From Puia sp. (GTDB taxonomy: Bacteria; Bacteroidota; Bacteroidia; Chitinophagales; Chitinophagaceae): a DNA stretch of 64,000 nucleotides. How positions within the stretch are numbered: the stretch's first letter is position 1; the number at the start of each line of letters is the position of its first letter. The DNA lies in NCBI GenBank assembly GCA_035499855.1, contig DATJXY010000027.1, forward strand, positions 7,489-71,488, written 5' to 3'. Shown piece by piece: positions 1 to 64,000 of this stretch. Made by a program: the position numbers and the translations under genes. The notes below the pieces were generated by a model. It was not told the origin of the DNA, did no database searches, and saw only the letters and a program-made list of their open reading frames with translations.

Positions 1-240
1 GGTACTATCCTGGTGTTTCAATGCACCCTTTAATGGAATGGAAACGATTTCCATATTATCATGCGGATGTGTTCCAAATCCCCCGCCACCACTAACGATA
101 TCATCATTTAAAACCCGCAATGCGCCAAAATGAACTTTTGTCGGATCATACCAGTGACCAAAACTGAATGAATGATGGCTGTCAAGCCAGCCAAAATTAA
201 CATGCCCTCTTTCCCGGGCTGGATAAAATACAGTTTCCAT
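1..240 (-). CDS. pirin family protein, 5' part (runs off the window edge)
   Basis: Manual translation METVFYPARERGHVNFGWLDSHHSFSFG...LRVLNDD...GFGTHPHDNMEIVSIPLKGALKHQDS; typical pirin/YhhW N-terminus. Confidence 0.9.
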   Translation of the reverse strand, partial: METVFYPARERGHVNFGWLDSHHSFSFGHWYDPTKVHFGALRVLNDDIVSGGGGFGTHPHDNMEIVSIPLKGALKHQDST

Positions 241-356
241 ATATTTTTGATTTGAACGATGTTTAAACATCAATTTTGATACCAGATCATTTTGTCAGGC
301 ATTAATTAGATTTGCCGGACCTTTCGTCAGTCAATATGAATAATTATTGTCAGCTG

Positions 357-1130
357 CTAATCTCCATTACCTTCTTCAGGTATGTGGCTTTGATTGTATT
401 CCAGAACGAAGTTATTTTTACCCTCTCCGACAAGAATGCTCAGATACCTTTGCTGGACAAGTTCCAGGATAGAAAGGAAAATAAAAATTGCATGAATGCG
501 GTTTTCACAGAAACTGATTATTTTTTCAAAAGGCAGAATTTTTTCTTTTTCAATCGTAGTAAGCATCCAGTCCCTCGTTTCTTCCATTGTATAATTATAT
601 TGTACGACGGTATGGACCGGTTTATTTTTTCTTTCCTGCATCTTCTTCATCAAACGTTCAAATGTTTTCATCAGCCGGAATAAAGTGATGGTTTGTATTT
701 CCGTCCCTTCGGCAGATTCTTCTCCAATTTGTGAAAGTTCCTTCTGCAGGTTCCCCCGTTTTGCCATTAACATGCGAACCGCTTCCATCTCCGCCATCTT
801 TGCTGCGGCTTCTTTATACCGCTTATACTGGAGAACTTTATCAATCAGTTCCTGGCGGGGGTCGATTTCATTTCCCTGTTCATCCAATTCCTTACGCGGT
901 AACAACATTTTTGCCTTAATACGCATCAAAGTGGAAACGAATAATATGAATTCACTCGATAGTTCGATATTCAATCTTTCCTGTGAATGAATATAATCCA
1001 TAAAATCCCGGATAATATTATTGATGGGAATATTATAGATGTCCAACTCATCTCTTTCAATAAAAAATAACAAAAGGTCGAAAGGACCTTCAAACTGTGA
1101 TAATTTAATCTGGTACGAGGTAGCGTTCAC
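357..1130 (-). CDS. scpA: segregation and condensation protein A
   Basis: FEGPFDLLLFFIERDELDIYNIPI...LMRIKAKMLLP motifs; GTG start. Confidence 0.9.
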   Translation of the reverse strand: MNATSYQIKLSQFEGPFDLLLFFIERDELDIYNIPINNIIRDFMDYIHSQERLNIELSSEFILFVSTLMRIKAKMLLPRKELDEQGNEIDPRQELIDKVLQYKRYKEAAAKMAEMEAVRMLMAKRGNLQKELSQIGEESAEGTEIQTITLFRLMKTFERLMKKMQERKNKPVHTVVQYNYTMEETRDWMLTTIEKEKILPFEKIISFCENRIHAIFIFLSILELVQQRYLSILVGEGKNNFVLEYNQSHIPEEGNGD

Positions 1131-1145
1131 TGTGAATATTTTTAA

Positions 1146-1220
1146 GAAGCCGGAAAGATTTATTATTCAAATTTTCTGATGATATAACTTTCGGACTTCC
1201 CGACTTTCGGTCTTTTCCGA
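1146..1220. repeat. periodic palindrome, octamer type (CTTTCGGA-like)
   Basis: CTTTCGGA CTTCCCGA CTTTCGGT CTTTTCCGA at 1188-1220; inverted partner GAAGCCGGAAAG at 1146-1157. Confidence 0.6.
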
Positions 1221-1229
1221 CCGTCGTTG

Positions 1230-1237
1230 CAAATGTA
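1230..1237 (-). promoter_or_regulatory. Bacteroidota primary-sigma -7 box for scpA
   Basis: TACATTTG on minus strand matches TAnnTTTG. Confidence 0.55.
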
Positions 1238-1262
1238 TGAAATCGTTTGGGAAGAAAATTCC

Positions 1263-2201
1263 TTATAATTTCACAGCCAATCCTATCCCCAATATCTCCT
1301 GGAACTGGAGTGTTGGCCCTCCCGGAGTTCCATCGCTCTTGACCGATTTGATATCATTATCATAGATGAGATTTAGTGAGAAGGTCACCGCGAGAACACC
1401 GGTTACTTTTACAGCCAGAAGATTGGTCATGTTAATATCTATGTCCTGAGGATCGCGAAGATAATTGGAGAAAAGATCAAGGCGTCCTGTGTACACAGAG
1501 TTTGCTCCCACTTTATGTGTGTAATTAATAGTCGCATAGGCTCCGAATTCAAACTTCACATTTTTTCCGGAGTCAACACCGAAGGCTCCGATCTTTGACA
1601 GGGAATCATTTTTTACAATGACCCATCTCGCCGAAGCCGGAGACACAAATACTGAAAAATGATCGTCGGGTTTATAATTTATACCAGGTGAAAGGAGTAC
1701 ATACGCAGGAGAAAAGAGATCTGAAGTCAGTATTTTGCTTGTATCATTTGGATAATTATATCCTTTGGCAAATTGAGATCGGAAATTGAACAAAGCACTC
1801 ACATACCAGTTTTTTGCCACTTCATATCCGTATTTGGAAAGTATATCGATCCTGTCGTCTGTTTTTCGCGTACCAAGACTGGTTGTTTTTACGCCTCCAA
1901 ATGCGAGATTGATTGTATTATCCCAGGAATTTCTTCCCTTCTTATAAAATGCATATCCATATAATGTGCTATTCAGCGCAAGAGAAGATTTATCACCGCC
2001 TGCAGCCCAATTGCTCAGAGCAGCCTGATTGAATGTGAGTGTAAACAGTCCCCCTGTTTTCCAAATTTTCGGAATAGTGTCGTTGGGGTCTTTTTTAATT
2101 TCCTGAGAAGCTTCTTTCTTGATGTTCTGTAGATCCTTATCCTGTGCATTCAAGATCAAAATAATGAATAGCATGCAGGCTAACATGCAAATCTTTTTCA
2201 T
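1263..2201 (-). CDS. DUF3078-like outer-membrane beta-barrel protein
   Basis: Signal peptide; WKTGG...FNQAALSNWAAGG; RKTDDRIDILSKYG; C-terminal QFQEILGIGLAVKL. Confidence 0.75.
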   Translation of the reverse strand: MKKICMLACMLFIILILNAQDKDLQNIKKEASQEIKKDPNDTIPKIWKTGGLFTLTFNQAALSNWAAGGDKSSLALNSTLYGYAFYKKGRNSWDNTINLAFGGVKTTSLGTRKTDDRIDILSKYGYEVAKNWYVSALFNFRSQFAKGYNYPNDTSKILTSDLFSPAYVLLSPGINYKPDDHFSVFVSPASARWVIVKNDSLSKIGAFGVDSGKNVKFEFGAYATINYTHKVGANSVYTGRLDLFSNYLRDPQDIDINMTNLLAVKVTGVLAVTFSLNLIYDNDIKSVKSDGTPGGPTLQFQEILGIGLAVKL

Positions 2202-2250
2202 AGTCTCTGTTTGTGGTATGATAAAAATGCGATGAAAATTTTTTTTGAAA

Positions 2251-2622
2251 TTATTTCTTTTTCAATTCATCGCGAATCTCGGCAAGCAGTTTTTCTGTAG
2301 CAGTGGGTTCAACTGCCGGGGGAACTTTTTTCTTTTCTATCGCTTTAGCGGCCTTAACAATCAAAAACAGGATGAAAGCAACAATGATGAATTTGATGAT
2401 TGCTGCAAGAAACTTGCCGTATTTGACAGAGCCCCAGGTGAGTTTGTCCAGGTCTTGTACTTGAGCAGCTTTCAATGCTGGTGTTAACAATAAAGGTGTA
2501 ACAACATCATCGACCAAAGACGAAACGATTGCCGTAAAAGCGGCGCCAATCACTACTGCAACTGCAAGATCGATTACATTTCCGCGTAAAGCAAAATCTC
2601 TGAACTCTTTTAGTACGCTCAT
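2251..2622 (-). CDS. mscL: large-conductance mechanosensitive channel
   Basis: LKEFRDFALRGNVIDLAVAVVIGAAF...LLAEIRDEL. Confidence 0.97.
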   Translation of the reverse strand: MSVLKEFRDFALRGNVIDLAVAVVIGAAFTAIVSSLVDDVVTPLLLTPALKAAQVQDLDKLTWGSVKYGKFLAAIIKFIIVAFILFLIVKAAKAIEKKKVPPAVEPTATEKLLAEIRDELKKK

Positions 2623-2808
2623 AAATAAGCAGTTTAATGTTAATGAATGAAAGTGCCATCTAAGATATTAAATTATAGGAACATACTGTCGGCAGGCTTA
2701 TTAAATTTTACGTATAGACAATGGAGTGATTTGTTGAAGAAAATATAAGCCGCAGAACAGTCATATTCAACAGGCTTGATTTAATTCACAAAGAAATCAT
2801 TCCCCAGT

Positions 2809-3372
2809 CTACACTGACATGATTTCTTTTTCTTTGGCAGAAAGATGTTTTTCTATCAGAGAGATATATTTGTCGGTGGTTTCCTGCATTTTTTTCTCTG
2901 TGTCCTTGGCAACATCTTCGCTAAGTCCCTGCTTTTGTAATTTCTTGATATGCTCGATAGCATCACGCCGAATATTACGCACTGCTACCTTGGTATGTTC
3001 CCCTTCTGTATTCGCTCTTTTTACATATTCTTTCCTTCTCTCTTCAGTCAAAGGAGGCATAAAAATCCGGATAGTATTTCCATCATTCTGTGGAGTTACA
3101 CCCAGGTTTGCTGCGATAATTGCCCTTTCAATAGGCTGGAGCATATTTTTTTCCCAGGGTTGAATAGTCATTGTGCGGGCATCCATGACCGATATATTGG
3201 CTACCTGGTTCAAAGCCGTGGGAGAACCATAATAATCAACAGTAAGACCATCCAACATTTGTGGATTGGCTTTACCTGCCCTGATTTTGATCAATTCGTT
3301 TTCGAGATGATTAATAGCTTTCTGCATGGCAGCCCGGGAATCTTCCAGGATATGCGTTGAATCTTCTGACAT
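2809..3372 (-). CDS. frr: ribosome recycling factor
   Basis: IRAGKANP...VDYYGSPT...PPLTEERRKE...RNIRRDA. Confidence 0.97.
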   Translation of the reverse strand: MSEDSTHILEDSRAAMQKAINHLENELIKIRAGKANPQMLDGLTVDYYGSPTALNQVANISVMDARTMTIQPWEKNMLQPIERAIIAANLGVTPQNDGNTIRIFMPPLTEERRKEYVKRANTEGEHTKVAVRNIRRDAIEHIKKLQKQGLSEDVAKDTEKKMQETTDKYISLIEKHLSAKEKEIMSV

Positions 3373-3494
3373 AAATAAAGAATTAACAGGGATGCAAACC
3401 TACATTAAATCAAAAATTACACAAAAAGATAGAGAAAATAAATTGTATAAATCTCGAAGTTAAATAAATCTGATTATGGAAGAAAATACCCTGC

Positions 3495-4646
3495 TCAATT
3501 TTTCTGTTCCAGGATGGTGTCTTTGATCAATGAAATCAGTTTCGATTCTTTTACATTGCCATTTTCAGGTTGTTTTCCATTCTTCGACAAAATAAGTTTT
3601 GGTTTTGAGCGGGCATAATATGAAATAGCGATAAATCCGAAGAAGAAAGCAAAGACAGAAAGAATCAACAAAGTGCAGCCAAGTGATCTGCCAAAATAAA
3701 CAAGAGCGACGAGGATCAGGTTCATGGAAACAAGCAGAATGGTAATAGATCTATGGGACAGGCCTCTGTCAAGTAAAAGATGATGGATGTGATTTCGGTC
3801 TGGACTAAATGGCGAACGACGTTTGAATATTCTGATGGAAAATACTCTCAGTGTATCTAATAAAGGAATCATCAGAATCGTAAAGCCGATAGCCGCTGAA
3901 GATTCCAATATAGGCATAGGCAAAACAGTATCCTGACTATTCCCATTAGCGGGATCAATAAATTTAATTGCGAGAATAGCATTTACAACACCAATTAATA
4001 AAGATCCTGTATCACCCATAAATATTTTGGCCGGCTGAAAATTAAATATGAGGAAAGCAAGCAGGCTGCCTGATAATGAAAATGCCAATATATAATAGGA
4101 AGGCATATCCAGATTAAGAAAATAAATACCGAATAAAAGTGATGACATCAGACCAAGGGTTCCTGCTAATCCATCTACCCCATCTATTAAATTGAAAGAA
4201 TTAATGATGACGATAATCGTAAAATAAGTAATCAGCAGACTGAACATTTCAGGCAAATTATAAATCCCAAAAAATCCATGCATGCTTCTGATCTGAATTC
4301 TGCCATAATAAATAATCAGGAATGCAGCCAGAACCTGTCCGATAAATTTTTTAATGGGTGAAATAACCAGGATATCATCTTTCAGGCCAAGGAAGAAAAT
4401 GACCAGGGAAGCGGCGATAAAATATTGAAATTCGGAAGAAGATTTGAAATTAACCGTAAGCAGACAGCCAAAAACAAAACCTGCGAAAATGCCGATACCT
4501 CCCAGTGGTGTGATAGCTGTATGATGAATCTTCCGTTCGTCGGGCATATCGAACAGTTTCTTCATTTCGGCGACATTAATAATTACCGGGATGGCTAAAA
4601 AAGTAATAGTAAATGAAATGGCGACAGAGAGTATTACATCAAACAT
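3495..4646 (-). CDS. MraY/WecA/TagO-family undecaprenyl-phosphate sugar-1-phosphate transferase
   Basis: GLKDDI, NSFNLIDGVDGLA, IFMGDTGSLLIG, PDRNHIHH motifs; start placed at ATG 4646 (MFDVIL). Confidence 0.88.
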   Translation of the reverse strand: MFDVILSVAISFTITFLAIPVIINVAEMKKLFDMPDERKIHHTAITPLGGIGIFAGFVFGCLLTVNFKSSSEFQYFIAASLVIFFLGLKDDILVISPIKKFIGQVLAAFLIIYYGRIQIRSMHGFFGIYNLPEMFSLLITYFTIIVIINSFNLIDGVDGLAGTLGLMSSLLFGIYFLNLDMPSYYILAFSLSGSLLAFLIFNFQPAKIFMGDTGSLLIGVVNAILAIKFIDPANGNSQDTVLPMPILESSAAIGFTILMIPLLDTLRVFSIRIFKRRSPFSPDRNHIHHLLLDRGLSHRSITILLVSMNLILVALVYFGRSLGCTLLILSVFAFFFGFIAISYYARSKPKLILSKNGKQPENGNVKESKLISLIKDTILEQKN

Positions 4647-4885
4647 TGGCCTAATTTGTAATTCAAAAATAAATCCATTTTTTATTTTGCCACTAAACCA
4701 ACCTACCAATGAACCATCTTCCGTCAATCATTCAGATTAACACATACTATAACCAAAACAACATTAAGGCAGCAGATTTGATGAATCTTACGGAGCGAAT
4801 ATGAAGGCAAATTAAGGCAAAAGTTTAATATAAGGATAAATAAATTCCGTTAGCTTTGCCGGCTACATTCCATTAATACTTTTAT

Positions 4886-5719
4886 ATGGCTGATTTAAAA
4901 GCAATTGCCTCTCAAATTCGTCGCGATATCGTCCGCATGGTTCATGGGGCTAATAGTGGTCATCCTGGTGGCTCTTTAGGCTGTACCGATTTTTTTACTG
5001 CCTTGTACTTTGAAATCATGGATCATAATCCTCAATTTTCAATGGATGGCAAAAATGAAGATATTTTTTTCCTTTCGAATGGACATATTTCCCCCGTTTT
5101 TTACGCTTCATTGGCAAGGTCTGGCTACTTCGACATCAAAGAGCTGTCTACTTTTCGTAAAATCAATTCGAGATTACAAGGCCATCCTGCTACTCATGAA
5201 CACCTTCCGGGAATCCGTATTGCCAGCGGTTCTCTTGGACAAGGTATGAGTGTTGCCATTGGAGCCGCGCTATCTAAAAAACTCAATAACGATAAAAATA
5301 TTGTATTCTCTCTTCATGGAGATGGTGAGCTCGACGAAGGTCAGATCTGGGAAGCTCTCCTGTTTGCTGCACATCATAAAGTAGATAATCTCATTTCAAC
5401 TGTCGACTGGAATCATCAGCAAATAGACGGTACTACAGATAAGGTAATGAACCTGGGAAATATCCGTCAGAAATTCGAGGCCTTTGGATGGACAACATTA
5501 GAAATGAATGGCAATGATATTGATGAAGTGATTGCCACATTGAAAAAAGCAAAATCCATGACAGGTAATGGAAAACCTGTAGCTATCATGATGCATACGA
5601 TCATGGGCAAAGGAGTAGATTTTATGGAAAATGATCACAACTGGCATGGAGTCGCTCCCAATGATGAACAATTGCAAAAAGCCCTCGCTCAATTACCTGT
5701 AACTTTGGGAGATTACTGA
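4886..5719 (+). CDS. transketolase, N-terminal (TPP-binding) subunit
   Basis: SGHPGGSLG, LSNGHISP, GSLGQG, GDGELDEGQIWEA; 277 aa, N-terminal half only. Confidence 0.93.
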   Translation: MADLKAIASQIRRDIVRMVHGANSGHPGGSLGCTDFFTALYFEIMDHNPQFSMDGKNEDIFFLSNGHISPVFYASLARSGYFDIKELSTFRKINSRLQGHPATHEHLPGIRIASGSLGQGMSVAIGAALSKKLNNDKNIVFSLHGDGELDEGQIWEALLFAAHHKVDNLISTVDWNHQQIDGTTDKVMNLGNIRQKFEAFGWTTLEMNGNDIDEVIATLKKAKSMTGNGKPVAIMMHTIMGKGVDFMENDHNWHGVAPNDEQLQKALAQLPVTLGDY

Positions 5720-5723
5720 GGCC

Positions 5724-5827
5724 GTGAATGGTCAATAGTGAATAATCATTCATGAGTCGTGAGACGTGAAAACAGAATATTCGCTAAGTCTAGAAAAGTA
5801 TTTCACGTTTCACAATTCATCATTCAC
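5724..5827. repeat. periodic palindrome, heptamer type (GTGAATG/GTGAGAC)
   Basis: GTGAATG GTCAATA GTGAATA ATCATTC ATGAGTC GTGAGAC GTGAAAA (5724-5772) and ATTTCAC GTTTCAC AATTCAT CATTCAC (5800-5827). Confidence 0.85.
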
Positions 5828-7044
5828 GATCTAAGCTCTATCGGTTGCGCTGCAGCCTTACGGGAAGGCAGCCACGAAGCCAGAAGCGCCACTACCAGAA
5901 TTGTAGTTAAGACCAATAAAAAATCCGTTGCAACTAATTTTACCGGATAATAACTGATCAGAAAAGAATCGCCCTGCAGGGGAACCAGATGATATTTTAC
6001 CTGCAGCCAGCAAACAAAAACAGCTAAAAGAATTCCTGTTGCCCCACCGAGAATGGCAAGCAATATTCCCTCGCTCAAAAAAATTTTTTGAATATAATTG
6101 TCATTTGCGCCTAATGCTTTCAACACCTGGATATCTTTTTGTTTTTCCAAAACAAGCATGGTGAGTGCGCCAACCATATTGAAAGCAGCGACGATCAGAA
6201 TGAGGGTCAATACACAGTAGATCACCCATTTTTCCGTCCGCATAACATTATACAAGCTTTGATTTTGCTCATATCTTGTCTGAACCAAATATCCGTTACC
6301 AAATATTAATTGCAATGCTGACTTTGTAGCATCTGATTTTGAAGGATCTTTCAGCTCGATTTCTGCTCCGCTGTATTCATCCGCCTTTAAATCCAGCATC
6401 TGCTTCATAAAGTCCAAATTTGTAATCACATATTTATTGTCGAAATCCTGTTGAATGATGAATGTTCCTGTAGTAGCAATAGTGCTGGTGCTGACAGATT
6501 CCGTGAGATCAGCTGAAGCCGTGCGATCCGCTTTTTTAAACATATAAACAGACAAAGGAATTGTTTCCCTGTCTGATTCAATAGCCAATGCATTTTCAAT
6601 TCCCGCCCCTATCACGGCGCCGGGATGGTCAGCCGTCCCCAACTCAAAATCACCTCTCACCAATTTTCGTGACACCCCTGCTATATTCTTATAATTGCTG
6701 TCAACTCCCTTTAAAATCACTGGCTGCATGGTTCCGGATTGAAGTAAGGCCTTATCTTCTACAACCAATGAATAACCGCGGATATTTTCTGCTCCGCTAA
6801 GTTGTTTTAATTGACCGGAGGACAGGGTCATGAACTTTCCTGTTGCAGGAGATATCCTGATATCAGTATAAAAATCGGCATACAAAGATTTCACGAGATC
6901 TTCCAGTCCATTAAAAACACTCAATACAATAATCAATGATGCCGTACCAACTATAATCGCAGCCATACTCACCCAGGAAATGACATTGATTGCATTGGTT
7001 GATTTTTTGGCCTTGAAATATCGCCACGCAAAAAGAAAATTCAA
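5824..7044 (-). CDS. LolC/E (FtsX-like) ABC transporter permease
   Basis: AWRYFKAKKSTNAINVISW; AAFNMVGALTMLVLEKQKDIQVLKALGA; TTG start. Confidence 0.85.
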   Translation of the reverse strand: MNFLFAWRYFKAKKSTNAINVISWVSMAAIIVGTASLIIVLSVFNGLEDLVKSLYADFYTDIRISPATGKFMTLSSGQLKQLSGAENIRGYSLVVEDKALLQSGTMQPVILKGVDSNYKNIAGVSRKLVRGDFELGTADHPGAVIGAGIENALAIESDRETIPLSVYMFKKADRTASADLTESVSTSTIATTGTFIIQQDFDNKYVITNLDFMKQMLDLKADEYSGAEIELKDPSKSDATKSALQLIFGNGYLVQTRYEQNQSLYNVMRTEKWVIYCVLTLILIVAAFNMVGALTMLVLEKQKDIQVLKALGANDNYIQKIFLSEGILLAILGGATGILLAVFVCWLQVKYHLVPLQGDSFLISYYPVKLVATDFLLVLTTILVVALLASWLPSRKAAAQPIELRS

Positions 7045-7063
7045 AGTTTGGATTTGTTTATGA

Positions 7064-7441
7064 TTATTGCGAATGATTACCGGGAGATTCCTGGTTTTTT
7101 ATTTCCCTGAATAAGGCTTCCATTTTATCAACATATTCCAGACTATCGTCCAGAAAAAATTTCAGTTGAGGCATAATGCGTAGCTGATTCTTTACAGAGC
7201 TGACCATTGCTTTTTTTATTTCCCAGGACCTTTCTTCAATTTTTTTCATTGCCTCTTTGTTATCTTTTACCTTGAATAGGCTCAGGTAAATTCTGGCCTC
7301 TGAAAGATCCGGAGTTAATTTTACAGAGGAGATGGAAACCATTCCTCCATCGAGCATATTCAGACCCAGGTGCTGAAAAATGCCGCTCAATTCTTCAAAT
7401 AACAATGCAGCCACCTGCTTCTGTCGTTTTCCTTCTTGCAT
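7064..7441 (-). CDS. rbfA: ribosome-binding factor A
   Basis: MQEGKRQKQV...VKLTPDLSEARIYLS...LRIMPQLKFFLDDSL. Confidence 0.93.
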   Translation of the reverse strand: MQEGKRQKQVAALLFEELSGIFQHLGLNMLDGGMVSISSVKLTPDLSEARIYLSLFKVKDNKEAMKKIEERSWEIKKAMVSSVKNQLRIMPQLKFFLDDSLEYVDKMEALFREIKNQESPGNHSQ

Positions 7442-7533
7442 ATCGTTAACAATTTTCAATGTAAATTTACAGCTTATTCACTTGTGGGCAATAGCCAATA
7501 AAGCTGCGGGGCTCATTGAGTAATATCCAATAA

Positions 7534-9351
7534 ATGAAACGTTTTTCCATTATTTTAAAATACTTAGGGGATCAGAAAAAAAATATAGTTCTATATTTTG
7601 TTTTCAATTTACTATCGGTGCTTTTTTCCTTGGTCTCTCTTGCCATGCTGGCTCCTTTTCTACAATTATTATTCGGAAAAGAAAAGCTCAAAGATGCCGA
7701 ACCTTCATTTGGCTTTTCCGCCAATGGTTTGTTGGAATATATTAAATATATTCTCAGCTCTCTTATCAAAAAGCACAATGAAGTATATGCTTTGGCTGCA
7801 ATATGCGTCATCATTATCGTTACTGTTCTATTGAAAAATATATTTTTATATTTTTCTTATCGTGTGCTGGCTCCGATGCGTAATAAAGTAATGACGAGGT
7901 TGAGAGCGGATCTTTATTCAAAAATACTGGAACTGCCGATTGGTTTTTTTACCGAGCAACGTAAGGGTGATATCATCAGCCGGATGAGCAATGATGCCAA
8001 TGAAATTGAGTGGAGTGTGATGAGTACACTTGAAGGATTGATCAAAGACCCAATGAATATCATTATCATTCTCGCCTCGCTGGTTTTCTTAAGCCCGGCT
8101 TTGTCATTGTTTCTTTTGGTATTGCTTCCGCTGACAGGCTTTATTATCGGCAGAGTGAGCAGGTCATTAAAAAAACAGTCTTCCATCGCGCAGGAACAAT
8201 TAGGGATATTGATGTCAGCATTGGATGAAACATTGGGTGGACTCAGAGTGATCAAAGCTTTCAATGCAGAAAAATTATTAAAAAGTAAATTCTTTCAAAC
8301 TAATGACTTCCTGAATCATATCCGTAACAAAATCATGTTCAGAAGGGATATGGCATCACCCATGTCGGAATTTTTAGGAGTGATGGTATTGAGTTGTATT
8401 CTATGGTTTGGTGGAAGATTGGTTCTGTCTCATCAATCGCTGGCTCCTGAAGCTTTCATTACTTATATCGCAATTTTTTCACAAATCATTAATCCTGCCA
8501 AATCTTTGTCCACAGCATTTTATAATATGCAACGTGGCAAGGCTGCTATTGAGCGCATCGAACAAATAATAAAAGCACCCATTACTGTTCAGGAAATAAA
8601 AAATCCGGTTTTATTTACTTCATTCAAGAATAATATCGAATTTAAAAATGTGTCCTTTGCCTATGATGATGCAGTCGTTCTTGAAAACATAAATCTTACC
8701 ATACAAAAAGGAAAGACAATTGCATTGGTGGGATCTTCAGGCGCAGGTAAATCGACCCTGGCTGACCTCATACCGCGTTTCCATGATGTTACCGGAGGTG
8801 AATTATTAATCGATGGTATTAATATAAAAAATTATTCATTGCACTCTTTACGTAGCCAGATGAGTATCGTTACCCAGGAACCAATCTTATTCAATGATAC
8901 CATTGCTAATAATATTGCACTGGGAAGTGCCGATACAAATCCTGCTGCTATCGAACAGGCAGCGAAAGTGGCCAATGCAAATAATTTTATAATACAGAAA
9001 GAAGAATCATACCAAACAAATATTGGCGACCGGGGATCCAAGCTCAGCGGTGGAGAAAGACAGCGATTGACGATTGCGCGCGCCGTACTAAAAAATCCTC
9101 CGATTCTGATCCTGGATGAAGCGACTTCTTCATTAGATACGGAAAGTGAACGCCTGGTTCAGGATGCGATCAATAACATGATGCAAAATCGCACCTGTAT
9201 TGTAATCGCACACAGACTGAGTACAATCCGTCATGCCGATGAAATCATTGTCCTGCAAAAAGGTAGGATCGTTGAAAAAGGAACACATGAGCAATTGATG
9301 GGAAATAATGGGTTGTATAAACGTTTAGTGGAAATGCAGGAAATAAAATAA
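7534..9351 (+). CDS. MsbA-like ABC exporter (TMD plus NBD)
   Basis: Walker A GSSGAGKST, signature LSGGERQR, Walker B ILILDEATS. Confidence 0.92.
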   Translation: MKRFSIILKYLGDQKKNIVLYFVFNLLSVLFSLVSLAMLAPFLQLLFGKEKLKDAEPSFGFSANGLLEYIKYILSSLIKKHNEVYALAAICVIIIVTVLLKNIFLYFSYRVLAPMRNKVMTRLRADLYSKILELPIGFFTEQRKGDIISRMSNDANEIEWSVMSTLEGLIKDPMNIIIILASLVFLSPALSLFLLVLLPLTGFIIGRVSRSLKKQSSIAQEQLGILMSALDETLGGLRVIKAFNAEKLLKSKFFQTNDFLNHIRNKIMFRRDMASPMSEFLGVMVLSCILWFGGRLVLSHQSLAPEAFITYIAIFSQIINPAKSLSTAFYNMQRGKAAIERIEQIIKAPITVQEIKNPVLFTSFKNNIEFKNVSFAYDDAVVLENINLTIQKGKTIALVGSSGAGKSTLADLIPRFHDVTGGELLIDGINIKNYSLHSLRSQMSIVTQEPILFNDTIANNIALGSADTNPAAIEQAAKVANANNFIIQKEESYQTNIGDRGSKLSGGERQRLTIARAVLKNPPILILDEATSSLDTESERLVQDAINNMMQNRTCIVIAHRLSTIRHADEIIVLQKGRIVEKGTHEQLMGNNGLYKRLVEMQEIK

Positions 9352-9439
9352 GCTTCGGTTTCATTTACATTTACTTCGTTTGCTACAATTTGTAGTTTTA
9401 TATTCGTGCCGAATTGTTTCTATTTTTAATAACCAGCAC

Positions 9440-11542
9440 ATGAGAAAATCTTCAACATTAGTAGTCCTCAACTGCCTGCTTCTTATCTTCTCTGATCTTT
9501 CTTTCGCACAAAAAAAAGACCTCAGTTTTGATCAGATATTTAAGGGAGCTTCTTCAGATCTTATCAAGCCACTGCCTACGATAGCTGGATGGCTTGACGA
9601 TGAGCACTATCTGATCAGGCAAAAAAACAATACAAATGGCACCATCAGTGAAATGTCTGTGGATGTAATATCAGGGAAGTCGGTACCATATATCAAACCT
9701 TCCGAACCGACCAATAGAACTCAAGTTGAGCCTCCCTATCGCAATGAAAAAAATAAAACTGCTTCCCCCGACGGCAAATGGATTGCATTTACACGCGATA
9801 ATAATTTATTCATCCGACAAACCGAAACAGGAAAAGAAATCGAACTAACGAAAGATGGTTCTGAAAGTGTATATAACGGTTATGCGGCATGGTTATATTA
9901 TGAAGAAATATTAAACAGGTCTTCCCATTATAAAGCTTTCTGGTGGAGCCCCGATAGCAAGCACATCGCCTACATGCATTTTGATGAATCACTGGTCCCT
10001 GTTTTCCCCATTTTTAATTCAGAAGGGCAACATGGTTCACTCGAAAATCAACACTATCCAAAAGCTGGCGATAAAAATCCGGCAGTGAAGATTGGAATCA
10101 TAAATATTGATGACCTCAATAATATATGGGCTGATTTTGATGAAAAGGATGACCAATATTTTGGAATGCCTTCATGGACCCCTGATGGGGCTTCATTATG
10201 GGTACAGTGGATGCCCCGGAGCCAGGATAATCTAAAGATATATGCGGTAGATCCCGCAAACGGAACTAAGAAAGAAATATATGATGAAAAACAAAAAACA
10301 TGGATTGATTTGGATCTTGACAAAAGGATCATATTTACACCCAGTGGCAAAAAATTTATTTTGAGAAGTGATAAGTCCGGGTGGATGCATTTGTATCTGT
10401 ATAATATGGATGGATCTCTGATAAATCCAATAACTCAGGGAGACTTTAGCGTTACTGATTTGGTCAGGATCGACGAAAAAGAAAAACTGATTTATTTCAA
10501 AGCAAGGAAGGAAAATTCTGCAAGAATTGATTTTTATAAAATAAATATGAATGGAAAGGAATTAATGAGACTGAGTTTCGGAAATTATTCTCACGATTCC
10601 ATCAATTTGTCACCAAATGGAAAATATTTCATTACCACTTTTTCAAACTTGTCTACTCCGCCTAAAATGGCCCTCGTCGACAATAACGGAAAAATAATTC
10701 GGGAATTGAGTGACAGTAAAGATTCTTTATTCAATGAGTATAATCTTAGCAAAACAGAGTTGGTACATGTTAAATCTTCAGATGGTCTTTTTGATTTACC
10801 AATGACCATCACTTATCCCATTCATTTTGATTCTTCCAAAAAATATCCTGTGTTAATCAGTATTTATGGAGGTCCTAATGCAGGTACCGTATACGACAGG
10901 TGGGGTCGGAATTTTCTTACTTCACAATGGTTTGCAAAAGAAGGGTTGATTCAGGTTGCCATGGACAATCGCAGCAGTGGTCATTTTGGAAAAAAGGGTA
11001 TGAATTATATTTACCGTCAGCTGGGAAAATATGAAATTGAAGATTATATGGATTGCGGCCGTTGGTTAAGAACACAATCTTATGTTGACACATCTAAAAT
11101 ATGTATAACAGGCGGAAGTTTTGGAGGGTATATTACATGTATGGCTCTTACTTATGGTGCGGATATCTTTACTCACGGGCTGGCAAATTATTCGGTTACT
11201 GATTGGCGTTTGTATGACACGCATTATACGGAAAGATATATGGACATGCCGGAGGAAAATCCAGAAGGGTATAAAATAACTTCCCCGCAAACATATGTCA
11301 CCAAATACAAAGGATTAATCCGCATTACTCATGGCAATATGGATGATAATGTTCATATGCAAAACAGTATCCAGCTCATTAATAAACTGGAAGACCTTGA
11401 TAAACATTTTGAATTTATGATTTATCCGGGAGGCAGGCATGGATGGGGAGGCCCAAAGGCAATACAATTACGCAATGAAAGCTATCAATTTATTTATGAT
11501 CATTTGCTAAATAAACCAATGCCGGATTTGTTCTGGAAGTAA
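9440..11542 (+). CDS. S9B family dipeptidyl-peptidase IV-like serine peptidase
   Basis: DPPIV N-terminal propeller (YPKAGDKNP), nucleophile GGSFGG, DDNVH, GRHGW; signal peptide from ATG 9440. Confidence 0.9.
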   Translation: MRKSSTLVVLNCLLLIFSDLSFAQKKDLSFDQIFKGASSDLIKPLPTIAGWLDDEHYLIRQKNNTNGTISEMSVDVISGKSVPYIKPSEPTNRTQVEPPYRNEKNKTASPDGKWIAFTRDNNLFIRQTETGKEIELTKDGSESVYNGYAAWLYYEEILNRSSHYKAFWWSPDSKHIAYMHFDESLVPVFPIFNSEGQHGSLENQHYPKAGDKNPAVKIGIINIDDLNNIWADFDEKDDQYFGMPSWTPDGASLWVQWMPRSQDNLKIYAVDPANGTKKEIYDEKQKTWIDLDLDKRIIFTPSGKKFILRSDKSGWMHLYLYNMDGSLINPITQGDFSVTDLVRIDEKEKLIYFKARKENSARIDFYKINMNGKELMRLSFGNYSHDSINLSPNGKYFITTFSNLSTPPKMALVDNNGKIIRELSDSKDSLFNEYNLSKTELVHVKSSDGLFDLPMTITYPIHFDSSKKYPVLISIYGGPNAGTVYDRWGRNFLTSQWFAKEGLIQVAMDNRSSGHFGKKGMNYIYRQLGKYEIEDYMDCGRWLRTQSYVDTSKICITGGSFGGYITCMALTYGADIFTHGLANYSVTDWRLYDTHYTERYMDMPEENPEGYKITSPQTYVTKYKGLIRITHGNMDDNVHMQNSIQLINKLEDLDKHFEFMIYPGGRHGWGGPKAIQLRNESYQFIYDHLLNKPMPDLFWK

Positions 11543-11550
11543 AAGCTGAT

Positions 11551-11583
11551 ATACGAATATGCAAATTTGCAAGATGTGCAAAT
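11551..11583. repeat. octamer tandem array (RTGCRAAT type)
   Basis: ATACGAAT ATGCAAAT TTGCAAGA T GTGCAAAT; same unit as 63721-63797. Confidence 0.6.
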
Positions 11584-11630
11584 AATTATCAATTCCTGAA
11601 AAAATTTAGTGATTGCATGTTTACAGGTTG

Positions 11631-12080
11631 CTAAAACTTTCTGATCAAAAAAACGCCGACAATTAACAGGATTGCACCTGCAATTTTCCCAACAGAAATT
11701 TCACGTATACTTATTCCTAACCAACCGAAATGATCGAAAAGCATGGCGATCATCATCTGCCCTGCTATAACCAGACTAAAAGACAAAGCAACACCCAGCC
11801 GTGGTACCAATACAACAATACCTGCCACATAAAAAGTGCCCAGCAATCCGCCAATCCATATCCACCAGGGAGATTGACGGAATGGAATATCCTGGAAATG
11901 AATTTGTCGGGAGATGAGCAAATAAAAAAATAATGCAATAGTTCCCACTCCGAAAGAAATAAATGCCGTAACAATTGAACTACTAACGACCCTGGATAAA
12001 CGAGCATTGATGATCGCTTGTATGGGAAGCAATGCACCCAATACGAGGGCCATGATGATAAAAAGAAAACGGGGCTGCAT
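11631..12080 (-). CDS. DMT family transporter (YdcZ/DUF606-like)
   Basis: GALLPIQAIINARL; WWIWIGGLLG; AGQMMIAMLFDHFGWLG. Confidence 0.88.
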   Translation of the reverse strand: MQPRFLFIIMALVLGALLPIQAIINARLSRVVSSSIVTAFISFGVGTIALFFYLLISRQIHFQDIPFRQSPWWIWIGGLLGTFYVAGIVVLVPRLGVALSFSLVIAGQMMIAMLFDHFGWLGISIREISVGKIAGAILLIVGVFLIRKF

Positions 12081-12151
12081 AATCAGAATTTAGTTTGGTA
12101 CATAATAAAAGCCTGAATTCAATCGGAAATTTCATCCGCTATGGAAATAAA

Positions 12152-12180
12152 TAAAGGGACTGTTTATGACAATCCCTTTC
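12152..12180 (-). terminator. intrinsic terminator after the dksA-like gene
   Basis: AAAGGGA-C-TGT-loop-ACA-A-TCCCTTT stem with A/T-rich tail on minus strand. Confidence 0.55.
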
Positions 12181-12206
12181 TCAATATTATAACCTTGCAA
12201 TGATTC

Positions 12207-13034
12207 TTATCGATTCATAGTCTGTTTTGCCTCAATACTCAATGTAGCATGGGGCACAGCTTTTAACCTTGCTTTGTCTATCAGTTTACCAGTTACCCTG
12301 CATATCCCGTAAGTTTTATTTTCAATTCTCATCAGGGCTTTTTCCAGGTGATCGATGAAAGTAATTTGCCGACTTGCCATTTGACTCAGCTGCTCACGCT
12401 CCATGCTCATACTTCCATCTTCCATGGTCATGTAGCGATTATCTGTATCATCACCTCCCATTTCATCTTTGCGCGTGATCAGCCCCTGCAAATAGGCCAA
12501 TTCCTTTTTTGCTGCATCTAATTTTTTCATAATCAAATCCTTGAACTCAGCGAGTTCTGCATCACTATATCTCATTGTTGGCCCGGTTTGTTCTTGTTGA
12601 TATGTATCTAAAACTGATTTCGTAAATTCTGGTTCATACTTGCGCACAGTCTTTGTTCTGATTTCAGGCATAACTACCTTCACCGGCTTTACAGCCTGTA
12701 CTGGTTTCTTAGCCTCCGACTTTACAGTTGCGCCTGTATGTACGGCCTTAACTTCAGGTTTGGAATGATCGTGTTTTTTTATGTCCACTTTGGTCGGTAT
12801 TTGTTTGTTAGAGCCCTTGATATTAGAAACCGGCGCTGTTTTTTTAGCAATTGCTTTGACAGAATCTGTTTTCTTGACAACATGTTGCTTCTTGGATGCT
12901 GGTTTTGCCCCTTTCTTTAGCGTAACTTTTTTAATAGGCTTTTTGGCAGGCGCAGCTTTTTTAGCCGCAGGTTTTACAGCTTTTTTAGATGTAACTTTTT
13001 TAGCGGGTTTTGCCGCTTTCTTCTTGGTTGCCAT
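12207..13034 (-). CDS. TraR/DksA family regulator with Lys/Ala/Pro-rich N-terminal extension
   Basis: C-terminal LEKALMRIENKTYGICRVTGKLIDKARLKAVPHATLS; start at MATKKKAAK. Confidence 0.85.
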   Translation of the reverse strand: MATKKKAAKPAKKVTSKKAVKPAAKKAAPAKKPIKKVTLKKGAKPASKKQHVVKKTDSVKAIAKKTAPVSNIKGSNKQIPTKVDIKKHDHSKPEVKAVHTGATVKSEAKKPVQAVKPVKVVMPEIRTKTVRKYEPEFTKSVLDTYQQEQTGPTMRYSDAELAEFKDLIMKKLDAAKKELAYLQGLITRKDEMGGDDTDNRYMTMEDGSMSMEREQLSQMASRQITFIDHLEKALMRIENKTYGICRVTGKLIDKARLKAVPHATLSIEAKQTMNR

Positions 13035-13038
13035 ACTG

Positions 13039-16000
13039 TTAGGCTTTTTTTGTGACAAAGACTTTTAAGGGAACATCATTCACTTCAATTTCAGTGCCAT
13101 TAGCTATTTCGGGTACTAACTCCAGCTTATCTGCCAAAATTTCGGCGCAAATATAGTGATTATATTGTGTTATTGATTCTTTAAGTTCAGCAGCTTCTGC
13201 AATTTTTACCAGGATTCTGTCTGTCAGCTCATATCCGTTATCTTTCCTAATTTTTTGTATCCTATTCACCAGTTCTCTCGCGTTCCCTTCGTTTTCAAGT
13301 TCCGGTGTCACTTTTATATCCAATGCCACGGTAAGATTACCTTTAGTAGCTACCATCCAGCCAGGGATATCCTCACTGGTAATTTCCACTTCCTGTATTT
13401 GTAATATTAACGGGTCATCATCAATCAGCAAACTGAACTGACCTTCTTTTTCAAATTTTATTATATCAGATTGAGTAAAATCATTCAGAGCTGAGGAAAC
13501 CAATTTCATTTTTGGACCAAGTTTCTTTCCAAGCACAACGAAATTGGGTTTTATTTTTTTCTTGATAAAGCCATCCGTTTCTGTCAGATATTCCAATTCC
13601 TTTACATTCACTTCCGTCTTGATAAGATCCTCCACATTTTTTAATTGTTCTTTCATCGAAGGATTCAGCACAGGAATCAAAACTTTTTGCAGAGGCTGAC
13701 GGACTTTAATATTTACTTTTTTTCTCAGTGATAAGATCAGGGATGCAGCATCCTGAGCCAATTGCATTCTTTCTTCCAGTGCCTTATCAATTGCTTTATC
13801 TTTCTCAACCGGAAAATCAGTATGATGAATTGATTCAGCAGAAATTCTGTTAGTTACCTGGTTTAGATTTCCGAATAACCAGTCGGCGAAAAATGGAGAG
13901 ACCGGCGCAATCAAACCCGCAATTGTTTCAAGGCATTCATACAAAGTTTGATATGCACATAATTTGTCATGACCATAGTCTCCTTTCCAAAAACGACGCC
14001 GGCAAAGACGGACATACCAGTTGCTCAAATGCTCATCTACAAAATCTTCAATGAGTCTTCCTCCGATAGTCGGTTCATAATCATCAAAACTATCTCTTAC
14101 CTTTTTCACCAGACTATTCAGTGAGGAAAGTATCCAGCGATCAATTTCAGGCCTTTCATTCAAAGGAATAAATGTTTCTCTGAAAGAAAATCCGTCGACA
14201 TTGGCATATAGAGCAAAGAATTGATACGTATTGTAAAGGGTCCCAAAAAATTTTCTTTGTACTTCTTTAATTCCATCCAGGTCAAATTTCATGCTTTCCC
14301 ATGGAGAAGCATTCGTAATCAGATACCATCTTGTAGCATCAGCTCCAAATTTTTCAATTGTCTGAAATGGATCCACAACATTTCCAACACGCTTGCTCAT
14401 CTTGTTTCCATTCTTATCCAATACCAACCCGTTCGACACACAGGTTTTATACGCAACACTATCAAATAACATTACTGCAATCGCATGTAAAGTATAAAAC
14501 CATCCTCTTGTCTGATCCACTCCTTCTGCTATAAAATCAGCGGGAAAATTTTTTTCAAATGTTTCCTTGTTCTCAAATGGAAAATGCCATTGCGCATAGG
14601 GCATTGCGCCTGAATCAAACCACACATCAATGAGATCAGGAACTCTTGTCATTTTTTTTCCGTTCTCACTTACCAAAATAATTTCATCCACATATGGCTT
14701 ATGAAGATCCAGTTCAAAGCCTGAATCAGCTTCAACCATTTTCTGATTGATATCGGTCCCTAATATCTGATTCGCTTTTTTTGCTTCCATTATTAACTCA
14801 TTGATTGAGCCAATACATTTTTCTTCACTACCATCTTCCGTTCTCCATACCGGTAAGGGAGTTCCCCAAAAACGGCTTCGACTCAGATTCCAATCAACCA
14901 TATTTTCAAGCCAGTTTCCAAATCGGCCTTCGCCCGTGGAAGCAGGTTTCCAATTAATCGTTTTGTTTAACTCGACCATTCTGTCTTTTAATGCTGTGGT
15001 CTTAATGAACCATGCATCGAGTGGGTAATATAGAATCGGCTTATCAGTACGCCAGCAGTGGGGATAGTTATGTTCGTATTTTTCAATTTTGAAAGCACGA
15101 TTTTCTTTTTTCAGCTTTACGCATATGTCGACATTCACGTCTACATAAGCAGGATCATCTTTATAATTCTTCACATAACGATTGCTGAATTCACCTAACC
15201 CATTTATAAATTTTCCCTGCTTATCAACCATGATCAGGATACCTAAATTATATTTCTTTCCGACTTTAAAGTCATCCGCACCAAATGCAGGAGCTGTATG
15301 CACAATACCGGTACCATCTTCTGTGGTCACAAAATCACCGACAATTACACGGAATGGATCTGCATCTGGAGTCTGTGATTGTATCTTTTCAAGAGAATTT
15401 GATTCAAAAGATAGTAATTGTTCGTAGCGGCAATCTTCTATTTCCTTTCCTTTAAACTCAATCTCTAATTTCCAGGGAAGTATTTTTGATTCAGGGAAAT
15501 AAGCATTGAAATCTCCATTCTCTCCTTCCTTTCTGAAATATCTCTCAACTAAAGATTTTGCAAGAACAACATGAATAGGAAGATGGGTATATGGATTGAA
15601 TGTTTTTATCAATACATAATCAATATTGGCACCAACCGTCAACCCTAAATTAGAAGGGAGGGTCCAGGGAGTAGTAGTCCATGCAAGGAAGAAAACCTCA
15701 TCTGATTTCGCTGCATTAAAGAGAAATTTACTTTTTTCATTCTTTATTGCTTTAAACATAGCGATGCAGCTGGTATCCTTTACATCTTTATACGTTCCAG
15801 GCTGGTTAAGTTCATGAGAACTAAGTCCGGTTCCTGCAGCCGGCGAATAGGGCTGGATGCTTACACTTTCATATAATAAACCTCTTGAATAGAGCTCCTT
15901 CAATAACCACCAAAGTGTTTCAATGTATTTATTATTAAAAGTTATATAAGGATCCTTCAAATCGACCCAGTAACCCATTTTATTTGTAAGATCATCCCAT

Positions 16001-16395
16001 TTGTCTTTATACCTGAGTACTGCCTCACGACATTTTCGATTATATTCCTCAACCGAAATCTTTTTACCAATATCTTCTTTAGTAATGCCCAATTCCTTTT
16101 CAACACCTAATTCTATTGGTAAACCGTGTGTATCCCAGCCACCCTTCCGCTTTACCTGAAAACCGCGCATAGTTTTATAGCGGCAAACCAGATCTTTCAG
16201 TGCACGACTGATAACATGATGAATACCAGGCATTCCATTGGCACTCGGGGGTCCTTCATAAAAAACAAAAGAAGGAGCGCCTTCTCTTATCGAAATGCTT
16301 TTTTCAAATGCTTTTTTGCCTTCCCATCGATTAAGCAAATCCCTGCCTATTCCAGGCAAATCCAATTGTTGATATTCCTTATATTTTCCAGGCAT
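13039..16395 (-). CDS. ileS: isoleucine--tRNA ligase (type 2)
   Basis: EGPPSANGMPGIHH, WTTTPWTLPSN, KMSKR motifs. Confidence 0.98.
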   Translation of the reverse strand: MPGKYKEYQQLDLPGIGRDLLNRWEGKKAFEKSISIREGAPSFVFYEGPPSANGMPGIHHVISRALKDLVCRYKTMRGFQVKRKGGWDTHGLPIELGVEKELGITKEDIGKKISVEEYNRKCREAVLRYKDKWDDLTNKMGYWVDLKDPYITFNNKYIETLWWLLKELYSRGLLYESVSIQPYSPAAGTGLSSHELNQPGTYKDVKDTSCIAMFKAIKNEKSKFLFNAAKSDEVFFLAWTTTPWTLPSNLGLTVGANIDYVLIKTFNPYTHLPIHVVLAKSLVERYFRKEGENGDFNAYFPESKILPWKLEIEFKGKEIEDCRYEQLLSFESNSLEKIQSQTPDADPFRVIVGDFVTTEDGTGIVHTAPAFGADDFKVGKKYNLGILIMVDKQGKFINGLGEFSNRYVKNYKDDPAYVDVNVDICVKLKKENRAFKIEKYEHNYPHCWRTDKPILYYPLDAWFIKTTALKDRMVELNKTINWKPASTGEGRFGNWLENMVDWNLSRSRFWGTPLPVWRTEDGSEEKCIGSINELIMEAKKANQILGTDINQKMVEADSGFELDLHKPYVDEIILVSENGKKMTRVPDLIDVWFDSGAMPYAQWHFPFENKETFEKNFPADFIAEGVDQTRGWFYTLHAIAVMLFDSVAYKTCVSNGLVLDKNGNKMSKRVGNVVDPFQTIEKFGADATRWYLITNASPWESMKFDLDGIKEVQRKFFGTLYNTYQFFALYANVDGFSFRETFIPLNERPEIDRWILSSLNSLVKKVRDSFDDYEPTIGGRLIEDFVDEHLSNWYVRLCRRRFWKGDYGHDKLCAYQTLYECLETIAGLIAPVSPFFADWLFGNLNQVTNRISAESIHHTDFPVEKDKAIDKALEERMQLAQDAASLILSLRKKVNIKVRQPLQKVLIPVLNPSMKEQLKNVEDLIKTEVNVKELEYLTETDGFIKKKIKPNFVVLGKKLGPKMKLVSSALNDFTQSDIIKFEKEGQFSLLIDDDPLILQIQEVEITSEDIPGWMVATKGNLTVALDIKVTPELENEGNARELVNRIQKIRKDNGYELTDRILVKIAEAAELKESITQYNHYICAEILADKLELVPEIANGTEIEVNDVPLKVFVTKKA

Positions 16396-16730
16396 GAATC
16401 AAATCAATTATATAGACGCATTAATTATATCCTAGCTTAAAATAGTTTGTAAAAATTGAAGAAACCGTCTTAAAAATGGGTGCAAATTTACGGGAAAATG
16501 AGAGCTTATCAGAATATAAAAATCTCGGCTTTATGATTTAGCAACCTCCTTGATAATGTAATTTTTGAAAAGATTCGTCATTAAACATCAAATTTTTATG
16601 AATTAAAAAAATCAGGTAAATGGTTCCACTTATATGAAAAGTTTTAATCCTTTCAGCGCTCTGTTAAAGTTTGGTCAAAAATTAAATATTTTACCGTGAT
16701 GGCGCTGCTTTTTTCCACAATTTCCCGCTT

Positions 16731-16745
16731 TGGCATAGTTTGTGT
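16731..16745 (+). promoter_or_regulatory. possible sigma54-like -24/-12 promoter (degenerate -12)
   Basis: TGGCATAGTTTGTGT = GG-N10-GT. Confidence 0.3.
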
Positions 16746-16756
16746 CTTTTATTTGA

Positions 16757-16960
16757 CTACAAGCTGTTTGTATATTTTTAGAATAAGATATTGATTTTTA
16801 ATCCTTTGCAAAACAGACGGTCATAACAGCATTTATTTTTAAGAATTGTTGCGTTTGAGGACGCTAAATATATTTCACTGGTTTACATGAAAAAGTCTTT
16901 TCTACGGTTTAGGGTTTAGGGGTTAAAAAGGGGGGTATTCCTACTCCCCTTCCTTTTATT
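16757..16960 (+). ncRNA. candidate sRNA A
   Basis: No convincing ORF; sigma54-like site upstream; GGTTTAGGGTTTAGGGGTT tract; terminator-like hairpin 16930-16949 with pyrimidine tail. Confidence 0.35.
16926..16960 (+). terminator. terminator-like hairpin
   Basis: GGGGGGTA-TTCC-TACTCCCC followed by TTCCTTTTATT. Confidence 0.5.
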
Positions 16961-17126
16961 CTTAGGCCATTCTTACCTTATCTTATTCAAAAGTCCGGAC
17001 CATCCCGTTTTTAATCTCTTTATTGCCTTAGAAAAACCTATAAGATACATCGGTAAAATTTACCAATGTCCGGAATTACCTGTAAAAACCAGTTTCCGAA
17101 AGACCACCTTTTTGCCCCTTATTGAT

Positions 17127-17160
17127 AAAAAGCCTCCTTGGTTAGGAGGTTTTTTATTTT
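17127..17160. terminator. bidirectional intrinsic terminator downstream of hemJ
   Basis: AAAAA-GCCTCCT-TGGTT-AGGAGGT-TTTTT. Confidence 0.8.
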
Positions 17161-17200
17161 ATAAGACAAATTTTTGCTATAGAATTTGAGAGAATAATAA

Positions 17201-17728
17201 TTATTTATCGGACCTTATCCGCTTGTATATCCTGATAGCAGTCATCAAAACGATCATAAGCGCAAGTAATCCTACAATTCCCCATAGCCAACCCAGGGCT
17301 TGTTTGACAGAAACGATAAATACAATTGCAAAAAGGAAAATAGTAGCTATTTCATTCCATATCCGAAGCTGCTGAGAGGTAAATCTGAAAATACCTATCA
17401 TCTGTTGTCTGTAAATGCTATGCAATGACAAATGATAAAGATAAAGACCAGCTACAAAAATCAATTTAACAATCAGCCACTGCGGCAAAACTCCTAAAAG
17501 ATACCACATCCAGGATCCAAAAACGAGGGTCAGAATTGCTGAAGGCCAGGTAATCCCCAGCCATAATCTCCTGATCATGATCTGAAACTGGGAATGAAGT
17601 ACTATCCTTTGTGACTCCTCTTTTTCTTCTGCTTCTGTATTATAAATAAACAAGCGGACTATATAAAATAAACCGCTAAACCAGGTCACAATGAAAATGA
17701 TATGAAGTGCTTTAATGTAATTATACAT
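17201..17728 (-). CDS. hemJ: protoporphyrinogen IX oxidase, HemJ (CopD-like) family
   Basis: YIKALHIIFIVTWFSGLFYIVRLF...LRIWNEIAT; adjacent to hemH. Confidence 0.88.
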   Translation of the reverse strand: MYNYIKALHIIFIVTWFSGLFYIVRLFIYNTEAEEKEESQRIVLHSQFQIMIRRLWLGITWPSAILTLVFGSWMWYLLGVLPQWLIVKLIFVAGLYLYHLSLHSIYRQQMIGIFRFTSQQLRIWNEIATIFLFAIVFIVSVKQALGWLWGIVGLLALMIVLMTAIRIYKRIRSDK

Positions 17729-17782
17729 CTTCTTATAATTTACCCCCGGGATGCTTTAGAATTTTTCAATCGAAAATTGTTT

Positions 17783-18841
17783 TCATTTATTTACCAGTTC
17801 CATCGATCTTTCGCCCATGTCATATTCGTTAATCCAATTTCCAATAACGCTCACCCATAGCGGATTTAAATTCAGGCAAGGTATCATTGTAAATTTTTCA
17901 CCTCCGGCTGTAAGAAAACTTTCTTTACCGCGAATTGCTATTTCTTCCAGAGTTTCCAGGCAATCGCTGACAAAAGCAGGACAGATAATCAGCAGTTTTT
18001 TAATTCCTTCTTTCGGCATTTCCACAAGACGAAAATCTGTATATGGTTTTAGCCATTCTTCTCTTCCCAGTCTTGACTGAAAAGAATAGCTGAATTTTTG
18101 ATCGGGGATATTCAATCTTTTTGTAACTAAATATGTTGTTTGCAGACACTGATGCCTGTAGCAACGGTCATGTGCATACGAATTTACAGAACAACAATCA
18201 TTTATTTGAAGGCAATGTGCACCGGTAATATCAGTTTTTCTCAAATGCCTTTCCGGAATTCCATGATAGCTGAATAGAATATGATCATACTCCTCCTTGA
18301 GATAGGGCCTGATATGTTCGCTCAATGCTTCTATATACTCTCCATTATTATAATAAGGTTTTATAAATGTGAGCTTAAATTGATATTTATTTTTTCTGTG
18401 AATTTCTCTGGCATGTTCAACAACTGTTTCGAAGGATGACATTGCATACTGAGGGTACAAAGGCACGGCAATCACTTCTTCCAGTTCAGGCAATTTCTCC
18501 AATAATTTTTCATAAGCTGCTTCCATGGAAGGGTTTCCATACCGCATTGCAATTTCTACCGGCTCAACAAGAATTTTCTGCAAAGAATCCTTTAATCCCC
18601 TGCTAAACACAATCAGCGGAGACCCTTCATTTGTCCAAATAGTTTTATATGCTTCTGCTGATTTTGCAGCTCTGAAAGGAACGATTATTCCGCCTACCAA
18701 TATCTTTCTGAACAGATAGGGATAATCAATTACCCTTTTATCCATCAGGAACTGTATCAAATACCGGTGAACATCGCTCACTTTAGTTGAATCCGGAGAA
18801 CCTAAATTCATCAAAATAATTCCACGCTTTGAAATAGTCAT
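17783..18841 (-). CDS. hemH: ferrochelatase
   Basis: LMNLGSPDS, MRYGNPS, PLYPQYAMSS, FSYHGIPERH, FVSDCLETLEE. Confidence 0.97.
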   Translation of the reverse strand: MTISKRGIILMNLGSPDSTKVSDVHRYLIQFLMDKRVIDYPYLFRKILVGGIIVPFRAAKSAEAYKTIWTNEGSPLIVFSRGLKDSLQKILVEPVEIAMRYGNPSMEAAYEKLLEKLPELEEVIAVPLYPQYAMSSFETVVEHAREIHRKNKYQFKLTFIKPYYNNGEYIEALSEHIRPYLKEEYDHILFSYHGIPERHLRKTDITGAHCLQINDCCSVNSYAHDRCYRHQCLQTTYLVTKRLNIPDQKFSYSFQSRLGREEWLKPYTDFRLVEMPKEGIKKLLIICPAFVSDCLETLEEIAIRGKESFLTAGGEKFTMIPCLNLNPLWVSVIGNWINEYDMGERSMELVNK

Positions 18842-18856
18842 AATCTTGCAAAAGTA

Positions 18857-18931
18857 ATGACTACAATCACCCAAAGATCATATTGTTGTTCCGCACTGAT
18901 TGTAATCAATATCAGGCCTGATGAGTATCAT
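18857..18931. promoter_or_regulatory. three FNR/Crp-like boxes in the hemH/hemA divergent promoter
   Basis: ATGAC-TACA-ATCAC (18857), CTGAT-TGTA-ATCAA (18896), CTGAT-GAGT-ATCAT (18918) versus TTGAT-N4-ATCAA. Confidence 0.5.
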
Positions 18932-19018
18932 GCCTTAATGACACTACAAATGACATTCCAATGACATTAAAATTCGGTTTTAGAAAACCCTGCGGTTATT
19001 TTTGCGTATCGTTTTCAG

Positions 19019-20266
19019 ATGCCATCAATGAATAGAAATAAAAATATAGATTTGTCAAAGTTTTTTGTAGCCGGAATTAATTATAAAAAAACAGATACTC
19101 TTGTCAGAGGATCTTTTGCTATTGGCCTGGAACAATACGAAAGAATTCTTACTCTCGCCCCATCTTTTGGAATTAATGAGTTGTTTGTTCTTTCTACCTG
19201 CAACCGTACAGAAATATATGGCTTCGCAGAGGATGCCCGGCTACTGATTGATTTGCTTTGCACTCAAACAACGGGATCAAAAGAGATTTTCCGGGAATTA
19301 TCTTACGTAAAAAATGGCCATGCTGCAATAAAACATCTTTTTAATGTAAGCGCAGGTCTCGATTCACAAATTCTGGGAGATTATGAAATTGTAGGTCAGA
19401 TCAGGCAGGCTGTTAAATTCGCCAGAGAAAGAAAATTCGTTCATTCTTTTCTGGATAGGATGACGAATGCCGTTTTGCAATCCTCCAAATCAATCAAAAA
19501 CCAAACAGGCCTCAGTGATGGGACTGTTTCAGTTTCTTTTTCAGCTGTACAGTATATCCGTGAAAAAATTATTGATGTTTGCGATAAAAAAATATTGTTG
19601 CTGGGAGTTGGTAAAATTGGCCGTATTACATCCAAAAATCTGATTGATTATCTAGGAACCCGTAATATCACATTGATTAATCGTACTGAAGAAAAAGCAG
19701 CCGAACTGGCAAATGAGTTGGGCTTGCAATATGCTCCTGCGGATCAGATGAATCAGCACATTGCCAATGCAGATATCATCCTTGTAGCTACAAATGCTCC
19801 TGAACCTGTCATCCTGAAGAATCAACTTGAAAACAAAGGAAATAAACTGATTCTTGATCTTTCAATACCTTGCAACGTAGAGAAGGAAGTACAGGAATTA
19901 GATTATGTCAACCTGATTGATGTGGATGAATTATCCAGGCTGAAAGATGAAACCTTGCAGAAACGTGAGGCAGAAGTCCCGAAAGCAAAAGAAATCATCT
20001 CCATGCATATGGACGAACTGATAGAATGGTATGAAATGCGTAAGCACGTTCCTGTCCTGAAAGCAGTAAAAATGAAATTAAAAGAAATACATACTTCTTC
20101 TCTGTTTGTACAGCCCTCTCCCAACCAAGAAATTTTAAGTACTACTGCTGATGAAAAAATTCAGCGCGTAATAAACGGAATGGCCTCAAAAATGCGCCGG
20201 CAAAATCAACGGGGTTGCCATTATATCGAAGCCATTAATGAATTTATCGCCGGCAGTACAAACTGA
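19019..20266 (+). CDS. hemA: glutamyl-tRNA reductase
   Basis: LSTCNRTEIY, AGLDSQILGDYEIVGQ, LLGVGKIG. Confidence 0.96.
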   Translation: MPSMNRNKNIDLSKFFVAGINYKKTDTLVRGSFAIGLEQYERILTLAPSFGINELFVLSTCNRTEIYGFAEDARLLIDLLCTQTTGSKEIFRELSYVKNGHAAIKHLFNVSAGLDSQILGDYEIVGQIRQAVKFARERKFVHSFLDRMTNAVLQSSKSIKNQTGLSDGTVSVSFSAVQYIREKIIDVCDKKILLLGVGKIGRITSKNLIDYLGTRNITLINRTEEKAAELANELGLQYAPADQMNQHIANADIILVATNAPEPVILKNQLENKGNKLILDLSIPCNVEKEVQELDYVNLIDVDELSRLKDETLQKREAEVPKAKEIISMHMDELIEWYEMRKHVPVLKAVKMKLKEIHTSSLFVQPSPNQEILSTTADEKIQRVINGMASKMRRQNQRGCHYIEAINEFIAGSTN

Positions 20267-20271
20267 AAAAA

Positions 20272-21228
20272 ATGGGAAAATTGGTCCGGATAGGAACAAG
20301 AGAAAGCCGGTTGGCTGTTTGGCAGGCAACTGAAGTAATGAATTTATTAGCCCATCAGAAAATAAAAGCTGAACTGGTTTTCATAAAGAGTGAAGGTGAT
20401 ATTGACCTGCAAACCCCCTTGTACGAAATGGGCGTACAGGGTATTTTTACAAAAAGTCTTGATATTGCTCTGCTGAATAATAGAATTGATATTGCTGTAC
20501 ATTCTATGAAAGATGTACCCACACAATTACCAAATGGAATCATACAGGCGGCAGTACTAAAAAGAGGAAACTCTAAAGATTTGCTTGTATATAGAGATGA
20601 ATTGGAGACAGTGAATCGTGAATTGTCAATGGCGAATGATAAGAAAAAAATTTCCAATTCATCATTTATTGTTGCTACCAGCAGCATCCGTCGTAAGGCC
20701 CAATGGTTGAATCGATACCCCGAACATCAAATAGAAAATTTGAGAGGCAATGTGAATTCCCGCTTGCAAAAGCTGAAAGAAAATAGTTGGAACGGAGCGA
20801 TCTTTGCCGCCGCAGGGTTGGAAAGAATTAATCTTCGTCCTGAAAAGGCCATTGAACTTGATTGGATGTTACCAGCACCTGCCCAGGGAGCAATCATGGT
20901 CGTTTGCAGGGAAAATGATTTGGACATATATAACGATTGCCGCCACTTGCATGATGATCGTACTGCTCAATGCACTAAAATAGAAAGAGATTTTTTGAGA
21001 GCATTACTGGGTGGCTGTTCTACTCCTATCGCAGCTTTCGCCGAAATAGAAAAAAATGAAATTTATTTCAGAGGAAATATTTTGACACCGGATGGAAGTC
21101 AAAAAGCAGAAATAGAAAAGAAACTGCCATTGGAAAAAATGAGCAATCTCGGCAAAATCGCTGCAGAGGAACTATTAATCAATGGCGGCAAAAAAATTAT
21201 AGAGCAATTCCATCATGCAGAAAAATAA
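20272..21228 (+). CDS. hemC: hydroxymethylbilane synthase (porphobilinogen deaminase)
   Basis: IGTRESRLAVWQA, DIAVHSMKDVP, ATSSIRR, LRGNVNSRL, GGCSTPI. Confidence 0.97.
   Translation: MGKLVRIGTRESRLAVWQATEVMNLLAHQKIKAELVFIKSEGDIDLQTPLYEMGVQGIFTKSLDIALLNNRIDIAVHSMKDVPTQLPNGIIQAAVLKRGNSKDLLVYRDELETVNRELSMANDKKKISNSSFIVATSSIRRKAQWLNRYPEHQIENLRGNVNSRLQKLKENSWNGAIFAAAGLERINLRPEKAIELDWMLPAPAQGAIMVVCRENDLDIYNDCRHLHDDRTAQCTKIERDFLRALLGGCSTPIAAFAEIEKNEIYFRGNILTPDGSQKAEIEKKLPLEKMSNLGKIAAEELLINGGKKIIEQFHHAEK
20596..20667. repeat. periodic palindrome embedded in frame in hemC
   Basis: ATGAATT GGAGACA GTGAATC GTGAATT GTCAATG GCGAATG (20597-20638); perfect 11-bp IR GATGAATTGGA (20596-20606) / TCCAATTCATC (20653-20663). 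Confidence 0.75.
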
Positions 21229-21931
21229 AGCATCGATATTATGTACAATGTCCTTACCTCAAACTGCCATTCAGAATCTGAATGAAGAAAATATTTCTGT
21301 TGATTATCTTTCTTTTATTCATGTCAGCTCCGCTCTTCAGCCTGAATTAGTTCAAAAAATTAAAAAATTGTCAGAACAGACTGCAATAGTTGTTTTTACC
21401 AGCAGTCATGCAGTAAAGATTACTACCGGTATTCTAAAAAATCAAAAACCTTCCTGGAGAATATATTGCATCTCAGGAGTCACTGAAAAAGAGACAGCTG
21501 CTTTTTTTGGGAAAGAATCAATCGCAGGAACAGCTACTGATGCTTTAAGATTGGCTAAAAAAATAGCGGGAGACGAGATAAGAGAAATTACATTTTTTTG
21601 CGGAGATCAAAGAAGAGATGAATTGCCATCGCACCTCACGCTGCATAAGATATTAGTAAATGAAATCCTTACTTATAAAACTCAATTGACCCCCCAGAAG
21701 ATTTATAAAAAATATAATGGTATTTTATTTTTCAGTCCGAGTGCCGTGGACAGTTTTTTTTCGGTGAATGAAGTGGATAAAGCAACAATGTTGTTCGCCA
21801 TTGGTAATACGACAGCAAACGCAATAAAAAAGCATTCCCTGAATAAAATAATTATAAGTGAACTGCCCAACAAGGAACGATTGATAAAAAGTGCTGCAGA
21901 ATATTTTCAAACAAACCCTATTAATTTTTAA
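21215..21931 (+). CDS. hemD: uroporphyrinogen-III synthase
   Basis: [39 protein letters not shown]; between hemC and hemE. Confidence 0.9.
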
Positions 21932-21953
21932 AAACCCGAATAGATATACGCAG

Positions 21954-22997
21954 ATGAATCCAATTAAAAACAGTTTATTATTAAGTGCCTTAAAAGGAGA
22001 AAAGGTAGAACGCCCCCCGGTTTGGATGATGCGACAGGCAGGCCGTTATTTGCCCGACTACATGAAGTTAAAAGATAAGTATTCTTTTTTTGAACGTGTT
22101 CAAACGCCCGAGCTTGCAACAGCAATCACTCTACAACCCGTTGATCAAATAGGTGTAGATGCTGCAATTATTTTTTCTGATATATTGGTAGTGCCGCAGG
22201 CAATGGGTCTCGAAGTTCAGCTAATTGAAAATAAAGGCCCTTACTTACCCGAACCGATAAGAAGTATTGAAGATATAAAGCGGGTATACGTTCCCGATAT
22301 CATGGAAGAATTAAATTATGTTTTTGACGCTTTGCAAATGACAAAGCAGGAATTAAAAGACAGGGTACCCCTAATTGGCTTTGCGGGAGCTCCCTGGACA
22401 TTATTCTGCTATATGGTCGAAGGCAAAGGATCCAAGACTTTCGATCTTGCAAAAAAATTCTGTTATACACAACCAGCCGCATCGAATCAATTACTTCAAA
22501 TGATTACGGACACAACAATCGCTTATTTAAAGCAGCAGATAAAATCCGGAGCTGATGTCATTCAAATTTTTGATAGTTGGGGAGGATTATTATCTCCTGA
22601 TGATTTTGAACATTTCTCATTGAAATACATAAGACAGATTATCGAATCAATAAAAGAAGAGGTTTTAACGATCATCTTTGCCAAAGGAGCATGGCATTCG
22701 TTAAAAAGCATGGCAGAAACCGGAACTGACGGGTTGGGTATCGATTGGTGCATTTATCCACAAATGGCAAGAAAATTGGCTGGCAATAATGTTACGCTGC
22801 AGGGTAACCTGGATCCGGCTAAATTATTATCTCCCGTTCCGTTAATTAAAAAGGAAGTAAGAGCCATGATGGATAATTTTGGCGAACAGAAATACATTGC
22901 CAACCTGGGTCATGGCATACTTCCGGAAACACCCGTCGATCATGCACGTGCATTTGTAGATACTGTAAAAGATTATCAATACGAAAAAATATCATAA
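21954..22997 (+). CDS. hemE: uroporphyrinogen decarboxylase
   Basis: [40 protein letters not shown]. Confidence 0.97.
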
Positions 22998-23045
22998 AAG
23001 CAGAAGGTATCATCTTTTTTTCGTGCCTGTCGAAACATATTCATT

Positions 23046-24008
23046 ATGAGCATCACCAAAATTTATAAAACAGAAACATCTGCATTCAGAGGAGTATGGA
23101 TTGAGTTCATTTATGATCTGCAAAAAAAAATTTGTTTAGAATTAGAAAAGAAAGATGGCAAAGCACTGTTTAATGAAGATGATTGGGAAAGAGCAGAGGG
23201 CCGGGGCGGTGGTGGCAAAACAAAGATAATTACGAATGGCAATACATTCGAAAAGGGGGGAGTAAATGCTTCTGTGGTCTATGGAAAAGTCGGGGATACC
23301 ATGCGCAAACAATTAAAAATCGATGGAGCAAAATGGTTTGCCTGTGGACTCTCCATTATTATTCATCCGCTAAATCCATATGTACCTACGATTCATTCAA
23401 ACTGGCGTTATTTTGAATTATATGATGAAGAGGGTTATGTCATTGACCGTTGGTTTGGGGGAGGCATTGATCTGACTCCTTATTATCTTTTTGAAGAGGA
23501 TGCAAAATATTTTCATGAGACCTTGAAAAACACAATCGACCCCTTCGGAACTAAATTATATCCTTTATATAAAAAAAATTGCGATGAATATTTTTGCAAC
23601 ACGCACCGGAATAATGAAATGCGTGGGATTGGTGGCGTATTTTACGATTATTTAAGACCAACTGATGAAAACGATGCACAAAAATTGTTTCAATTTCAAC
23701 AGGCCAATGGAAATGCTTTCTTAAATGCATATTTACCTATAGTAGATAAAAGAAAAGATATTCTTTATAGCAACCGTGAAATTGAATGGCAGGAAATAAG
23801 ACGAGGACGCTATGTTGAATTCAATTTAATTCATGACAGGGGTACGGTTTTCGGATTGAAAACGAATGGAAGGACTGAAAGTATTTTAGCAAGTCTTCCA
23901 CCACGGGCCAGATGGTATTATGATTATCAGCCCGAAGCAGGAAGTGAAGAATACAAATTATTGCAGGCATGTCTTCATCCGAAAGAGTGGGTTTCTACTG
24001 AAGAATAA
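23046..24008 (+). CDS. hemF: oxygen-dependent coproporphyrinogen-III oxidase
   Basis: FEKGGVNAS, WFGGGIDLTP, RGIGGVFYD, RRGRYVEFNL. Confidence 0.96.
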   Translation: MSITKIYKTETSAFRGVWIEFIYDLQKKICLELEKKDGKALFNEDDWERAEGRGGGGKTKIITNGNTFEKGGVNASVVYGKVGDTMRKQLKIDGAKWFACGLSIIIHPLNPYVPTIHSNWRYFELYDEEGYVIDRWFGGGIDLTPYYLFEEDAKYFHETLKNTIDPFGTKLYPLYKKNCDEYFCNTHRNNEMRGIGGVFYDYLRPTDENDAQKLFQFQQANGNAFLNAYLPIVDKRKDILYSNREIEWQEIRRGRYVEFNLIHDRGTVFGLKTNGRTESILASLPPRARWYYDYQPEAGSEEYKLLQACLHPKEWVSTEE

Positions 24009-24031
24009 AGAATATTAAATAATAAATATAA

Positions 24032-25000
24032 ATGCAGCGACGAAACAGAATTCTAAGGGCTGGTTCTTCTATCAGAAGTCTTGTTGCCGAAACTATTTTA
24101 ACTCCTGATGATTTTATCGTTCCGCTTTTTATCGACGAGGGGAAAAATGTAAAGACTGAAATTGTGTCCATGCCCGGATATTACCGGAACAGCATTGATA
24201 TTACTGTAAAAGAAGTTAAGGAGCTATGGAAACTGGGTTTGAAATCAGTGCTGATTTTTATAAAATGCGCGGATGAACTGAAAGATAATACCGGGAAAGA
24301 AGCATGGAATAAGAATGGGCTCATGCAGCGAAGCATCCAGTCTATTAAAGAAGCTGTACCGGAAATGGTGGTAATGACTGATGTTGCACTTGATCCTTAT
24401 TCATCTTTTGGACATGATGGCATCGTAAAGGGAAATGAAATTGTAAACGATGAAACTGTAGAAGCCCTTGTGAAAATGAGCCTGAGTCATGCCGAAGCCG
24501 GAGCGGATTTCGTCGCTCCCAGTGATATGATGGACGGGCGTATCGGATCAATCAGAAAAGGACTTGAAGAAAATGGTTTTATCAAAACGGGGATAATGGC
24601 ATATAGTGCCAAATATGCTTCCTGCTTTTATGGTCCTTTTCGTGATGCCCTGGATTCGGCCCCGGGTTTTGGTGATAAAAAAACTTACCAGATGGATTAT
24701 GCAAACCGGATTGAAGCCATCAAAGAAACAATAATGGATGTGGAGGAAGGAGCTGATATTGTCATGGTAAAACCTGCCCTAGCTTACCTGGATATCATCC
24801 GTGAAGTAAAAAATGCAGTGCATGTTCCCGTTAGTGCGTATAATATTAGCGGTGAATATTCAATGATTAAAGCAGCGGCTAAAATGGGCTGGCTAAATGA
24901 AGAAAAAGCAATTCTTGAAGTCCTGACTGCAATTAAACGCGCGGGAGCCGATTTGATAGCAACCTATTTTGCAAAAGATGCAGTGAAACTGATATCGTGA
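24032..25000 (+). CDS. hemB: porphobilinogen synthase (ALA dehydratase)
   Basis: DVALDPYSSFGHDG, APSDMMDGRI, FYGPFRDAL, MVKPALAYLD. Confidence 0.97.
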   Translation: MQRRNRILRAGSSIRSLVAETILTPDDFIVPLFIDEGKNVKTEIVSMPGYYRNSIDITVKEVKELWKLGLKSVLIFIKCADELKDNTGKEAWNKNGLMQRSIQSIKEAVPEMVVMTDVALDPYSSFGHDGIVKGNEIVNDETVEALVKMSLSHAEAGADFVAPSDMMDGRIGSIRKGLEENGFIKTGIMAYSAKYASCFYGPFRDALDSAPGFGDKKTYQMDYANRIEAIKETIMDVEEGADIVMVKPALAYLDIIREVKNAVHVPVSAYNISGEYSMIKAAAKMGWLNEEKAILEVLTAIKRAGADLIATYFAKDAVKLIS

Positions 25001-25463
25001 AAGGTGAATGGTCAATGGTAAATGTATCCTACTATGAAAACATATTGTTAACCTCAAACTTTATGCTATATTTCTTATTCTTAATCACCATAAAATGGAT
25101 ATCGATCGGGTTTCAAAAAAACTTGTACTCTCCTGTTATAGATTAACAAATGGATTTCCTACTGAAGAAAAATTTGGGATAGTTTCGCAAATGAGGCGAG
25201 CTGCTTTATCAGTACATTTAAATATTGCTGAGGCTGCTTCCAGAAAATCAGGTATTGAAAGAAAGCGGTTTTTTGAAATCGCCAGGGGATCTGTAATTGA
25301 AATCGATGCTGCATTTGACATAGCTTCCGATCTTGATTATTAAAAAAAAATAAATTCAGATTCACTTAGGGAAGTCATCATCAAATGCTTTAAAATTCTA
25401 AGCTCTTTAATCAATTCAAAAAATATAATTAATCCTGTTCACCATTGACCATTCACTATTCAC
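24997..25463. mobile_element. heptamer-arm inverted-repeat cassette carrying a four-helix-bundle gene
   Basis: Left arm GTGAAAG GTGAATG GTCAATG GTAAATG (24997-25024); right arm TGTTCAC CATTGAC CATTCAC TATTCAC (25436-25463); 16-bp perfect core; mobility is inferred, not shown. Confidence 0.6.
25068..25448 (+). pseudogene. four-helix-bundle protein (23S rRNA-IVP family), in-frame TAA at 25341-25343
   Basis: IFLILNHHKMDI...FPTEEKFGIVSQMRRAALSVHLNIAEAASRKS...FFEIARGSVIEIDAAFDIA; reading frame continues past TAA as KKINSDSLREVIIKCFKILSSLIN (helix 4). Confidence 0.8.
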
Positions 25464-26762
25464 ATGTACACCGATTCCAGCAAACAACTTTTCCAGCGCG
25501 CTCAGCAATCTATTCCGGGTGGTGTAAACTCACCTGTCCGTGCTTTTAAAAGTGTAGGAGGCAATCCTATTTTCATTAAAAAAGCAAAGGGCGCTTATTT
25601 ATATGATGTAGATGACAACCGATACATTGATTATATTGCTTCCTGGGGACCGATGATTCTCGGTCATGCTTATGAGCCCGTCGTAAAAGCTATTCATGAA
25701 AAAGCATTGGATTCCACTTCATATGGAGCGCCCACAGAACTGGAAATTGAAATGGCAGAATTGATCATCAGCATGGTGCCTCATGTTGATCTGATCAGGA
25801 TGGTGAGCAGCGGAACAGAAGCCTGTATGAGCGCCATCAGGCTGGCAAGAGGATTTACCGGAAGAAATAAAATCATCAAGTTTGAAGGTCACTATCATGG
25901 ACATGCGGATTCTTTTCTTGTAAAGGCAGGAAGTGGGGTAGCAACCCTGAACATTCAAACTGTTCCGGGAATAACTGCAGGCGTATCCAATGATACACTC
26001 ACCTGCGCTTTCAATGATTTGGAAGCTGTTGAACAAATTTCGCATGAGCATCGGGGTGAGATCGCAGCTATTATTGTTGAACCGGTTGCCGGTAATATGG
26101 GCTGCATCCTGCCAAAACCCGGATTTCTGGAAGGATTGAGAAAAATCTGTGATGAGCAAAATATCATACTAATCCTGGATGAGGTAATGACTGGTTTTCG
26201 GCTTGCACCCGGCGGAGCGCAGGAAAAATTGAATATCCGAGCTGATCTGGTAACATATGGAAAAGTCATTGGCGGAGGCTTACCTGTAGGCGCTTTTGGC
26301 GGAAGAAAAGAAATCATGCAGCATATTGCTCCTCTTGGAAATGTTTACCAGGCAGGTACGCTGAGTGGAAATCCACTTGCAATGATTGCCGGTTATATTA
26401 CATTACAGGAATTAAAGAAAAACCTCTCTATCTACGATGAATTAAATAAAAAAACAGTTGATTTGAAAAATGGATTGGACAAAATCCTTCAATCAATCGG
26501 AATACCTTATATGATCAATCAGTTTGGATCCATGATCAGTATACATTTCACCAGCCATCCCGTGACTGATTTCGCATCCGCAGCTTCGGCTGATTCGGAA
26601 AAATTTAAAAAATTTTTTCATGCAATGCTTAACAGGGGAATTTATTTACCCCCCTCTGCTTTTGAAAGCTGGTTTCTGAATAATGCACTGACAAAAGAAG
26701 ATATTCAGTACACGATCAGCGCCGCAGAAGAAAGTCTGAAAGAAATTTCATCAACCAGATAA
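25464..26762 (+). CDS. hemL: glutamate-1-semialdehyde 2,1-aminomutase
   Basis: [45 protein letters not shown]. Confidence 0.97.
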
Positions 26763-26772
26763 ACTTTCGATC

Positions 26773-27237
26773 ATGAAAATTTCAACCTTCATTTTTATCA
26801 TTATCGCTTTTGTGGTCTGCCTTGCTGCATGCCAGCAACAACCCTCTTCTGATATTAAGCAGGAAACCATCGATTCACTCAAAACCACGATCAACCATCT
26901 TAAACCTGGTTTGGGCGAATTTATGCTCCAAATAAAATATCATCATGACGAACTCTCGAAAGCCATTACAGAAAAAAGCTATGAAAGAGTCTCCTATGAA
27001 ATTGATGAATTGAATGAAACTTTCGGGAAAATTCAGCAATTGCATATTTCTAACGATAAACTGCAGCAACCTTTTCCTTTTTTCTATGATAAATATATGA
27101 AATCCGTGCTGGAGGTCCTCTCAGGCGCAGCCGCAAAAAAAGATGACGCTGTTCTTAAAACCAATATGACAGCATTGACCAATAACTGCAATAGCTGTCA
27201 CCATGAAAATAATATGAGCTTTATGAAGATCAATTAG
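26773..27237 (+). CDS. putative lipoprotein class II (four-helix) c-type cytochrome
   Basis: Lipobox-like LAAC, PGLGEFM, single C-terminal CNSCH haem-attachment motif. Confidence 0.65.
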   Translation: MKISTFIFIIIAFVVCLAACQQQPSSDIKQETIDSLKTTINHLKPGLGEFMLQIKYHHDELSKAITEKSYERVSYEIDELNETFGKIQQLHISNDKLQQPFPFFYDKYMKSVLEVLSGAAAKKDDAVLKTNMTALTNNCNSCHHENNMSFMKIN

Positions 27238-28175
27238 TGAAGTAACAACTCACAAGGCTTCAATCCTGTATGTTTCTTAAATGCAGTGGAAAAATGAGAA
27301 ATGGAAGAATATCCCAGCATGACAGATACTTCGGTAACCCTTAATCCTTTTTCATACAGGAGATATCTTGCATGCTCCATGCGCTGGCTCTGATAGAAAT
27401 CGAAAATGGTGGTTCCGAACATTTCTTTGAATCCTTTCTTCAAATAACATTCATTGATAGCCACTTTTCGGCTCAGTTCCTTAATGGTCAATGGTTCGCC
27501 GATATGCTCCAATAATATTTCCCGGGCAAGCGTGATTTTTTCTCTGTCCAATTCATTAGCCAGGAATTTGCATTGAAAACTTTCTACATCCCTTTCACCC
27601 AGCATACATTCAAGGCTGTACAATAAAAGCATCTGCGTTTGCGCATTGATATAAATATTTTCCAGACTGTCTGTATAAGTATGGTTGAGTAAGGCTTCCA
27701 ATACGATTCTTGTCCGGCTGCAAAGCGACAAAATTTTAGAAAAAGAAGAAGGGTGATTGAAATAAAGAATATTATCAGATACGGTATTTCCCGATTTGTT
27801 TGCCTTAACAAACTGTGCTAAATGAACAGGCGAAAAACGGAAGCTGAAAACATCGACCGTTTCAACACGTTCATTGCAATTCCTGGAAACGTTCAATTTG
27901 CAGGAATCGCATTCGGTTTCTTTTTGCCTGCAATAGACATTCCCTGAAATGCAAAAACGCAATTCAAAATAATTTTCTTTGGGCTGATTCTTTTTGTAGT
28001 GGTATACCATCATACCCATATCATCCAGGTTCCATTGATGGTGCTTTCTGTATCTCCTGATGAAATATTGAACTGAACCAGGCATCTGACGCTCTTTTTC
28101 ATGGAGGATAACCAGATCATCCTGCATTACAGGCTGCTTGCAGGCCAGTGTCAATATATCAGGAGGCTGATGCAT
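27234..28175 (-). CDS. AraC family transcriptional regulator with Cys-rich N-terminal domain
   Basis: C-terminal HTH LTIKELSRKVAINECYLKKGFK...GYSSISHFSTAFKKHTG. Confidence 0.9.
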   Translation of the reverse strand: MHQPPDILTLACKQPVMQDDLVILHEKERQMPGSVQYFIRRYRKHHQWNLDDMGMMVYHYKKNQPKENYFELRFCISGNVYCRQKETECDSCKLNVSRNCNERVETVDVFSFRFSPVHLAQFVKANKSGNTVSDNILYFNHPSSFSKILSLCSRTRIVLEALLNHTYTDSLENIYINAQTQMLLLYSLECMLGERDVESFQCKFLANELDREKITLAREILLEHIGEPLTIKELSRKVAINECYLKKGFKEMFGTTIFDFYQSQRMEHARYLLYEKGLRVTEVSVMLGYSSISHFSTAFKKHTGLKPCELLLH

Positions 28176-28331
28176 AAACGAGTCGCAAATTTACGACAAA
28201 AGAACAATTATCAATGCTTTTTCAGAAGAGAAAGCAAACAATGTTTAAACAACAGGATGAGCCATTTTTTGACTAAAAAAATAGCTAAAAAAGAAGGCTT
28301 TAAACCTGTTTAAAAGGCTATTTTATCGTAA

Positions 28332-30395
<2,064 letters not shown>

Positions 30396-30482
30396 AAAGA
30401 TGGAAAACCTGTTTGCTAATATTTTTCTACCTTTAACCCGGTTATATTTCGATTGTTGATCAATACCAACCATTAAAACCAT

Positions 30483-30692
30483 ATGCCGATGTCAACAGTA
30501 ACACTTACAGCGTACAATGTAAAAACGAAGGAAAAAAATGTGCCTATGCTCGATGCTGTTATCACTAAAACAGCAAAGGGTGCTTATATGGCGCAGGGAC
30601 ATGATGGAAAAGGAAACAAATTGACCACTTTACTGGGAGAAGAAAAAGCAATGGCGGCAATTAAGGCTGGGATTGCAAAACAAGGATGGTAA
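30483..30692 (+). CDS. small basic hypothetical protein (69 aa)
   Basis: Clean ORF with A-rich initiation region; AYNVKTKEK...MAQGHDGKGNKLTT. Confidence 0.75.
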   Translation: MPMSTVTLTAYNVKTKEKNVPMLDAVITKTAKGAYMAQGHDGKGNKLTTLLGEEKAMAAIKAGIAKQGW

Positions 30693-30696
30693 AAAA

Positions 30697-30762
30697 GTCA
30701 AACTTGAAATGTCTAACGTGAAAGAATATTTCACATTTCACGTCTGACGTCTCATATTCAAA
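30697..30762. repeat. periodic palindrome, heptamer type (GTSARAY)
   Basis: GTCAAAC TTGAAAT GTCTAAC GTGAAAG / ATTTCAC ATTTCAC GTCTGAC GTCTCAT ATTCAAA. Confidence 0.8.
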
Positions 30763-30770
30763 TTGATCGC

Positions 30771-31970
30771 TTACACAAATTGCAAATAAGCCGATTCCCT
30801 GCATAATATTTTACGGTCGTCGGTTTCAAGCCACTTATTCAACAAAGTGGCATAAACATTTTTGAAATCCACTGTATATTTCAGATCGCCCTCACTCAGG
30901 TCGTTGAGATTTGTCATGTCATTGATCAATCCTTTTTGTTTCAATCCACCGCCAATCAAAAACATATTGTTGGCAGTACCATGATCAGTTCCACCACTTG
31001 CATTTTGTGATACTCTTCTTCCGAACTCCGAAAAAGTGACCATCAATACATCCTGAAAACGATGATTCGATTTCAAATCAGTGGTGAATGCCTTTATTGC
31101 ATCATTCATCTCAGTGAATAAACGTTGTTGCTGTGCCTGTTGATTGACATGCGTGTCAAAGCTTCCGAGCGAAACATAATACAGTTTTGTATTGATATCT
31201 GAAAGAATCAGTGAAGCAATTGTTTTGAGATTTTTTCCCAATTCCGTATTAGGATAATCTGCTGTTGATGGCCTTAATTTGCTTTGTTGAAAAATATAAT
31301 CAGCGCTTGATAATGTTTCGGCCATGATTTTATAGAGATAGTCTGCTGGTTGATCCTTGCCCTTATTGACATGGTCAGCGAGAATGTCTTTGAAATATTG
31401 TTCATGACTTGTATCATATAAACGTCGTGGATCCTTCAATGCAATTCCCTTCATTTGCTCCCCCTTTAATGCAAGACTCAGCACATCATCGATTTCTAAT
31501 GCCTGCGTTGGCTTATCACATCCAGTGCATTGTGCATCCAGGTAACGCCCGATCCACCCAGTTCTGATATATTCATTGCTGTTGCTTCCGGTTTGCCAGA
31601 TATCCATACTCCGGAAATGCGAACGTTCAGGATTCGGATAACCGACACTATTGATGATACCCAGGCTTCCATCATCATATAATTCTTTTAGCGAAACCAG
31701 TGAAGGATGCAAGCCCGCTTCGTCTGTTATCTGTAAAGACTTATTCATTTCTATCCCTAATCTTGGGCGAACACGATAATAAATGTCATTTCGTATAGGT
31801 ATTACCGTGTTTAAACCATCGTTCCCGCCACTCAACTGTAGTATCACCAATACCTTATTTCCCGGAGGCAGCATTTGCCCCCGCTCAAAAGCTTTCAAGA
31901 ACTTCGGCAACATGAAGGAAGCCGTAGCCAATGACCCAACCTGTAAAAATTCTCTTCGTTTAATTAACAT
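30771..31970 (-). CDS. DUF1501-like protein with Tat-type signal
   Basis: KRREFL signal; LQLSGGNDGLNTVIP; RSHFRS; GSFDTH; FSEFGRR; GTDHG. Confidence 0.88.
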   Translation of the reverse strand: MLIKRREFLQVGSLATASFMLPKFLKAFERGQMLPPGNKVLVILQLSGGNDGLNTVIPIRNDIYYRVRPRLGIEMNKSLQITDEAGLHPSLVSLKELYDDGSLGIINSVGYPNPERSHFRSMDIWQTGSNSNEYIRTGWIGRYLDAQCTGCDKPTQALEIDDVLSLALKGEQMKGIALKDPRRLYDTSHEQYFKDILADHVNKGKDQPADYLYKIMAETLSSADYIFQQSKLRPSTADYPNTELGKNLKTIASLILSDINTKLYYVSLGSFDTHVNQQAQQQRLFTEMNDAIKAFTTDLKSNHRFQDVLMVTFSEFGRRVSQNASGGTDHGTANNMFLIGGGLKQKGLINDMTNLNDLSEGDLKYTVDFKNVYATLLNKWLETDDRKILCRESAYLQFV

Positions 31971-32012
31971 ATAATAAGGTTAAAGCTCAATGCGGAACAC
32001 TTAACGCTGCGT

Positions 32013-33479
32013 TCAGCATAACTGGTATTCCGGCGTACTCATCAATTGAATCGTTGTCGTTTTAATAAAACTTTCCCTGTTGCTATTGTCAATATATTTC
32101 CTCAAACCATTTGTAACAGCACCCGGTGACTGCAATAACAATGAAGCGATCGTATCTGTCAGCTTATCTTCCCCAACCTGATTAAATTTTCCCAGATAAG
32201 CCTCCCAATTAATTTCTGCAATGATCATCTGTCCGCCTTTTATCTTTCCAAAGCCTTTTACTTTAATATTGTTTTCATTCATATCCCGCATACCCATCAT
32301 CTGGTCGTCATCATCTTTTGGTCGCATCTGGAATTCATCCGATGAATACATGATCTGGGGAATACGAAGCCTGAACATGAGTGTGGAACTATCTATCCAG
32401 TTCATACCTTCGGGCCATCCGGCAACATTTGGCGGATAAAATAATAACTGGCCTAATAATCGCTGAACCAGCAATTGCACTTCTTCATTTTGAATTTTCA
32501 TAGGCAATATTCTTCTGATACCTACAATCAGTTCCACGGGTGATTTTACATGACTCCCGATATTCTTTGCATCATAAAACCAGTCACTGGTAAAGATATC
32601 TTCCATAAGCGATTTGATATCATATCGACTATGATAAAACCTTTCAGATAACCAGGCTAGTTTTGTTTCATCCACTGTATCATTCACGAAAAAGCGATAA
32701 ATTTTTCCGGAAATAAAATTTGCAGTTTGCTTTTGGTCCAATAAAATATCAAGCACATCGTCCCCATCAAAATTTCCTGTTCTCCCTAATATGGTCTTAT
32801 TTCCGTCATCATGTTGTCCTCTCCGAAAAACAAATTCTCCACGCAGGTTAGCGCCCCAGCCTGTAAAAGCACGAGCAGCTTCCTTCACATCCTGTTCAGT
32901 GTAATTACCTCTTCCCATCGTAAATAATTCCATCACTTCTCTTGCAAAATTTTCATTGGGATGATCTTTTTTATTCTGATTATTATTTAAAAAATTAATC
33001 ATTGCTGCACTTTTACTTACTTCACGCAAGAGATCAGCAAAATTGCCCAATGCATTTCTCCGGATGATATCCAGCAATAACTGCTGATAAAATATATTGA
33101 GATTCCTGGACGCAAAATGTCCATGCCAGAATAATGACATCTTCTCCCGAAGTTGTGCATCACTGTTGACCATCTCGTTCAGCCATGCAAGGTTGAGGTT
33201 TTTTATATCATGTTGTGATTGCTGACGCAATTGTTTTTTCTGTTCCTCCGACAATTCATTCTTCTGCATTTTTACCACCTCATCCACTCCCATCATCAAT
33301 CCCTTCAGCGTGCTGTCGGTTACATCAATATATTCCGGAGATTTAGAAGAAGATTTTATGAGAGCTTTAAATAATGATTTCTGCGATGCAGATGGCAATT
33401 GGCTGATATCCTCTGCCATCGGACCAAAGCCTGCCCGCCATAATAAATGCTGATTTTTCTGCTGATTGGTAATTACCAT
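32013..33479 (-). CDS. DUF1800-like protein
   Basis: HLLWRAGFGP; LREKMSLFWHGHFA; PNENFAREVMELFTMG; PPNVAGWP. Confidence 0.88.
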   Translation of the reverse strand: MVITNQQKNQHLLWRAGFGPMAEDISQLPSASQKSLFKALIKSSSKSPEYIDVTDSTLKGLMMGVDEVVKMQKNELSEEQKKQLRQQSQHDIKNLNLAWLNEMVNSDAQLREKMSLFWHGHFASRNLNIFYQQLLLDIIRRNALGNFADLLREVSKSAAMINFLNNNQNKKDHPNENFAREVMELFTMGRGNYTEQDVKEAARAFTGWGANLRGEFVFRRGQHDDGNKTILGRTGNFDGDDVLDILLDQKQTANFISGKIYRFFVNDTVDETKLAWLSERFYHSRYDIKSLMEDIFTSDWFYDAKNIGSHVKSPVELIVGIRRILPMKIQNEEVQLLVQRLLGQLLFYPPNVAGWPEGMNWIDSSTLMFRLRIPQIMYSSDEFQMRPKDDDDQMMGMRDMNENNIKVKGFGKIKGGQMIIAEINWEAYLGKFNQVGEDKLTDTIASLLLQSPGAVTNGLRKYIDNSNRESFIKTTTIQLMSTPEYQLC

Positions 33480-33586
33480 TGTCCTGGTTTGACTTAGGTA
33501 ATAACGCAAGGTTTAAAAAAGAATTTTTTAAGCAAGACTCATTAACAAACAAGTTATAGAAGAAGAAAACAATAATATCATTTCTG

Positions 33587-34198
33587 TCAAGGGTTGTGGG
33601 GTTGCTTTTTTCCCAAAATAAAATCAATTCCAAAAGTAAAGCTGTTTAGAAAATTGACAGATATATTGGATGACCAATCACCTGTATTATAACTGTAGTA
33701 ATAATAATCTATGCCTCCACATGAAGCATTGAGTAAAATGCCCGGACTTACCTGGTAATAAACACCGGGAATCATTCCAATATTATAAGTATGGGCTGTA
33801 TTGTAGTTTTTTGAAATAGCCCCGGAACTGTCATAAAAACTGTATTCACTCTTTGTCCACCCAAATCCACCTCCGAATTCGATAAATAAACCGAACTTAT
33901 TCTTTACCTGGAAAAATTTTCTATAAGCAATGTTGGCCGCTATCCCCCAGTTATACGATTGCCCTGAGAAAGAATAATAAGTACCACTGAAATTAAGCTC
34001 CAGGACGGAATTCTTTCCAATAGCAAAACCAATATGTGGGGAAATACTCGCATTAGAAGTAGAAGAGGAATTTGCATTTGCATTCCCAAAATTAGCCCCC
34101 ACACTTCCTCCCAAAAGCCAATCTCCTTTGCTGATCTGAGCGCTGGAAGAGAAACTAAAGGTCATTGCCAGCAGCAAAAGTAGAATGATCGTTTTCAT
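33587..34198 (-). CDS. outer-membrane beta-barrel protein
   Basis: Signal peptide; QISKGDWLLGGS; alternating aromatic strands. Confidence 0.7.
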   Translation of the reverse strand: MKTIILLLLLAMTFSFSSSAQISKGDWLLGGSVGANFGNANANSSSTSNASISPHIGFAIGKNSVLELNFSGTYYSFSGQSYNWGIAANIAYRKFFQVKNKFGLFIEFGGGFGWTKSEYSFYDSSGAISKNYNTAHTYNIGMIPGVYYQVSPGILLNASCGGIDYYYYSYNTGDWSSNISVNFLNSFTFGIDFILGKKQPHNP

Positions 34199-34308
34199 AA
34201 TATAAATTTATAAAGGAATATAGGAGAAATATGCAATCAACTGCGCTATTACTTATTTCTTTCACAAAGTTTTAATGAAGGCTGCAACAGCATTTAATTT
34301 GTGGATAT

Positions 34309-35580
34309 CTAACTAATAGATGGGTTTCCAAAATAAGAATGCAAAACCGTTGGCAATTGAATTCCTTTTTCCGTTTGATGATTCTCCAGCAAACATGCCA
34401 CGATACGAGGTAATGCAAGCGAACTCCCATTTAATGAATGAACCAGTTGCGATTTTCCGTTGCTGTCTTTGAAACGGATCTTCATGCGGTTGGTTTGAAA
34501 ACTTTCGAAATTGCTTACAGAACTTACTTCCAGCCATTTTTCCTGGGCAGCGCTGTATACTTCAAAGTCATAAGTGAGTGCAGATGCAAAGCCCATATCT
34601 CCACCGCATAATTTCAGAATGCGGTATTGTAATTGCAGGGATTGCAGTAATTTTTCTACATGTGCTACCATTTCTTCAAGTGCATCATAACTTTTATCCG
34701 GATGAACCAGCTGCACAATTTCCACTTTATCGAATTGATGAACACGATTCAAACCTCTCACATCTTTTCCATAACTTCCTGCTTCGCGTCTGAAACAAGG
34801 TGTGTAAGCTGTCATTTTAAGAGGAAGTTCATTTTCTTTTAAAATGGCATCCCGGTAAATATTAGTAACCGGAACTTCGGCTGTAGGTATCAGGTAGTAT
34901 TTGTCCTCATTCACATAATACATCTGCGCTTCTTTATCTGGTAATTGTCCTGTGCCGAAAGCGGTGGTTTCATTCACCATATGTGGCGGCAGGTATTCCG
35001 TATATCCTGCTGCAATATTGTAATCCAGGAAATATTGTATCAATGCCCTTTGCAGTTTTGCACCCTTATTAATATAAACCGGGAATCCGCTGCCCGTGAT
35101 TTTATTTCCCAATTCAAAATCGATCAGGTTAAATTTTTTTGCCAGGTCCCAGTGCGGAACTGCATTCGCATGCAATTGTGGTTTAGTGCCTCCTTCGCGG
35201 ATATTTATATTGTCAGCAGGAGTCTTACCTGCGGGCACCGTTGCAGCGGGAAGATTGGGCAGTGTAACCAGGGCTTCATTCAGCTGTATTTCAATTTTTG
35301 AAAGTTGGTCAGCAACTGGTTGCAAAGAAGATTTCAGTGAAGCGACTTCCTGTTTTTTTTCTTCTGCTTTTTCTTTTTCTCCCCTGGCCATCAACTGGCC
35401 TATTTCCTTGGAAGCTGCATTTATTTTTGATTGAGTGGTATCATTCTCCAGTTGAAGCTTTTTACGATGATCGTCCAACTGAATAATTGTATCTACCAGG
35501 TTCAAAGACGTAAAATTTTTTATAGCAAGCCTCTCTTTTACCAGTGCTGTATTTTGACGAATGAATGCCAATTGTAACAT
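34309..35580 (-). CDS. serS: serine--tRNA ligase
   Basis: LIPTAEVPVTN, FRREAGSYGKDVRGLNRVHQFDKVE, EVSSVSN. Confidence 0.98.
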   Translation of the reverse strand: MLQLAFIRQNTALVKERLAIKNFTSLNLVDTIIQLDDHRKKLQLENDTTQSKINAASKEIGQLMARGEKEKAEEKKQEVASLKSSLQPVADQLSKIEIQLNEALVTLPNLPAATVPAGKTPADNINIREGGTKPQLHANAVPHWDLAKKFNLIDFELGNKITGSGFPVYINKGAKLQRALIQYFLDYNIAAGYTEYLPPHMVNETTAFGTGQLPDKEAQMYYVNEDKYYLIPTAEVPVTNIYRDAILKENELPLKMTAYTPCFRREAGSYGKDVRGLNRVHQFDKVEIVQLVHPDKSYDALEEMVAHVEKLLQSLQLQYRILKLCGGDMGFASALTYDFEVYSAAQEKWLEVSSVSNFESFQTNRMKIRFKDSNGKSQLVHSLNGSSLALPRIVACLLENHQTEKGIQLPTVLHSYFGNPSIS

Positions 35581-35690
35581 CTTCCAAAATTTTTGCAAAG
35601 GTAATTGTTGATCAGGAAACTTTGGAAAAGTTCATTTCTCCCATATCTTTCGTCTGATCGCAAAATTGTAATTTCATCAAAACATTTTTT

Positions 35691-36023
35691 ATGATTGATC
35701 CAGGAATGATCACTACCAGCTTTGAGCTGTCCGGCTATCGAATAACAAGGAATTTAGGCATCGTCCGGGGTATCACCGTCCGCTCACGCAGTTTATTAGG
35801 CAATATAGCAGGGGGCCTGCAGAGTTTATTTGGCGGACGCTTATCGGTCTATGTGGATCTATGTGAAACCACACGTGAAGAGGCTTTTCAACACATGTTG
35901 CAGCATGCATCAGAGCGCGGCGCCAATGCGGTTATCAGTATGCGATATGATGCCAATGAAGTGATGGATGGAATTACTGAAGTACTAGCTTATGGAACTG
36001 CGGTTGTCGTCGAGCACATTTGA
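35691..36023 (+). CDS. YbjQ family protein
   Basis: LGIVRGITVRSR...GANAVISMRYD...EVLAYGTAV. Confidence 0.92.
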   Translation: MIDPGMITTSFELSGYRITRNLGIVRGITVRSRSLLGNIAGGLQSLFGGRLSVYVDLCETTREEAFQHMLQHASERGANAVISMRYDANEVMDGITEVLAYGTAVVVEHI

Positions 36024-36027
36024 TCCA

Positions 36028-36471
36028 TCACTTTTTATAAACGTTCTTCTGATGAATTTGCATCCATCGGTCAACGTTAGTTAAAGGAACGAAACCGAAT
36101 TGAGAATATAAACCATGCGCATCGCGCGTTGCCAGTAAGAAGCGTCTCAACCCCTGTAGATCTGGATGAGAAAGGATGATTTGCATTAATCTTTTCGCAA
36201 GTCCGAGGCCACGGTATTGCTCTTCAATAAAGACATCTGCCAGATAAGCAAAAGTAGCCAGGTCGGAAACTACTCTCGCAAAACCGATCTGCTTACCTTC
36301 ATGATATACTCCAAAACATATTGATCCTTCAATCGACCTGCGAACAGTTTCGACAGGAATGTTTTCAGCCCAATAGGAAGTAGAAAGAAATTTATGGATG
36401 TAAGGGACATCGAGCTTGTATTTGTCGATGGAGATAGAAAAATTATCTTTTTCCCATAAAGTAGCCTTCAT
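36028..36471 (-). CDS. GNAT family N-acetyltransferase
   Basis: QIGFARVVSD...YLADVFI...YRGLGLAK...LLATRDAHGLY. Confidence 0.92.
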   Translation of the reverse strand: MKATLWEKDNFSISIDKYKLDVPYIHKFLSTSYWAENIPVETVRRSIEGSICFGVYHEGKQIGFARVVSDLATFAYLADVFIEEQYRGLGLAKRLMQIILSHPDLQGLRRFLLATRDAHGLYSQFGFVPLTNVDRWMQIHQKNVYKK

Positions 36472-36564
36472 ATAACAAAACTAAAATAAAAAGGATCACT
36501 TTATAGTAGCTCTTCAAAATTAACCCCTCGAAACAATTAATTTTTGGATAGTACATTTGCAACT

Positions 36565-36912
36565 ATGAGCGAGATAACTGATGATTTGCAATCCAGGTGG
36601 TGGGGGCTGGAAGAGAAACTGATGAACCGTTTCGGCAAAAAGCCGGATATGGAAGCTATTTTATTTCTGATCGGCATACAGGAATTCGGAGATATCAGAG
36701 ACAAATTCACCAAGGAACAAAAACAGGACCTGATGCATGTAGCTGTTTGCAGTCTGTTCGCTCAAAGCGGATATTATGAACTGGAAAAAGTGGATGAAGA
36801 AGGGTGGCCGCATTTCAAACAGGTAAAATCCTTGCCGGTAATGAGTCTGATTGAGCAGGAAAATTTTCTGAAAGACCATGTCCTTTTGTATTTTGAAAAG
36901 GCTGGTTTTTAG
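36565..36912 (+). CDS. conserved hypothetical protein
   Basis: FGKKPDMEAILFLIGIQE...KEQKQDLMHVAVC; clean ORF downstream of a TACATTTG box. Confidence 0.75.
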   Translation: MSEITDDLQSRWWGLEEKLMNRFGKKPDMEAILFLIGIQEFGDIRDKFTKEQKQDLMHVAVCSLFAQSGYYELEKVDEEGWPHFKQVKSLPVMSLIEQENFLKDHVLLYFEKAGF

Positions 36913-37006
36913 CAGGATCGCTGGTTGATGGCCGTTAGTCGTTCCCCATTTTCATGATTATAGAGTTTGAGTATATCATCATTTACAATTACAATTTGTT
37001 TTCCGG

Positions 37007-37705
37007 ATGCATCGTATCATTTTAGTTTTCTTATCATTCATTATTTTCATTTCCTGCAATCCAAAACTGGCAAACGGTTTAAGAAAAAATGACCTGCACA
37101 AAGATGTGGAGATCATCACCGGCAAAGGAATTATCGTTGTTCGCCTTTCTGATTCCACTCCTTTGCACCGTGATAATTTTCTGAAGCTTGCCAAAGAAGG
37201 ATATTATGACAGTATATTATTCCATCGTGTCATTAAAAATTTTATGATACAGGCTGGTGATCCGAATAGTAAATATGCAAAGCCCGGTGATATGCTGGGT
37301 GACGGAGGACCTTCTTATACCATTCCCGCTGAATTCCGCGAATCCTTATTTCACCATAAAGGAGTCATTGCAGCTGCAAGAGAAGGCGATGATGTAAATC
37401 CTCAGAAGGCAAGCAGTGGCAGTCAGTTTTATATTGTGCAGGGAAGGATTTTTACAGATGCAGGATTGGATTCCGTTGAAACCTTCAGATTGAAAGGAAG
37501 AAAGATTCCCGATGCACAAAGACAAGTTTACAAGACTATCGGTGGTTCACCACATCTTGATCAGAATTATACAGTGTTCGGTGAAGTCATCCGCGGACTT
37601 GATGTGGTTGATTCGATCGCATCTGTTCCTACAAGTAAACCATACAACCGGCCATTAAATGATATTCACATACAAAAAATGAAACTAATCAGTCGCAAGA
37701 AATAA
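37007..37705 (+). CDS. cyclophilin-type peptidyl-prolyl isomerase
   Basis: TPLHRDNFLKL, FHRVIKNFMIQAGDP, SGSQFYIV, HLDQNYTVFGEV. Confidence 0.94.
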   Translation: MHRIILVFLSFIIFISCNPKLANGLRKNDLHKDVEIITGKGIIVVRLSDSTPLHRDNFLKLAKEGYYDSILFHRVIKNFMIQAGDPNSKYAKPGDMLGDGGPSYTIPAEFRESLFHHKGVIAAAREGDDVNPQKASSGSQFYIVQGRIFTDAGLDSVETFRLKGRKIPDAQRQVYKTIGGSPHLDQNYTVFGEVIRGLDVVDSIASVPTSKPYNRPLNDIHIQKMKLISRKK

Positions 37706-37768
37706 TTTAATAAGGCCTGTTTAAATTCAAATGCTTTTTATCATATTTGCAGCACTAAATTCTCTATT

Positions 37769-38149
37769 ATGAATTTTCCGGCAAATCTGCGTTACACAAA
37801 AGATCATGAATGGGTTCGGATGGAAGACGATCACACGGCTGTGATTGGCATAAGCGATTTTGCTCAGAATGAATTGGGAGACATTGTATACGTGGAAGTG
37901 GAAACCGTAGGCAAGACAATGCAGGCTGGCGAAATTTTTGGGACAGTAGAAGCTGTAAAAACAGTTTCGGATTTGTATCTGCCTGTCAGCGGAACGATCC
38001 AGGAATTGAATCCGGCATTAGCTGATTTTCCTGAACTCGTAAATAGTGATCCCTATGGAAAAGGATGGATGATTAAAATATCTGTGACTAATCCTTCAGA
38101 CGTCAATTCCCTGATGGACTCCACGGCGTATAGCGCAGTGGTTAGTTGA
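37769..38149 (+). CDS. gcvH: glycine cleavage system H protein
   Basis: [25 protein letters not shown] (lipoyl Lys), NSDPYGKGW. Confidence 0.97.
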
Positions 38150-38284
38150 TGATTGATAAATACGGGCGTTTTGCTGAATGATCAGACATGAATAGACATT
38201 TCAGGTCATTTCTTTCGCATACGTCAGCATACTTTCATTAGTCTTTATCATTTTTCTTATTTTTAAATTGATTTTCCAACGATT

Positions 38285-38827
38285 TTGGCTATTACTGCAA
38301 CATATAATGAGCAGGAACTGGTGAGTGCGTTGAGAGAGCGCGATAATCGTGCTTATAGCTATCTCTATGATAATTATTCCGGAGCATTGTACAGCATCAT
38401 TCTTCAGATTGTACAAAATACCGAATTGGCCAATGACATACTGCAGGAAGTTTTTATTAATATCTGGCGAAAGATTGAAACCTATGATGCTAACAGGGGA
38501 AGAATATTTACCTGGATGTTAAATATAGCCCGAAACGCATCAATTGATGCTTTACGTTCCAAAAGCTATCAGAATAGCATGAAAAACCAGGAATTGGGAG
38601 AAAACGTAAATAATATCGGAAGTCGTTCAACCCAAACCAATACAGATCATATTGGATTGAAAAAGACTTTGGCAAAATTGAAACCCGAACACCGGGTATT
38701 GATTGAACTTGCCTATTTTAAAGGATATACCCACGAGGAAATTGCTCAAATAGAAGATATTCCTTTGGGTACGGTTAAAACCAGGATACGGAATGCATTA
38801 TTACAGCTAAAAGAATATTTGCAATAA
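38285..38827 (+). CDS. ECF RNA polymerase sigma factor
   Basis: LQEVFINIWRKI, WMLNIARNASID, YTHEEIAQ...PLGTVKTRIR; TTG start. Confidence 0.92.
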   Translation: MAITATYNEQELVSALRERDNRAYSYLYDNYSGALYSIILQIVQNTELANDILQEVFINIWRKIETYDANRGRIFTWMLNIARNASIDALRSKSYQNSMKNQELGENVNNIGSRSTQTNTDHIGLKKTLAKLKPEHRVLIELAYFKGYTHEEIAQIEDIPLGTVKTRIRNALLQLKEYLQ

Positions 38828-38828
38828 A

Positions 38829-39647
38829 GTGAATGTACAGGATTACATAGCAAGTGGTATGATTGAGAACTATGTGCTGGGTTTGGCCAGCGCAGAGGAG
38901 AGGGCGGAGTTTGAACGGATGTCAGCTGCTCATTCTGAGGTAAGAGCTGCCCGTGAATCCTTTGAATTGATATTAGAAAAACAGTTGCAGGATCAGGCCA
39001 TCACCCCTCCGGCAAATTTGAAAAGCAAAGTATTTGCGGAGATCGAAGTAGAAAAAGATTCTCAGCAGGAAAAAATAATTCCTATCCGAAGAATTCTTCG
39101 GGTAAAAGCCAATTGGGCCCGATCGGTTGCAGCCGCAGCGATCATTCTCCTTGCCGGCAGTACAATCCTGAATTTTTATTTTTTTACCCAGTACAAAAAA
39201 TATATTAATAAATATGATGAACTGGTCGCTTCCCAAAATCAAATGGCAATAACGAACAAAACATTAGAGACAAAATTGAGTGATTACGCATCAGCGATTG
39301 GTCATATGAAAGATACCGGCATGGCATTGGTAAAAATGGTTGATGTTCCCACCAGCCCCAGCCCCGGGTGTTCAACTACCGTATATTGGGATACCCGTTC
39401 CAAAGATGTGTATCTGCTTGTAAATAATCTTCCAAAACCTGCTTCTGACAAACAATATCAGTTATGGGCAATGGTTGATGGAAAACCCGTCGATGCCGGC
39501 ATATTTGATATGAACGAAGGACTGCCCTTTATGAAAATGAAAAATATCCCGGAAGCACAAGCTTTTGCAATTACCCTGGAAAAGAAAGGAGGCAGCAGTG
39601 TTCCAACAATGGAATCCATGTATGTGATGGGCAAAGTCGCGGGATAA
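38829..39647 (+). CDS. RskA-like anti-sigma factor
   Basis: YVLGLASAEE N-terminus, one TM helix, KQYQLWA...DAGIF...FAITLEKKGGS. Confidence 0.85.
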   Translation: MNVQDYIASGMIENYVLGLASAEERAEFERMSAAHSEVRAARESFELILEKQLQDQAITPPANLKSKVFAEIEVEKDSQQEKIIPIRRILRVKANWARSVAAAAIILLAGSTILNFYFFTQYKKYINKYDELVASQNQMAITNKTLETKLSDYASAIGHMKDTGMALVKMVDVPTSPSPGCSTTVYWDTRSKDVYLLVNNLPKPASDKQYQLWAMVDGKPVDAGIFDMNEGLPFMKMKNIPEAQAFAITLEKKGGSSVPTMESMYVMGKVAG

Positions 39648-39743
39648 ACGAATATTGAATCGTGCTGATATTTTTCAAATCAGATATTGAAATCAAAAAA
39701 TACAGTTTAAAATACTCCCATCATTGGCCACCTTAAACCTTCA

Positions 39744-40133
39744 ATGAAAAATTTAAAAAAATACCTTGGTAAATTATACCTGGCAATTGGATGGTCAGCG
39801 ATCATATTTATTTTGTTATCACTCCCCGGTTCTATGATACCGAAGGAACAATCATTTATGTTACCCGGGTTCGATAAAATTGTTCATATTGGTTTGTTTG
39901 GCGGTTTTGTTTTGCTTTGGTGTTTTTATTATAGCTCAAAACGACTGTCTTCAAAAAAACAATTACGTATTTTTTTCTACATTTTTTTAATCGCCTCCCT
40001 CTATGGAATTGGAATGGAATATGTCCAAAAATACCTCATCCCTATGCGTGATTTTGACGTCGAAGATATTCTTGCTGACCTGATGGGAGCCGGACTTGCC
40101 TATGGAATTTGCAATATTAGCCTGGTCGAATAA
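39744..40133 (+). CDS. VanZ family membrane protein
   Basis: FDKIVHIGLF...YGIGMEYVQ...RDFDVEDILAD. Confidence 0.88.
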   Translation: MKNLKKYLGKLYLAIGWSAIIFILLSLPGSMIPKEQSFMLPGFDKIVHIGLFGGFVLLWCFYYSSKRLSSKKQLRIFFYIFLIASLYGIGMEYVQKYLIPMRDFDVEDILADLMGAGLAYGICNISLVE

Positions 40134-40228
40134 CCACATCAAAATATCTCATCCCGAGGCCTCGCCTTCCTGAAAATGCTGTCAAACTCCTGAATTTTAA
40201 TAACGAATTATTGAACTTAAACCAGTTA

Positions 40229-40260
40229 TAAAAAAATAAGCCCCTGTAGAAACAGGGGCC
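40229..40260 (-). terminator. intrinsic terminator of a minus-strand transcript
   Basis: GCCCCTG-TTTCTA-CAGGGGC followed by TTATTTTTTT on minus strand. Confidence 0.8.
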
Positions 40261-40329
40261 GTAACCAAAACTAACTGCTTATGAGAAAATTGACTGCTTT
40301 GTGTAGTCAAATAGAAAAGACAATTTGTT
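40230..40329 (-). ncRNA. candidate sRNA B (about 100 nt)
   Basis: sigma54 consensus upstream, 5' hairpin TTGACT/AGTCAA, UG-rich tract AGTTAGTTTTGGTT, strong terminator, no ORF on this strand. Confidence 0.55.
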
Positions 40330-40340
40330 GTATATATAAC

Positions 40341-40356
40341 GCAAAACAGATGCCAA
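40341..40356 (-). promoter_or_regulatory. sigma54 (-24/-12) promoter
   Basis: TTGGCATCTGTTTTGC = GG-N10-GC, matches TGGCAC-N5-TTGC. Confidence 0.6.
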
Positions 40357-40520
40357 TATTATCGGAGCTACTGTTATAGGCGTCTTAAAGAACTCACACC
40401 AAATTTACGAACACATTTAATATTTGAATTTGGAGTTCCTCTATAATAACATTTTTTTAGCGATTGCTAAGAAAATGTTAGAGAGGTTATCTTCCCGCAA
40501 AAATCAAAGAGCTCTACATA

Positions 40521-40550
40521 TTAGACGTAAAAAAAACAAGAAAGTTTACA
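40521..40550 (-). promoter_or_regulatory. ECF-sigma-type promoter
   Basis: TGTAAAC-N16-CGTCTAA (AAC/CGT consensus). Confidence 0.4.
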
Positions 40551-40626
40551 TTGTAAAGTTAAAAAATACTAAATGACTTAATTTTTTTTAACCGTTAAAT
40601 AATTCTCTAATCCTCACGGTTAGATT

Positions 40627-40748
40627 CCGATAGTTTCGGGGGACATAATTCTGAAGAAATATTGAAGGGGCCTGTCTATATTATTACACGGCTTTGTAGA
40701 ATAAGCTCAACAGGGAGTCCTGACTTTCTTAAACTTCCAAACTATCGG
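40627..40748. repeat. inverted repeat, probably a degenerate octamer-type element
   Basis: CCGATAGTTT (40627-40636) / AAACTATCGG (40739-40748), perfect 10 bp. Confidence 0.45.
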
Positions 40749-40764
40749 TATACGAGAAATGATT

Positions 40765-41829
40765 TTAGTTTTGTTTCGCCATCTTTTCTGCATTTTCAGC
40801 GAACTGCAATGCATCAATAAATTCCTGGATATTACCATTTAATATGTCAGTCAGATTGTAAGCGGTAAGTCCAATCCGGTGATCCGTAACCCGGCCCTGC
40901 GGAAAATTATAGGTTCTGATCTTCGCGCTTCTATCACCGGTGCTAACCAAACTTTTCCGATGCCTGGCAATTTCTTCTTCCTGCTTGCGAACCTGTTCTT
41001 CATAGAGTTTGGTGCGAAGCATCTGCATCGCTTTTTCTCGGTTACCTAACTGGGTTCTTTCGGTCTGACAAACGACCACAGTTCCAGTCGGAATATGGGT
41101 TAATAATACTTTGGTTTCCACTTTATTTACATTCTGTCCACCTGCGCCTCCACTCCTGGCAGTTTCCATTTTCACATCACTTTCCTTCAATTCAAAATCC
41201 ACTTCTTCAGCTTCCGGCATTACCGCCACGGTAGCAGCACTGGTATGGACACGCCCGCTTTGTTCGGTATCGGGTACCCGCTGAACACGATGAACTCCAC
41301 TCTCGAATTTCAGAGTGCCATATACATCATCCCCGGTTACTTCAACCTGCACCTCTTTATATCCGCCCACCGTACCTTCACTCTCGCTGAGTATAGCTGT
41401 TCTCCATCCTTTCTTTTCACTATACTTTAAATACATACGTAAAAGGTCACCCGCAAAAAGGCTTGCTTCATCTCCCCCGGTTCCCGCTCTGATTTCAAGG
41501 ATAGCATTTTTTTCATCCTGGGGATCTTTGGGAATAAGCAACTGTCGGATAGCAGCTTCCAGTTTTTCCTTTTTTTCATTTAAACCCGGTGCTTCTGCTT
41601 TAGCCAGATCTCTTAATTCTGCATCTTCTCCATTCAAAGCTTCTTTATTGAATTCGATATCATCCAGCAGCTTTTTATATTCTTCATAGGATTGAACAAT
41701 TTTTTCCAGGCTACGATATTCCTTACTCGTTTCCGTAAACTTTCGGTTATCATTAACGATATCCGGATTAGTGAGCGCCACTCCCAAATCTTCAAATCTG
41801 GCCTTAATAGCCTCCAGTTTATCTATCAT
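40765..41829 (-). CDS. prfA: peptide chain release factor 1
   Basis: [30 protein letters not shown] (GGQ), [15 protein letters not shown]. Confidence 0.97.
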
Positions 41830-41948
41830 AGTTTACCTATTTTTATGCCTGACTGAAAATTGCCCATCTGATTTTGACCCGATCTTTTGACAGGCATCTT
41901 TCGAAGATCAGAAGTAAAAGTTTGCAAAGTTAATTGTTTCAGAATTTA

Positions 41949-43151
41949 ATGACTTATAGAAAATTCAGTGCAGATCATCTATTTACCGGCTATGAAATGC
42001 TGGACGATCATTATGTTTTAATTGTCTCATCCGATGGAACAATCCAGGATATCCGACAAAAAACAAATACTGATGACCAGATAGAATCTTTTCATGGAAT
42101 CCTATGTCCCGGCTTTATCAACAGTCATTGCCATCTCGAGCTCAGTCATATGAAGGAATTGATTCCGGAACAAAAAGGGTTGGTAGATTTTGTTTTTGCT
42201 GTCGTCACCCAGCGTCATTTTCCCCAGGAAGAAATTTATGACGCGATCTCCCGGGCAGAAGAGGAAATGCTGAATCGCGGAATTGTAGCAGTCGGGGATA
42301 TATGTAACAACGCCGACACTATTGCCCAAAAAAGAAAAGGAAGATTAAAGTATTATAATTTTATCGAAGTGAGCGGATGGTCTCCACAGATTGCAGAGAG
42401 CCGGTTTTCGAAGAGTAAGTCTTTTTTTGATTCTTTCAGAAATATTTCTTTTTCGGACCCGGGCCAGAAGCTTTCAATGGCGCCACATGCGCCCTATTCG
42501 GTTTCAGATCCTCTATGGGATTTGATCATTCCTTTCTTTCGAAATAAAACAACCTCGATCCATAACCAGGAATCGCGTTTCGAGAACGAATTTTTTATAA
42601 GAGGTTCCGGCGATTTTACCAGGATGTATGAACTGATGAATATTGATAACAGCTTTTTTAAACCGAGTGGAAAGAGCAGCCTTCAGTCATATCTTCCAAA
42701 ATTAAAAGATGCAGCCAATACCATTCTTGTTCATAACACCTTTATTCAGGAAGAAGATATAAACTATTCTCTGGCTGTCGAAGAACAATCGCGGAGCGGA
42801 ACTAATCTGTTTTTTTGTGTTTGCGCAAATGCGAATCTTTATATAGAGAACAAAGTTCCTCCTATTGATTTGTTACGAAAACATGGTTCCAAGATTGTGC
42901 TTGGAACCGATAGCCTGGCAAGCAATCACCAGCTGGACATATTGGCTGAAATAAAAACAATTCATCAGTACTTTCCGGAAATTCCATTGAATGAATTATT
43001 GCAATGGGCAACGATCAATGGAGCTGGTTCATTACAAATGGATGATGTTTTGGGAAGTTTTACAAAAGGGAAAAAACCGGGAATTGTATTGATAGAAAAT
43101 ATAAATGGTCTCAAACCGGATAAGAGTAGTATAGCCAGAAAAATTCTGTAA
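41949..43151 (+). CDS. metal-dependent amidohydrolase (SsnA/MTA-SAH deaminase-like)
   Basis: PGFINSHCHLELS, PHAPYS, IHNQES, GTDSLASN. Confidence 0.88.
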   Translation: MTYRKFSADHLFTGYEMLDDHYVLIVSSDGTIQDIRQKTNTDDQIESFHGILCPGFINSHCHLELSHMKELIPEQKGLVDFVFAVVTQRHFPQEEIYDAISRAEEEMLNRGIVAVGDICNNADTIAQKRKGRLKYYNFIEVSGWSPQIAESRFSKSKSFFDSFRNISFSDPGQKLSMAPHAPYSVSDPLWDLIIPFFRNKTTSIHNQESRFENEFFIRGSGDFTRMYELMNIDNSFFKPSGKSSLQSYLPKLKDAANTILVHNTFIQEEDINYSLAVEEQSRSGTNLFFCVCANANLYIENKVPPIDLLRKHGSKIVLGTDSLASNHQLDILAEIKTIHQYFPEIPLNELLQWATINGAGSLQMDDVLGSFTKGKKPGIVLIENINGLKPDKSSIARKIL

Positions 43152-43193
43152 ACCTGGTTTATTGAGAGAAAGAGAATTTTTAATGGCTGACTA

Positions 43194-43937
43194 CTACGCA
43201 TCCGCCAAAACTGTCTGCAATACCGGCAAGGTTTTCATGGGACCAAAATCCTGAATATGGAGGGTATAAAAAATCTGGTAGGCCTGCAACAGAATTCTTC
43301 TTTTTTCCTGGTTCAGTTTGATTTGCTTCAATTCCTGTGGCTGCATTATCTTAAGCAGTTGTGAAGTGATATAACTATATTCTCCTTCCAGAAAATCCAT
43401 ATGATTGGGTTGATCCGCCACGAACAAGCCTTCTCTCAGATCAACAAATGATTTTTCTTCGGAATAATTATCCTGTATTCGCAATCCAAAAAAGGATGCA
43501 AGATGCAAGGCGAAGAATAGCGGAAAATTTGCTACGACAGATTCATCTGCCTCGTCCAGGTAGATAAATGCATCCTCTGAAAAATGATAAAGATCAGTAT
43601 TTGACTCCGGTTGTTTCAGGCATTTTTGCAATAGTTCAATCATAAAAAGTGCTACTGCATTCTTGAGTACATTAAAAAAAATATGCTGGTATAAATATCC
43701 CCATTTAAATTCCCTGAGTCGTTGCAGGTTTTTCAATTCATTGTGATAAACCACGAGATCAAGGATTGCAGATGGTTGAAATAAATTAGCTTTTGAGGAT
43801 CCTTTTTTAGAAGCAGTTCTTACACCATTTACCAAATAAGATTGCAATCCGAACAATTCAGTAAAAATGGCGACAATCACACTGGTTTCACCATATTTTA
43901 CCACGCGCAATACAATTCCTTTTGTTTTATCGATCAT
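43194..43937 (-). CDS. recO: DNA repair protein RecO
   Basis: KTKGIVLRVVKYGETSVIVAIFTELFG. Confidence 0.92.
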   Translation of the reverse strand: MIDKTKGIVLRVVKYGETSVIVAIFTELFGLQSYLVNGVRTASKKGSSKANLFQPSAILDLVVYHNELKNLQRLREFKWGYLYQHIFFNVLKNAVALFMIELLQKCLKQPESNTDLYHFSEDAFIYLDEADESVVANFPLFFALHLASFFGLRIQDNYSEEKSFVDLREGLFVADQPNHMDFLEGEYSYITSQLLKIMQPQELKQIKLNQEKRRILLQAYQIFYTLHIQDFGPMKTLPVLQTVLADA

Positions 43938-44034
43938 AAACCTGATGATTCACCGTTTCTTACCGAAAAGATAAAATTCGGCTAAAATAAGTTTCTTTGT
44001 AGAATAATCATATCTAATTTAATCATTCATTATC

Positions 44035-46368
44035 ATGTGGGAATCTATCGCCCGGTTCGTTCTTAAATTCAGATTGGCATTGTTATTAGCTCTGATTGTT
44101 CTTACCGGCCTGATGGCCCATCATGCATCGAGGGTCCAAATGAGTTATGATTTTATAAAGGCAATTCCTACCAATAATCCGAAATATGTCACTTATCAGG
44201 CCTTCCGGAAAAAATTCGGAGAAGATGGAAATCTTTTGGTGATAGGAGTTCAGACAGATAAATTGTTTGAGAAAGATATCTTCAACGACTATATTAAACT
44301 AAATAACCAGATAAAAAAAATTACTGGTGTAGAACAGGTTCTAAGTGTCCCCTACGCAATTAAACTGGTAAAAAAAGACAGCCAGGAAAAATTGCAATCA
44401 CTTCCTCTATTTGCTGAAAATTATACTGACCAATCTATACTCGACAGTAACAAGAAGGAGCTTTTCAATTTGATTTTCTATCGCGGACTTCTTTATAACC
44501 CTGAAACAAATGCCTACCTGATAGGGATCAATATAAACAAGAATATTCTCAATTCTGCCAAAAGGAATATCGTAGTTGACTCGATTGTAAAAACCGGAAA
44601 TGCATTTGGAGAAAAGCATCAATTGCAAATGCATTATAGCGGTCTTCCTTTGATCCGCACCAATATGGCTACCAAAATCGCTACGGAGATGAAATGGTTT
44701 CTATTCGGTTCAATTATCCTCTCCGCTTTTATCCTGTTATTATTTTTCAGAAGCATCAGCTCAATGCTGCTTTCCCTGGTAGTCGTTGGAATTGGAGTAG
44801 TATTTAGTCTTGGTACAATGGATTTGTTCGGTTATAAAATCACAATATTAAATGCATTGATTCCTCCACTAATTGTGGTCATTGGAATTCCCAATTGCAT
44901 TTATTTCCTGAATAAATATCATACGAGTTTTAAGGAGACCGGGGATAAGAAAAAAGCTTTATTTGAAATGATCCGGCGAATGGGAGTAGTTACCTTGTTT
45001 TGCAATATCACTGCTGCGATTGGTTTCGGCGTATTTGCACTCACAGCCAGTGCTATTTTGAAGGAATTCGGTGTTGTGGCAGGTATCAATATTATGCTGC
45101 TGTTTTTTATTTCAGTGATCCTGATTCCAGCCACTCTCAGTTATTTGCCTGAGGCAACGCCAAAGCATATGCGCTATTTAACCAACAGGTGGTTGACCGC
45201 GATATTAAACAGGCTAGAAATCTGGTCGCTCAACCACAAAAAATTAATCTATGGAATAACTCTGATTGTGGTAATTGTTTCTATTGCCGGGATGTTCCGG
45301 CTTCGGTCAGAAGGATTTATTGTAGATGACCTTCCCAAAACAGATCCGATTTATACCGATCTTAAATTTTTTGAAAAAAATTTCAAAGGTGTGATGCCTC
45401 TTGAAATTATTGTAGATACAAAAAAGAAAAATGGTTTACGCGCCAATATGCTCCAGACATTTGAAAAGATCGATCAGCTATCTGGTTATATTGCTTCCAA
45501 TCCCGTGATGGCTCGCCCTTTATCTGTTGTTGAAGGATTAAAATTTGTCCGTCAGGCTTACTACAATAACGATAGTTCCGATTACGGATTGCCAAATCAG
45601 TTTGATATCAGTTTTCTTGCTCCTTATATCAATATGAAGGGCGATAGCGCCAATAAAAAAACCATGTTGGCGAAATTGATCAATAGCTTTATGGACAGCA
45701 CAAAACAGGAGGCGAGGATCAGTGTAAATATGGCCGACGTTGGCAGCAAACGCCTTCCGGAAATATTAAACGATATTGAAAAAAAATCTTCTGAATTATT
45801 TGATTCCTCAAAATATAATATTCAGCTGACCGGAAGCAGTGTGACTTTCCTCGAAGGAAGCACATTCATCATCAATGGTCTTAAGCAAAGCATTTTATGG
45901 GCCTTTTTATTAATTGCTGTCTGCATGTTATACCTCTTCAGGTCTTTGCGAATACTTTTTTGTTCACTGATCCCGAATATTATTCCATTGGTGATTACTG
46001 CCGGTGTGATGGGATGGACAGGGATTGCACTGAAACCATCTACTGTTCTGGTCTTCAGCATCGCCCTTGGCATTGCCATCGATATTACAATCCGTTTTCT
46101 TGTTAATTACAAGCAGGAGTTGGTACAAAGTGGTGCAGGTACGAAGCAGACGGTCATCAATACTATTCATACAACAGGTATCAGTATTATTTATACTTCC
46201 CTGGTACTGATTGCAGGATTCGTGATATTCTGCTTTAGTGGATTTGGGGGAACGAAGGCGCTCGGCTGGCTGACTTCACTAACATTGGTGATGGCAACGC
46301 TCACAAATCTAATCTTCCTCCCGGCATTGTTGTTGACTTTATCGGGTGGAAAGAGGGAAAAGAGCTAA
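44035..46368 (+). CDS. MMPL/RND family transporter
   Basis: Two-fold internal repeat of TM blocks; GIPNCIYFLNKY; LGIAIDITIRF. Confidence 0.85.
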   Translation: MWESIARFVLKFRLALLLALIVLTGLMAHHASRVQMSYDFIKAIPTNNPKYVTYQAFRKKFGEDGNLLVIGVQTDKLFEKDIFNDYIKLNNQIKKITGVEQVLSVPYAIKLVKKDSQEKLQSLPLFAENYTDQSILDSNKKELFNLIFYRGLLYNPETNAYLIGININKNILNSAKRNIVVDSIVKTGNAFGEKHQLQMHYSGLPLIRTNMATKIATEMKWFLFGSIILSAFILLLFFRSISSMLLSLVVVGIGVVFSLGTMDLFGYKITILNALIPPLIVVIGIPNCIYFLNKYHTSFKETGDKKKALFEMIRRMGVVTLFCNITAAIGFGVFALTASAILKEFGVVAGINIMLLFFISVILIPATLSYLPEATPKHMRYLTNRWLTAILNRLEIWSLNHKKLIYGITLIVVIVSIAGMFRLRSEGFIVDDLPKTDPIYTDLKFFEKNFKGVMPLEIIVDTKKKNGLRANMLQTFEKIDQLSGYIASNPVMARPLSVVEGLKFVRQAYYNNDSSDYGLPNQFDISFLAPYINMKGDSANKKTMLAKLINSFMDSTKQEARISVNMADVGSKRLPEILNDIEKKSSELFDSSKYNIQLTGSSVTFLEGSTFIINGLKQSILWAFLLIAVCMLYLFRSLRILFCSLIPNIIPLVITAGVMGWTGIALKPSTVLVFSIALGIAIDITIRFLVNYKQELVQSGAGTKQTVINTIHTTGISIIYTSLVLIAGFVIFCFSGFGGTKALGWLTSLTLVMATLTNLIFLPALLLTLSGGKREKS

Positions 46369-46435
46369 TTTTTTTCGCACAAAGCTAAAGGAGAAAAGGG
46401 GGGAATTCTCTTTTCCTCTGTTAGCCCTGTGCGAA
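46352..46435. repeat. imperfect palindrome at the convergent MMPL/TlpA junction
   Basis: AGAGGGAAAAGAG (46352-46364) / CTCTTTTCCTCT (46408-46419); TTCGCAC / GTGCGAA outer pair. Confidence 0.5.
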
Positions 46436-46437
46436 TA

Positions 46438-47625
46438 CTATCTTAAAACTTCTTTCAGCTTATTTTCAAGATTATCTCCCCTCAATTCCTGGGCAATGAT
46501 TTTTCCCTGTGGATCGACCAATACATTAAAAGGTATGCCTTCGAATTTGAAAATATTCACTGCTTCGCTATTCCAATATTTCAGATCGCTTACATGTGTC
46601 CATGCCAGCTTATCATCTTTGATCGCCTGCACCCATGGATCTTTTTCCTTATCCAGGGAAACACCTAGAATGGTAAAGTTTTTATTTTTGAATTCATCAT
46701 ACACTCTGACAACATTCGGGTTTTCCATCCGGCAGGGTCCGCACCAACTGGCCCAGAAATCAACCAGCACGTATTTCCCTTTGAAGGAAGACAGAGAAAT
46801 ATTTTTTCCATTTACATCCGGTAAACTCAATTCAGGGGCCTGTTTTCCTATCCAGCTATTTTCGTTGATCTTTTTCTCCGCTTCGGCCTGTTGCATATCA
46901 TAGCTCTTTTTCATGTTTTGAAGGACTGTGTTATCAGGAAATTTTTTCTGCAAATCATTTAACGCTGTTTCAAAATCAGATTTGGAAAGACTGCGTCCCC
47001 AGCTCAAAGCCAATATGCCCAGGGTGGGATTCGAACTTGTGCTGATAAAATGCTTCAGATAATTATTCAAGCCATCAATTGCATTATTCTTTAGTTGGGT
47101 AGCTGCAATCGTCACGCTGTCGGATGCATTCATCCGCTTGAGACTATCCAGGTCAGCAAATGCTTTTTCAACCTCATAATTTTTCTGACCGATATTACTG
47201 ATCAGCTCCTGCAATTGTTTGCTGGCATCAGAACCACTCACCTGATAGAAATCATCCCTCCTGCCCAAATCTATATTCAATTTGATTTCCTTCGCATCAT
47301 TGATCAAAGGGACTTCAAGAAGGTTTTCACCAAAAACTATTTCATAAATACCTTCCGATTTACCCATGCCCCTTAGTAAGATTGTGCCGCTATTGCCTGA
47401 TAATTTTGAGGAATCTAATGTAAGAGGTGACTGGTCACGGCCATATGGCACTTCCTGCAAATAAACTTTTATTGCGCTCTTATTCGGAGAAGAAAATGGT
47501 GAAATCAGTTTATCGGCATTGGAGAAAGATATGCTTACCTGAAAAGTATTTTTGGATGTCTGTTTGCATGAAAAAGAAAACAAAATTAATCCTACTATAA
47601 ATCTAACTGAAAATTTTTTTAACAT
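46438..47625 (-). CDS. TlpA/ResA family thiol-disulfide oxidoreductase lipoprotein
   Basis: FSC lipobox-like site; LVDFWASWCGPCRMENP. Confidence 0.92.
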   Translation of the reverse strand: MLKKFSVRFIVGLILFSFSCKQTSKNTFQVSISFSNADKLISPFSSPNKSAIKVYLQEVPYGRDQSPLTLDSSKLSGNSGTILLRGMGKSEGIYEIVFGENLLEVPLINDAKEIKLNIDLGRRDDFYQVSGSDASKQLQELISNIGQKNYEVEKAFADLDSLKRMNASDSVTIAATQLKNNAIDGLNNYLKHFISTSSNPTLGILALSWGRSLSKSDFETALNDLQKKFPDNTVLQNMKKSYDMQQAEAEKKINENSWIGKQAPELSLPDVNGKNISLSSFKGKYVLVDFWASWCGPCRMENPNVVRVYDEFKNKNFTILGVSLDKEKDPWVQAIKDDKLAWTHVSDLKYWNSEAVNIFKFEGIPFNVLVDPQGKIIAQELRGDNLENKLKEVLR

Positions 47626-47665
47626 ACTCGATCTATTTCTTTTTAAAAAACTTTATTTCGATTGA

Positions 47666-49117
47666 TCAACCATCCAGTTTTTCCAATAATAATTTATTTG
47701 TCAGTTTTGGATCTGCCTTACCCCTGGATATTTTTTTTACTTCTCCTACAAATAAACCAATCAATCCCTTTTTTCCTTTTTTATATTCCATGACTTTATC
47801 CGGCATTTTTGCAAGTGCCTGATCTACCCATGAAGCAATTTCCTGAGCATCCGAACTCTGTAAAAGATTCAGGTTTGTAATAATCAGCAAAGGCTCTTCA
47901 TCTGGTTTTTTGATCAATTCAGGAAAAATGCGTGAAGACGCAGTAGAAAAATTCAACATTTCTTCATCCACCAGTTTTATCAATTGCGCAATTTTTTTTG
48001 CCGGAACTACAAACTGGCTGATTGAAATATTGTTTTCATTCAGGTATGATTTTACCGGTCCCAATAACCAGTTTGCTGCCGCCTTATAATTTGTTGTTTC
48101 ATTGATCAATTGTTCAAAATAAGATGATGTTTCTTTATCATCACAAATTACGCGCGCATCATATTCAGAAAGATGAAGCGAACCTGTGTATCTCGCTACA
48201 AGTTCATCCGGTAAAGCGGGGATAGTTTCCCGAATCGATTCCAGAAATGAATCCGTTATCTGAAAAACAGGGAGATCGGGATCCGTGAAATAACGATAAT
48301 CATTTGCTTCTTCTTTAGTGCGAAGGGCAAAACTGGTTCCGTTTGCTGCGTCAAAACTCCTTGTTTGCTGAATAATCTTTTCATTATTTTCCACCAGTTC
48401 TATCATTCTTTTAGCCTCGTATTCGATAGCACGTTTCACATTCCGGATAGAATTCAGGTTTTTTACTTCTACCTTGGTTCCCAGTTGCTTTTCCCCTTTT
48501 TTACGAATAGAAACATTCGCATCACATCGCATACTTCCTTCTTCCATATTGCCATCACAAATTTCGAGATAGCGAAGCAGCTTGCGCAATTCTGTTAAGT
48601 ATGCAGATGCTTCTTCGCCACTGCTGATGCAAGGCTCAGTTACGATTTCAATTAGTGCAACACCTGCACGGTTATAATCGAGACAAGTATTCTCGGGATC
48701 AATATCATGTATACTTTTACCTGCATCTTCTTCCAGATGAATACGGTTCAGTTGTATATGCTTTTCTCCTTCAACCGTATTGATCTTTACAAAGCCTCCT
48801 TTACAGATGGGAGTCGTATGTTGGGAGATCTGATATCCTTTTGGTAAATCAGGATAGAAATAATTTTTTCGGGCAAAATAATTTTCCCGCTCTATTTCAG
48901 AATGGCAGGTCAATCCCATCTTAATTGCAAATTCCACTGCCTGTTTATTTAAAACCGGCAAAGTGCCTGGATATCCAAGTGTAATAGGACTGATATGGGT
49001 ATTGGGAACGCCGCCAAAAGCTGCGCTGTCGCCGGAAAACAATTTAGTTTTAGTCAATAACTGGGCATGAACTTCCAGTCCCACTACTATTTCATATACA
49101 CTATAATCGATTGCCAT
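47666..49117 (-). CDS. gatB: Asp-tRNA(Asn)/Glu-tRNA(Gln) amidotransferase subunit B
   Basis: VGLEVHAQL, RKNYFYPDLPKGYQISQ, HLEEDAGKS, RCDANVSIR. Confidence 0.97.
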   Translation of the reverse strand: MAIDYSVYEIVVGLEVHAQLLTKTKLFSGDSAAFGGVPNTHISPITLGYPGTLPVLNKQAVEFAIKMGLTCHSEIERENYFARKNYFYPDLPKGYQISQHTTPICKGGFVKINTVEGEKHIQLNRIHLEEDAGKSIHDIDPENTCLDYNRAGVALIEIVTEPCISSGEEASAYLTELRKLLRYLEICDGNMEEGSMRCDANVSIRKKGEKQLGTKVEVKNLNSIRNVKRAIEYEAKRMIELVENNEKIIQQTRSFDAANGTSFALRTKEEANDYRYFTDPDLPVFQITDSFLESIRETIPALPDELVARYTGSLHLSEYDARVICDDKETSSYFEQLINETTNYKAAANWLLGPVKSYLNENNISISQFVVPAKKIAQLIKLVDEEMLNFSTASSRIFPELIKKPDEEPLLIITNLNLLQSSDAQEIASWVDQALAKMPDKVMEYKKGKKGLIGLFVGEVKKISRGKADPKLTNKLLLEKLDG

Positions 49118-49208
49118 TTTTTGCTGATCAGGATTGCAAAAATACCTCATTCGTAGAGAATGACAGCTTTTCCAAAGTTTAAATCTTTGGAAAAGTTAAA
49201 CATCAAAA

Positions 49209-50195
49209 TTACAGGGCTAAAATCCTATCCAAATCTGTCTTATTCACCGTCAACAGATTCACAGACGGAAGACGTTTAGTGAGCTCCTTCCAATTCTTAT
49301 CCTTTGCGAATACCTTTTTTAAAATGGGCAGAGCTTTATCTACCTGTTTATTATTTGCCAGTGTGATTGCAGCCCAATATTGCATTTCAAGATTATCGGG
49401 AAACATCTTCATGGCAGCGCCATATTCCTGCATAGCTTTTGCCATATCATTTTTTTCTGTCGCCAGATCTCCGTTATTCATATGCAGGTAAGCAACCTGA
49501 ACTTTATAAAGACGTTTTAATTCTGTTAGGGGAGCAGGATTATCATCCACACGCACATCAATAATTCTGTCATTCCATGGCTTGCCGCTTGATTGCCCCG
49601 GGACTACCACGAGGGCCGCACTTTGTTTGCCTCGGATATCCCCTCCTGCAGCCTGTGCTGCATCCAAAGCATCTAAAATTCTTTCTGCCAAAGGTTTCCC
49701 TGCACTATGCATAAAAGCTTTTGCCATACTCTGGCATACCTGGTCGCCCAGCATCATATTACTCTGAACACTGAAATTATTCCCGGTTATATGCGAAGCA
49801 TATTGAATACAACCCTTACCAGTAAACGCTGCTACGCTTCCATTGTGATCAATGATAGCAACCTGCCTCACATCATGGCCGGGATCTGCTTTTGTCAGAC
49901 TGTCCAAAACCTGTTGCGCAGAAAATCCCTGCTTTAATAAAGCAAGCCCTTTATATCCATAAGATTTATCTATGAAAGATTGTGTAGCAATGGCGCCAAC
50001 TCCCGCTTCAGCCCAGGGCACCGAAGCGCCAACATTGAACCAATGGCTTTGAACTCCAACAGCCATTTCGCCAGAAGCCGTGTCCCTTGCCACAATTGAA
50101 AAAGTATGTGCGAATGATTGATCTTTTTTAAAGAATTGACTATAAGACGAAAATGTTGAGGATAATAAAAGACATACAAAAAAAATTCGTAGCAT
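49209..50195 (-). CDS. DUF1028-like Ntn-hydrolase-fold protein with C-terminal TPR-like helices
   Basis: TFSIVARD...VGVQSHWFNVG; GGDIRGKQSAAL; DVRVDDNPAPL. Confidence 0.85.
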   Translation of the reverse strand: MLRIFFVCLLLSSTFSSYSQFFKKDQSFAHTFSIVARDTASGEMAVGVQSHWFNVGASVPWAEAGVGAIATQSFIDKSYGYKGLALLKQGFSAQQVLDSLTKADPGHDVRQVAIIDHNGSVAAFTGKGCIQYASHITGNNFSVQSNMMLGDQVCQSMAKAFMHSAGKPLAERILDALDAAQAAGGDIRGKQSAALVVVPGQSSGKPWNDRIIDVRVDDNPAPLTELKRLYKVQVAYLHMNNGDLATEKNDMAKAMQEYGAAMKMFPDNLEMQYWAAITLANNKQVDKALPILKKVFAKDKNWKELTKRLPSVNLLTVNKTDLDRILAL

Positions 50196-50229
50196 GTGTA
50201 GTATTTTGTAATAAAAATACTGATAAAAA

Positions 50230-50311
50230 AACCGGAAGAATCAGTAAGCTTGAAAACAGGAATATGTTTATTTTGCCAGTCCTGTTTACATGGTCTTCCG
50301 AACTTCCGGTT
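50230..50311. repeat. degenerate octamer-type palindrome
   Basis: AACCGGAAG (50230-50238) / CTTCCGAA CTTCCGGTT (50295-50311). Confidence 0.45.
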
Positions 50312-50336
50312 CTTCGCTACTAACTTTATTATTAAT

Positions 50337-51335
50337 TTATAGATCTGCGGTTTTTAGTTTTCTTGGAATTTTCACTTCTACATCCTGGAGTTTACCTCCG
50401 CGGTTTAATTTTACTTTTACAGAAGGCTTGGTTTTTGCTGCACGCGCCAATTCAGCCAGCTGACCGGCTCCATTTACTTCCTTGCCATCAAACTGTGTAA
50501 TGATATCGCCTTCTTTAATCCCCGCTTTTTCAGCCGGAGATTCATCATCCACATCCAATACTTTGACTCCTTTACCATTTTCTGTATCCTGCGCTTTGAT
50601 ACCAATTTTTGGGCCGCTGGAATTCCAACTGAAAGCATAAGGACGAGGATAAGGAGCTCCCGGAGGAGGAACTACCAGGTCAAAATTCTCATTCATGTTG
50701 GGCATCTTAAAATTATAAGCCATATTCATTTGCATTTTGCCCAATGTGGCTGTGGATGTCTGGACTTTTCCATCTCTCTTATAAGTAATCACTATTTTAT
50801 CGTCGGGCTTATGTGAACGGACAGCCTTTGTGAGATCCTCAGGATCGTCAATTTGGGCATCATCAATTTTTGTGATAATATCTCCTTTTTTTAAACCGAT
50901 TTTTTCAGCTGCGCTTCCTTTTGTTACTTCCCGCACTTCCACTCCTCCATTATCAGATTTTTCAGAAGAAACCCCCAGAAAGGCAGTTTTGGAATCTACG
51001 AGCTCATCTCCGTTCCAACTATACCCGCCACGGAAAGGAGAGCGGGGTGCAAAAGCAAAAACATCTCCATCACCATCTTTTCTCCTGATGATTGAAAGAT
51101 TATCATCTTCAAACTCGTCAGCTGGTTTTCCATTGATCAGTAAATTACCATCTTTAATTTCGACAGTTATTTTGCTGTCTTTATCACCTTTTCTTTTAAT
51201 GATGATCTCATCTCCATTTTCCGTCTTGATCTTATCCTTGGTTTTACTATCCTTATCATCCTGGGCAAAACCTGGTGCATGCAGCAAAAGGATGATTGCT
51301 GCTAATCCTGAAATTCTTAGAAAATATTTTTTCAT
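50337..51335 (-). CDS. secreted tandem-PDZ protein without a protease domain
   Basis: Signal peptide; AFLGV...GSAAEKIGLKKGDII; KIGI...SPAEKAGIKEGDII. Confidence 0.85.
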   Translation of the reverse strand: MKKYFLRISGLAAIILLLHAPGFAQDDKDSKTKDKIKTENGDEIIIKRKGDKDSKITVEIKDGNLLINGKPADEFEDDNLSIIRRKDGDGDVFAFAPRSPFRGGYSWNGDELVDSKTAFLGVSSEKSDNGGVEVREVTKGSAAEKIGLKKGDIITKIDDAQIDDPEDLTKAVRSHKPDDKIVITYKRDGKVQTSTATLGKMQMNMAYNFKMPNMNENFDLVVPPPGAPYPRPYAFSWNSSGPKIGIKAQDTENGKGVKVLDVDDESPAEKAGIKEGDIITQFDGKEVNGAGQLAELARAAKTKPSVKVKLNRGGKLQDVEVKIPRKLKTADL

Positions 51336-51363
51336 TGTTTAAATTTTTAATGAAGTAGGTTAA

Positions 51364-51424
51364 CTACGTCAAGTTTCGTATTTCAAATATAGTGTTTTTT
51401 TTGAAATACGAAAAAATTCGTGAA
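51364..51424. promoter_or_regulatory. palindromic operator overlapping the PDZ-gene promoter
   Basis: Perfect 14-bp IR TTTCGTATTTCAAA / TTTGAAATACGAAA; TATATTTG -7 box on minus strand inside it. Confidence 0.5.
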
Positions 51425-51462
51425 ACTGTTTTTATATTTAACGGATTGTTAGGAATCAAGGG

Positions 51463-51544
51463 GATGGTTTGATGGTTAGATCGCCTGATAGCTGTAAAAT
51501 CCTATTCACAATCTAACCATCAAGCAATCAAACAATCAAACAAT
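51463..51544. repeat. periodic palindrome, octamer type (GATGGTTT)
   Basis: GATGGTTT GATGGTTA GATCGCCT GATAGCTG / ATCTAACC ATCAAGCA ATCAAACA ATCAAACA; 13-bp perfect IR. Confidence 0.85.
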
Positions 51545-54196
51545 TTATTCCAATAAAGATTTCACTTTTTCAATTGCCTCCCGAAGTTTGCCGGTATCCT
51601 GGCCTCCGGCTGTTGCCAGGGTTTTTTGTCCGCCGCCTCCTCCTTTAATGAGTGGAGCGATGTGTTCTTTAATAATTTTTGAAGCGTCCAGGTTTTTTGC
51701 AGCTGCCGTCTGATCATCAATCATTATAACAATGGCCGCTTTTCCTGAAATATCGGCTGTCAGTACTATAACATATTTTTTTAAATCTGTCCTTAGGTCA
51801 AAGCCAAGCTTCTTCAATGCATCGGCGCTGTTTACCTCAACCTGATCTCCAATAAAACTGATATCATGAACGGCTGATCCCTTTTGTAATAATTCATTCT
51901 TTAAGCCATTGAGCTGTTTTGCTTCAAGGGACTCGATCTTTTTTTTCAACTCATTATTTTCAGTGGCGATATTTTCTACCGACTTTAATATGTCTGCCGG
52001 ATTTTTTAAATATTCACGAATCGATCGGATAGAGGAAAATTGCTCCTGAACAAAATCTTCCGAAATTTTTCCGGCAACGGCTTCGATACGCCTGACACCG
52101 GCAGCCACAGCTGTTTCGTGTTTGATTTTAAAAAAGCCAATTTCTCCGGTAGCACCCACATGTGTCCCACCGCATAATTCAATTGAATATTTGGGATCAA
52201 TAATCACCACTCTTACTCTGTCTCCATATTTCTCCCCAAACAAGGCCATGGCTCCCATTCGGATAGCTTCATCCTTTGGCATCTCTTTAATAATGACAGG
52301 AATATTTTCTCTTATCTTCTCATTCACGAGCTGTTCAATCTTTTCCATTTCTTCCTCACCGACCTTTGCAAAGTGAGAAAAATCAAAACGAAGATGTTCA
52401 TCGTTTACCAATGATCCTTTTTGTGCTACATGATTTCCCAACACCTTTCTCAGAGCAGCATGCAACAAATGTGTGGCAGAATGATGGATGGCGATATTTT
52501 TCCTTTTGACCGAATCCACTTTTGCCCAGACATCTTCATCTATCAGCGCCGGAATTTTTTGAGTAAAATGAATTATAAGTTCATTTTCTTTTTTTGTATC
52601 CTGAACATCGATTACCTCATTGCCAAATTGAAGAGTGCCGGTATCCCCAACCTGTCCACCGCTCTCTGCATAAAATGGAGTTGTTTCCAATACAAGCTGG
52701 AAAGATTCTTTTCCCTTAGATTTTATTTTGCGGTATCGTGCTACCCTGGTTTTTGTTTCAAGATCAGTATATCCAATGAATTTAGTGGATCCATTTTTAT
52801 GGATTTCAACCCAGTCTTCAGTATCGATTACAGTTGCGGCCCGGGAACGTTGTTTTTGTTGTTGTAGTTCGATTTCAAAACCAGCTTCATCTACAGTTAA
52901 CCCCTTTTCTTTTGCAATTAAGCGGGTGAGATCAATAGGGAACCCATATGTATCATTTAATTCGAAAGCAATTTTGCCTGGAAGAATGAAAGCCTCTTTT
53001 TTCCCTTCTTGAAACATTTTTAATCCTTCTAGCGACATAAACATTTCAAATCGCAATAATCCCTTATCCAAGGTTTTTAAAAATGCATCTTCCTCTTCCT
53101 TGATGACTTTACTAATAAATCCAGACTGTATCTTCAATTCAGGAAACACATTTTCAAATTGGTGCGCAAGCAATAAGGTTAATTGATACAATAATGGTTG
53201 TTTGTAATCTAGATACGAATAATAATATCGAACAGCTCTTCTTAAAATTCTTCGTATCACATAACCGGCACCAGTATTCGAAGGAAGCTGGCCATCTGAG
53301 ATAGTAAATGCAATCGCACGGATATGATCGGCAATTACCCTGAAGGCGATTGCTTCTTTGCTATCGCTATAATCATATTTTCTTCCGGTGATTTTTTCGA
53401 CTTCGGAAATTGTTCCGGTAAATACATCAGTATCGTAGTTACTCTGCTTACCTTGTAACACACGGACCAATCTTTCAAAACCCATTCCGGTATCAACATG
53501 CTTGGCGGGTAATGGTTCCAGCGTTCCGTCTTTGAGCCTGTTAAACTGAATAAACACAACATTCCAAAGTTCAATAACCTGTGGATGATCTGCATTTACA
53601 AGAGATTTTCCATCTGTTTTTTTCCTTTCTTCATCCGTCCTGCAATCAATATGAATTTCAGTGCAGGGTCCGCAGGGACCGGTATCTCCCATTTCCCAGA
53701 AAGTATTCTTCTTGTTCCCCATAATGATCCTGTCTTCATCAATCCATTCCTTCCATTCTTTAATTGCTTCATTATCCCTGGGCAGTTTTTCACTGGTATC
53801 TCCTTCAAAAACGGTTACATATAAGCGCTCTTTATCGATTTTGTAAATCCCCGTTACCAGTTCCCAGGCCCATGCAATGGCTTCCTTCTTAAAATAATCT
53901 CCAAAACTCCAGTTGCCCAGCATTTCAAACATGGTATGATGATAAGTATCCACTCCAACTTCTTCCAGGTCATTGTGCTTACCGCTGACCCGCAGGCATT
54001 TCTGAGTATCGGCTACCCGTACATGTTGGGGCTTCTGGTTACCCAGGAAATAATCCTTGAACTGGTTCATGCCAGCATTTGTAAACAAAAGGGTCGGGTC
54101 ATTTTTTACCACAATGGGTGCAGAAGGAACAATCGTATGACCTTTCGATTCGAAGAATTCCAGGAATTTTTTTCTTATTTCAGCACTGCTCATCAT
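51545..54196 (-). CDS. alaS: alanine--tRNA ligase
   Basis: LLFTNAGMNQFK, HHTMFEMLGNWSFGDYFK, HSATHLLH, ELCGGTH. Confidence 0.98.
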   Translation of the reverse strand: MMSSAEIRKKFLEFFESKGHTIVPSAPIVVKNDPTLLFTNAGMNQFKDYFLGNQKPQHVRVADTQKCLRVSGKHNDLEEVGVDTYHHTMFEMLGNWSFGDYFKKEAIAWAWELVTGIYKIDKERLYVTVFEGDTSEKLPRDNEAIKEWKEWIDEDRIIMGNKKNTFWEMGDTGPCGPCTEIHIDCRTDEERKKTDGKSLVNADHPQVIELWNVVFIQFNRLKDGTLEPLPAKHVDTGMGFERLVRVLQGKQSNYDTDVFTGTISEVEKITGRKYDYSDSKEAIAFRVIADHIRAIAFTISDGQLPSNTGAGYVIRRILRRAVRYYYSYLDYKQPLLYQLTLLLAHQFENVFPELKIQSGFISKVIKEEEDAFLKTLDKGLLRFEMFMSLEGLKMFQEGKKEAFILPGKIAFELNDTYGFPIDLTRLIAKEKGLTVDEAGFEIELQQQKQRSRAATVIDTEDWVEIHKNGSTKFIGYTDLETKTRVARYRKIKSKGKESFQLVLETTPFYAESGGQVGDTGTLQFGNEVIDVQDTKKENELIIHFTQKIPALIDEDVWAKVDSVKRKNIAIHHSATHLLHAALRKVLGNHVAQKGSLVNDEHLRFDFSHFAKVGEEEMEKIEQLVNEKIRENIPVIIKEMPKDEAIRMGAMALFGEKYGDRVRVVIIDPKYSIELCGGTHVGATGEIGFFKIKHETAVAAGVRRIEAVAGKISEDFVQEQFSSIRSIREYLKNPADILKSVENIATENNELKKKIESLEAKQLNGLKNELLQKGSAVHDISFIGDQVEVNSADALKKLGFDLRTDLKKYVIVLTADISGKAAIVIMIDDQTAAAKNLDASKIIKEHIAPLIKGGGGGQKTLATAGGQDTGKLREAIEKVKSLLE

Positions 54197-54332
54197 AATT
54201 TATCTGAATAATCTTTGACAATATTTAATTAGGTTAGCATAATAATTTGTACACTTGCGTGTTTATTAAGGCGTTGCAAAGGTACACGAAATCATCCTGT
54301 TTGTCAGGAGAAGCCTTAAGCCAGCTTGAATC

Positions 54333-55304
54333 ATGAAAAAGATCAAGTATTACTATAATACCAATACGCTCCGATATGAAAAACTGGAGACTCCTTTACG
54401 CGTTATCTTATTACGCATACTTGGATTCTTTTCGGCTTCAATCGTTACAGCCCTCATTCTTGTTTCCATAGCTTACAGGTATTTCCCCTCTGCCAATGAA
54501 AAAAGACTTCTCCAGAGAAATGAAGCTTTGAAAGATAATTATTTTGTATTGAATGAAAAGGTAAAAAAACTTCAGGAACAGATCGGTGACCTCGAAAAAA
54601 GAGATAACGATGTTTACAGAGCCATTTTTGAAGCGAATCCTATTCCAGACAGCGCAAGGGCCAAAGCCCTGGCACAGGAACAGGAAGTTCAACTGGTACA
54701 AAGTATGGACCAGGATAACCTGGCAACATCTATTGCAACAACCCTCAATAATCTGACCGCCCGCATTAATTATCAAACCAAATCTTATAATGATATCAAT
54801 GGCTTTATAAAAAATAAAGAACAGCTGCTTGCATGTACACCAGCTATTCAACCTGTCAGCAATAAGGACCTCAAACGCATCGCTTCGGGTTTTGGATATC
54901 GTATCGATCCGGTATACAAAACAACCAAATTTCATGCAGGTCTTGATTTTGCAGCTCCCCTCGGCACACCTATTTATGCTACAGCCAACGGAACGGTTGA
55001 AATAGCCGGTAATACAGGCAATGGCTATGGTAATCATGTGGTCATTAATAACGGTTATGGTTATTCTACATTATTCGGACATATGTTCCGAGTTAAAGTA
55101 AAACCAGGACAAAAAGTGAAAAGGGGAGAAATTATCGGATGGGTTGGTAATACAGGTAAGAGTACCGGCCCCCACTGCCATTATGAAGTTCACCGCAATG
55201 GGGAACCTGTTGATCCGGTTTATTACTTTTATAATGATATTACGCCTGAACAATACGACAGGCTTTTAAAGCTGGCTTCTTCGAGTAACCAGAGCTTTGA
55301 TTAA
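54333..55304 (+). CDS. M23 family metallopeptidase
   Basis: HAGLDF, GYGNHV, HMF (HxH region), STGPHCHYEV. Confidence 0.93.
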   Translation: MKKIKYYYNTNTLRYEKLETPLRVILLRILGFFSASIVTALILVSIAYRYFPSANEKRLLQRNEALKDNYFVLNEKVKKLQEQIGDLEKRDNDVYRAIFEANPIPDSARAKALAQEQEVQLVQSMDQDNLATSIATTLNNLTARINYQTKSYNDINGFIKNKEQLLACTPAIQPVSNKDLKRIASGFGYRIDPVYKTTKFHAGLDFAAPLGTPIYATANGTVEIAGNTGNGYGNHVVINNGYGYSTLFGHMFRVKVKPGQKVKRGEIIGWVGNTGKSTGPHCHYEVHRNGEPVDPVYYFYNDITPEQYDRLLKLASSSNQSFD

Positions 55305-55307
55305 GAA

Positions 55308-55388
55308 GTTGACAGATGAAAGGTTACAATAACAAATTATCATGAGTATTGTAAATAAAGTCTGTCATCTGTCAACCGTCATCTATTA
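55308..55388. repeat. periodic palindrome, heptamer type (GATGACA)
   Basis: GTTGACA GATGAAA GGTTACA / TCTGTCA TCTGTCA ACCGTCA TCTATTA; 12-bp perfect IR. Confidence 0.8.
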
Positions 55389-55484
55389 TACGCCAACTAA
55401 TTTTTCCACTTTTTCTATAAGACTCCATTTAACAATTGTATCTTTAACGAACGGAACAGTTTTTGTAACTGAATTCCCAGGAAT

Positions 55485-56057
55485 ATGAAAACATTCTCCC
55501 AGATTACAATGGATTTTGCCAGTAACACCAATCTCAAAGAGCAGCCAGATGCAATTCCCACATGGGAAGACCAACCGGTGAATGTGGGAATCAGAATTAA
55601 AAAACTAAAACAGCCTCTTGCAGAAGAAAATCCGGAATCATTCACTGAAAAAAAAGGAAAAAAGAAATCTACACGCGGCCGTAAATCCATCAAACAGGTA
55701 GCGGAAGAAGCCGACCTGATCGATATCCCTGAGGATGAGGTTTTATTCAGCAAGCAATATTACACTATGGGAGAAGTCGCCGGCATGTTTCGTGTCAATC
55801 AATCCCTGCTTCGCTTTTGGGAAGCCGAATTCAGCATTCTTCAGCCAAAGAAAAATAAAAAAGGAGATCGTTATTTTCGTCCCATCGATATCAAAAATCT
55901 CCATCTCATCTATCACCTGCTGCGACAACGGAAATACACTATTGAAGGAGCAAAAGATTTTCTGAAAAAAAATAAAAAAACGCAAGAGAAATTTGAGACG
56001 ATAAGAAAATTAGAGCAGATCAAATCTTTTCTCCTTGAACTAAAAGCACAGCTCTGA
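55485..56057 (+). CDS. MerR family transcriptional regulator
   Basis: YYTMGEVAGMFRVNQSLLRFWEAEF...GDRYF...YTIEGAK. Confidence 0.9.
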   Translation: MKTFSQITMDFASNTNLKEQPDAIPTWEDQPVNVGIRIKKLKQPLAEENPESFTEKKGKKKSTRGRKSIKQVAEEADLIDIPEDEVLFSKQYYTMGEVAGMFRVNQSLLRFWEAEFSILQPKKNKKGDRYFRPIDIKNLHLIYHLLRQRKYTIEGAKDFLKKNKKTQEKFETIRKLEQIKSFLLELKAQL

Positions 56058-56059
56058 AG

Positions 56060-57163
56060 TCATTTACTCCCCGGTTGAGGAGAGCCTAGAATATTTATAT
56101 CTGTACTTGCCCCGGCAATCTGGATCTTCAATTGTTGCATCAGTGTGAGAATTTTAAGGTGTATCTCCTGTTTGGCTTGATTGAATTCATCAATTCCGAT
56201 TGGTGCTGTAAAATAGTCAGCATTGATCAGATAGGCACTTCCGGTTATATCATTCAAAAAAACTGTTGGATTTTCAATGATATCCCTGTTTAATATTTTT
56301 TTTATTCCTTCAACTAATTCATTGAGTTGGCTGGGAGTTGTTGATAGTCCGATCTGTAATCTTATTTCTGCTTTTCTTTGCGTGCGCAGAGTCTGATTAT
56401 CGACTATGCTATCCACCATTTGTTTGTTGGGAACTGTAACAAAGGTTTTTAAATCGGTACGTATCCGGGTACTGCGCAATCCTATTTTTTCCACGGTACC
56501 AGTAATGCTGTTCACCTTCAGCAAATCGCCCACTGTGAAGGGTTTATCGAAAAAAATTATAAAAGATGCTATCAGGTTTTCAATACTTTCCTTGGCAGCA
56601 AGGGCCAATGCAGCTCCTGCAATTCCTAAGCTTGTCCAGAACTTGCTGACTTCGAATCCAAAGCCAAAACCAAGGATCATTAAAATGCCGATGATGGCAA
56701 TGATAACTTTCAGGAAGTCCCTGAAAAAAACGACCAGCTGATGATCCTTCATATCACCTGCAGCACTGGTTCTTTGTCTTAATATGACGGCAATAAAATC
56801 AATTGCCCGAAGCAACACCCAAATAAAAACACAGATTAATATGATTTTTGCGATTGAGTGAACGATCGTTTTGGATGAAACCTCATAGATATCGAAATTG
56901 AATTCGTCGGGAAAATGAAGTTTGTCCAATGATGCGATCGTAATGAATACAAGAAGAAATGTTTCCAGTGGACCAATCAGTAATTTCACGAATGAATCTT
57001 TATCGAGACCGGTTCCTAATGTACTTGCTGCCTTGTAAAGCAATTTGGCAATGAATTTCGAAATCACTCTCTTAAACACAAGCCCTATCAGGATAGCTAT
57101 AGCTACAAATAAATATTTTCTAAGAGTGTTACTTAGAATAATCTGGCTCCAAAAATCATTCAT
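56060..57163 (-). CDS. MscS family mechanosensitive channel
   Basis: LGIAGAALALAAKESIENL...DKPFTVGD...GTVEKIGLRSTRIRT. Confidence 0.92.
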   Translation of the reverse strand: MNDFWSQIILSNTLRKYLFVAIAILIGLVFKRVISKFIAKLLYKAASTLGTGLDKDSFVKLLIGPLETFLLVFITIASLDKLHFPDEFNFDIYEVSSKTIVHSIAKIILICVFIWVLLRAIDFIAVILRQRTSAAGDMKDHQLVVFFRDFLKVIIAIIGILMILGFGFGFEVSKFWTSLGIAGAALALAAKESIENLIASFIIFFDKPFTVGDLLKVNSITGTVEKIGLRSTRIRTDLKTFVTVPNKQMVDSIVDNQTLRTQRKAEIRLQIGLSTTPSQLNELVEGIKKILNRDIIENPTVFLNDITGSAYLINADYFTAPIGIDEFNQAKQEIHLKILTLMQQLKIQIAGASTDINILGSPQPGSK

Positions 57164-57281
57164 AGAATTATCTGCTGTTGGAAATCCAAATTTATTATAA
57201 TTAGGCTAAGGTTTTTCCAAATAATTCAGGGCCTTTCATTTTATAAAAAGAAATGCTAATTAATGATAAAAAATTCCCCAA

Positions 57282-58103
57282 TCAGCGTTTAGAATATATT
57301 TCGAGATCTGATTGCTTCAACACATAAATAGTAACAGGCGTAATGATGATCTTAACTGCGGGAAGATAAGAATCCGGTATAGGTTGTCGTTCTATGGGCA
57401 TAGTCGGGTTATTCCATTGATATTTGAGAAAATTATGAAGGTCCCTTCCTAATAATTTTTTTTCGATCACAGTAAAATCCTGCCATCCTTCCAAAGGAAT
57501 ATATTTTTGAAATGCACCATAATAATCAAAAATATATACACCTCTTGCGGAATCATATAAATATACCAATCCACTCTGATCCGTAATAAAAGTCGGATCC
57601 GGCACCGGATTTACAAACTGACGGATATCTGTTGTTTCATTGACAAGTGATCCGTCATCAGCGACACGTTTGAGTTTTGCTTCCTGTTCATCATATACCC
57701 ATACTGTATTATCATACGCAAGGCCAATGGCTTTTGCCTGGAAAATATTTAAACTGCGCAGGTCGATTGTATTAATAATATTCAGAAACCTGTCAACCTC
57801 TACAATGGTCGAGAACTCTCTATAATACAATAAAACTTTTAATGGATTGGTTACATCCATCGAATATATATTACCATAGCGGCGCACATCGTTATATACT
57901 GCAAGTGAATCGCCTTTAGCGCTTATCTTTTTCAACTGCCCCCCCGAAGAGAGCAGGTAAATATTGCCGAGATTATCGACGGAAAAATTCACAATATCAG
58001 CCTGAATGATTTTTGTCTGAACAAAACCAGAGTCCTGTTGCGCCTGAACAAAGTATCCCGTCAACAAAAGAAATAATATGAGATATTGACGGAATCTTTT
58101 CAT
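57282..58103 (-). CDS. conserved secreted hypothetical protein (beta-propeller-like)
   Basis: Signal peptide; FSVDNLGNIY; DVTNPLKVLLYY. Confidence 0.7.
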   Translation of the reverse strand: MKRFRQYLILFLLLTGYFVQAQQDSGFVQTKIIQADIVNFSVDNLGNIYLLSSGGQLKKISAKGDSLAVYNDVRRYGNIYSMDVTNPLKVLLYYREFSTIVEVDRFLNIINTIDLRSLNIFQAKAIGLAYDNTVWVYDEQEAKLKRVADDGSLVNETTDIRQFVNPVPDPTFITDQSGLVYLYDSARGVYIFDYYGAFQKYIPLEGWQDFTVIEKKLLGRDLHNFLKYQWNNPTMPIERQPIPDSYLPAVKIIITPVTIYVLKQSDLEIYSKR

Positions 58104-58885
58104 TTTTTTACAATCTTATCTTTCATTTCTGGTAAAATGGATTTGAGCAAAAGATCACCATCACTGAATTCTGCGTAAGTATAATAACGGATCCAGTCAC
58201 CTAAATTGATATAGCGGCTTCCATTTTCGAATAAAAAATCAATCGGCAAATGCCGGTGCCCAAAAATAAAATAATCGAAATATTCTTTTTGCAGAACTTC
58301 TTTGCAATAAATCAGCAGCCATTCTTTGTCTTCTCCTAAAAAATGCTCATCTGTTTGCCCGGTGACTGCCCTGCTTTTCCGGCTGAAATAATTAGCCAGT
58401 CCTACTCCGGCAACCGGTGGCAATATCCCAAATAACCATTGACAAAACTTATTACGGAAAATTTTTTTTATGAATTTGTATCCTTGATCGCCGGGACCCA
58501 ACCCATCCCCATGGCCGATCAGAAATTTTTTTCCCTGCCTTTCAAATTGTTTAGGTTCGTGATATACAGGTATATTCAATTCTTCCTCAAAATATCCTTT
58601 CATCCACATATCATGATTACCTACAAAAAAATGGATGGGTATTTTTAAATCGGTTATTTCAGCCAGTTTACCGAGAATACGGGTGTACCCTTTAGGCACG
58701 ACTGTTTTATATTCATACCAGAAATCAAAAAGGTCACCAACAATAAAAATTTCTGCAGCATCTTCTTTTATCTCCTCCAGGAAATGAACAATGCGTTTTT
58801 CCCTTTCAAGGCTGGAAGCATGGCTAGGGGCGCCCAGATGAAAATCAGACAAAAAATATATTTTCTTCCCTATGGGAATTTGCAT
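58100..58885 (-). CDS. lpxH: UDP-2,3-diacylglucosamine diphosphatase (LpxH-like)
   Basis: FLSDFHLG, GDLFDFW, GNHDMW, GHGDG, FGHRH, NLGDW. Confidence 0.85.
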   Translation of the reverse strand: MQIPIGKKIYFLSDFHLGAPSHASSLEREKRIVHFLEEIKEDAAEIFIVGDLFDFWYEYKTVVPKGYTRILGKLAEITDLKIPIHFFVGNHDMWMKGYFEEELNIPVYHEPKQFERQGKKFLIGHGDGLGPGDQGYKFIKKIFRNKFCQWLFGILPPVAGVGLANYFSRKSRAVTGQTDEHFLGEDKEWLLIYCKEVLQKEYFDYFIFGHRHLPIDFLFENGSRYINLGDWIRYYTYAEFSDGDLLLKSILPEMKDKIVKK

Positions 58886-58902
58886 CTTCAAATATAAATA
58901 TT

Positions 58903-58962
58903 AAGGACAAGGGACAAAATGCAATTTCCTCTTTGAACTTTGACCTTTGTCCCTTGCACTTT
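58903..58962. repeat. periodic palindrome, heptamer type (GTCAAAG)
   Basis: CAAGGGACAAA (58908-58918) / TTTGTCCCTTG (58946-58956); CTTTGAA CTTTGAC CTTTGTC CCTTGCA array. Confidence 0.8.
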
Positions 58963-59603
58963 TAAGTATCCTGATCCACCAAAAAAACATACACTTCTTT
59001 TGGTCCGTGCACACCGACAACCAGGGTTTTTTCGATATCAGCCGTCCGGCTCGGGCCTGTAGCAAACGTAATGAGTGAAGGATAATGGTCCTGATATTTT
59101 TCTTTTAATATCTGCAAACCATCCCTGATATCGTAAACTAACTGTTTTGTGTAAGCGATGCAAATATGCACCGGGGCGTATACGCTGGTGGTTCTTCCGC
59201 TTTGTTGGGCAGAACTCATAATAATACTTCCGGTCCTCGCAATCAATAATTCGCACGACGTTATTGCTGCATCACAGTTGGAAAGACCTTCTTCTGAAAA
59301 AAGATCAAAATGATGTTCGAGTAAAACTGACTGCAGTTTTTTTTCCCTGCAAAAAATATTTTTATATGACAAATGGTTGATCAGGCCCTGCAATTGCGCC
59401 ACCAATTCCTGATGATTCACGCAAAAAATAAATTTCCCCTGAAGTTTTGTAAACTGTTCGGCAAATTCAACTTCCAGTTCCTGTCTCGAAGGATGAAACA
59501 CGGAACTATTCCCTTCACTTTGCGGAAAAGGAAGAGGCGTTGAATGACTCAACGCCTGCCTTATTTTTTTGAGAATATTTTCCTTTGCCGGTGATATTTT
59601 CAT
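58962..59603 (-). CDS. LUD domain protein (LutC/YkgG-like)
   Basis: LIARTGSIIMSS, FATGPSRTADIEKTLVVGVHGPKEV. Confidence 0.9.
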   Translation of the reverse strand: MKISPAKENILKKIRQALSHSTPLPFPQSEGNSSVFHPSRQELEVEFAEQFTKLQGKFIFCVNHQELVAQLQGLINHLSYKNIFCREKKLQSVLLEHHFDLFSEEGLSNCDAAITSCELLIARTGSIIMSSAQQSGRTTSVYAPVHICIAYTKQLVYDIRDGLQILKEKYQDHYPSLITFATGPSRTADIEKTLVVGVHGPKEVYVFLVDQDT

Positions 59604-59607
59604 TTCA

Positions 59608-61698
59608 TTATTTGACTTCTTCCTTCGGAGTTGGATTGATGCTCGTTCCCGAACCGGAAGAAGTTCCATTTTCATTCATCGCTACTTTATTATGATCGTT
59701 GTGATCAGAAACATCCAAAGCTCTTTTTTCTTCATATGGTCTTTTTCCGATCAGGGACTCAACATCACTCTGGAACAACACTTCTTTTTCCAGTAGTGCT
59801 TCCGCTAATTTCTTTACTTCCTTGCTCTTTTGCGTTAGCAATTTCTTGGTATGATCATATGCCTGGTCGATCAGTTTGCGGACTTCCTCATCAATCAGTT
59901 TAGAAGTTTCTTCAGAATATGGCTTTGTAAAAGCATTTTCCTGCACGGGATCATAAAAACTCACATTACCGACTTTATCGTTCATTCCGTAGATGGTAAC
60001 CATGGAATATGCAATCTTGGTGACCTGTTGCAGATCATTCTGCGCACCAGTCGAAATTTTTCCAAAATTCAATTCTTCACTTGCCCGGCCCCCGAGGGTC
60101 ATACAGATCTGGTCAAACAATTGATCGGTATTGTAGAGATATTGCTCTTTAGGCGTGTACTGCGCATATCCCAGGGCAGCAACTCCTCTCGGGACAATTG
60201 TCACCTTTAATAACGGGTATGCATGTTCGAGAAACCACCCGCAAATAGCATGTCCTGCTTCATGATAAGCAATGATCCTCTTTTCGTCCGGAGAAATAAT
60301 TTTGTTCTTTTTTTCAAGTCCGCCGATTACTCTGTCTACGGCATCCTGAAAATCGTCCATTTCAACAGTTTCCTTGCCCTTTCTCGCAGCAATCAGGGCC
60401 GCTTCATTACATACATTGGCAATATCAGCGCCTGCGAACCCAGGAGTCTGTTCGGCTAATTTATGTATATCTAATTTGCTGGAAATTTTGATTGGTTTCA
60501 GATGGACTTTGAAAATAGCTTCCCGTCCTTTCAGATCTGGTTTGTCGATTGAGATCTGCCTGTCAAACCTTCCCGGGCGAAGCAAAGCACTATCCAATAC
60601 ATCGGGTCTGTTAGTGGCAGCCAGAATAATAATACCACTATCACCGCCAAAACCATCCATTTCGACCAATAATTGATTCAAAGTACTTTCTCTTTCATCA
60701 TTGCTCATGATAGCATTCTTGCCACGGGCGCGTCCGATTGCATCTATTTCATCAATGAAAATGATACAGGGGGCTTTCTCTCTTGCTTGTTTGAAAAGAT
60801 CACGAACACGGCTGGCACCCACTCCCACAAACAATTCAACAAAATCAGAACCACTCATAGAGAAGAAAGGAACCTGAGCTTCTCCGGCCATGGCCTTAGC
60901 CAATAAAGTTTTTCCTGTTCCCGGAGGTCCGACCAATAATGCGCCTTTTGGAATTTTTCCGCCCAGTGAAGTATATTTTTTAGGGTTTTTCAGAAAGTCA
61001 ACGATTTCCATCACTTCTACTTTCGCTTCGTCCAAACCTGCTACATCATTGAAAGTGATATTGACTTTTGTGCCCTTATCAAACAAAGTAGCTTTTGATT
61101 TTCCTATATTAAAAATGCCACCGGGTCCGCCGCTTCCACCCTGTCCACCCATTTTTCGCATGAGCATGACCCAAATCAGCAAAATGATCAGTATTGGTAA
61201 AACTATTTGTAATAATCCTGGTATCCAATCGCCTTCAGTTACCGGCGCATAAGGCACTTCCAACTGAGGGTTTTTTGCAAAAAAATCAGTGAGGCGTTTT
61301 TCGAATTCATCAATCTTGGCTACCTGGAATTCAAATTGAGGACCTTCTGGTTTTATAGGCAGGTTTTTACCTAATTTTTCTTTGTAATAAGGTTTATCCA
61401 GACTGTCCTTTTTAATATAGACTCTGACAATGTTCTTGTTGGTAACCAGCACCAGTTTGGCAACATCACCTTTTTCAAGCATATTTTCCCGGAATTCCAG
61501 TTCGGAATCCAAATGATGTGCATCGGGACTAAAACCCCAAAACTGAAAACCCAGTAATATGGCTGCAATGATTCCCCAGACCCAATAAATACTAAAGCGC
61601 GGGCCTTTCCTGGGGCCATTATTATTATCATCTCCTCCCCTTGGTCTGAACCTGGTGAAATTGGTCTTATCGTTCTGTTTCATGTTATCCTGTGGCAT
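59608..61698 (-). CDS. ftsH: ATP-dependent zinc metalloprotease FtsH
   Basis: [32 protein letters not shown]. Confidence 0.97.
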
Positions 61699-61779
61699 GT
61701 TATATTCGTCTCCTCTGATCTATTATTTAATGTTTGGGTGATTAAAAAGTTCAAAAAAACGGGTTAAACGGTATAATTT

Positions 61780-62184
61780 CTATCCTTCATGCTCTTCTAA
61801 AATGGCATCGCTCCACATGTCCTCCAACTTATAAAAACGGCGGCTTTCAGGAAGCATTACATGAACGACGATATTTACATAATCAATCAACACCCACTGT
61901 AACGCGCGAATACCTTCATGTTTGTATGGAAACTCCTCACATTTTCTTTTCACAACCGCTTCCACGTGATCGGCAATTGCTTTTACCTGAGTATGACTGC
62001 CGGCCTCACAAATAATGAAGAAATCAGCTACGGCTTCATGTATTTTTCTGAGGTCGAGTGATACAATGTTTTCGCCTTTTTTTTCCTGGATAGTTTGTAT
62101 AATGGTTTTAAAAATCTTCGCATTCTTCGTTAACCGCGCAACTCTCTTAGGTTTCCGGGTAACCAGCATTGACAATTGTTCCAA
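61780..62184 (-). CDS. rsfS: ribosome silencing factor
   Basis: EKKGENIVSLDLR...DFFIIC...WVLIDYVNIVVHVM...FYKLEDMWSDA. Confidence 0.94.
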   Translation of the reverse strand: MEQLSMLVTRKPKRVARLTKNAKIFKTIIQTIQEKKGENIVSLDLRKIHEAVADFFIICEAGSHTQVKAIADHVEAVVKRKCEEFPYKHEGIRALQWVLIDYVNIVVHVMLPESRRFYKLEDMWSDAILEEHEG

Positions 62185-62416
62185 TAATCAAATTGTTTTA
62201 TTGATGAAATTGTTTTTCGTGTGAAGTAAGTCTTAGTTCCTGCCTGCAGCTTATTAAATCTGATTGCCCATGCAGGCATTTTATTGATTGGCCGCTTATG
62301 TTTTTCACTTTTTACTGAATATCAAAAACTATAAATTACTTGTCCTATTTTCGCACTGCTCAAAAGTAATAATCTTTTACCACATCCCACTATCAACCTT
62401 TGGGAATACCAAATAC

Positions 62417-63157
62417 ATGATCGGGCATCCTTTTATTGAGTTGCAGTCGGTGGATAGTACCAACAACTATGCCATGGCACAGGTTCATGCTGGATTGGCT
62501 TTTCACGGAACAACCTATTTTAGTTACGAACAGTTAAATGGCAGGGGTCAAAGAGGAAAATCATGGGTGACAAAACCTGGGGAAAATATTACTATGAGCA
62601 TTTTGCTCGAACCCGATTTCCTCAGGCCAATGCAACAATTTATTCTGAGTGCTTCAATAGCCCGTGGCTCTTATGATTTCCTGATAAAATATTTTCCCGA
62701 CGACTGGTATATTAAATGGCCCAATGATCTTTACTGGCGTGACAGAAAGGCAGGGGGGATCCTGATTGAAAGCATATGTAAAGGAGACAAATGGCTTTTT
62801 GCAGTTGTGGGAATGGGGATCAATATTAATCAGACACGGTTTCCCGCCGATATCAGCAGAGCTATTTCCCTTAAACAAATTACTGGAAAAACATATGAAG
62901 TAAAAAAGCTTGCAATGGAATTGTGTAACTCGATTGGCACCATATACGAGCAATTGAGAAATGAAGATTATGATAAAATAATCGAAAGTTATAATGAATG
63001 CTTATATAAACGCAATGAACTGGTCAGATTAAAAAAAGGAAATATCATATTCGAAACCACAATCAAAGAAGTCACAGCCCAGGGACAATTGATTACCGTT
63101 AACGGTATGGAAAGAAGCTTTGATTTGAGTGAAATTGAGTGGGTTTTTGATGAATGA
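62417..63157 (+). CDS. birA: biotin--[acetyl-CoA-carboxylase] ligase, no N-terminal HTH
   Basis: VDSTN, GRGQRGKSW, IKWPNDLY, KAGGILIE, GININQ. Confidence 0.92.
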   Translation: MIGHPFIELQSVDSTNNYAMAQVHAGLAFHGTTYFSYEQLNGRGQRGKSWVTKPGENITMSILLEPDFLRPMQQFILSASIARGSYDFLIKYFPDDWYIKWPNDLYWRDRKAGGILIESICKGDKWLFAVVGMGININQTRFPADISRAISLKQITGKTYEVKKLAMELCNSIGTIYEQLRNEDYDKIIESYNECLYKRNELVRLKKGNIIFETTIKEVTAQGQLITVNGMERSFDLSEIEWVFDE

Positions 63158-63158
63158 T

Positions 63159-63233
63159 TCGGGATATTAGATAGGTAATAAGAGACGGGCGATATGAATC
63201 TTATTATCCTACATCTCTCATCTCATATCCCTA
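63159..63233. repeat. periodic palindrome, heptamer type (NNNNGAT)
   Basis: CGGGAT ATTAGAT AGGTAAT AAGAGAC GGGCGAT / TCTTATT ATCCTAC ATCTCTC ATCTCAT ATCCCTA. Confidence 0.7.
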
Positions 63234-63245
63234 TCAATGATACAA

Positions 63246-63722
63246 TTATTGTTTAGATAACTCTTCCCATGTTTTTATAATCTCTTCCGCATGTTGCTTA
63301 TTCCGGGGTCTTATAAATATTTTCCGGATTGTTCCTTTTTCATCAATCAGAAAAGTAGTACGGTGAAGTCCCATATAGGTGCGTCCATATAATTTCTTCT
63401 CACCCCAAACTCCATACTGGTCGATAATCTTATGTTCGGGATCAGCAATCAGGGTAAATGGCAGACTGAATTTTTTTTCAAACTTCTGATGACTTTTCTC
63501 GGTATCCGGACTCAGGCCCAAGACAACAAAACCCTTTTTTTTAAGCAAAGGATAATTGTCACGCAGATTGCAGGCCTGAATTGTGCAGGTAGGCGTATCG
63601 TCTTCCGGATAAAAAAACAATACAACTTTTTTCCCTTTAAAATCCGAGAGCGAAATTTTTTTCCCGTTCTGATCATTCCCGGTAAAAAGTGGAGCCTGAT
63701 CGCCCTCTTGTAAAGCAGTCAT
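63246..63722 (-). CDS. bcp: thioredoxin-dependent thiol peroxidase (BCP)
   Basis: VVLFFYPEDDTPTCTIQACNLRD; YMGLHRTTFLIDEKG. Confidence 0.93.
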   Translation of the reverse strand: MTALQEGDQAPLFTGNDQNGKKISLSDFKGKKVVLFFYPEDDTPTCTIQACNLRDNYPLLKKKGFVVLGLSPDTEKSHQKFEKKFSLPFTLIADPEHKIIDQYGVWGEKKLYGRTYMGLHRTTFLIDEKGTIRKIFIRPRNKQHAEEIIKTWEELSKQ

Positions 63723-63810
63723 ACTAATGTGCGAATTTGCAAATGTGCAGATGTGCGAATTTAGACATCAAAAATATGCAAATCCGCACATTCGCAGATT
63801 TTCATCTGAT
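63721..63810. repeat. periodic palindrome, octamer type (GTGCGAAT)
   Basis: ATACTAAT GTGCGAAT TTGCAAAT GTGCAGAT GTGCGAAT / ATCCGCAC ATTCGCAG ATTTTCAT. Confidence 0.85.
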
Positions 63811-64000
63811 GAATTTAAAAGTTTTTACTGTCTTATTCCCTGCTTCATCTTCCACACTTATTTTTAGTTGGTGTTTGCCACGGGGACAATGTTCATCGAA
63901 CTTGTAAATAAATGCCTTTCCTTTATCATTTGTGAAGAGCAGCCATTTCCCGTCCAATTCTGCGCGGAAGTTTTTATACGAATCAAAATTATCTTTAATA
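63802..64000 (-). CDS. C-terminal fragment of a probable M23-family peptidase (runs off the window edge)
   Basis: Manual translation IKDNFDSYKNFRAELDGKWLLFTNDKGKAFIYKFDEHCPRGKHQLKISVEDEAGNKTVKTFKFIR*. Confidence 0.6.
   Translation of the reverse strand, partial: IKDNFDSYKNFRAELDGKWLLFTNDKGKAFIYKFDEHCPRGKHQLKISVEDEAGNKTVKTFKFIR

Follow-up and report, generated by a model that had tools for sequence, protein, structure and literature searches.

The closest precedents for the palindromes described here are the 23S IVSs of Coxiella and Leptospira and the inverted GGGAATC heptamer repeats of Xanthomonas. With the latter and their Nostoc counterparts we group the STRR repeats of cyanobacteria, tandem heptamers reportedly described by Mazel in 1990 and Vioque in 1997. 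The Coxiella IVS is 428 nt long, has a 28-bp terminal stem, is cut by RNase III and carries an S23p ORF whose product is a toroidal homopentamer; ORF-bearing 23S IVSs are known in Coxiella burnetii, Leptospira and Brucella and for Xanthomonas-type S23p (PMC4990558). Rehm et al. (2015) described G-rich heptamers of Xanthomonas and Nostoc, GGGAATC and GGGGA(C/T)T, and read them as G-quadruplex formers. The Xanthomonas heptamers form 70-75 convergent inverted pairs per genome at stable loci, and the text of that paper, which contains neither "S23" nor "intervening", makes no link to PF05635 (PMC4692102). MacGregor (2015) reported direct TAACTGA heptamers in Beggiatoaceae, cyanobacteria and some Bacteroidetes (PMC4679880).

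The element at 24997-25463 of the window, the whole 64,000-nt stretch of Puia sp. DNA analysed here, lies between hemB and hemL, has period 7 and two clear arms, and encloses its ORF in a terminal-repeat stem of ~28 bp. Its 5' arm (24997-25024) consists of four heptamers, GTGAAAG GTGAATG GTCAATG GTAAATG, the first of which contains the hemB stop codon TGA (24998-25000). The 3' arm (25436-25463), TGTTCAC CATTGAC CATTCAC TATTCAC, is followed directly by the hemL ATG at 25464. Between them, on the plus strand at 25095-25445, lies a decaying gene for a four-helix bundle of the uncharacterised rRNA intervening-sequence type, with profile matches to PF05635 (93 bits) and TIGR02436 (8e-23). Its 82-codon ORF, whose ancestral ATG is mutated, is closed by an in-frame TAA (25341-25343), and a C-terminal remnant stays in frame as far as 25445; orthologues are ~120 aa long. 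When the cassette RNA is folded, the 28-nt arms form the closing stem of the MFE structure (z −3.95), and the genome carries an RNase III gene (rnc).

A comparison of this cassette with 23S rRNA IVSs reveals a common plan. Both have a PF05635/S23p four-helix-bundle cargo, similar lengths (428-444 nt versus 467 nt here) and terminal inverted repeats that form a ~28 bp stem around an ORF that is often decaying, and both are suspected selfish or mobile elements. Whereas IVSs occupy helix 25 or 45 of 23S rRNA, the present elements are found away from rRNA, either within protein-coding genes or in the gaps that separate them, at hemB-hemL and other protein-gene junctions; the window has no Rfam rRNA match. 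Their arms, in contrast, are explicitly periodic at 7/8 nt with a fixed handedness, and gene-less copies outnumber cassettes in this genome by more than 20 to 1. RNase III cleavage, shown for rRNA IVS elements only, is presumed for those described here.

An earlier note had placed 14 sites of the window in one family of periodic palindromes. Re-read one by one, nine are clear members, the cassette among them, three are weak or mainly one-armed, and two are ordinary hairpins; apart from the cassette gene, features are given without strand. The palindrome at 5723-5835 is an empty composite of period 7 with two clear arms, the 5' arm combining heptamers of the GTGAATG and GTGAGAC types and the 3' arm built of TCAC-type units; it begins 4 nt past a stop codon, with convergent genes on either side, and its RNA z is −4.9. 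Empty period-7 palindromes with two clear arms also stand at 30697-30754 (GTCAAAC TTGAAAT GTCTAAC GTGAAAG / TCACATT TCACGTC TGACGTC), 55308-55376 (GTTGACA/GATGAAA) and 58903-58956 (AAGGACA / CTTTGAC family), and a weaker one at 63159-63231 (GGGATAT/TAGATAG ... CATCTCT CATCTCA). Clear empty palindromes of period 8 occupy 51463-51544 (GATGGTTT family), flanked by two minus-strand genes, and 63721-63800, a two-armed element of the AATGTGCG/AATTTGCA family, which also flanks a cassette on contig C14. Inside hemC, a clear period-7 palindrome with partly decayed arms (20596-20667) is translated in frame as VNGQWSMVN...FTIHHSPFTI, an insert that HemC shares across the family. This retention sits badly with obligatory RNase III cleavage.

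The weak sites are 1146-1236, with a good right 8-mer array (CTTTCGGA) at 1187-1236 and about one unit in the left arm; 11551-11632, whose left arm has an 8-mer array at 11556-11584 and whose right arm is degenerate; and 50227-50314 (entered earlier at 50230), a doubtful member with a 12-nt inverted repeat and one or two CTTCCGRA-like units per arm. The sites entered at 40627 and 46352 were rejected as ordinary hairpins because they are aperiodic: 40624-40751 is a plain inverted repeat of 13 nt around a 102-nt loop, and 46374-46435 is an imperfect 24-nt hairpin without 7/8 periodicity.

The hairpins of 7- and 8-base repeats in the window are real and cannot be put down to chance. The genome as a whole has 254 lag-7 and 80 lag-8 tracts, where Markov-3 surrogates have ~12 and ~11 and other lags give 11-54. 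Of these 334 tracts, 163 lie within 200 nt of a reverse-complement partner (reverse control, 3; complement control, 30). A hairpin-first scan over 2,960 intergenic segments of the genome found 93 hairpins of period 7 and 44 of period 8, whereas in ten surrogates matched for dinucleotide frequency the counts were 0-3 and 0-2 (~0.7 and ~0.6). Periods 7 and 8 account for 158 loci, compared with 36 across all remaining periods 3 to 11.

The architecture of these elements is strongly constrained. The G-rich arm lies 5' on both strands in 130 cases versus 18 of the opposite sense; G exceeds C in the 5' arm in 79 versus 18 cases at period 7 and 51 versus 0 at period 8, against 168 versus 133 among non-periodic hairpins, and 27 of 29 cassettes from the phylum Bacteroidota share this handedness. 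Each arm has 3-5 units (median 3.6), and the unit consensus combines an invariant core with two-state variable positions (for example G90 A96 T97 [G51/T45] G92 T81 T91), a pattern common to dozens of dispersed arrays. Unit space is a continuum in which "families" grade into each other, though many arrays in the genome have units in common, so that the supposed distinction from REP families that share one sequence is not supported. Nor is there support for the suggestion that units are read by period rather than by sequence: core positions are invariant and unit sequence follows the protein clade, both of which point to sequence-specific recognition or co-inheritance.

Within an element, the two arms mirror each other in the sequence of their unit variants, with complementarity of up to 96-100%. 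An arm scores 19.5 against its own partner and 9.0 against the arms of other cassettes, and for 46 of 72 the partner has the top score of the row. On the transcribed strand, mismatches in the stems give no sign that G.U is tolerated (89 versus 83 in empty copies, 46 versus 66 in cassettes), and they therefore do not demonstrate that an RNA stem is under selection; arm complementarity may have its source in DNA-level processes or symmetric protein binding. Loops range from 3 to 200 nt, and among ~110 dispersed empty copies a single similar pair was found. Since the loops are otherwise unrelated, simple copy-and-paste of whole empty copies is not demonstrated.

These properties also define the relation to other repeats. 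The elements resemble heptamer SSRs in having 7-nt tandem units in ~4 copies that are over-represented relative to other periods, and in lying intergenically, at or overlapping stop codons, with frequent convergent inverted pairs. As in Xanthomonas and Nostoc, four tandem units are preferred and a conserved core is accompanied by variable positions, and the two-arm heptamer form, which the earlier note took to be undescribed, is already recorded in Xanthomonas (PMC4692102). Unlike those repeats, most units here (GTGAATG, AATAATC, GATGGTTT) cannot form G4, most entries in the genome's unit lists being devoid of a G3 run, and one genome holds many unit types, plus octamers. The TAACTGA repeats are likewise intergenic tandem heptamers beside gene boundaries, in overlapping phyla, but they have a single unit sequence, are nearly always direct (one inverted case) and lie just 5' of start codons (PMC4679880).

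REPIN-RAYT systems share a different set of features: a gene flanked by inverted copies of a genome-dispersed hairpin-doublet repeat, co-divergence of repeat and gene, intergenic location, and gene-less copies far commoner than genes (Bertels & Rainey 2011, PMC3116915). Here, in contrast, the gene encodes a non-catalytic-looking helical bundle rather than a Y1 transposase, arms are internally periodic, and neither loop nor spacing is conserved from copy to copy. The four PF01797 (Y1/RAYT) genes of the genome are flanked by different, non-periodic GC-rich hairpins (REPs), and the periodic palindrome near one of the four is read as coincidence. With repeats not cognate to the Y1 gene and loops unrelated and 3 to 200 nt long, a REP/REPIN-RAYT identity was rejected. 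Slippage-prone SSRs were also rejected. The elements are probably not classic MITEs: they have inverted arms, but their interior is not conserved.

In their placement the elements favour gene ends. Intergenic positions hold 154 of the 158 loci, convergent junctions are enriched 1.6-fold, and 13% of elements sit between divergent genes. Of 159 arrays, 67 contain or touch a stop codon and 105 have one within 7 nt; the corresponding counts for 147 other hairpins are 28 and 54. Whichever the strand, an incoming gene always ends against the G/T/A-rich arm, and the C/A/T-rich arm is on the side of outgoing genes. Downstream of the 3' arm there is no T-tract (34% T in the next 10 nt versus 33% in intergenic DNA), and terminator-like sites are not in excess (14 versus 15.9 expected), one alone touching an element. 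The earlier statement that these palindromes lack U-tracts and are not simply terminators is therefore correct, and an intrinsic (Rho-independent) terminator, with its GC-rich stem and U-tract, was rejected.

Comparison of orthologous junctions shows that elements arrive and vanish as discrete blocks at gene boundaries. Gain/loss polymorphism at such junctions is abundant. At hemB-hemL, a 73-taxon tree holds at least 12-14 state changes at species level, a count uncorrected for kinship and horizontal exchange. Close sister species differ in state. Relatives at 94% HemB identity have a 181-nt gap and others, at 90%, a bare 14-nt junction, and decayed intermediates occur at four loci (L010, L018, L047 and L054). 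Orthologous junctions are often bare. The palindrome at 55308-55376 is part of a ~105-nt insertion immediately 3' of a stop codon that is missing in two species of the same genus; no target-site duplication is visible at this one clean insertion, the comparison genomes being ~25% diverged. Across ten strains that are 99.8% identical, four elements show no unit-number change or indel, which speaks against construction by slippage and led to rejection of a phase-variable contingency-locus SSR. Templated synthesis, the other origin proposed earlier, is not supported, as the genome has no reverse transcriptase.

The link to the PF05635/TIGR02436 gene is equally consistent. All seven such genes of the genome stand within periodic inverted arms, as do ~75 of the 89 at the Chitinophagaceae loci sampled and 20 of 29 from Bacteroidota as a whole. 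Clades of the protein follow unit families, for example a GTGAnnn clade with 25 members and one with TAAGTTG units, drawn from three genomes. Gene and arms are inherited and relocated as a unit. GTSAATG arrays with at least 10 matches occur in 16 of 31 gene-bearing and 0 of 10 gene-less genomes (hand-computed Fisher p ~0.003), figures that ignore kinship and horizontal exchange, and 400 kb of two gene-less genomes, sisters of similar composition, contain no palindromes. Arrays are confined to genomes that also carry the gene family. Across genomes, array number does not track gene number, and random 200-kb samples of two gene-rich genomes contain periodic tracts with short-loop empty copies almost absent. 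These associations, with the decayed hemB-hemL intermediates, uphold the placement of the short copies with cassettes like 24997-25463. The further claim that empty copies derive from cassettes holds for the class link, but same-site descent is not universal, as one species has an empty 8-mer element where its sister has a heptamer cassette.

The reading we consider somewhat more likely than not is that the palindromes form one class of insertion element, comprising IVS-type four-helix-bundle gene cassettes and gene-less members. Its full form would be a 0.45-0.5 kb cassette, built like an ORF-bearing 23S rRNA IVS, in which a PF05635/TIGR02436 (S23p/Avd-like) gene is framed by ~28 nt inverted arms, each a run of some four 7- or 8-nt units in tandem. 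The short palindromes would be its gene-less members; having no ORF, they can be derivatives of ORF-bearing IVSs only. The molecular mechanism we infer begins with arms that would pair in transcripts as a ~28 bp stem, of the type cut by RNase III in rRNA IVSs, such processing allowing the element to lodge harmlessly in the gap between two cistrons or within a protein loop that tolerates it. A putative toroidal pentameric protein would read the unit core of its own arms, and arm periodicity would be inherited rather than newly made at each site, maintained by arm-to-arm correction and by units now and then gained or lost. In the genome, no enzyme that could mobilise the elements was found; its Y1/RAYT genes have GC-rich REPs of their own.

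TRAP binds spaced GAG repeats or triplets on single strands. The arms might similarly be plain protein-binding arrays, each with 3-5 sites for a putative pentamer that recognises a single strand in the manner of TRAP or a duplex like transposon sub-terminal repeats, and inverted merely since one protein reads both ends. We hold this fairly unlikely. Invariant cores with two-state positions in dozens of dispersed arrays, protein clades that follow units, stem mismatches without an RNA-strand signature, handedness common to both strands, and 3-5 units per arm set beside a homopentameric protein (PMC4990558) all suit it, but independent sites need neither mirrored variant order nor 96-100% complementarity, at least eight abundant unit types in the genome have no resident gene, and several resident PF05635 genes are broken. 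A distinctly unlikely reading makes the palindromes host RNA elements selected at gene ends (processing sites, mRNA stabilisers, inter-cistron insulators or factor-dependent bidirectional terminators), with genes as passengers in their loops. Their intergenic and convergent placement, abutment of stop codons and stability among close strains agree with this, as does the finding that Xanthomonas heptamer repeats are transcribed and occupy conserved loci (PMC4692102). The co-variation of protein clade and unit sequence, however, means that genes did not settle in pre-existing unrelated hairpins; U-tract and G.U signature are absent, bare orthologous junctions are frequent, some related genomes have no palindromes, and some copies lie in divergent gaps and one within a CDS.

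A double-strand break whose two 3' ends each received the same G-rich units before being rejoined would also yield the handedness, the mirrored unit order and the unique filler at the centre. The G-rich strand does point 5' to 3' toward the centre on both strands, loops are unique and unit number varies, but such repair scars are very improbable in a genome without reverse transcriptase; close strains show no new events, and the conserved gene between the arms and its co-inheritance with them would be left unexplained. Least probable of all is that slippage and quasi-palindrome template switching left neutral by-products without function or protein link. Tandem-repeat arms, strand-neutral mismatches and the fact that slippage and arm-to-arm correction are known processes speak for this reading. 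Against it, to the point of largely refuting it, stand the marked preference for periods 7 and 8, the fixed handedness and conserved unit cores, the absence from sister genomes of similar composition, constant length among strains, and block-wise presence or absence at orthologous sites.

The preferred reading of one insertion-element class can be extended to a bolder and doubtful proposal: PF05635 proteins and inverted 7/8-nt arrays may constitute one two-part self-propagating system, in which each ring pentamer reads its own unit core along the arm, about one unit per subunit, much as TRAP does with its spaced triplets, and promotes maintenance, spread or processing of cassettes and gene-less palindromes. 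If true, this would give a non-catalytic protein a RAYT-like role and would account for STRR and further heptamer repeats of several phyla, and for rRNA IVSs. The link of the palindromes to the cassette gene already gives the heptamer repeats of bacteria, long unexplained, a candidate protein partner.

Periodic palindromes, hairpins whose arms are built of tandem 7- or 8-nt units around a loop, are far more frequent in this genome than chance allows. The genome, of which the window is C27:7489-71488, comprises 4.51 Mb in 125 contigs at 39.5% GC, and the relatives of its HemL and HemB are Chitinophagaceae, close to Ferruginibacter-like MAGs. With thresholds of our own choosing, a tract was scored wherever at least 16 of 21 positions self-matched at a given lag. 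Over the whole genome, lag 7 yields 254 tracts and lag 8 yields 80, against 11-54 at each of the other lags from 4 to 13 and ~12 at every lag in Markov-3 surrogates. A reverse-complement partner lies no more than 200 nt away for 163 of these 334 tracts, compared with 3 for a reversed and 30 for a complemented control. A scan that began from hairpins (arms no shorter than 18 nt, complementarity of 75% or more, loop 3-120) returned 105 loci with period-7 arms and 53 with period-8 arms, and only 36 for all other periods from 3 to 11 together. Restricted to the 2,960 intergenic segments, the count was 93 period-7 and 44 period-8 hairpins, while ten surrogates of these segments matched in dinucleotide frequency gave 0-3 and 0-2. 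The earlier note had staked its family on shuffled intergenic DNA being poorer in such arrays; the surrogate counts fall far below those observed, and the Markov-3 and per-segment surrogates together rule out chance or composition as the origin.

Re-reading the roughly 14 sites listed in that note upheld nine as clear 7-mer or 8-mer palindromes (window positions 5723, 20596, 24997, 30697, 51463, 55308, 58903, 63159 and 63721). Three others (1146, 11551 and 50230) are weak or mainly one-armed, and two are ordinary non-periodic inverted repeats that do not belong: 40624-40751, with 13-nt arms and a 102-nt loop, and 46374-46435, with 24-nt imperfect arms and a 14-nt loop.

Most arms have 3-5 units, the median being 3.6. 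Loop lengths show a main peak at 20-40 nt with a tail to ~200 nt and a second peak near 400 nt, the latter being the gene-bearing form, or cassette; gene-less short palindromes are termed empties. Only ~6 loops are intermediate (125-202 nt). The short copies had been proposed to be empty derivatives of cassettes. Cassette decay takes place, yet the two separate peaks and the few intermediates mean that continuous decay cannot be the sole source of empties. Loop sequences are unrelated between different copies, which argues against copy-paste MITEs. The only place with conserved loops lies outside the window, at C56:99950-100920 on another contig of the genome, where a four-helix-bundle gene is flanked by 4-5 tandem copies of a whole palindrome with AAAGGTC/CTTTGAC units and an identical loop.

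The elements are handed. In the 5' arm, G exceeds C at 79 v 18 period-7 loci and 51 v 0 period-8 loci, compared with 168 v 133 for non-periodic hairpins in the same test. Because the structure is palindromic, this handedness is valid on both strands: a gene running into an element meets a G/T/A-rich arm, and a gene leaving it is preceded by a C/A/T-rich arm. With genes called crudely, by taking the longest ORFs from 300 nt upwards, 154 of 158 elements are intergenic (92 between co-directional, 40 between convergent and 20 between divergent gene pairs). In 67 of 159 cases the array contains or touches the stop codon of the incoming gene, and in 105 the two are no more than 7 nt apart; the corresponding counts for other hairpins are 28 and 54 of 147. 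Positions within the unit are invariant or two-state and common to dozens of dispersed arrays, as in the profiles G90 A96 T97 [G/T] G92 T81 T91 [T/A] and G T [G/C] A A [A/T] [G/C]; unit types intergrade and form no clean families. Provision of stops in all three frames was rejected as the reason for the period and handedness, being found in 23 of 158 elements vs 15.8 for shuffled arms, and is further weakened by several unit types that contain no stop.

The gene-bearing form is exemplified by the 467-nt cassette between hemB and hemL (window 24997-25463). Its two 28-nt arms, which are predicted to form the closing stem of the folded RNA, begin within the hemB stop codon and end one base before the hemL ATG. 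The cassette supplants the last hemB codons and supplies the TGA of that gene (window 24990-25000); at a bare junction in another genome (L189:2340-2370), a 90%-identical HemB has three more codons, ends in ...LLSQPV-TAA and is followed 14 nt on by hemL. The PF05635/TIGR02436 four-helix-bundle gene inside the cassette (window 25095-25445) is decaying, with an in-frame TAA in an A-run (25341-25343) and its ancestral ATG changed to ATA; among the genome's seven copies, two have internal stops and two are truncated.

Gene and arms are inherited together. Periodic inverted arms flank every one of this genome's seven PF05635 genes, with a unit that differs from gene to gene, and arms of period 7 or 8 surround ~75 of 89 such genes from ~35 Chitinophagaceae genera. 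That sample also includes one period 9 and one period 6, and the handedness is always the same. The cassettes at L062:530-908 and L092:9429-9789, from other genomes, have arm units of 9 nt (AGTTGATAT/AGTTGACAG) and ~6 nt, so the period is not strictly 7 or 8. Across a Bacteroidota-wide sample, 20 of 29 genes sit between periodic arms and the G-rich arm is 5' in 27 of 29. Clades of the protein tree match unit types, which indicates that gene and arms travel together. The best pairing register of the hemB-hemL arms shifts by one unit between species, and pair counting was therefore replaced by a comparison of own with cross arms: the two arms of a cassette match each other better than they match the arms of other cassettes, even inside one unit type. 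Six of the seven cassette units of this genome recur exactly elsewhere in it; as a check on whether every cassette has cognate empties in its own genome, a rotation-tolerant, one-mismatch test is too permissive to discriminate, since it also accepts 59 of 67 foreign units, and single linkage joins 241 of 325 tracts.

Elements are gained and lost as blocks. The hemB-hemL junction holds a GTGAnnn-armed cassette in 17 species, another protein subfamily with arms of the GAAAAAT type in 4, empty 8-mer palindromes in ~8 and remnants in 4; ~18 species have a gap of <60 nt and no two-armed element, about a dozen of these being bare (14-33 nt). A 73-taxon tree built from HemB+HemL requires at least 12-14 changes of cassette state, and sisters ~0.02 substitutions per site apart differ, for example in carrying an empty 8-mer element vs a heptamer cassette. 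The spacing is 181 nt in a relative with 94% HemB identity (JGI 3300047160) and a bare 14 nt in a 90% relative. Element 55308 sits in a 105-nt block missing from two same-genus species, the nearest other species for comparison standing at ~25% DNA divergence. In a Segetibacter MAG (L033:7447-7600), the cassette between hemB and hemL has a left arm grown to ~12 units (GTGAGGG/GTGAAAC) and a right arm of ~4. Niastella and Longitalea species (L023, L025, L026 and L029) carry direct 8-mer arrays (GCTAATGT/GCTGATAT) immediately 3' of the hemB stop, one-armed forms with no obvious inverted partner.

The elements also co-occur with the gene family. Applied to loci centred on hemL in 80 species (1.09 Mb in all), the same detector found 62 periodic palindromes. 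In 200 kb from each of two Chitinophagaceae that lack any PF05635 gene there were 0 palindromes and, at lag 7, 1 and 0 tracts respectively, where the density of the present genome predicts ~7 palindromes and ~11 tracts. A search with three GTSAATG units and up to 3 mismatches gave at least 10 matches in 16 of 31 genomes with the gene and 0 of 10 without it (Fisher p ~0.003, uncorrected for phylogeny). Genomes with more copies of the gene do not have correspondingly more arrays, and random samples of two genomes with many copies contain tracts and almost no short-loop empties.

Several familiar classes do not accommodate the elements. There is no T-tract downstream of them and no excess of terminator-like sites, which rejects intrinsic terminators, as the earlier note had maintained. 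Known RNA families are rejected by the lack of any Rfam match in the window. The four Y1 (IS200/RAYT-like) genes of the genome (C94:8803-9147, C56:55988-56323, C56:59617-59961 and C54:4465-4764) carry REPs of their own, which argues against a REP/RAYT identity; each is flanked by short GC-rich hairpins, xCCCnnnnGGGx, that constitute a separate, classical REP-like family. The 100%-complete genome has no PF00078 match to a reverse transcriptase, which rejects a retro-element or telomerase-like synthesis, and with the RAYT genes tied to their own REPs no mobilising enzyme is evident.

The kinds already known are the intervening sequences (IVS) of 23S rRNA and the Xanthomonas and STRR repeats. Tandem repeats of heptamers have been on record for >30 years (cyanobacterial STRR, Xanthomonas GGGAATC, a general 'LSSR' excess) and to our knowledge have no accepted origin or function; nor do we know of a role for the S23p/IVS protein family, which is homologous to Avd, the accessory protein of DGRs. 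Our literature search found no description of such palindromes in Bacteroidota, nor any that connects heptamer arrays with PF05635. The cassettes resemble ORF-bearing IVS in anatomy: that of Coxiella, 428 nt long, has a terminal stem of 28 bp and carries an S23p ORF, whose protein family forms a toroidal homopentamer, and it is excised by RNase III (PMC4990558). The elements likewise resemble the Xanthomonas heptamer repeats, which have four units with a conserved core, lie at stop codons and form 70-75 convergent inverted pairs per genome, but these are interpreted as G-quadruplex formers (PMC4692102), which most units of the present elements cannot be.

Cassettes and empties probably belong to a single class of insertion element, of IVS type, that sits at gene boundaries. 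By analogy, the arms would pair in RNA and then be processed as in the rRNA IVS, and the pentamer may read the unit core of the arms; an rnc gene is present in the genome. Two observations count against such an RNA stem. Among the mismatches, wobble pairs are not favoured on the sense strand (89 v 83 in empties, 46 v 66 in cassettes), so that G.U asymmetry gives no sign of selection on an RNA stem. In addition, a heptamer palindrome inside hemC (window 20596-20667) is translated in frame, its peptide VNGQWSMVN...FTIHHSPFTI being the image of the arms, and is retained across the family: the HemC insert occupies the same position in most Chitinophagaceae, its length ranging from ~14 aa below to 27 aa above that of the window copy. 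That the arms are instead symmetric protein-binding arrays is unlikely. Host RNA elements with four-helix-bundle genes as passengers are more doubtful still, since the match of protein clades to unit types argues that the genes did not settle in unrelated hairpins.

Two readings concern how the repeats themselves arise. Break healing through templated repeat addition is very improbable. Neutral slippage would account for tandem units, and the earlier note had suggested slippage-built units. The strain itself occurs on ten metagenome contigs that match window 48333-61305 at ~99.8% identity with identical gene order (ENA ERZ272564xx-565xx, JGI 33000327xx-329xx, Logan SRR8881008 and SRR8881745), so the organism recurs across samples. 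Among these ten strains, 99.8% identical over 13 kb, four elements show one SNP, no indel and no change in unit number. The arrays are thus not slippage-prone, a hypermutable SSR is ruled out, and neutral slippage is scarcely credible.

Gene and arms are co-inherited, genomes without the gene family also lack the arrays, and the handedness at gene boundaries is fixed. This suggests that heptamer repeats and S23p/IVS proteins travel together as one system. In annotation, many odd gene ends, whose stop codons are supplied by repeats, can be traced to these elements, as can in-frame inserts such as that of HemC. They account for a large share of the long intergenic hairpins in Bacteroidota, for which terminators and REPs are the wrong labels.

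Follow-up and report, generated by a model that had tools for sequence, protein, structure and literature searches.

An old heptamer palindrome in the reading frame of hemC in a Puia genome

The window (the whole 64,000-nt stretch of Puia sp. DNA that was analysed) contains a hydroxymethylbilane synthase (porphobilinogen deaminase) gene, hemC, in which part of the coding sequence is written in 7-nt units like those of intergenic repeats. This locus raises the question of whether a dispersed repeat has become part of a core enzyme, and whether its presence there indicates that the repeat moves. The gene (20272-21228, + strand) is an open reading frame of 318 amino acids. The protein contains the PF01379 cofactor-binding domain (2e-68) and the PF03900 C-terminal domain (1.2e-17) by Pfam, and matches solved PBGD structures over its full length (1YPN, E = 1.3e-53; 1YPN/1PDA, ~1e-53); both the two domains and the structural homology identify it as a porphobilinogen deaminase (HemC). 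The genome (4.51 Mb, 39.5% GC) has a single hemC copy, which sits in an intact haem operon, hemA-C-D-E.

The 5′ arm of the unusual segment (20597-20638, + strand) was comprised of six phased heptamers (ATGAATT, GGAGACA, GTGAATC, GTGAATT, GTCAATG and GCGAATG), as had been described in an earlier, sequence-only reading of this DNA, with the peptide lying within residues 109-132. This arm encodes DELETVNRELSMAN with a 7-aa period, corresponding to three heptamers, and includes a match to the regular expression for the family at C27:28099-28126. An A-rich spacer, ATAAGAAAAA (20639-20648, + strand), forms the loop of the hairpin and codes for part of DKKK; similar A-rich centres are present in the hemC loops of relatives. 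The 3′ arm (20649-20669, + strand) contains three decayed reverse-complement units (AATTTCC, AATTCAT and CATTTAT; unit consensus NATTCAC), encodes the peptide ISNSSFI and stops one codon 5′ of the conserved ATSS.RR active-site strand. The previously reported inverted repeat was confirmed as perfect over 11 bp, with the left half, GATGAATTGGA (20596-20606, + strand), 100% complementary to the right half, TCCAATTCATC (20653-20663, + strand). A 12-mer at the right half, CAATTCATCATT, recurs at 5800-5820, in the right arm of an intergenic element. The 72-nt segment was, as claimed, free of stop codons (0 found), and the 86 nt from 20590 to 20675 folds as a single hairpin of -19.8 kcal/mol (z = -2.2).

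Only 3-4 of the 9 units are near the consensus: the left arm combines 3-4 good units with 2 decayed ones, and all 3 units of the right arm are decayed. When the codons of hemC were shuffled 1000 times, 25/1000 shuffles produced a perfect inverted repeat of 11 bp or longer, and 0/1000 a run of at least three family heptamers. No direct repeat flanks the inverted repeat (TATATAGA on one side and ATTTATTG on the other) and there are no conserved termini around the element; the locus thus does not demonstrate an insertion event. An identical loop was found in four proteins that are 99-100% identical to this HemC and are encoded on at least seven contigs from several sources, and the segment is therefore, as far as can be judged from these sequences, real and no assembly artefact.

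To place the segment among the repeats of the genome, we scanned tolerantly for at least three phased GT[G/C]A[A/G][T/A/C]N units, with a block-shuffled genome as the control. The scan returned 154 arrays, compared with 5 in the shuffled copy. The arrays group into 112 loci, of which 100 (about 90%) lie outside crude open reading frames, though these frames make up 87% of the genome. The two-armed loci have a forward arm followed by a reverse arm in 35 cases and the opposite order in one. In the gaps between co-directional genes, 37/70 loci start no more than 10 nt from the upstream stop codon. Membership was defined as at least three phased GT[G/C]A[A/G][T/A]N units followed by reverse-complement units within ~200 nt; the hemC copy has both, in the + arm then - arm polarity of the family, and its fold energy of -0.26 kcal/mol per nt is inside the range of the family loci (-0.08 to -0.43). 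An intergenic member at 5724-5827 (C27:13212-13315, -29.8 kcal/mol) likewise consists of a forward arm, a spacer and a reverse arm. The hemC units had been matched in the sequence-only reading to the arrays at 5724 (GTGAATG, GTCAATA, GTGAATA and further units) and 25004 (GTGAATG, GTCAATG, GTAAATG), and this match holds; together with the arm polarity, it supports the proposal that the segment belongs to the heptamer-palindrome family of this genome. When the window was scanned against Rfam at gathering thresholds, no match was obtained.

Long pure GTCAATG arrays in the genome have 11 units (C45:17906-17982) and 10 units (C103:31116-31185), and 11 is the largest unit number reached. Across Bacteroidota, at least one triple heptamer unit was present in 31/201 genomes, distributed patchily over distant families, with a few genomes containing 20-50. 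In G041, the genome of locus L033, forward arrays of GTGAAAC, GTGAGAC, GTGAATC and GTCAAT-type units recur at a spacing of ~2.6 kb along contig C7 (~305000-394000), as if separating tandem paralogous genes.

The same 7-nt coding is not confined to the HemC of this genome. The sequence-only reading had counted 13 residues between the flanking conserved blocks in E. coli and 25 here, and the structures bear this out (FVS to IVGTSS, 13 residues in 1YPN/1PDA). E. coli HemC has NNYDSLDALPAGS at the position of the insert. Compared with E. coli and most GTDB relatives, the loop here has 11 extra residues, and most of the relatives with the same genus code have a non-repetitive loop of 15-18 residues, e.g., YKNDPSIFAQKDHVAH. 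Short, non-repetitive loops were also found in the outgroups and in genome G003, in which the hemC loop DNA showed no periodicity. G003 itself contains 120 triple-heptamer matches, and has an array ~95 nt upstream of the start of its short-loop hemC (C433:9969-9988, locus L003). The expectation that relatives would have a shorter, non-repetitive loop thus held for E. coli and most GTDB relatives, but not for ~120 metagenomic relatives in the protein database (64-84% identical), which have heptamer-type loops of 17-57 residues; some of these are named by their source as Chitinophagaceae, Ferruginibacter or Puia. The left side of their loops reads GEWSMVN, GELSVVN or VNGQWS, and the right side (F/L)TI(H/D)(H/N)SP(F/L)T, immediately 5′ of the conserved IATSS and coded by ATTCACC/ATTGACC arrays. 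These peptides are exact translations of GGTGAATGGTCAATGGTGAAT and its reverse complement.

The loop DNA of eight relatives (L031, L032, L033, L048-L051 and L002) was analysed, and 8/8 had heptamer arrays on both arms; the counter-example named beforehand, a long loop with no DNA periodicity, did not occur among them. The arrays were near-perfect in L033 (GGTCAAT three times, then ATTCACC four times), L049 (4 units on the left, 10 on the right) and L051 (GTGAATG, GTGAATG, GTCAATG and GTGAATG, then CATTCAC, CATTCAC, AATTCAC and AATTGAC). L050 had heptamer arrays on both arms; L031 had the variants GGCGAGT and GGCAATN, L032 had GTGAGTT/AACTCAC on both arms, and L002 had GTGAAAC with CTCACGT. The arrays of L001 and L048 were decayed, the latter resembling the hemC copy here. 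The loop of G001 (KRETSNE...LTSHVSRLT) was negative by the peptide regular expression, yet its DNA consists of clean GTGAAAC/GTGAGAC arrays; this expression under-calls heptamer-derived loops, and the loop classes assigned with it (LR and --), those placed on the HemC tree among them, are lower bounds. In the L033 assembly (a Chitinophagaceae MAG), hemD (HEM4) appeared as two open reading frames of 81 and 153 aa (L033:3965-4686), for which a frameshift, an error of assembly or a further insert could be responsible.

Translation has left its mark on these arrays. In eight loop DNAs (L002 left out), the in-frame T[G/C]A was TCA in 16/16 cases, and off frame it was TGA in 23/40; the count is partly tautological for an intact open reading frame, and serves here solely to illustrate how frequently units read TGA when off frame. 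The difference indicates that the arrays were shaped by being translated. As this hemC is the sole copy in the genome, lies in an intact haem operon and has TCA at every in-frame T[G/C]A, its segment must, on this sequence evidence, be translated. In the AlphaFold model of the protein (mean pLDDT 87, pTM 0.86), residues 111-120 of the left arm were predicted, with moderate confidence, to be helical, the spacer and right arm (residues 121-132) were of low confidence, and residues 133-136 formed a strand leading into the SS.RR motif. The model supports the earlier suggestion that the repeat has given HemC new peptide in one of its surface loops.

The age of the copy was assessed by comparison with P0002, a protein 84% identical to this HemC with a loop of the same length (KGEWQSVNDELAMVNSKKKMSNSSFT). 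By manual count, identity was ~58% in the loop and ~86% elsewhere. Since the loop length is equal in the two proteins, the hemC copy predates their split, and by the same alignment it drifts faster than the enzyme. Among close relatives, P0044 was without one IHHSPLT unit that is present in P0092, and the loops of P0040 and P0073 differed by 14 residues; such steps of seven residues are expected if heptamers are gained or lost in threes (21 nt), so that the frame is kept. Nothing of the ancestral short loop was visible inside the long loops, which indicates that the arrays replaced the loop and did not split it. The description of the segment as an in-frame insertion therefore stands as to frame, but not as a simple addition of residues.

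A maximum likelihood tree built without the loop columns required at least 4-5 changes between short and long loop states. Two short-loop groups with similar loop sequences were placed in different starred clades of this tree; a single short-loop clade was not rejected by the AU test (p = 0.08). On the number of changes in the tree, the HemC loop could have been colonised several times independently. Near-perfect arrays are present in L033 and L051, lineages with only 65-70% identity in HemC. This is hard to fit to simple vertical decay and points to some continuing homogenisation through slippage or repeated re-seeding. In the genome studied here, the comparisons indicate an ancient element, passed on vertically and decaying by point substitution, given that the same loop is heptamer-coded in ~120 related HemC proteins; they give no evidence of current mobility. 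The presence of the repeat in a coding sequence had been put forward as the best internal sign that it moves; this argument was not sustained, given the decayed state of the copy, the unchanged length in the 84%-identical relative and the shared coding across the ~120 proteins.

A scan of the protein set of this genome found the two-arm peptide signature in hemC only (1 match, against 0 in reversed proteins). Two other genes nevertheless contain family units. In a gene for an IcmF-like fused mutase (1176 codons), (GTCAATG)3 lies in frame at C54:41288-41315 and encodes NGQWSMVN. This array is common to G001, G003 and G004, and the length is unchanged relative to homologues; distant homologues have NGLEAEVE or KGIWNEVN at the site, of the NG.W..VN type, and the native sequence may here have been converted to heptamers. 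Similarly, the gene for an RsmB-like methyltransferase (C125:4277-4515) contains a perfect reverse-arm array (reverse complement GTGAATGGTCAATTGTGAATG; C125:4495) that encodes SFTIDHSPF directly before the FD..ADLPCSG motif and gives ~3 additional residues compared with relatives. A second, weak forward array is present 200 nt upstream in this reading frame.

Some members of the family are large. At 24997-25463 (C27:32485-32951), between hemB and hemL, inverted arms of four units (C27:32485-32512, +; C27:32924-32951, -) surround a PF05635 (23S_rRNA_IVP) gene (match C27:32583-32891, 93 bits). RNase III removes the namesakes of this family, which occur in 23S rRNA intervening sequences. The genome has seven PF05635 matches, of which four, the gene between hemB and hemL among them, lie between inverted arms of 7-nt units, one has an array on one side and two have no visible array. 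Further cassettes of this four-helix-bundle family are located at C11:44160-44607, C56:100298-100820, C103:7230-7760 and C57:2473-2683; the cassettes each have their own unit (GTGAATG, GTCAACC, GTCAAAG and GTGAGAT/AGGAGAT), only one arm was found at the C57 locus, and the arms of the C11 pair are in reversed order (- then +). PF05635 as a required partner of the arrays was considered and rejected: it is present in 161/201 Bacteroidota genomes with or without arrays, with no discriminating correlation, and G203, with 27 arrays, is absent from the list of PF05635-positive genomes.

We consider it probable that the hemC segment is an old, decayed heptamer hairpin that replaced a surface loop, has been inherited vertically and translated, and has not moved recently. 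The family consists of tandem GT[G/C]A[A/G][T/A]N hairpins (forward arm, A-rich spacer, reverse arm) that fill the intergenic space of a Chitinophagaceae-like genome. In an ancestor, a two-armed array would have taken over the DNA for the variable surface loop with which domain 2 of HemC begins and replaced the original loop of 16-17 residues, possibly by insertion or by templated copying of a two-armed hairpin; later changes in length may have arisen by replication slippage. The ribosome would read the array through as a filler peptide, [G/D/R]E[W/L]S[M/T][V/A]N on the left and of the HSP(F/L)TI type on the right. Selection would act as a filter, letting only frame-preserving changes persist (21 nt, i.e., three heptamers or 7 aa) and restricting heptamers with T[G/C]A in frame to TCA. 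The arrays end at the conserved strands, DLLV on the left and IATSS on the right.

A serious, if less probable, alternative is that the arrays grew in situ with no mobile element, a native near-heptamer being amplified by slippage, strand-switching producing the inverted arm, and growth continuing to the limits set by selection. Unit number and sequence differ in every copy, there are no conserved ends or target-site duplications, and both the IcmF-like array, which left the length unchanged where distant homologues already read NG.W..VN, and the RsmB-like single-arm array, with its addition of only three residues, fit such growth; so do the 7-aa length steps and the intergenic arrays that adjoin stop codons (37/70 within 10 nt). 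Slippage has, moreover, been proposed for heptanucleotide repeats (Mrazek et al. 2007, as summarised in PMC4679880). However, slippage alone yields direct arrays and no inverted arms, and leaves the 35:1 polarity unexplained, and neither the patchy occurrence of the family unit in distant Bacteroidota families (31/201 genomes) nor the PF05635 genes enclosed by the same architecture is readily accounted for. A recent jump into hemC in this genome, which would amount to current mobility, is a different matter: the family is abundant and includes some long perfect arrays, such as the 11 GTCAATG units at C45:17906-17982, but with a degenerate copy, an identical loop in four strain-level variants, the length kept in the 84%-identical relative and the position common to ~120 relatives, we regard it as very improbable.

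The new loop could also have acquired a use, either as an mRNA hairpin that serves as a processing or regulatory site of hemA-C-D-E (e.g., an RNase III target), or as a peptide with a function in HemC. The persisting hairpin potential (z = -2.2), the perfect 11-bp stem kept in an otherwise decayed copy, the comparable stems that hold PF05635 genes and the retention of the loop in most of the clade are consistent with this, while the far faster evolution of the loop (~58% against ~86% identity elsewhere), its range of 17 to 57 residues, its absence in long form from some lineages and the low model confidence at its centre make it unlikely. That the periodicity arose by chance, by selection for a heptad peptide or as an assembly artefact is scarcely credible. 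The model does predict a helix-like peptide of 7-aa period (ELETVNRELS); the period in the DNA, however, is 7 nt and not merely 21 nt, the units match the intergenic family, no codon shuffle among 1000 gave the run, the reverse-complement arm is a property at the DNA level, and the identical loop recurs in independent assemblies.

The reading of the segment as an old, inherited replacement of the loop leaves room for a bolder proposal, which we hold to be doubtful at present: a sequence-specific process, through a trans-acting writer or conversion and not necessarily involving PF05635, might install and renew GT[G/C]AAT-type hairpins genome-wide, and the HemC loop might have been colonised several times in Chitinophagaceae. 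If so, this process would explain the at least 4-5 state changes on the tree, and arrays that are near-perfect despite the deep divergence of their lineages would be the product of ongoing renewal and not of inheritance. This would make heptamer hairpins a class of transposase-less, self-propagating DNA able to overwrite coding loops.

The locus provides a clear case, beyond Rickettsia, of dispersed repeat DNA incorporated into a core enzyme, and it ties intergenic hairpins, PF05635 cassettes and coding inserts into one Bacteroidota repeat system. With ~120 homologues whose loops are written in the same 7-nt units at varied lengths and in varied variants, the comparative record is unusually rich. 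The origin and turnover of heptamer arrays, the capacity of loops for arbitrary peptides and the sufficiency of frame and stop-codon filters can be tested from this record. A literature search found papers on heptamer repeats and on Rickettsia palindromic elements (RPEs), none of them on translated heptamer palindromes in Bacteroidota, and no paper on a system that joins intergenic heptamer hairpins, PF05635 cassettes and coding inserts.

Among known systems, the element shares with MITEs and REP/REPIN sequences the form of short, non-autonomous, dispersed hairpin repeats and an accumulation at gene 3′ ends. MITEs are recognised by terminal inverted repeats with a target-site duplication; here the 11-bp inverted repeat is present and the flanking direct repeat is absent. 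Unlike in both groups, neither the termini nor the internal sequence is conserved in the heptamer family, and its units are without the GTAG/CGTC tag described for REP/REPIN in PMC3733652. Tandem heptamers outside genes offer a closer parallel. Cyanobacterial STRR heptamers were reportedly described by Mazel et al. in 1990. Like STRRs and heptameric SSRs, the family consists of tandem 7-nt units, up to 11 in number, that are over-represented relative to chance and mostly non-coding. Heptanucleotides are the commonest class of long simple-sequence repeats in most genomes, with polymerase slippage proposed as their source (Mrazek et al. 2007, as summarised in PMC4679880), and the TAACTGA-type repeats are direct tandem, mostly intergenic and patchy in distribution, including some Bacteroidota, with lengths that vary between relatives (PMC4679880, PMC4692102); one set of two heptamer units lies inside a putative PurC gene (PMC4679880). 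STRRs and heptameric SSRs are, however, described as direct repeats outside genes, whereas the family here has two hairpin-forming inverted arms of fixed polarity, with one copy, translated, constituting an entire enzyme loop in a large clade. Its units probably differ from theirs in sequence as well.

The parallel with RPEs drawn in the sequence-only reading holds for the nature of the element and its effect on the protein. In the account of Ogata et al., as summarised in PMC10969869, RPEs are a palindromic family that is mostly intergenic, with some copies in frame in unrelated housekeeping genes, where they add a fold-compatible peptide. As in that account, the hemC element is a palindrome read through in frame and tolerated in an enzyme loop, and it resides in an open reading frame at a fold-compatible surface position. 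RPEs, as described there, form families of ~100-150 bp, in each of which the consensus and the encoded peptide are conserved, in contrast to the 72 nt of variable 7-nt units with no full-length consensus found here, which on this description set the element apart from RPEs. It also differs in having a unit variant that changes with lineage, length steps of 21 nt and a Bacteroidota host. The hemC element is thus closest to RPEs and to cyanobacterial STRR heptamers, and is a member of neither.

Follow-up and report, generated by a model that had tools for sequence, protein, structure and literature searches.

For the hemB-hemL junction of Puia sp., the account towards which we lean, if only slightly, is that of a decayed cassette of the intervening-sequence type, in which a PF05635 gene lies between two inverted arrays of about four heptamers and whose layout is explained at the level of RNA. 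The window analysed is one strand of 64,000 nucleotides of the Puia sp. genome (GCA_035499855.1, DATJXY010000027.1:7489-71488), and all positions are counted from its first base. Three quantitative rules were obtained: gene and arms co-vary, placement is flush with stop codons and co-oriented, and three array types are abundant only in genomes carrying the gene. Two old puzzles meet here, the role of the conserved ORF of rRNA intervening sequences (since 1993) and the nature of bacterial heptamer repeats (since about 1990), and the three rules make both testable by ordinary experiments.

The cassette at hemB-hemL

The cassette is hosted by a row of heme biosynthesis genes on the plus strand, 19019 to 26762 (Table 1). 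Coproporphyrinogen oxidase, hemB and hemL were named by Pfam and NCBIfam profiles, and the four ORFs upstream were named from ORF order and translation. The spacing between hemB and hemL is 463 nt. The end of hemB, TCG TGA, is supplied by the first arm unit, with the TGA (24998-25000) inside heptamer 1, and the same TCG/TGA-ATGG junction was observed in seven other filled alleles. The hemL ATG at 25464 is the base right after the right arm.

Table 1. Features of the heme gene row and of the cassette in the Puia sp. window
Feature	Position	Strand	Basis
hemA-like ORF	start 19019	+	name from reading of translation
hemC-like ORF	start 20272	+	name from reading of translation
hemD-like ORF	start 21215	+	name from reading of translation
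hemE-like ORF	start 21891	+	name from reading of translation
Coproporphyrinogen oxidase	23046-24008	+	Pfam and NCBIfam names
hemB (porphobilinogen synthase)	24032-25000	+	PF00490, E 1e-141; NF006762, E 6e-146
Left arm, four heptamers	24997-25024	+	repeat finder; Tandem Repeats Finder, period 7 at 25003-25024
Leader, left arm to ancestral start codon	25025-25067	+	sequence
PF05635/TIGR02436 pseudogene, ancestral frame	25068-25448	+	profiles, orthologue alignment
Right arm, four heptamers	25436-25463	+	repeat finder; Tandem Repeats Finder
hemL (glutamate-1-semialdehyde 2,1-aminomutase)	25464-26762	+	TIGR00713, E 2e-186

The left arm of 28 nt consists of the units GTGAAAG, GTGAATG, GTCAATG and GTAAATG, and the right arm, reverse-complemented, of GTGAATA, GTGAATG, GTCAATG and GTGAACA. 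Every unit has been assigned to the form GTSANNN; the third reads GTCAATG on either side. The repeat finder delimited the arms as 24997-25022 and 25438-25463, which are 26 nt long, 88% complementary and 415 nt apart. Under one fixed scoring scheme the arm pairing score was 37, while 300 random windows of the same genome gave a median of 18, a 99th percentile of 26 and a maximum of 28. Direct repeats bracketing the arms were looked for and none was found, so the cassette is without target-site duplication. The minimum-energy RNA fold predicted for 24985-25475 closes the terminal stem (-113 kcal/mol, z = -3.95 against 100 shuffles), and a scan of 24000-26500 against Rfam with E up to 1 matched no RNA family. 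An earlier, sequence-only reading had proposed a 467-bp cassette with 28-bp inverted arms of four heptamers, placed with the hemB TGA in the first heptamer and the hemL ATG after the right arm, showing neither target-site duplication nor transposase, and with a transcript whose stem loops out the cargo. The sequence itself and the repeat finder confirmed the first of these, the ORF coordinates agree with the second, the only ORF found is that of PF05635, and the predicted fold closes the arms.

Two observations bear on the nature of this stem. If selection acted on an RNA-only stem, arm mismatches should be biased to G.U on the gene strand; 95 mismatches were of the sense type and 89 of the antisense type, indicating no such bias, so nothing favours an RNA-level over a DNA-level stem, and the hairpin could matter in DNA, in RNA or in both. 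In the orthologous cassettes of this junction the GTSA core is conserved and positions 5-7 of the unit vary by genome (ATG, GTA, ATC, GAC, GTT), and within any one of these cassettes positions 5-7 are alike in all units of both arms. This concerted change points to homogenisation across the arrays, because independent point mutation with pairwise compensation would not give it.

The cargo was identified from the loop ORF at 25095-25343, which matches PF05635 (E 9e-24, 84.1 bits against a curated cut-off of 33.8) and TIGR02436 (E 8e-23, 80.7 bits against 24). The conserved motif of the family, GxxRxxxSxxxNxxE (PMC3936711), is present as RRAALSVHLNIAE in the window copy and occurs in all orthologues of type A (defined below). 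Alignment with intact orthologues placed the ancestral start codon at 25068-25070, where ATA is now found. The first remaining ATG of the pseudogene lies at 25095, a premature in-frame TAA stands at 25341-25343, and the frame past this TAA runs to the natural TGA at 25446-25448, inside the right arm. The four-helix-bundle gene at this junction is dead, a pseudogene; the gene that had been proposed for the loop does belong to the PF05635/TIGR02436 family, but it is broken. With its start codon lost and a nonsense codon gained, only the stem persists and can still act at hemB-hemL here. Among the type A copies 16 of 20 are intact, indicating that the protein is normally under selection.

Promoters were sought in the leaders. 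The Bacteroidota -7 motif TAnnTTTG was observed five times in the leaders of the 87 armed cassettes described below against 6.3 expected, showing no enrichment, and a sigma-70 promoter scan gave nothing above shuffles. A convincing promoter belonging to the leader here was not found. The lack of an enriched promoter motif in the leaders would be expected if the cassettes are expressed through read-through of the gene before them.

The intact orthologue at locus L139 was modelled as a four-helix bundle (pLDDT 91.2). The model superposes on Xcc0516 (2GSC) with a TM of 0.86-0.93 and on BT_0352 (2RLD) with a TM of 0.78. In a Foldseek comparison it aligned to the Avd chains of 8UB7 and 8UB8 with a TM of 0.68-0.75, at an identity of 6-7% and E above 1. 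Xcc0516 is a pentamer of four-helix bundles, and Avd and the PF05635 proteins are placed in one CDD family (PMC10053308). The ties of the family to 23S rRNA intervening sequences and to Avd that had been stated beforehand agree with the literature (PMC4990558, PMC10053308). Members of PF05635/TIGR02436 have also been found wedged between cas genes (PMC3936711).

Cassettes and gene-less arrays across genomes

Seven matches to the PF05635/TIGR02436 family were found in the Puia sp. genome. Inverted periodic arms, with a different unit in each case, can be seen on both sides of six of them, five complete and one partial, and the seventh, which has no N-terminal part, shows a clear array on one side only. 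For the genus, 96 family genes from 23 genomes were given the score of the best pairing found when the 220 nt before the gene were set against the 200 nt after it. The median arm score was 50.5, and 87 of the 96 exceeded the random 99th percentile of 26. These 87 cassettes have a median length of 516 nt and a median arm length of 37 nt, with period 7 scoring best in 51 of them and period 8 in 27. A G-rich 5' arm was found in 71 of 84 cassettes, a count that depends on the unit family and comprises non-independent cases. Gene plus arms is the normal package for the PF05635 family in this genus. Two expectations of the sequence-only reading, that family genes would be enriched for periodic inverted arms and that the cassette may be self-contained, are borne out by these counts and by the paralogues in the genome, which mark it as a recurrent kind.

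The arms follow the protein. Pairs of cassettes with similar arms had a mean protein identity of 66%, against 27.5% for pairs sharing no arm 7-mer, and the link persists among pairs with unrelated flanks and among paralogues of one genome. Arm similarity and protein similarity were correlated (Mantel r = 0.385), with none of 2000 permutations reaching as high a value; this pairwise permutation test was used instead of single-linkage clustering of the arms, by which 59 cassettes were chained together. These comparisons show gene and arms evolving jointly, as one unit.

Placement follows a simple rule. The cassette sits flush against the stop codon of the same-strand upstream gene: the median distance from the upstream stop codon to the left arm is 0 nt, and from the right arm to the stop codon of a convergent downstream gene it is 2 nt. 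Co-orientation with the cassette was counted for 76 upstream genes, with 9 opposed, and for 45 downstream genes, with 42 opposed. By context, 40 cassettes in same-strand gene pairs are co-oriented and 4 opposed, 36 lie between convergent genes and 5 between divergent genes. Read inward, the arms have twice the density of stop triplets that they have when read outward, and in 23 of 87 arms the outer 28 nt contain a stop in every frame, compared with 7.5 arms in shuffles. A role of the arms as universal all-frame stops was considered and rejected, since such stops, although enriched, occur in only 23-34 of 87 arms. Gene-less hairpins also obey the flush rule, with their starts between -9 and +8 nt of the facing stop codons.

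To describe the turnover of the unit, the hemB-hemL junction was compared among relatives. In the genus it is filled in 3 genomes, empty with spacers of 7-30 nt in 9, occupied by gene-less arrays in 7 and by an unrelated gene in 2. A set of 71 named Chitinophagaceae loci, all with hemB adjacent to hemL, includes 21 that contain a four-helix-bundle gene. The cassettes found there are of two unrelated types, type A with GTSANNN arms and type B with GAAAAAT-like arms, whose proteins are 21% identical.

On a tree of HemB and HemL the junction states are interleaved. Close sister pairs have unlike junctions, for example L121/L122, L134/L139 and L151/L140, and L154 (type B) pairs with L165 (type A), so that sisters contrast type A with type B, or a filled site with one that has no cassette. 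The L193 genome has HemB and HemL 96-98% identical to those of three sisters, yet its cassette, which differs from theirs in its arms, shares only 55-57% identity with them, whereas the three sister cassettes are 92-95% identical among themselves. An AU test of the L193 cassette against common descent with its sisters was not significant (p = 0.17, protein of 121 residues), so the claim of replacement rests on the identity contrast. The cassette of L138 is an internal-deletion derivative in which both gene ends and the arms are kept and the middle is lost. Empty alleles, whose existence had been left as something to look for, are present in Chitinophagaceae beside filled and replaced sites. 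These contrasts show that the unit has, as far as junctions and trees can tell, been gained, lost and exchanged at hemB-hemL across the family, and the relatives form a natural series at one junction, comprising empty sites, two cassette types, gene-less arrays and a deletion derivative.

Arrays are also found without the gene. Tandem arrays in the Puia sp. genome number 141 with period 7 and 53 with period 8, compared with 11 with period 6 and 17 with period 9. Many of them form inverted pairs with loops of 11-113 nt, their unit types being those of the cassette arms, and 16-17 gene-less inverted array pairs were counted in this genome. The unit GGTSAAW in three tandem copies gave 58 hits there, and a heptamer run of the unit type of the hemB-hemL cassette lies in frame inside hemC. 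The same unit type is found far more often in arrays that have no gene than in gene cassettes, which makes the cassette with its gene one form within a wider repeat system. The loops of 17 gene-less hairpins were compared with the cassette interiors and no match was found, and a single loop family has three copies. An origin of the gene-less hairpins as deletion products of cassettes was rejected as a general rule on account of these 17 unmatched loops, L138 being the exception.

The three array types tested across the genus reach high numbers only in a subset of the genomes with the gene family. GGTSAAW arrays gave 31-189 hits in 4 genomes and 0-2 in the 37 others of the genus. The genomes in which AGTGTGRG arrays were abundant, with 85-184 hits, are precisely the five with AGTGTGRG arms on sampled cassettes; the reversed-unit control is invalid for this unit, since reversing it yields only a rotation of the same sequence. 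Ten genomes are rich in GCYTAAC arrays, and three of these (G049, G050 and G041) have no sampled cassette with GCYTAAC arms. The complete Puia sp. genome has AATGTGGA-type arrays and no gene with such arms. A strict cognate gene for each array family was therefore rejected, as it fails for GCYTAAC in three genomes and for the AATGTGGA-type arrays in the Puia sp. genome. None of the 18 genomes in the genus that lack the gene family has more than two hits for GGTSAAW, AGTGTGRG or GCYTAAC, and 15 of the 23 genomes with the gene family have at least ten hits for one of the three; the gene-free genomes belong mostly to one clade, and the association of arrays with the gene rests on about two independent contrasts.

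Mechanism and competing explanations

The RNA-level account, to which we give slightly more than even weight, would proceed as follows. The cassette would be transcribed by read-through from hemB within the heme operon, and in the transcript the arms would pair as a stem of 26-28 bp from which the cargo is looped out. The stem is probably cut, parting the hemB and hemL messages, since the layout matches that of the 23S rRNA intervening sequences excised by RNase III. Because its arms are rich in stops, the unit may be able to insert at the end of a reading frame without a long fusion protein being made. Cassettes inside operons may affect the annotation of gene ends and the expression of downstream genes such as hemL. 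An enzyme, a target duplication and recent identical copies were not seen for the cassette in this analysis.

The same structure can be explained at the level of DNA, with the inverted arrays as ends for recombination or transposition, perhaps extruded as hairpins or cruciforms, the enzyme encoded elsewhere and the RNA stem a by-product. The arm mismatches, which are symmetric between strands, agree with this, as do the exchange of cassettes at one junction in near-identical hosts and the heptamer run inside hemC, and the concerted change of all units in both arms suggests DNA conversion or slippage. However, neither a target duplication nor a linked or recognisable enzyme was seen, the strong co-orientation with the upstream gene in same-strand pairs would be needless for a pure DNA element, and one enzyme would have to recognise many ends, because the units differ among copies in one genome. 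We consider a DNA-level element rather unlikely. A conventional transposon or MITE was rejected for the cassette, which has no target-site duplication and no transposase and whose sole ORF is that of PF05635. A pair acting in cis and trans like REPIN-RAYT is an unlikely explanation in our judgement: here a pentameric protein would recognise the GTSA core of its own heptamers and spread or maintain the arrays, the gene-less ones being satellites. It would account for the conserved core beside drifting positions 5-7, for a unit type that tracks the protein clade, for the restriction of each of the three unit families to particular genomes, those of AGTGTGRG being exactly the ones whose sampled cassettes bear such arms, and for the near-absence of all three from the gene-free genomes. 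It is weakened by the GCYTAAC arrays of G049, G050 and G041 and the AATGTGGA-type arrays of Puia sp., neither accompanied by a sampled gene with such arms, by the small number of independent contrasts behind the association with the gene, and by a protein that has no known catalytic motif.

The reverse relation, in which the arrays belong to the host, arise by slippage at the ends of its genes and serve there as modules for ending messages or for stopping all frames, with the four-helix gene a passenger in the loops of existing hairpins, appears very improbable, even though the gene-less hairpins begin so close to the stop codons facing them and their loops are, the one family of three copies aside, unique sequences and not copies. 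The dominance of periods 7 and 8 over 6 and 9 would fit a design that does not keep one frame open, and the G-rich heptamers of Xanthomonas and Nostoc likewise lie near stops, usually as four units (PMC4692102). Against it, the arms travel with the gene, a sister having an unrelated hairpin or an empty site where its relative has a GTGAATG-armed cassette; the arm type follows the protein clade and not merely the host genome; and the three array families are missing, beyond the stray hits noted, from the 18 gene-free genomes. A wider proposal can be put forward tentatively, as a possibility that we would not yet back: PF05635 genes and inverted arrays of heptamers or octamers may be one self-propagating system, in which gene and arms move to stop-flush sites, gene-less arrays are satellites, the rRNA copies are those that landed in rRNA, much of the heptamer DNA of bacteria (cyanobacterial STRR, Xanthomonas GGGAATC) is its footprint, and the protein reads the GTSA core.

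Relation to known systems

In the paper library searched, for the family names and for heptamer repeats combined with intervening sequences, copies of the family outside rRNA were nowhere connected with inverted heptamer arrays. Four known systems were compared with the cassette.

Diversity-generating retroelements share with it the fold of Avd, to which the model aligns more loosely than to 2GSC. Such an element needs an adjacent reverse transcriptase, whereas both neighbours of the cassette are heme genes and no reverse transcriptase lies between them. The REP/REPIN-RAYT systems share a gene flanked by inverted copies of a short repeat that is also scattered without the gene in intergenic regions, repeat families that are specific to a lineage, and placement just after stop codons. 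They differ in that the cassette protein is a four-helix bundle with no HUH/Y1 transposase domain (PF05635 being the only Pfam match), in that the cassette arms are tandem arrays and REPs are single palindromes, and in that several unit families coexist in one genome here.

Heptameric repeats have been described in Xanthomonas (GGGAATC), in Nostoc (GGGGAYT) and, as four tandem heptanucleotides, in Geobacter metallireducens (PMC4692102, PMC2700814). With the arrays described here they share the period of 7 and the preference for four units, an intergenic position near stop codons on the sense strand, transcription, which for the cassette is probable, depletion between divergent genes, and frequent convergent inverted pairs (70-75 in Xanthomonas). 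In those papers, however, the repeats were linked to no gene family, and the quadruplex explanation is inapplicable here, the GTGAATG units having no G-tracts. The strain treated in PMC4692102 belongs to Xanthomonas campestris, which is also the source of the crystallised PF05635 protein Xcc0516.

ORF-bearing 23S rRNA intervening sequences are known from Leptospira and Coxiella burnetii (PMC4990558; Ralph and McClelland 1993 as cited there). An insertion into 23S rRNA was itself ruled out for the cassette, whose site is hemB-hemL and for which no Rfam family was matched in 24000-26500. The host of the known elements is a helix of 23S rRNA, whereas the host here is the spacer of an mRNA operon, flush with a stop and a start codon. 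Excision by RNase III, with cuts mapped about 9 nt and 15 nt inside the two ends of the stem, has been demonstrated in Coxiella (PMC4990558), while for the cassette it is proposed by analogy. The arms of the cassette moreover belong to array families that occur without the gene throughout the genome, which is undescribed for the rRNA elements. The two are otherwise closely alike. Both have a protein of the PF05635 family in the loop and are of similar size (428-444 nt in Coxiella, 467 nt here), and in both terminal inverted repeats form a stem of about 28 bp that encloses the ORF. Neither encodes an enzyme or has a known means of movement. Both have tandem heptamers in the region of the stem, those of Coxiella (GACAGAT) varying in number among strains, and in both the ORF decays while the stem is kept (PMC4990558). 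The cassette at hemB-hemL, for which no published description was found, is regarded as a new form of ORF-bearing 23S rRNA intervening sequence, one whose setting is an mRNA.

Heptamer runs in the window

The hemC coding sequence contains an in-frame run of four heptamers (GTGAATC GTGAATT GTCAATG GCGAATG), which share their unit type with the arms of the cassette at the hemB-hemL junction and encode the peptide ...VNRELSMAN...; a weak inverted partner follows. Five further period-7 and period-8 tandem arrays were found in the window and form part of the excess of these repeats seen across the genome.

Coordinates of the repeat features and loci (window positions unless a contig is named)
Feature	Location	Units
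hemC coding sequence	20272-21228	
hemC heptamer run	20612-20639	
Inverted partner of the hemC run	~20655-20668	
Tandem array	1187-1215	ACTTTCGG
Tandem array	11556-11584	AATATGCA
Tandem array	51508-51544	ACAATCAA
Tandem array	55361-55384	TCTGTCA
Tandem array	63726-63760	AATGTGCA
Gene-less hairpin, own genome	C37:11574-11682	
Gene-less hairpin, own genome	C45:17841-17985	
Gene-less hairpin, own genome	C47:~11482-11544	
Intact four-helix-bundle gene, own genome	C56:100096-101013	GGTCAAA/TTTGACC + CTTCGGC
Three cassettes, related genome G001 (includes locus L006)	C3:1457868-1463922	

Hairpins elsewhere in the genome

A near-identical loop of 35-40 nt was common to three array hairpins without a four-helix-bundle gene, on contigs C37, C45 and C47, and was the sole multi-copy loop found among the gene-less hairpins of this genome. 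At least two of the three differed from each other in the right arm (CTTTGAC vs CATTGAC). Contig C56, which lies beyond the window, carries an intact four-helix-bundle gene amid several copies of a longer composite hairpin repeat made up of GGTCAAA/TTTGACC and CTTCGGC units, an arm structure more complex than simple four-unit arms.

The heme-gene junction in relatives

In the related genome G001, a 6-kb stretch around the heme genes contained three four-helix-bundle cassettes, located upstream of hemB, in the hemB-hemL interval and downstream of hemL. At the hemB-hemL loci L170 and L197, HemL was 76% identical to the Chitinophagaceae HemL of the window, yet the two records bear the titles of MAGs from Acinetobacter pittii and Brevundimonas vancanneytii, and the contigs are probably mis-binned or mislabelled. 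At the hemB-hemL junction of loci L002, L007 and L191, a small unrelated gene (protein start MFIIELTYKV...) occupies the place of the cassette, and locus L161 has two genes that look, by eye, like a nucleotidyltransferase/HEPN pair.

Follow-up and report, generated by a model that had tools for sequence, protein, structure and literature searches.

Does the 630-bp gap between the convergent genes vanZ and prfA encode an RNA and, if it does, how would this RNA be transcribed and on what would it act? We examined this gap within a 64,000-nt stretch of Puia sp. DNA (the window) and compared it with the rest of the genome, with other genomes of the genus and with the family Chitinophagaceae. The best explanation of the findings as a whole, to which we assign a probability of about 0.6, is a trans-acting small RNA (sRNA) that would be expressed from a sigma-54-type promoter and would pair at susC starts.

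Layout of the locus

The unit lies on the minus strand, between the following genes:

39744-40133, plus strand: vanZ-like gene (Pfam VanZ, 4e-8), convergent with the sRNA
40230-40329, minus strand: predicted sRNA of ~100 nt, with the start inferred from the -12 element and the end at the last U of the terminator tail
40765-41829, minus strand: prfA, peptide chain release factor 1 (Pfam PCRF, 6e-74; RF-1, 2e-39), upstream of the sRNA on the same strand

Along the minus strand, the unit consists of TTGGCAtctgtTTTGC (40356-40341), a variable 19-nt leader, a putative hairpin, an open tract, a stem-loop and a U-tail. Every element listed in the first-pass annotation, which was made from the sequence of the window, was found on this strand where that annotation had placed it. 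Its statement that this strand holds no open reading frame has to be corrected, as there is a 37-codon TTG frame (40310-40197, minus strand), which extends through the terminator and into flanking sequence that varies among relatives. On the plus strand, a 32-codon ATG frame is present (40281-40379); it stops after 6-8 codons in several relatives and is frameshifted in others, and its coding potential was rejected because the frame is broken in relatives. The earlier argument that a promoter-terminator unit without a protein marks an sRNA gene is supported by the conservation of the block, the covariation of the terminator and the broken plus-strand frame, and we consider it very probable that this stretch is a real, regulatory RNA gene of ~100 nt.

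Conservation and distribution of the RNA

A BLAST search with 221 nt of the locus gave a match in 36 of 36 genomes of the same genus. In the 29 genus loci examined, identity was 83-93% over positions 58-191 of the query (window 40363-40230); the aligned block runs from just 5' of the promoter to the U-tail, and the flanks fail to align. The order prfA - RNA - vanZ was found in all 29 loci, so that the promoter and the terminator are conserved at the syntenic site, a point on which the first-pass annotation had made its proposal depend. Among the sigma-54-class loci of the family, 46 of 53 have prfA, vanZ or both at a distance of at most 1.5 kb.

In a species-representative collection, more than 120 contigs contain an exact match to the 20-mer TCATAAGCAGTTRGTTTTGG. 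Nearly all of them are labelled as Chitinophagaceae or its genera, including Ferruginibacter, Sediminibacterium, Niastella, Niabella, Terrimonas, Chitinophaga, Puia and Flavihumibacter; the strains Terrimonas ferruginea DSM 30193 and Niastella yeongjuensis DSM 17621 are among the matches. A covariance model was built on an alignment of 150 distinct copies; with covariance model R1, the window copy scored 97.2 bits (E = 1.9e-24). The covariance-model search across Chitinophagaceae, suggested earlier as a check, returned strong matches (E < 1e-17) in 14 of the 17 sampled family genomes, with 1-7 matches per sampled genome at E <= 0.001; most Chitinophagaceae have 2-7 copies. Only weak covariance-model matches were found in the rest of the order, and none of 293 genomes from other Bacteroidia families had a match at E <= 1e-5. 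A looser core pattern was found in 65 of 81 family genomes (80 genera).

The companion search of Rfam found none of 4,227 families at its gathering score in the window. The best sub-threshold match, PrrF (RF00444; 26 bits, E = 0.057, against a gathering threshold of 90), was rejected, and the weak matches to PrrF, MicX and JA04 rest on the terminator (for PrrF, on the terminator and U-tail). No relevant report of a described Chitinophagaceae sRNA, or of a sigma-54 sRNA in Bacteroidota, was found in the literature searched. Judged from these comparisons, the window copy is best explained as the syntenic prfA-vanZ member of an RNA family that exists in several copies per genome and is confined to Chitinophagaceae. 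The family is unmatched in Rfam and undescribed in the literature searched.

Structure of the RNA

The body of the predicted RNA contains the following features:

40290-40310, minus strand: putative 5' hairpin, UUGACU (40310-40305), acacaaagc loop, AGUCAA (40295-40290)
40299-40281, minus strand: module 2, a repeat of AAGCAGUY(A)RUUUU
40263-40289, minus strand: family-wide core and putative seed, UUUUCUCAUAAGCAGUUAGUUUUGGUU, ~27 nt (family alignment)
40280-40261, minus strand: module 3, a repeat of AAGCAGUY(A)RUUUU
40230-40260, minus strand: intrinsic terminator, with a 9-bp stem-loop (40260-40239) and the tail UAUUUUUUU (40238-40230)

The terminator had been described as a 7-bp stem with a U-tail ending near 40230; the terminator and its tail are there, and the stem has 9 pairs instead of 7. 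Its arms, GGCCCCTGT and ACAGGGGCT, form 9 pairs (6 G-C) around a 4-nt loop, followed by TATTTTTTT ending at 40230; as RNA, the hairpin reads GGCCCCUGU-uucu-ACAGGGGCU (40260-40239). Terminator-like sites are not enriched in the 2-kb region (3 vs. 1.8 expected). Across the 150 distinct family sequences, the stem is paired in 96.2% of cells and compensatory double changes occur in 8 of the 9 pairs; the covariation score was reached by 0 of 500 shuffles, and slid registers collapse. The terminator loop, GUUUCYAC, is also conserved in the family alignment.

Upstream of the terminator, both arms of the previously noted TTGACT...AGTCAA hairpin are present (40310-40305 and 40295-40290). In 27 genus sequences, these arms are invariant, the loop is variable and covariation is zero, and the 5' arm is missing from many family members. 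The tract reported as unstructured, CATAAGCAGTTAGTTTTGGTTAC, is likewise present (40283-40261), within an open tract, AUUUUCUCAUAAGCAGUUAGUUUUGGUUAC, that spans 40290-40261 of the minus strand. The core corresponds to the second and third copies of the repeated module AAGCAGUY(A)RUUUU, of which the genus RNAs hold two or three in tandem. Twenty nucleotides of the core are invariant by construction, as the copies were collected with that exact 20-mer; divergent-core copies recovered by the model-based search show the same core consensus. Within the genus, conservation extends over all RNA positions, with indels confined to the leader. The predicted fold of the sRNA has an energy of -26.2 kcal/mol (z = -4.7). 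In the genus consensus fold, the core is mostly open, save for a weak, invariant 6-bp stem-loop inside it, and in the minimum-free-energy fold of the window copy, the core is partly paired with the 5' leader.

The sigma-54-type promoter

One element precedes the predicted start of transcription:

40341-40356, minus strand: sigma-54-type promoter TTGGCAtctgtTTTGC, with the -24 GG at 40354-40353 and the -12 GC at 40342-40341

The promoter letters are TTGGCA at 40356-40351 and TTTGC at 40345-40341, and the exact GG-N10-GC spacing claimed earlier can be read directly on the minus strand. Taking the C of GC as -12 gives a predicted start at ~40329, in agreement with the first-pass annotation. The site, TGGCAT-CTGTT-TTGC-G, matches TGGCAC-N5-TTGCW at 9 of 10 letters, the base 3' of the -12 GC being G vs. 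A/T in the consensus. The 4.5-Mb genome contains 6 instances of TGGCAY-N5-TTGC, compared to ~11 expected, which is not above chance. Taken singly, neither the promoter match nor the terminator match exceeds the chance level; they are supported by conservation and covariation. All 29 genus loci retain the GG and the GC at this distance from each other, with a spacer that varies (CTGTT, CCTGT, TTGAA, CTCGA) and a junction from the -12 element to the conserved RNA that differs in both length and sequence.

We further searched 162 collected family copies for GG-N10-GC at most 160 nt upstream of the core. A site with at least 8 of 10 consensus letters was identified on the sense strand of 77 copies (77/162), compared to 0/162 in downstream controls of the same length and 2/162 in antisense controls. 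These sites are located 50-74 nt 5' of the core (CAUAAG), which, with a start ~12 nt after the GC, implies RNAs of ~80-105 nt. The family information profile reads TGGCA..c.g.TTTGCGTTAT (position-wise, tAT-TGGCA-.c.g.-TTTGC-GTTAT), and the conserved promoter letters (TGGCA, TTGC) are those contacted by sigma-54. Comparison of the loci thus shows that a -24/-12 element with sigma-54 geometry is conserved before the predicted sRNA.

The genome encodes a single rpoN (PF04552, 182 bits, 494-aa open frame), a gene whose absence had been named in advance as an argument against the proposal, and seven enhancer-binding proteins with strong Sigma54_activat matches (E < 1e-65). As rpoN is present in all 81 family genomes, its co-occurrence with the sRNA is uninformative. 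A loose scan of the genome detected only about a dozen other intergenic sigma-54-like sites, which places the predicted sRNA promoter among the best in the genome.

Other copies of the RNA

Within the same genomes, the other copies share only the core and the terminator with the window copy. In the sigma-A class, TAnnTTTG -7 boxes follow two or three TTAAC(A/G) boxes that are ~12-22 nt apart, and some copies are arranged in tandem. The G-variant class reads ..GCAGUUGGUUUUGG.., and most of the G-variant copies shown directly follow an open reading frame ending in ..LNLPKKEE..; the G-variant copy of the genome analysed here (contig C115, 38358-38447) lies ~100 nt after an Hsp20 gene (Pfam PF00011, 3e-20). 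In IMG/VR, 31 viral contigs hold the 20-mer, none of them with a sigma-54 site, and the neighbours of the phage copies in the three contigs inspected include endolysin, exonuclease, integrase and tail protein genes. No match was found in GenBank phage records.

Upstream elements and alternative routes of transcription

Several elements are located upstream of the sigma-54-type promoter:

40377-40372, minus strand: ATAACA, a TTAACA-like box 16 nt upstream of TGGCA
40394-40384, minus strand: promoter-proximal element AGTTCTTTAAG (genus alignment)
40400-40407, minus strand: sigma-A-type -7 box TAAATTTG, which fits the Bacteroidota TAnnTTTG and lies ~45 nt upstream of the sigma-54 site
40444-40470, minus strand: upstream block TTAGCAATCGCTAAAAAAATGTTATTA, conserved in the genus, with the inverted repeat TTAGC/GCTAA
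40514-40566, minus strand: upstream block TTTTTTAAC-N9-TAAACTTT ... ACGTCTAATATGTAG (genus alignment)

Upstream of both promoter classes, the most frequent 6-mer is TTAACA, the position of which is fixed at 16 nt before TGGCA in 49 of 78 sigma-54-class copies. The block at 40444-40470 is a candidate binding site for a regulator or activator. No family-wide activator motif at a fixed long distance upstream was found among the collected family copies. The -7 box at 40407-40400 is possibly a second, upstream promoter, the transcript of which would be ~165 nt. A terminator scan found no minus-strand terminator between the prfA stop and 40260; with prfA lacking a terminator of its own and a sigma-A -7 box present, longer, sigma-54-independent forms of the RNA are possible. 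The multi-copy, family-wide nature of the RNA, the upstream -7 box and the lack of a terminator specific to prfA had all been overlooked previously.

These observations bear on an alternative under which the RNA is real and independent of sigma-54, being produced from the sigma-A promoter at 40407-40400, by read-through from prfA followed by processing, or by both, with TGGCA-N6-TTGC serving as an operator or as part of a longer RNA. Several observations are compatible with such a scheme: 28 of the 29 genus loci have a TAnnTTT[GA] box located 40-110 nt before the sigma-54-like site, the paralogues use sigma-A-type -7 boxes, the interval downstream of prfA, which is on the same strand and in conserved synteny, is terminator-free, and the single-site promoter match occurs in the genome at chance-level frequency. 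However, a -7 box at a comparable distance was found in only 9 of 59 non-genus sigma-54-class loci of the family, and the letters that are conserved are the exact sigma-54 contacts, at invariant spacing and with the strong excess over the controls given above (77/162 vs. 0-2/162). Moreover, the element would form at most a 3-bp stem as RNA, and hsp20-linked and phage copies without the element still keep the core, so that the element behaves as an exchangeable promoter and not as a functional part of the RNA. We consider a sigma-54-independent origin unlikely, though the strongest of the alternatives, and transcription of the sRNA is probably driven by sigma-54.

Predicted targets

The reverse complement of the core, AACCAAAACUAACUGCUUAUGAGAAAAUU, resembles a Bacteroidota leader followed by a start codon, and typical susC leaders read ..AACCAAAACUAA.. 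and ..ACUGCUUAUG.... We ranked 3,426 gene starts (-30 to +18, from crude ORF calls with approximate starts) by their match to the core. Of the nine SusC-type (TIGR04056) starts, eight were at ranks 3, 12, 14, 23, 67, 364, 515 and 879 of 3,426, and the ninth, a partial match, was at rank 2,875. Four of the 9 were among the top 30 (hypergeometric p = 6e-7, with crude gene starts), and SusC-type starts differed significantly from the rest (Mann-Whitney p = 1.6e-4). The SusC category was picked partly after the top matches had been seen and by analogy with FopS, and four of the 9 starts pair poorly, at rank 364 or lower. Comparison of the real seed to twelve shuffled seeds that keep CAU shows 4 vs. 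0-1 SusC-like genes in the top 50, and 28 vs. 9-19 signal-peptide-like starts (background, 35%). The test was repeated on 28 susC start regions, of which 26 came from 12 other genera and the remaining 2 belong to the window genome. Half of these regions outscored at least 95% of 200 shuffles, and 9 of them outscored every shuffle, compared to 7.2% of 656 background genes from the family loci that outscored at least 95% of shuffles.

Genome-wide searches gave no such signal: the RNAduplex energy distribution over ~15,000 candidate starts was no different from that of shuffled seeds, and contiguous runs with G:U allowed were no longer than with reversed or shuffled seeds. Watson-Crick runs included one outlier, of 17 nt, at the start of a 167-aa lipoprotein (contig C28, position 57745); this gene was rejected as a conserved target, as the pairing was kept only in the closest of 10 matches in other genomes. 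Hfq, ProQ and CsrA were not detected in the genome (for Hfq, by tblastn), and four small RRM proteins are encoded. Given the enrichment at their starts, SusC start regions may well be the main targets of the sRNA.

Another alternative retains the RNA and gives it a main role comparable to that of CsrB/RsmZ or CrcZ, namely that of a protein decoy, with tandem modules that would titrate, for example, an RRM protein, and with complementarity to the susC leaders arising because that protein recognises a similar sequence. The two or three repeated modules, the ~27 nt kept family-wide, which is long for a seed, and the conserved terminator loop GUUUCYAC could all be read in this way, and CrcZ is itself a sigma-54-dependent protein decoy. 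The genome encodes RRM proteins and no Hfq was found in it, and FopS binds the RRM protein RbpB (PMC11697453). Conversely, Bacteroidota sRNAs are known to use seeds of 30-50 nt (PMC7366714), and an enrichment specific to SusC starts is what base pairing predicts; furthermore, the RNA is antisense to the susC leaders and not a look-alike of them, so that a protein that binds the leaders is not expected to bind the RNA. A decoy function is decidedly improbable. The weakest alternative, that there is no RNA gene and the stretch is a conserved bidirectional terminator or insulator with DNA-binding sites, is barely credible: it would suit the location between the convergent prfA and vanZ and the fact that the only covarying structured part is the terminator, but the T-run tail is found on the minus strand only, and the invariant 27 nt upstream of the stem recur at many unrelated loci as well as in phages and tandem arrays, with a separate promoter in each case.

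Proposed mechanism

Under the preferred reading, a sigma-54-type sRNA pairing in trans at susC starts, sigma-54 RNA polymerase would start transcription near 40329 after one of the seven enhancer-binding proteins, possibly bound to the conserved upstream blocks, switches the sRNA on; the sigma-A-type promoter 45 nt upstream and prfA read-through may add longer forms. The single-stranded core, AAUUUUCUCAUAAGCAGUUAGUUUUGGUU, would then pair with susC/ragA-type mRNAs (AACCAAAACUAA..CUGCUUAUGA), spanning their A-rich 5' leader and their start codon, and possibly also with mRNAs of other exported proteins. Initiation of translation would be blocked by this pairing, as it is by FopS and GibS in Bacteroides. 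Judging from the target statistics, occlusion of the susC translation-initiation region is the likeliest mechanism. The pairing may be helped or hindered by one of the four RRM proteins, and the sister copies (sigma-A plus TTAAC repeats, hsp20-linked, phage) would feed other signals into the same targets.

A bolder version, which we regard as rather improbable, is that the family is a mobile 'anti-SusC' module in bacteria and phages, with one invariant antisense core that turns off the translation of SusC-type transporters and is placed behind swapped promoters. These would be sigma-54 with an activator, sigma-A with TTAAC-repeat sites, and those of hsp20 and of late or lysogeny genes of phages. 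Through the chromosomal sigma-54 copy, an envelope or nutrient signal would then be coupled to transporter supply, and the phage copies would lower receptor-type porins and so exclude superinfecting phages. As the reverse complement of the core reads like a leader followed by AUG-AGA-AAA (Met-Arg-Lys), the core may descend from an inverted susC 5' end.

Implications

Members of the Chitinophagaceae degrade polymers and are abundant in soil, freshwater and the rhizosphere; a study of RNA regulators in this family was not found in the literature searched. If the preferred reading is correct, the RNA family would be a post-transcriptional brake on the SusC-type transporters of these bacteria. The origin of the family appears to be independent of the FopS system found in gut Bacteroides, in which case sRNA control of susC translation would be recurrent in the phylum. 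The literature searched also held no earlier report of a sigma-54-type promoter on a Bacteroidota sRNA, and the family offers a handle on a poorly known sigma-54 regulon, in the form of one promoter and its seven candidate activators. Thanks to the invariant 27-nt core, knock-downs, reporters and probes are straightforward to design in cultured Chitinophaga, Niastella, Terrimonas, Flavihumibacter and Sediminibacterium.

Comparison with known systems

Two sets of sRNAs from Bacteroides thetaiotaomicron and the Bacteroidaceae are the closest parallels. In B. thetaiotaomicron, FopS-10 occludes the translation-initiation region of susC (BT_3983) (PMC11697453), and the same mechanism has been shown for GibS (PMC7366714); in this species, the seeds are long and AT-rich and RRM proteins (RbpB) are employed, in place of short seeds and Hfq (PMC11697453, PMC7366714). 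The Chitinophagaceae family resembles FopS and GibS in belonging to Bacteroidota and forming multi-copy paralogous families, in the long AT-rich single-stranded seed directly before an intrinsic terminator, in having copies of both intergenic and 3'-UTR type, in the RRM proteins encoded and the absence of Hfq in the window genome, and in pairing around the susC start codon, which is predicted statistically here and has been shown for FopS. A FopS sequence is known in a phage, as copies of the present family are in phage contigs. The differences are that the host family is Chitinophagaceae only, that the seed is located centrally or towards the 3' end of the RNA and not at its 5' end, and that FopS has a canonical sigma-A promoter and GibS a 'PM2' promoter, whereas that of the syntenic window copy is of the sigma-54 type. 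A FopS model has been deposited in Rfam (PMC11697453), and the FopS and GibS models are absent among the Rfam matches to the window even at E <= 10.

Another Bacteroidota non-coding RNA tied to susCD operons is the guide of dCas12f-sigma-E systems, in which a structured scaffold carries a variable 14-nt 3' guide and is encoded beside rpoE-dcas12f (PMC13472631). An ECF sigma gene (38285-38827), paired with an RskA-type anti-sigma gene, is also located near the sRNA in the window. A guide RNA of this type was rejected, as the core is invariant and followed by the terminator and there is no adjacent Cas12f-like gene.

With respect to expression, the window copy is similar to Qrr1-5 of Vibrionaceae (RF00378), which are likewise ~100 nt long, exist in several copies, have a sigma-54 promoter and contain a ~30-nt stretch that is identical in all copies and followed by the terminator. 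Unlike Qrr, which are Hfq-dependent, the family has no match to RF00378 and occurs in a genome in which no Hfq was found; no LuxO or quorum-sensing context is known for it, its predicted targets differ, and only part of it has the sigma-54 promoter. In Proteobacteria, the sigma-E-dependent RybB, MicA and MicL are sRNAs under an alternative sigma factor that lower outer-membrane proteins through pairing at start regions. The parallel extends to the alternative-sigma promoter, the predicted outer-membrane targets and one copy linked to a stress gene (hsp20), whereas the sigma factor, the phylum and the chaperone differ and there is no homology. Taken together, these comparisons suggest that the sRNA most likely represses translation in the way of FopS and has a promoter resembling that of Qrr.

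Putative promoters and neighbouring elements of the predicted sRNA gene

The following features lie around the predicted sRNA gene, which would run from about 40329 to 40230 on the minus strand between prfA and vanZ:

40400-40407, minus strand: -7 box TAAATTTG, a perfect match to the sigma-A type of Bacteroidota; the sigma-54 site follows 45 nt downstream
40444-40470, minus strand: genus-conserved upstream block TTAGCAATCGCTAA..ATGTTATTA
40514-40566, minus strand: genus-conserved upstream block TTTTAAC-N9-TAAACTTT..ACGTCTAATAT
38285-39647, plus strand: genes for a 180-aa ECF sigma factor and a 272-aa anti-sigma factor of the RskA type

The sigma-A -7 box is kept in 28 of the 29 same-genus prfA-vanZ loci, and the conserved AGTTCTTTAAG occupies the position at which a transcript from this box would be expected to start. 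Taken together, the conserved box and start position indicate that the sRNA gene may have sigma-A and sigma-54 promoters in tandem. Transcripts from prfA may also contribute: no intrinsic terminator belonging to prfA was recognisable on the minus strand between 40765 and 40260, and the sRNA terminator, ~500 nt away, is the first one downstream of prfA on its strand, so that the sRNA gene may be read through from prfA.

TTAAC(A/G) boxes are repeatedly present upstream of every promoter class of the sRNA family (including loci L032-L050). Copies with sigma-A promoters carry them ahead of the promoter as direct repeats ~12-22 nt apart, and a single box is located 16 nt before TGGCA. These boxes and the conserved upstream blocks are probably regulator sites. 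The ECF sigma factor and RskA-type anti-sigma factor genes adjoin vanZ on its upstream side; no link between this pair and the sRNA was found.

Five other intergenic sigma-54-like sites in the same genome (C13:5157(-), C47:48073(+), C54:47500(+), C89:43167(-) and C116:2207(-)) may outline a sigma-54 regulon. The genes that follow them resemble, from N-termini compared by eye alone, an 892-aa membrane protein, an NRAMP-type transporter, and HlyD-like and TolC-like efflux components. The TTAACA box is absent at all five sites.

Further copies of the sRNA family

A second family copy in the same genome, outside the window (C115:38358-38447(-), locus L051, 57.7 bits), has the G-variant core UCAUAAGCAGUUGGUUUUGG and follows an Hsp20 gene at a distance of ~100 nt. 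Many other Chitinophagaceae show this layout as well (ORFs ending in ..LNLPKKEE..), and the recurrent position suggests a heat- or stress-linked sRNA copy of the 3'-UTR type. Within the window, the covariance model of the family gave a weak match at 20075-20181 on the minus strand (12.4 bits, E = 0.37), which has AAUUUUUUCAUCAGCAGU, differs in its 3' half and is probably due to chance; the other candidate of the first-pass annotation, at 16731-16960, did not match the model.

The module AAGCAGUY(A)RUUUU occurs in three tandem copies in some genus relatives (loci L008, L010, L018 and L125), and the sRNA in the window has two modules plus a degenerate first one. The sRNA seems to grow by duplication of its seed module.

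Predicted targets and viral copies

The sRNA seed has a 17-nt perfect Watson-Crick match at C28:57739-57755(+), covering the start codon of a gene that encodes a 167-aa lipoprotein, whereas the longest match of shuffled seeds was 15 nt. Since the pairing is retained in the closest orthologue only, the lipoprotein mRNA is at best a lineage-specific predicted target.

The exact 20-nt core and the terminator were also present in 31 viral contigs from IMG/VR (loci L264-L294; for example, cores at L291 2272-2291, L267 9916-9935 and L274 12073-12092), with no sigma-54 site at the core copies of any of the 31. Several viral cores (e.g., in L267, L268 and L277) are immediately preceded by the stop of an ORF, and genes near the copies in three inspected contigs include those for endolysin, exonuclease, integrase and tail proteins. 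Speculatively, phage-borne sRNA copies might lower SusC-type receptors.
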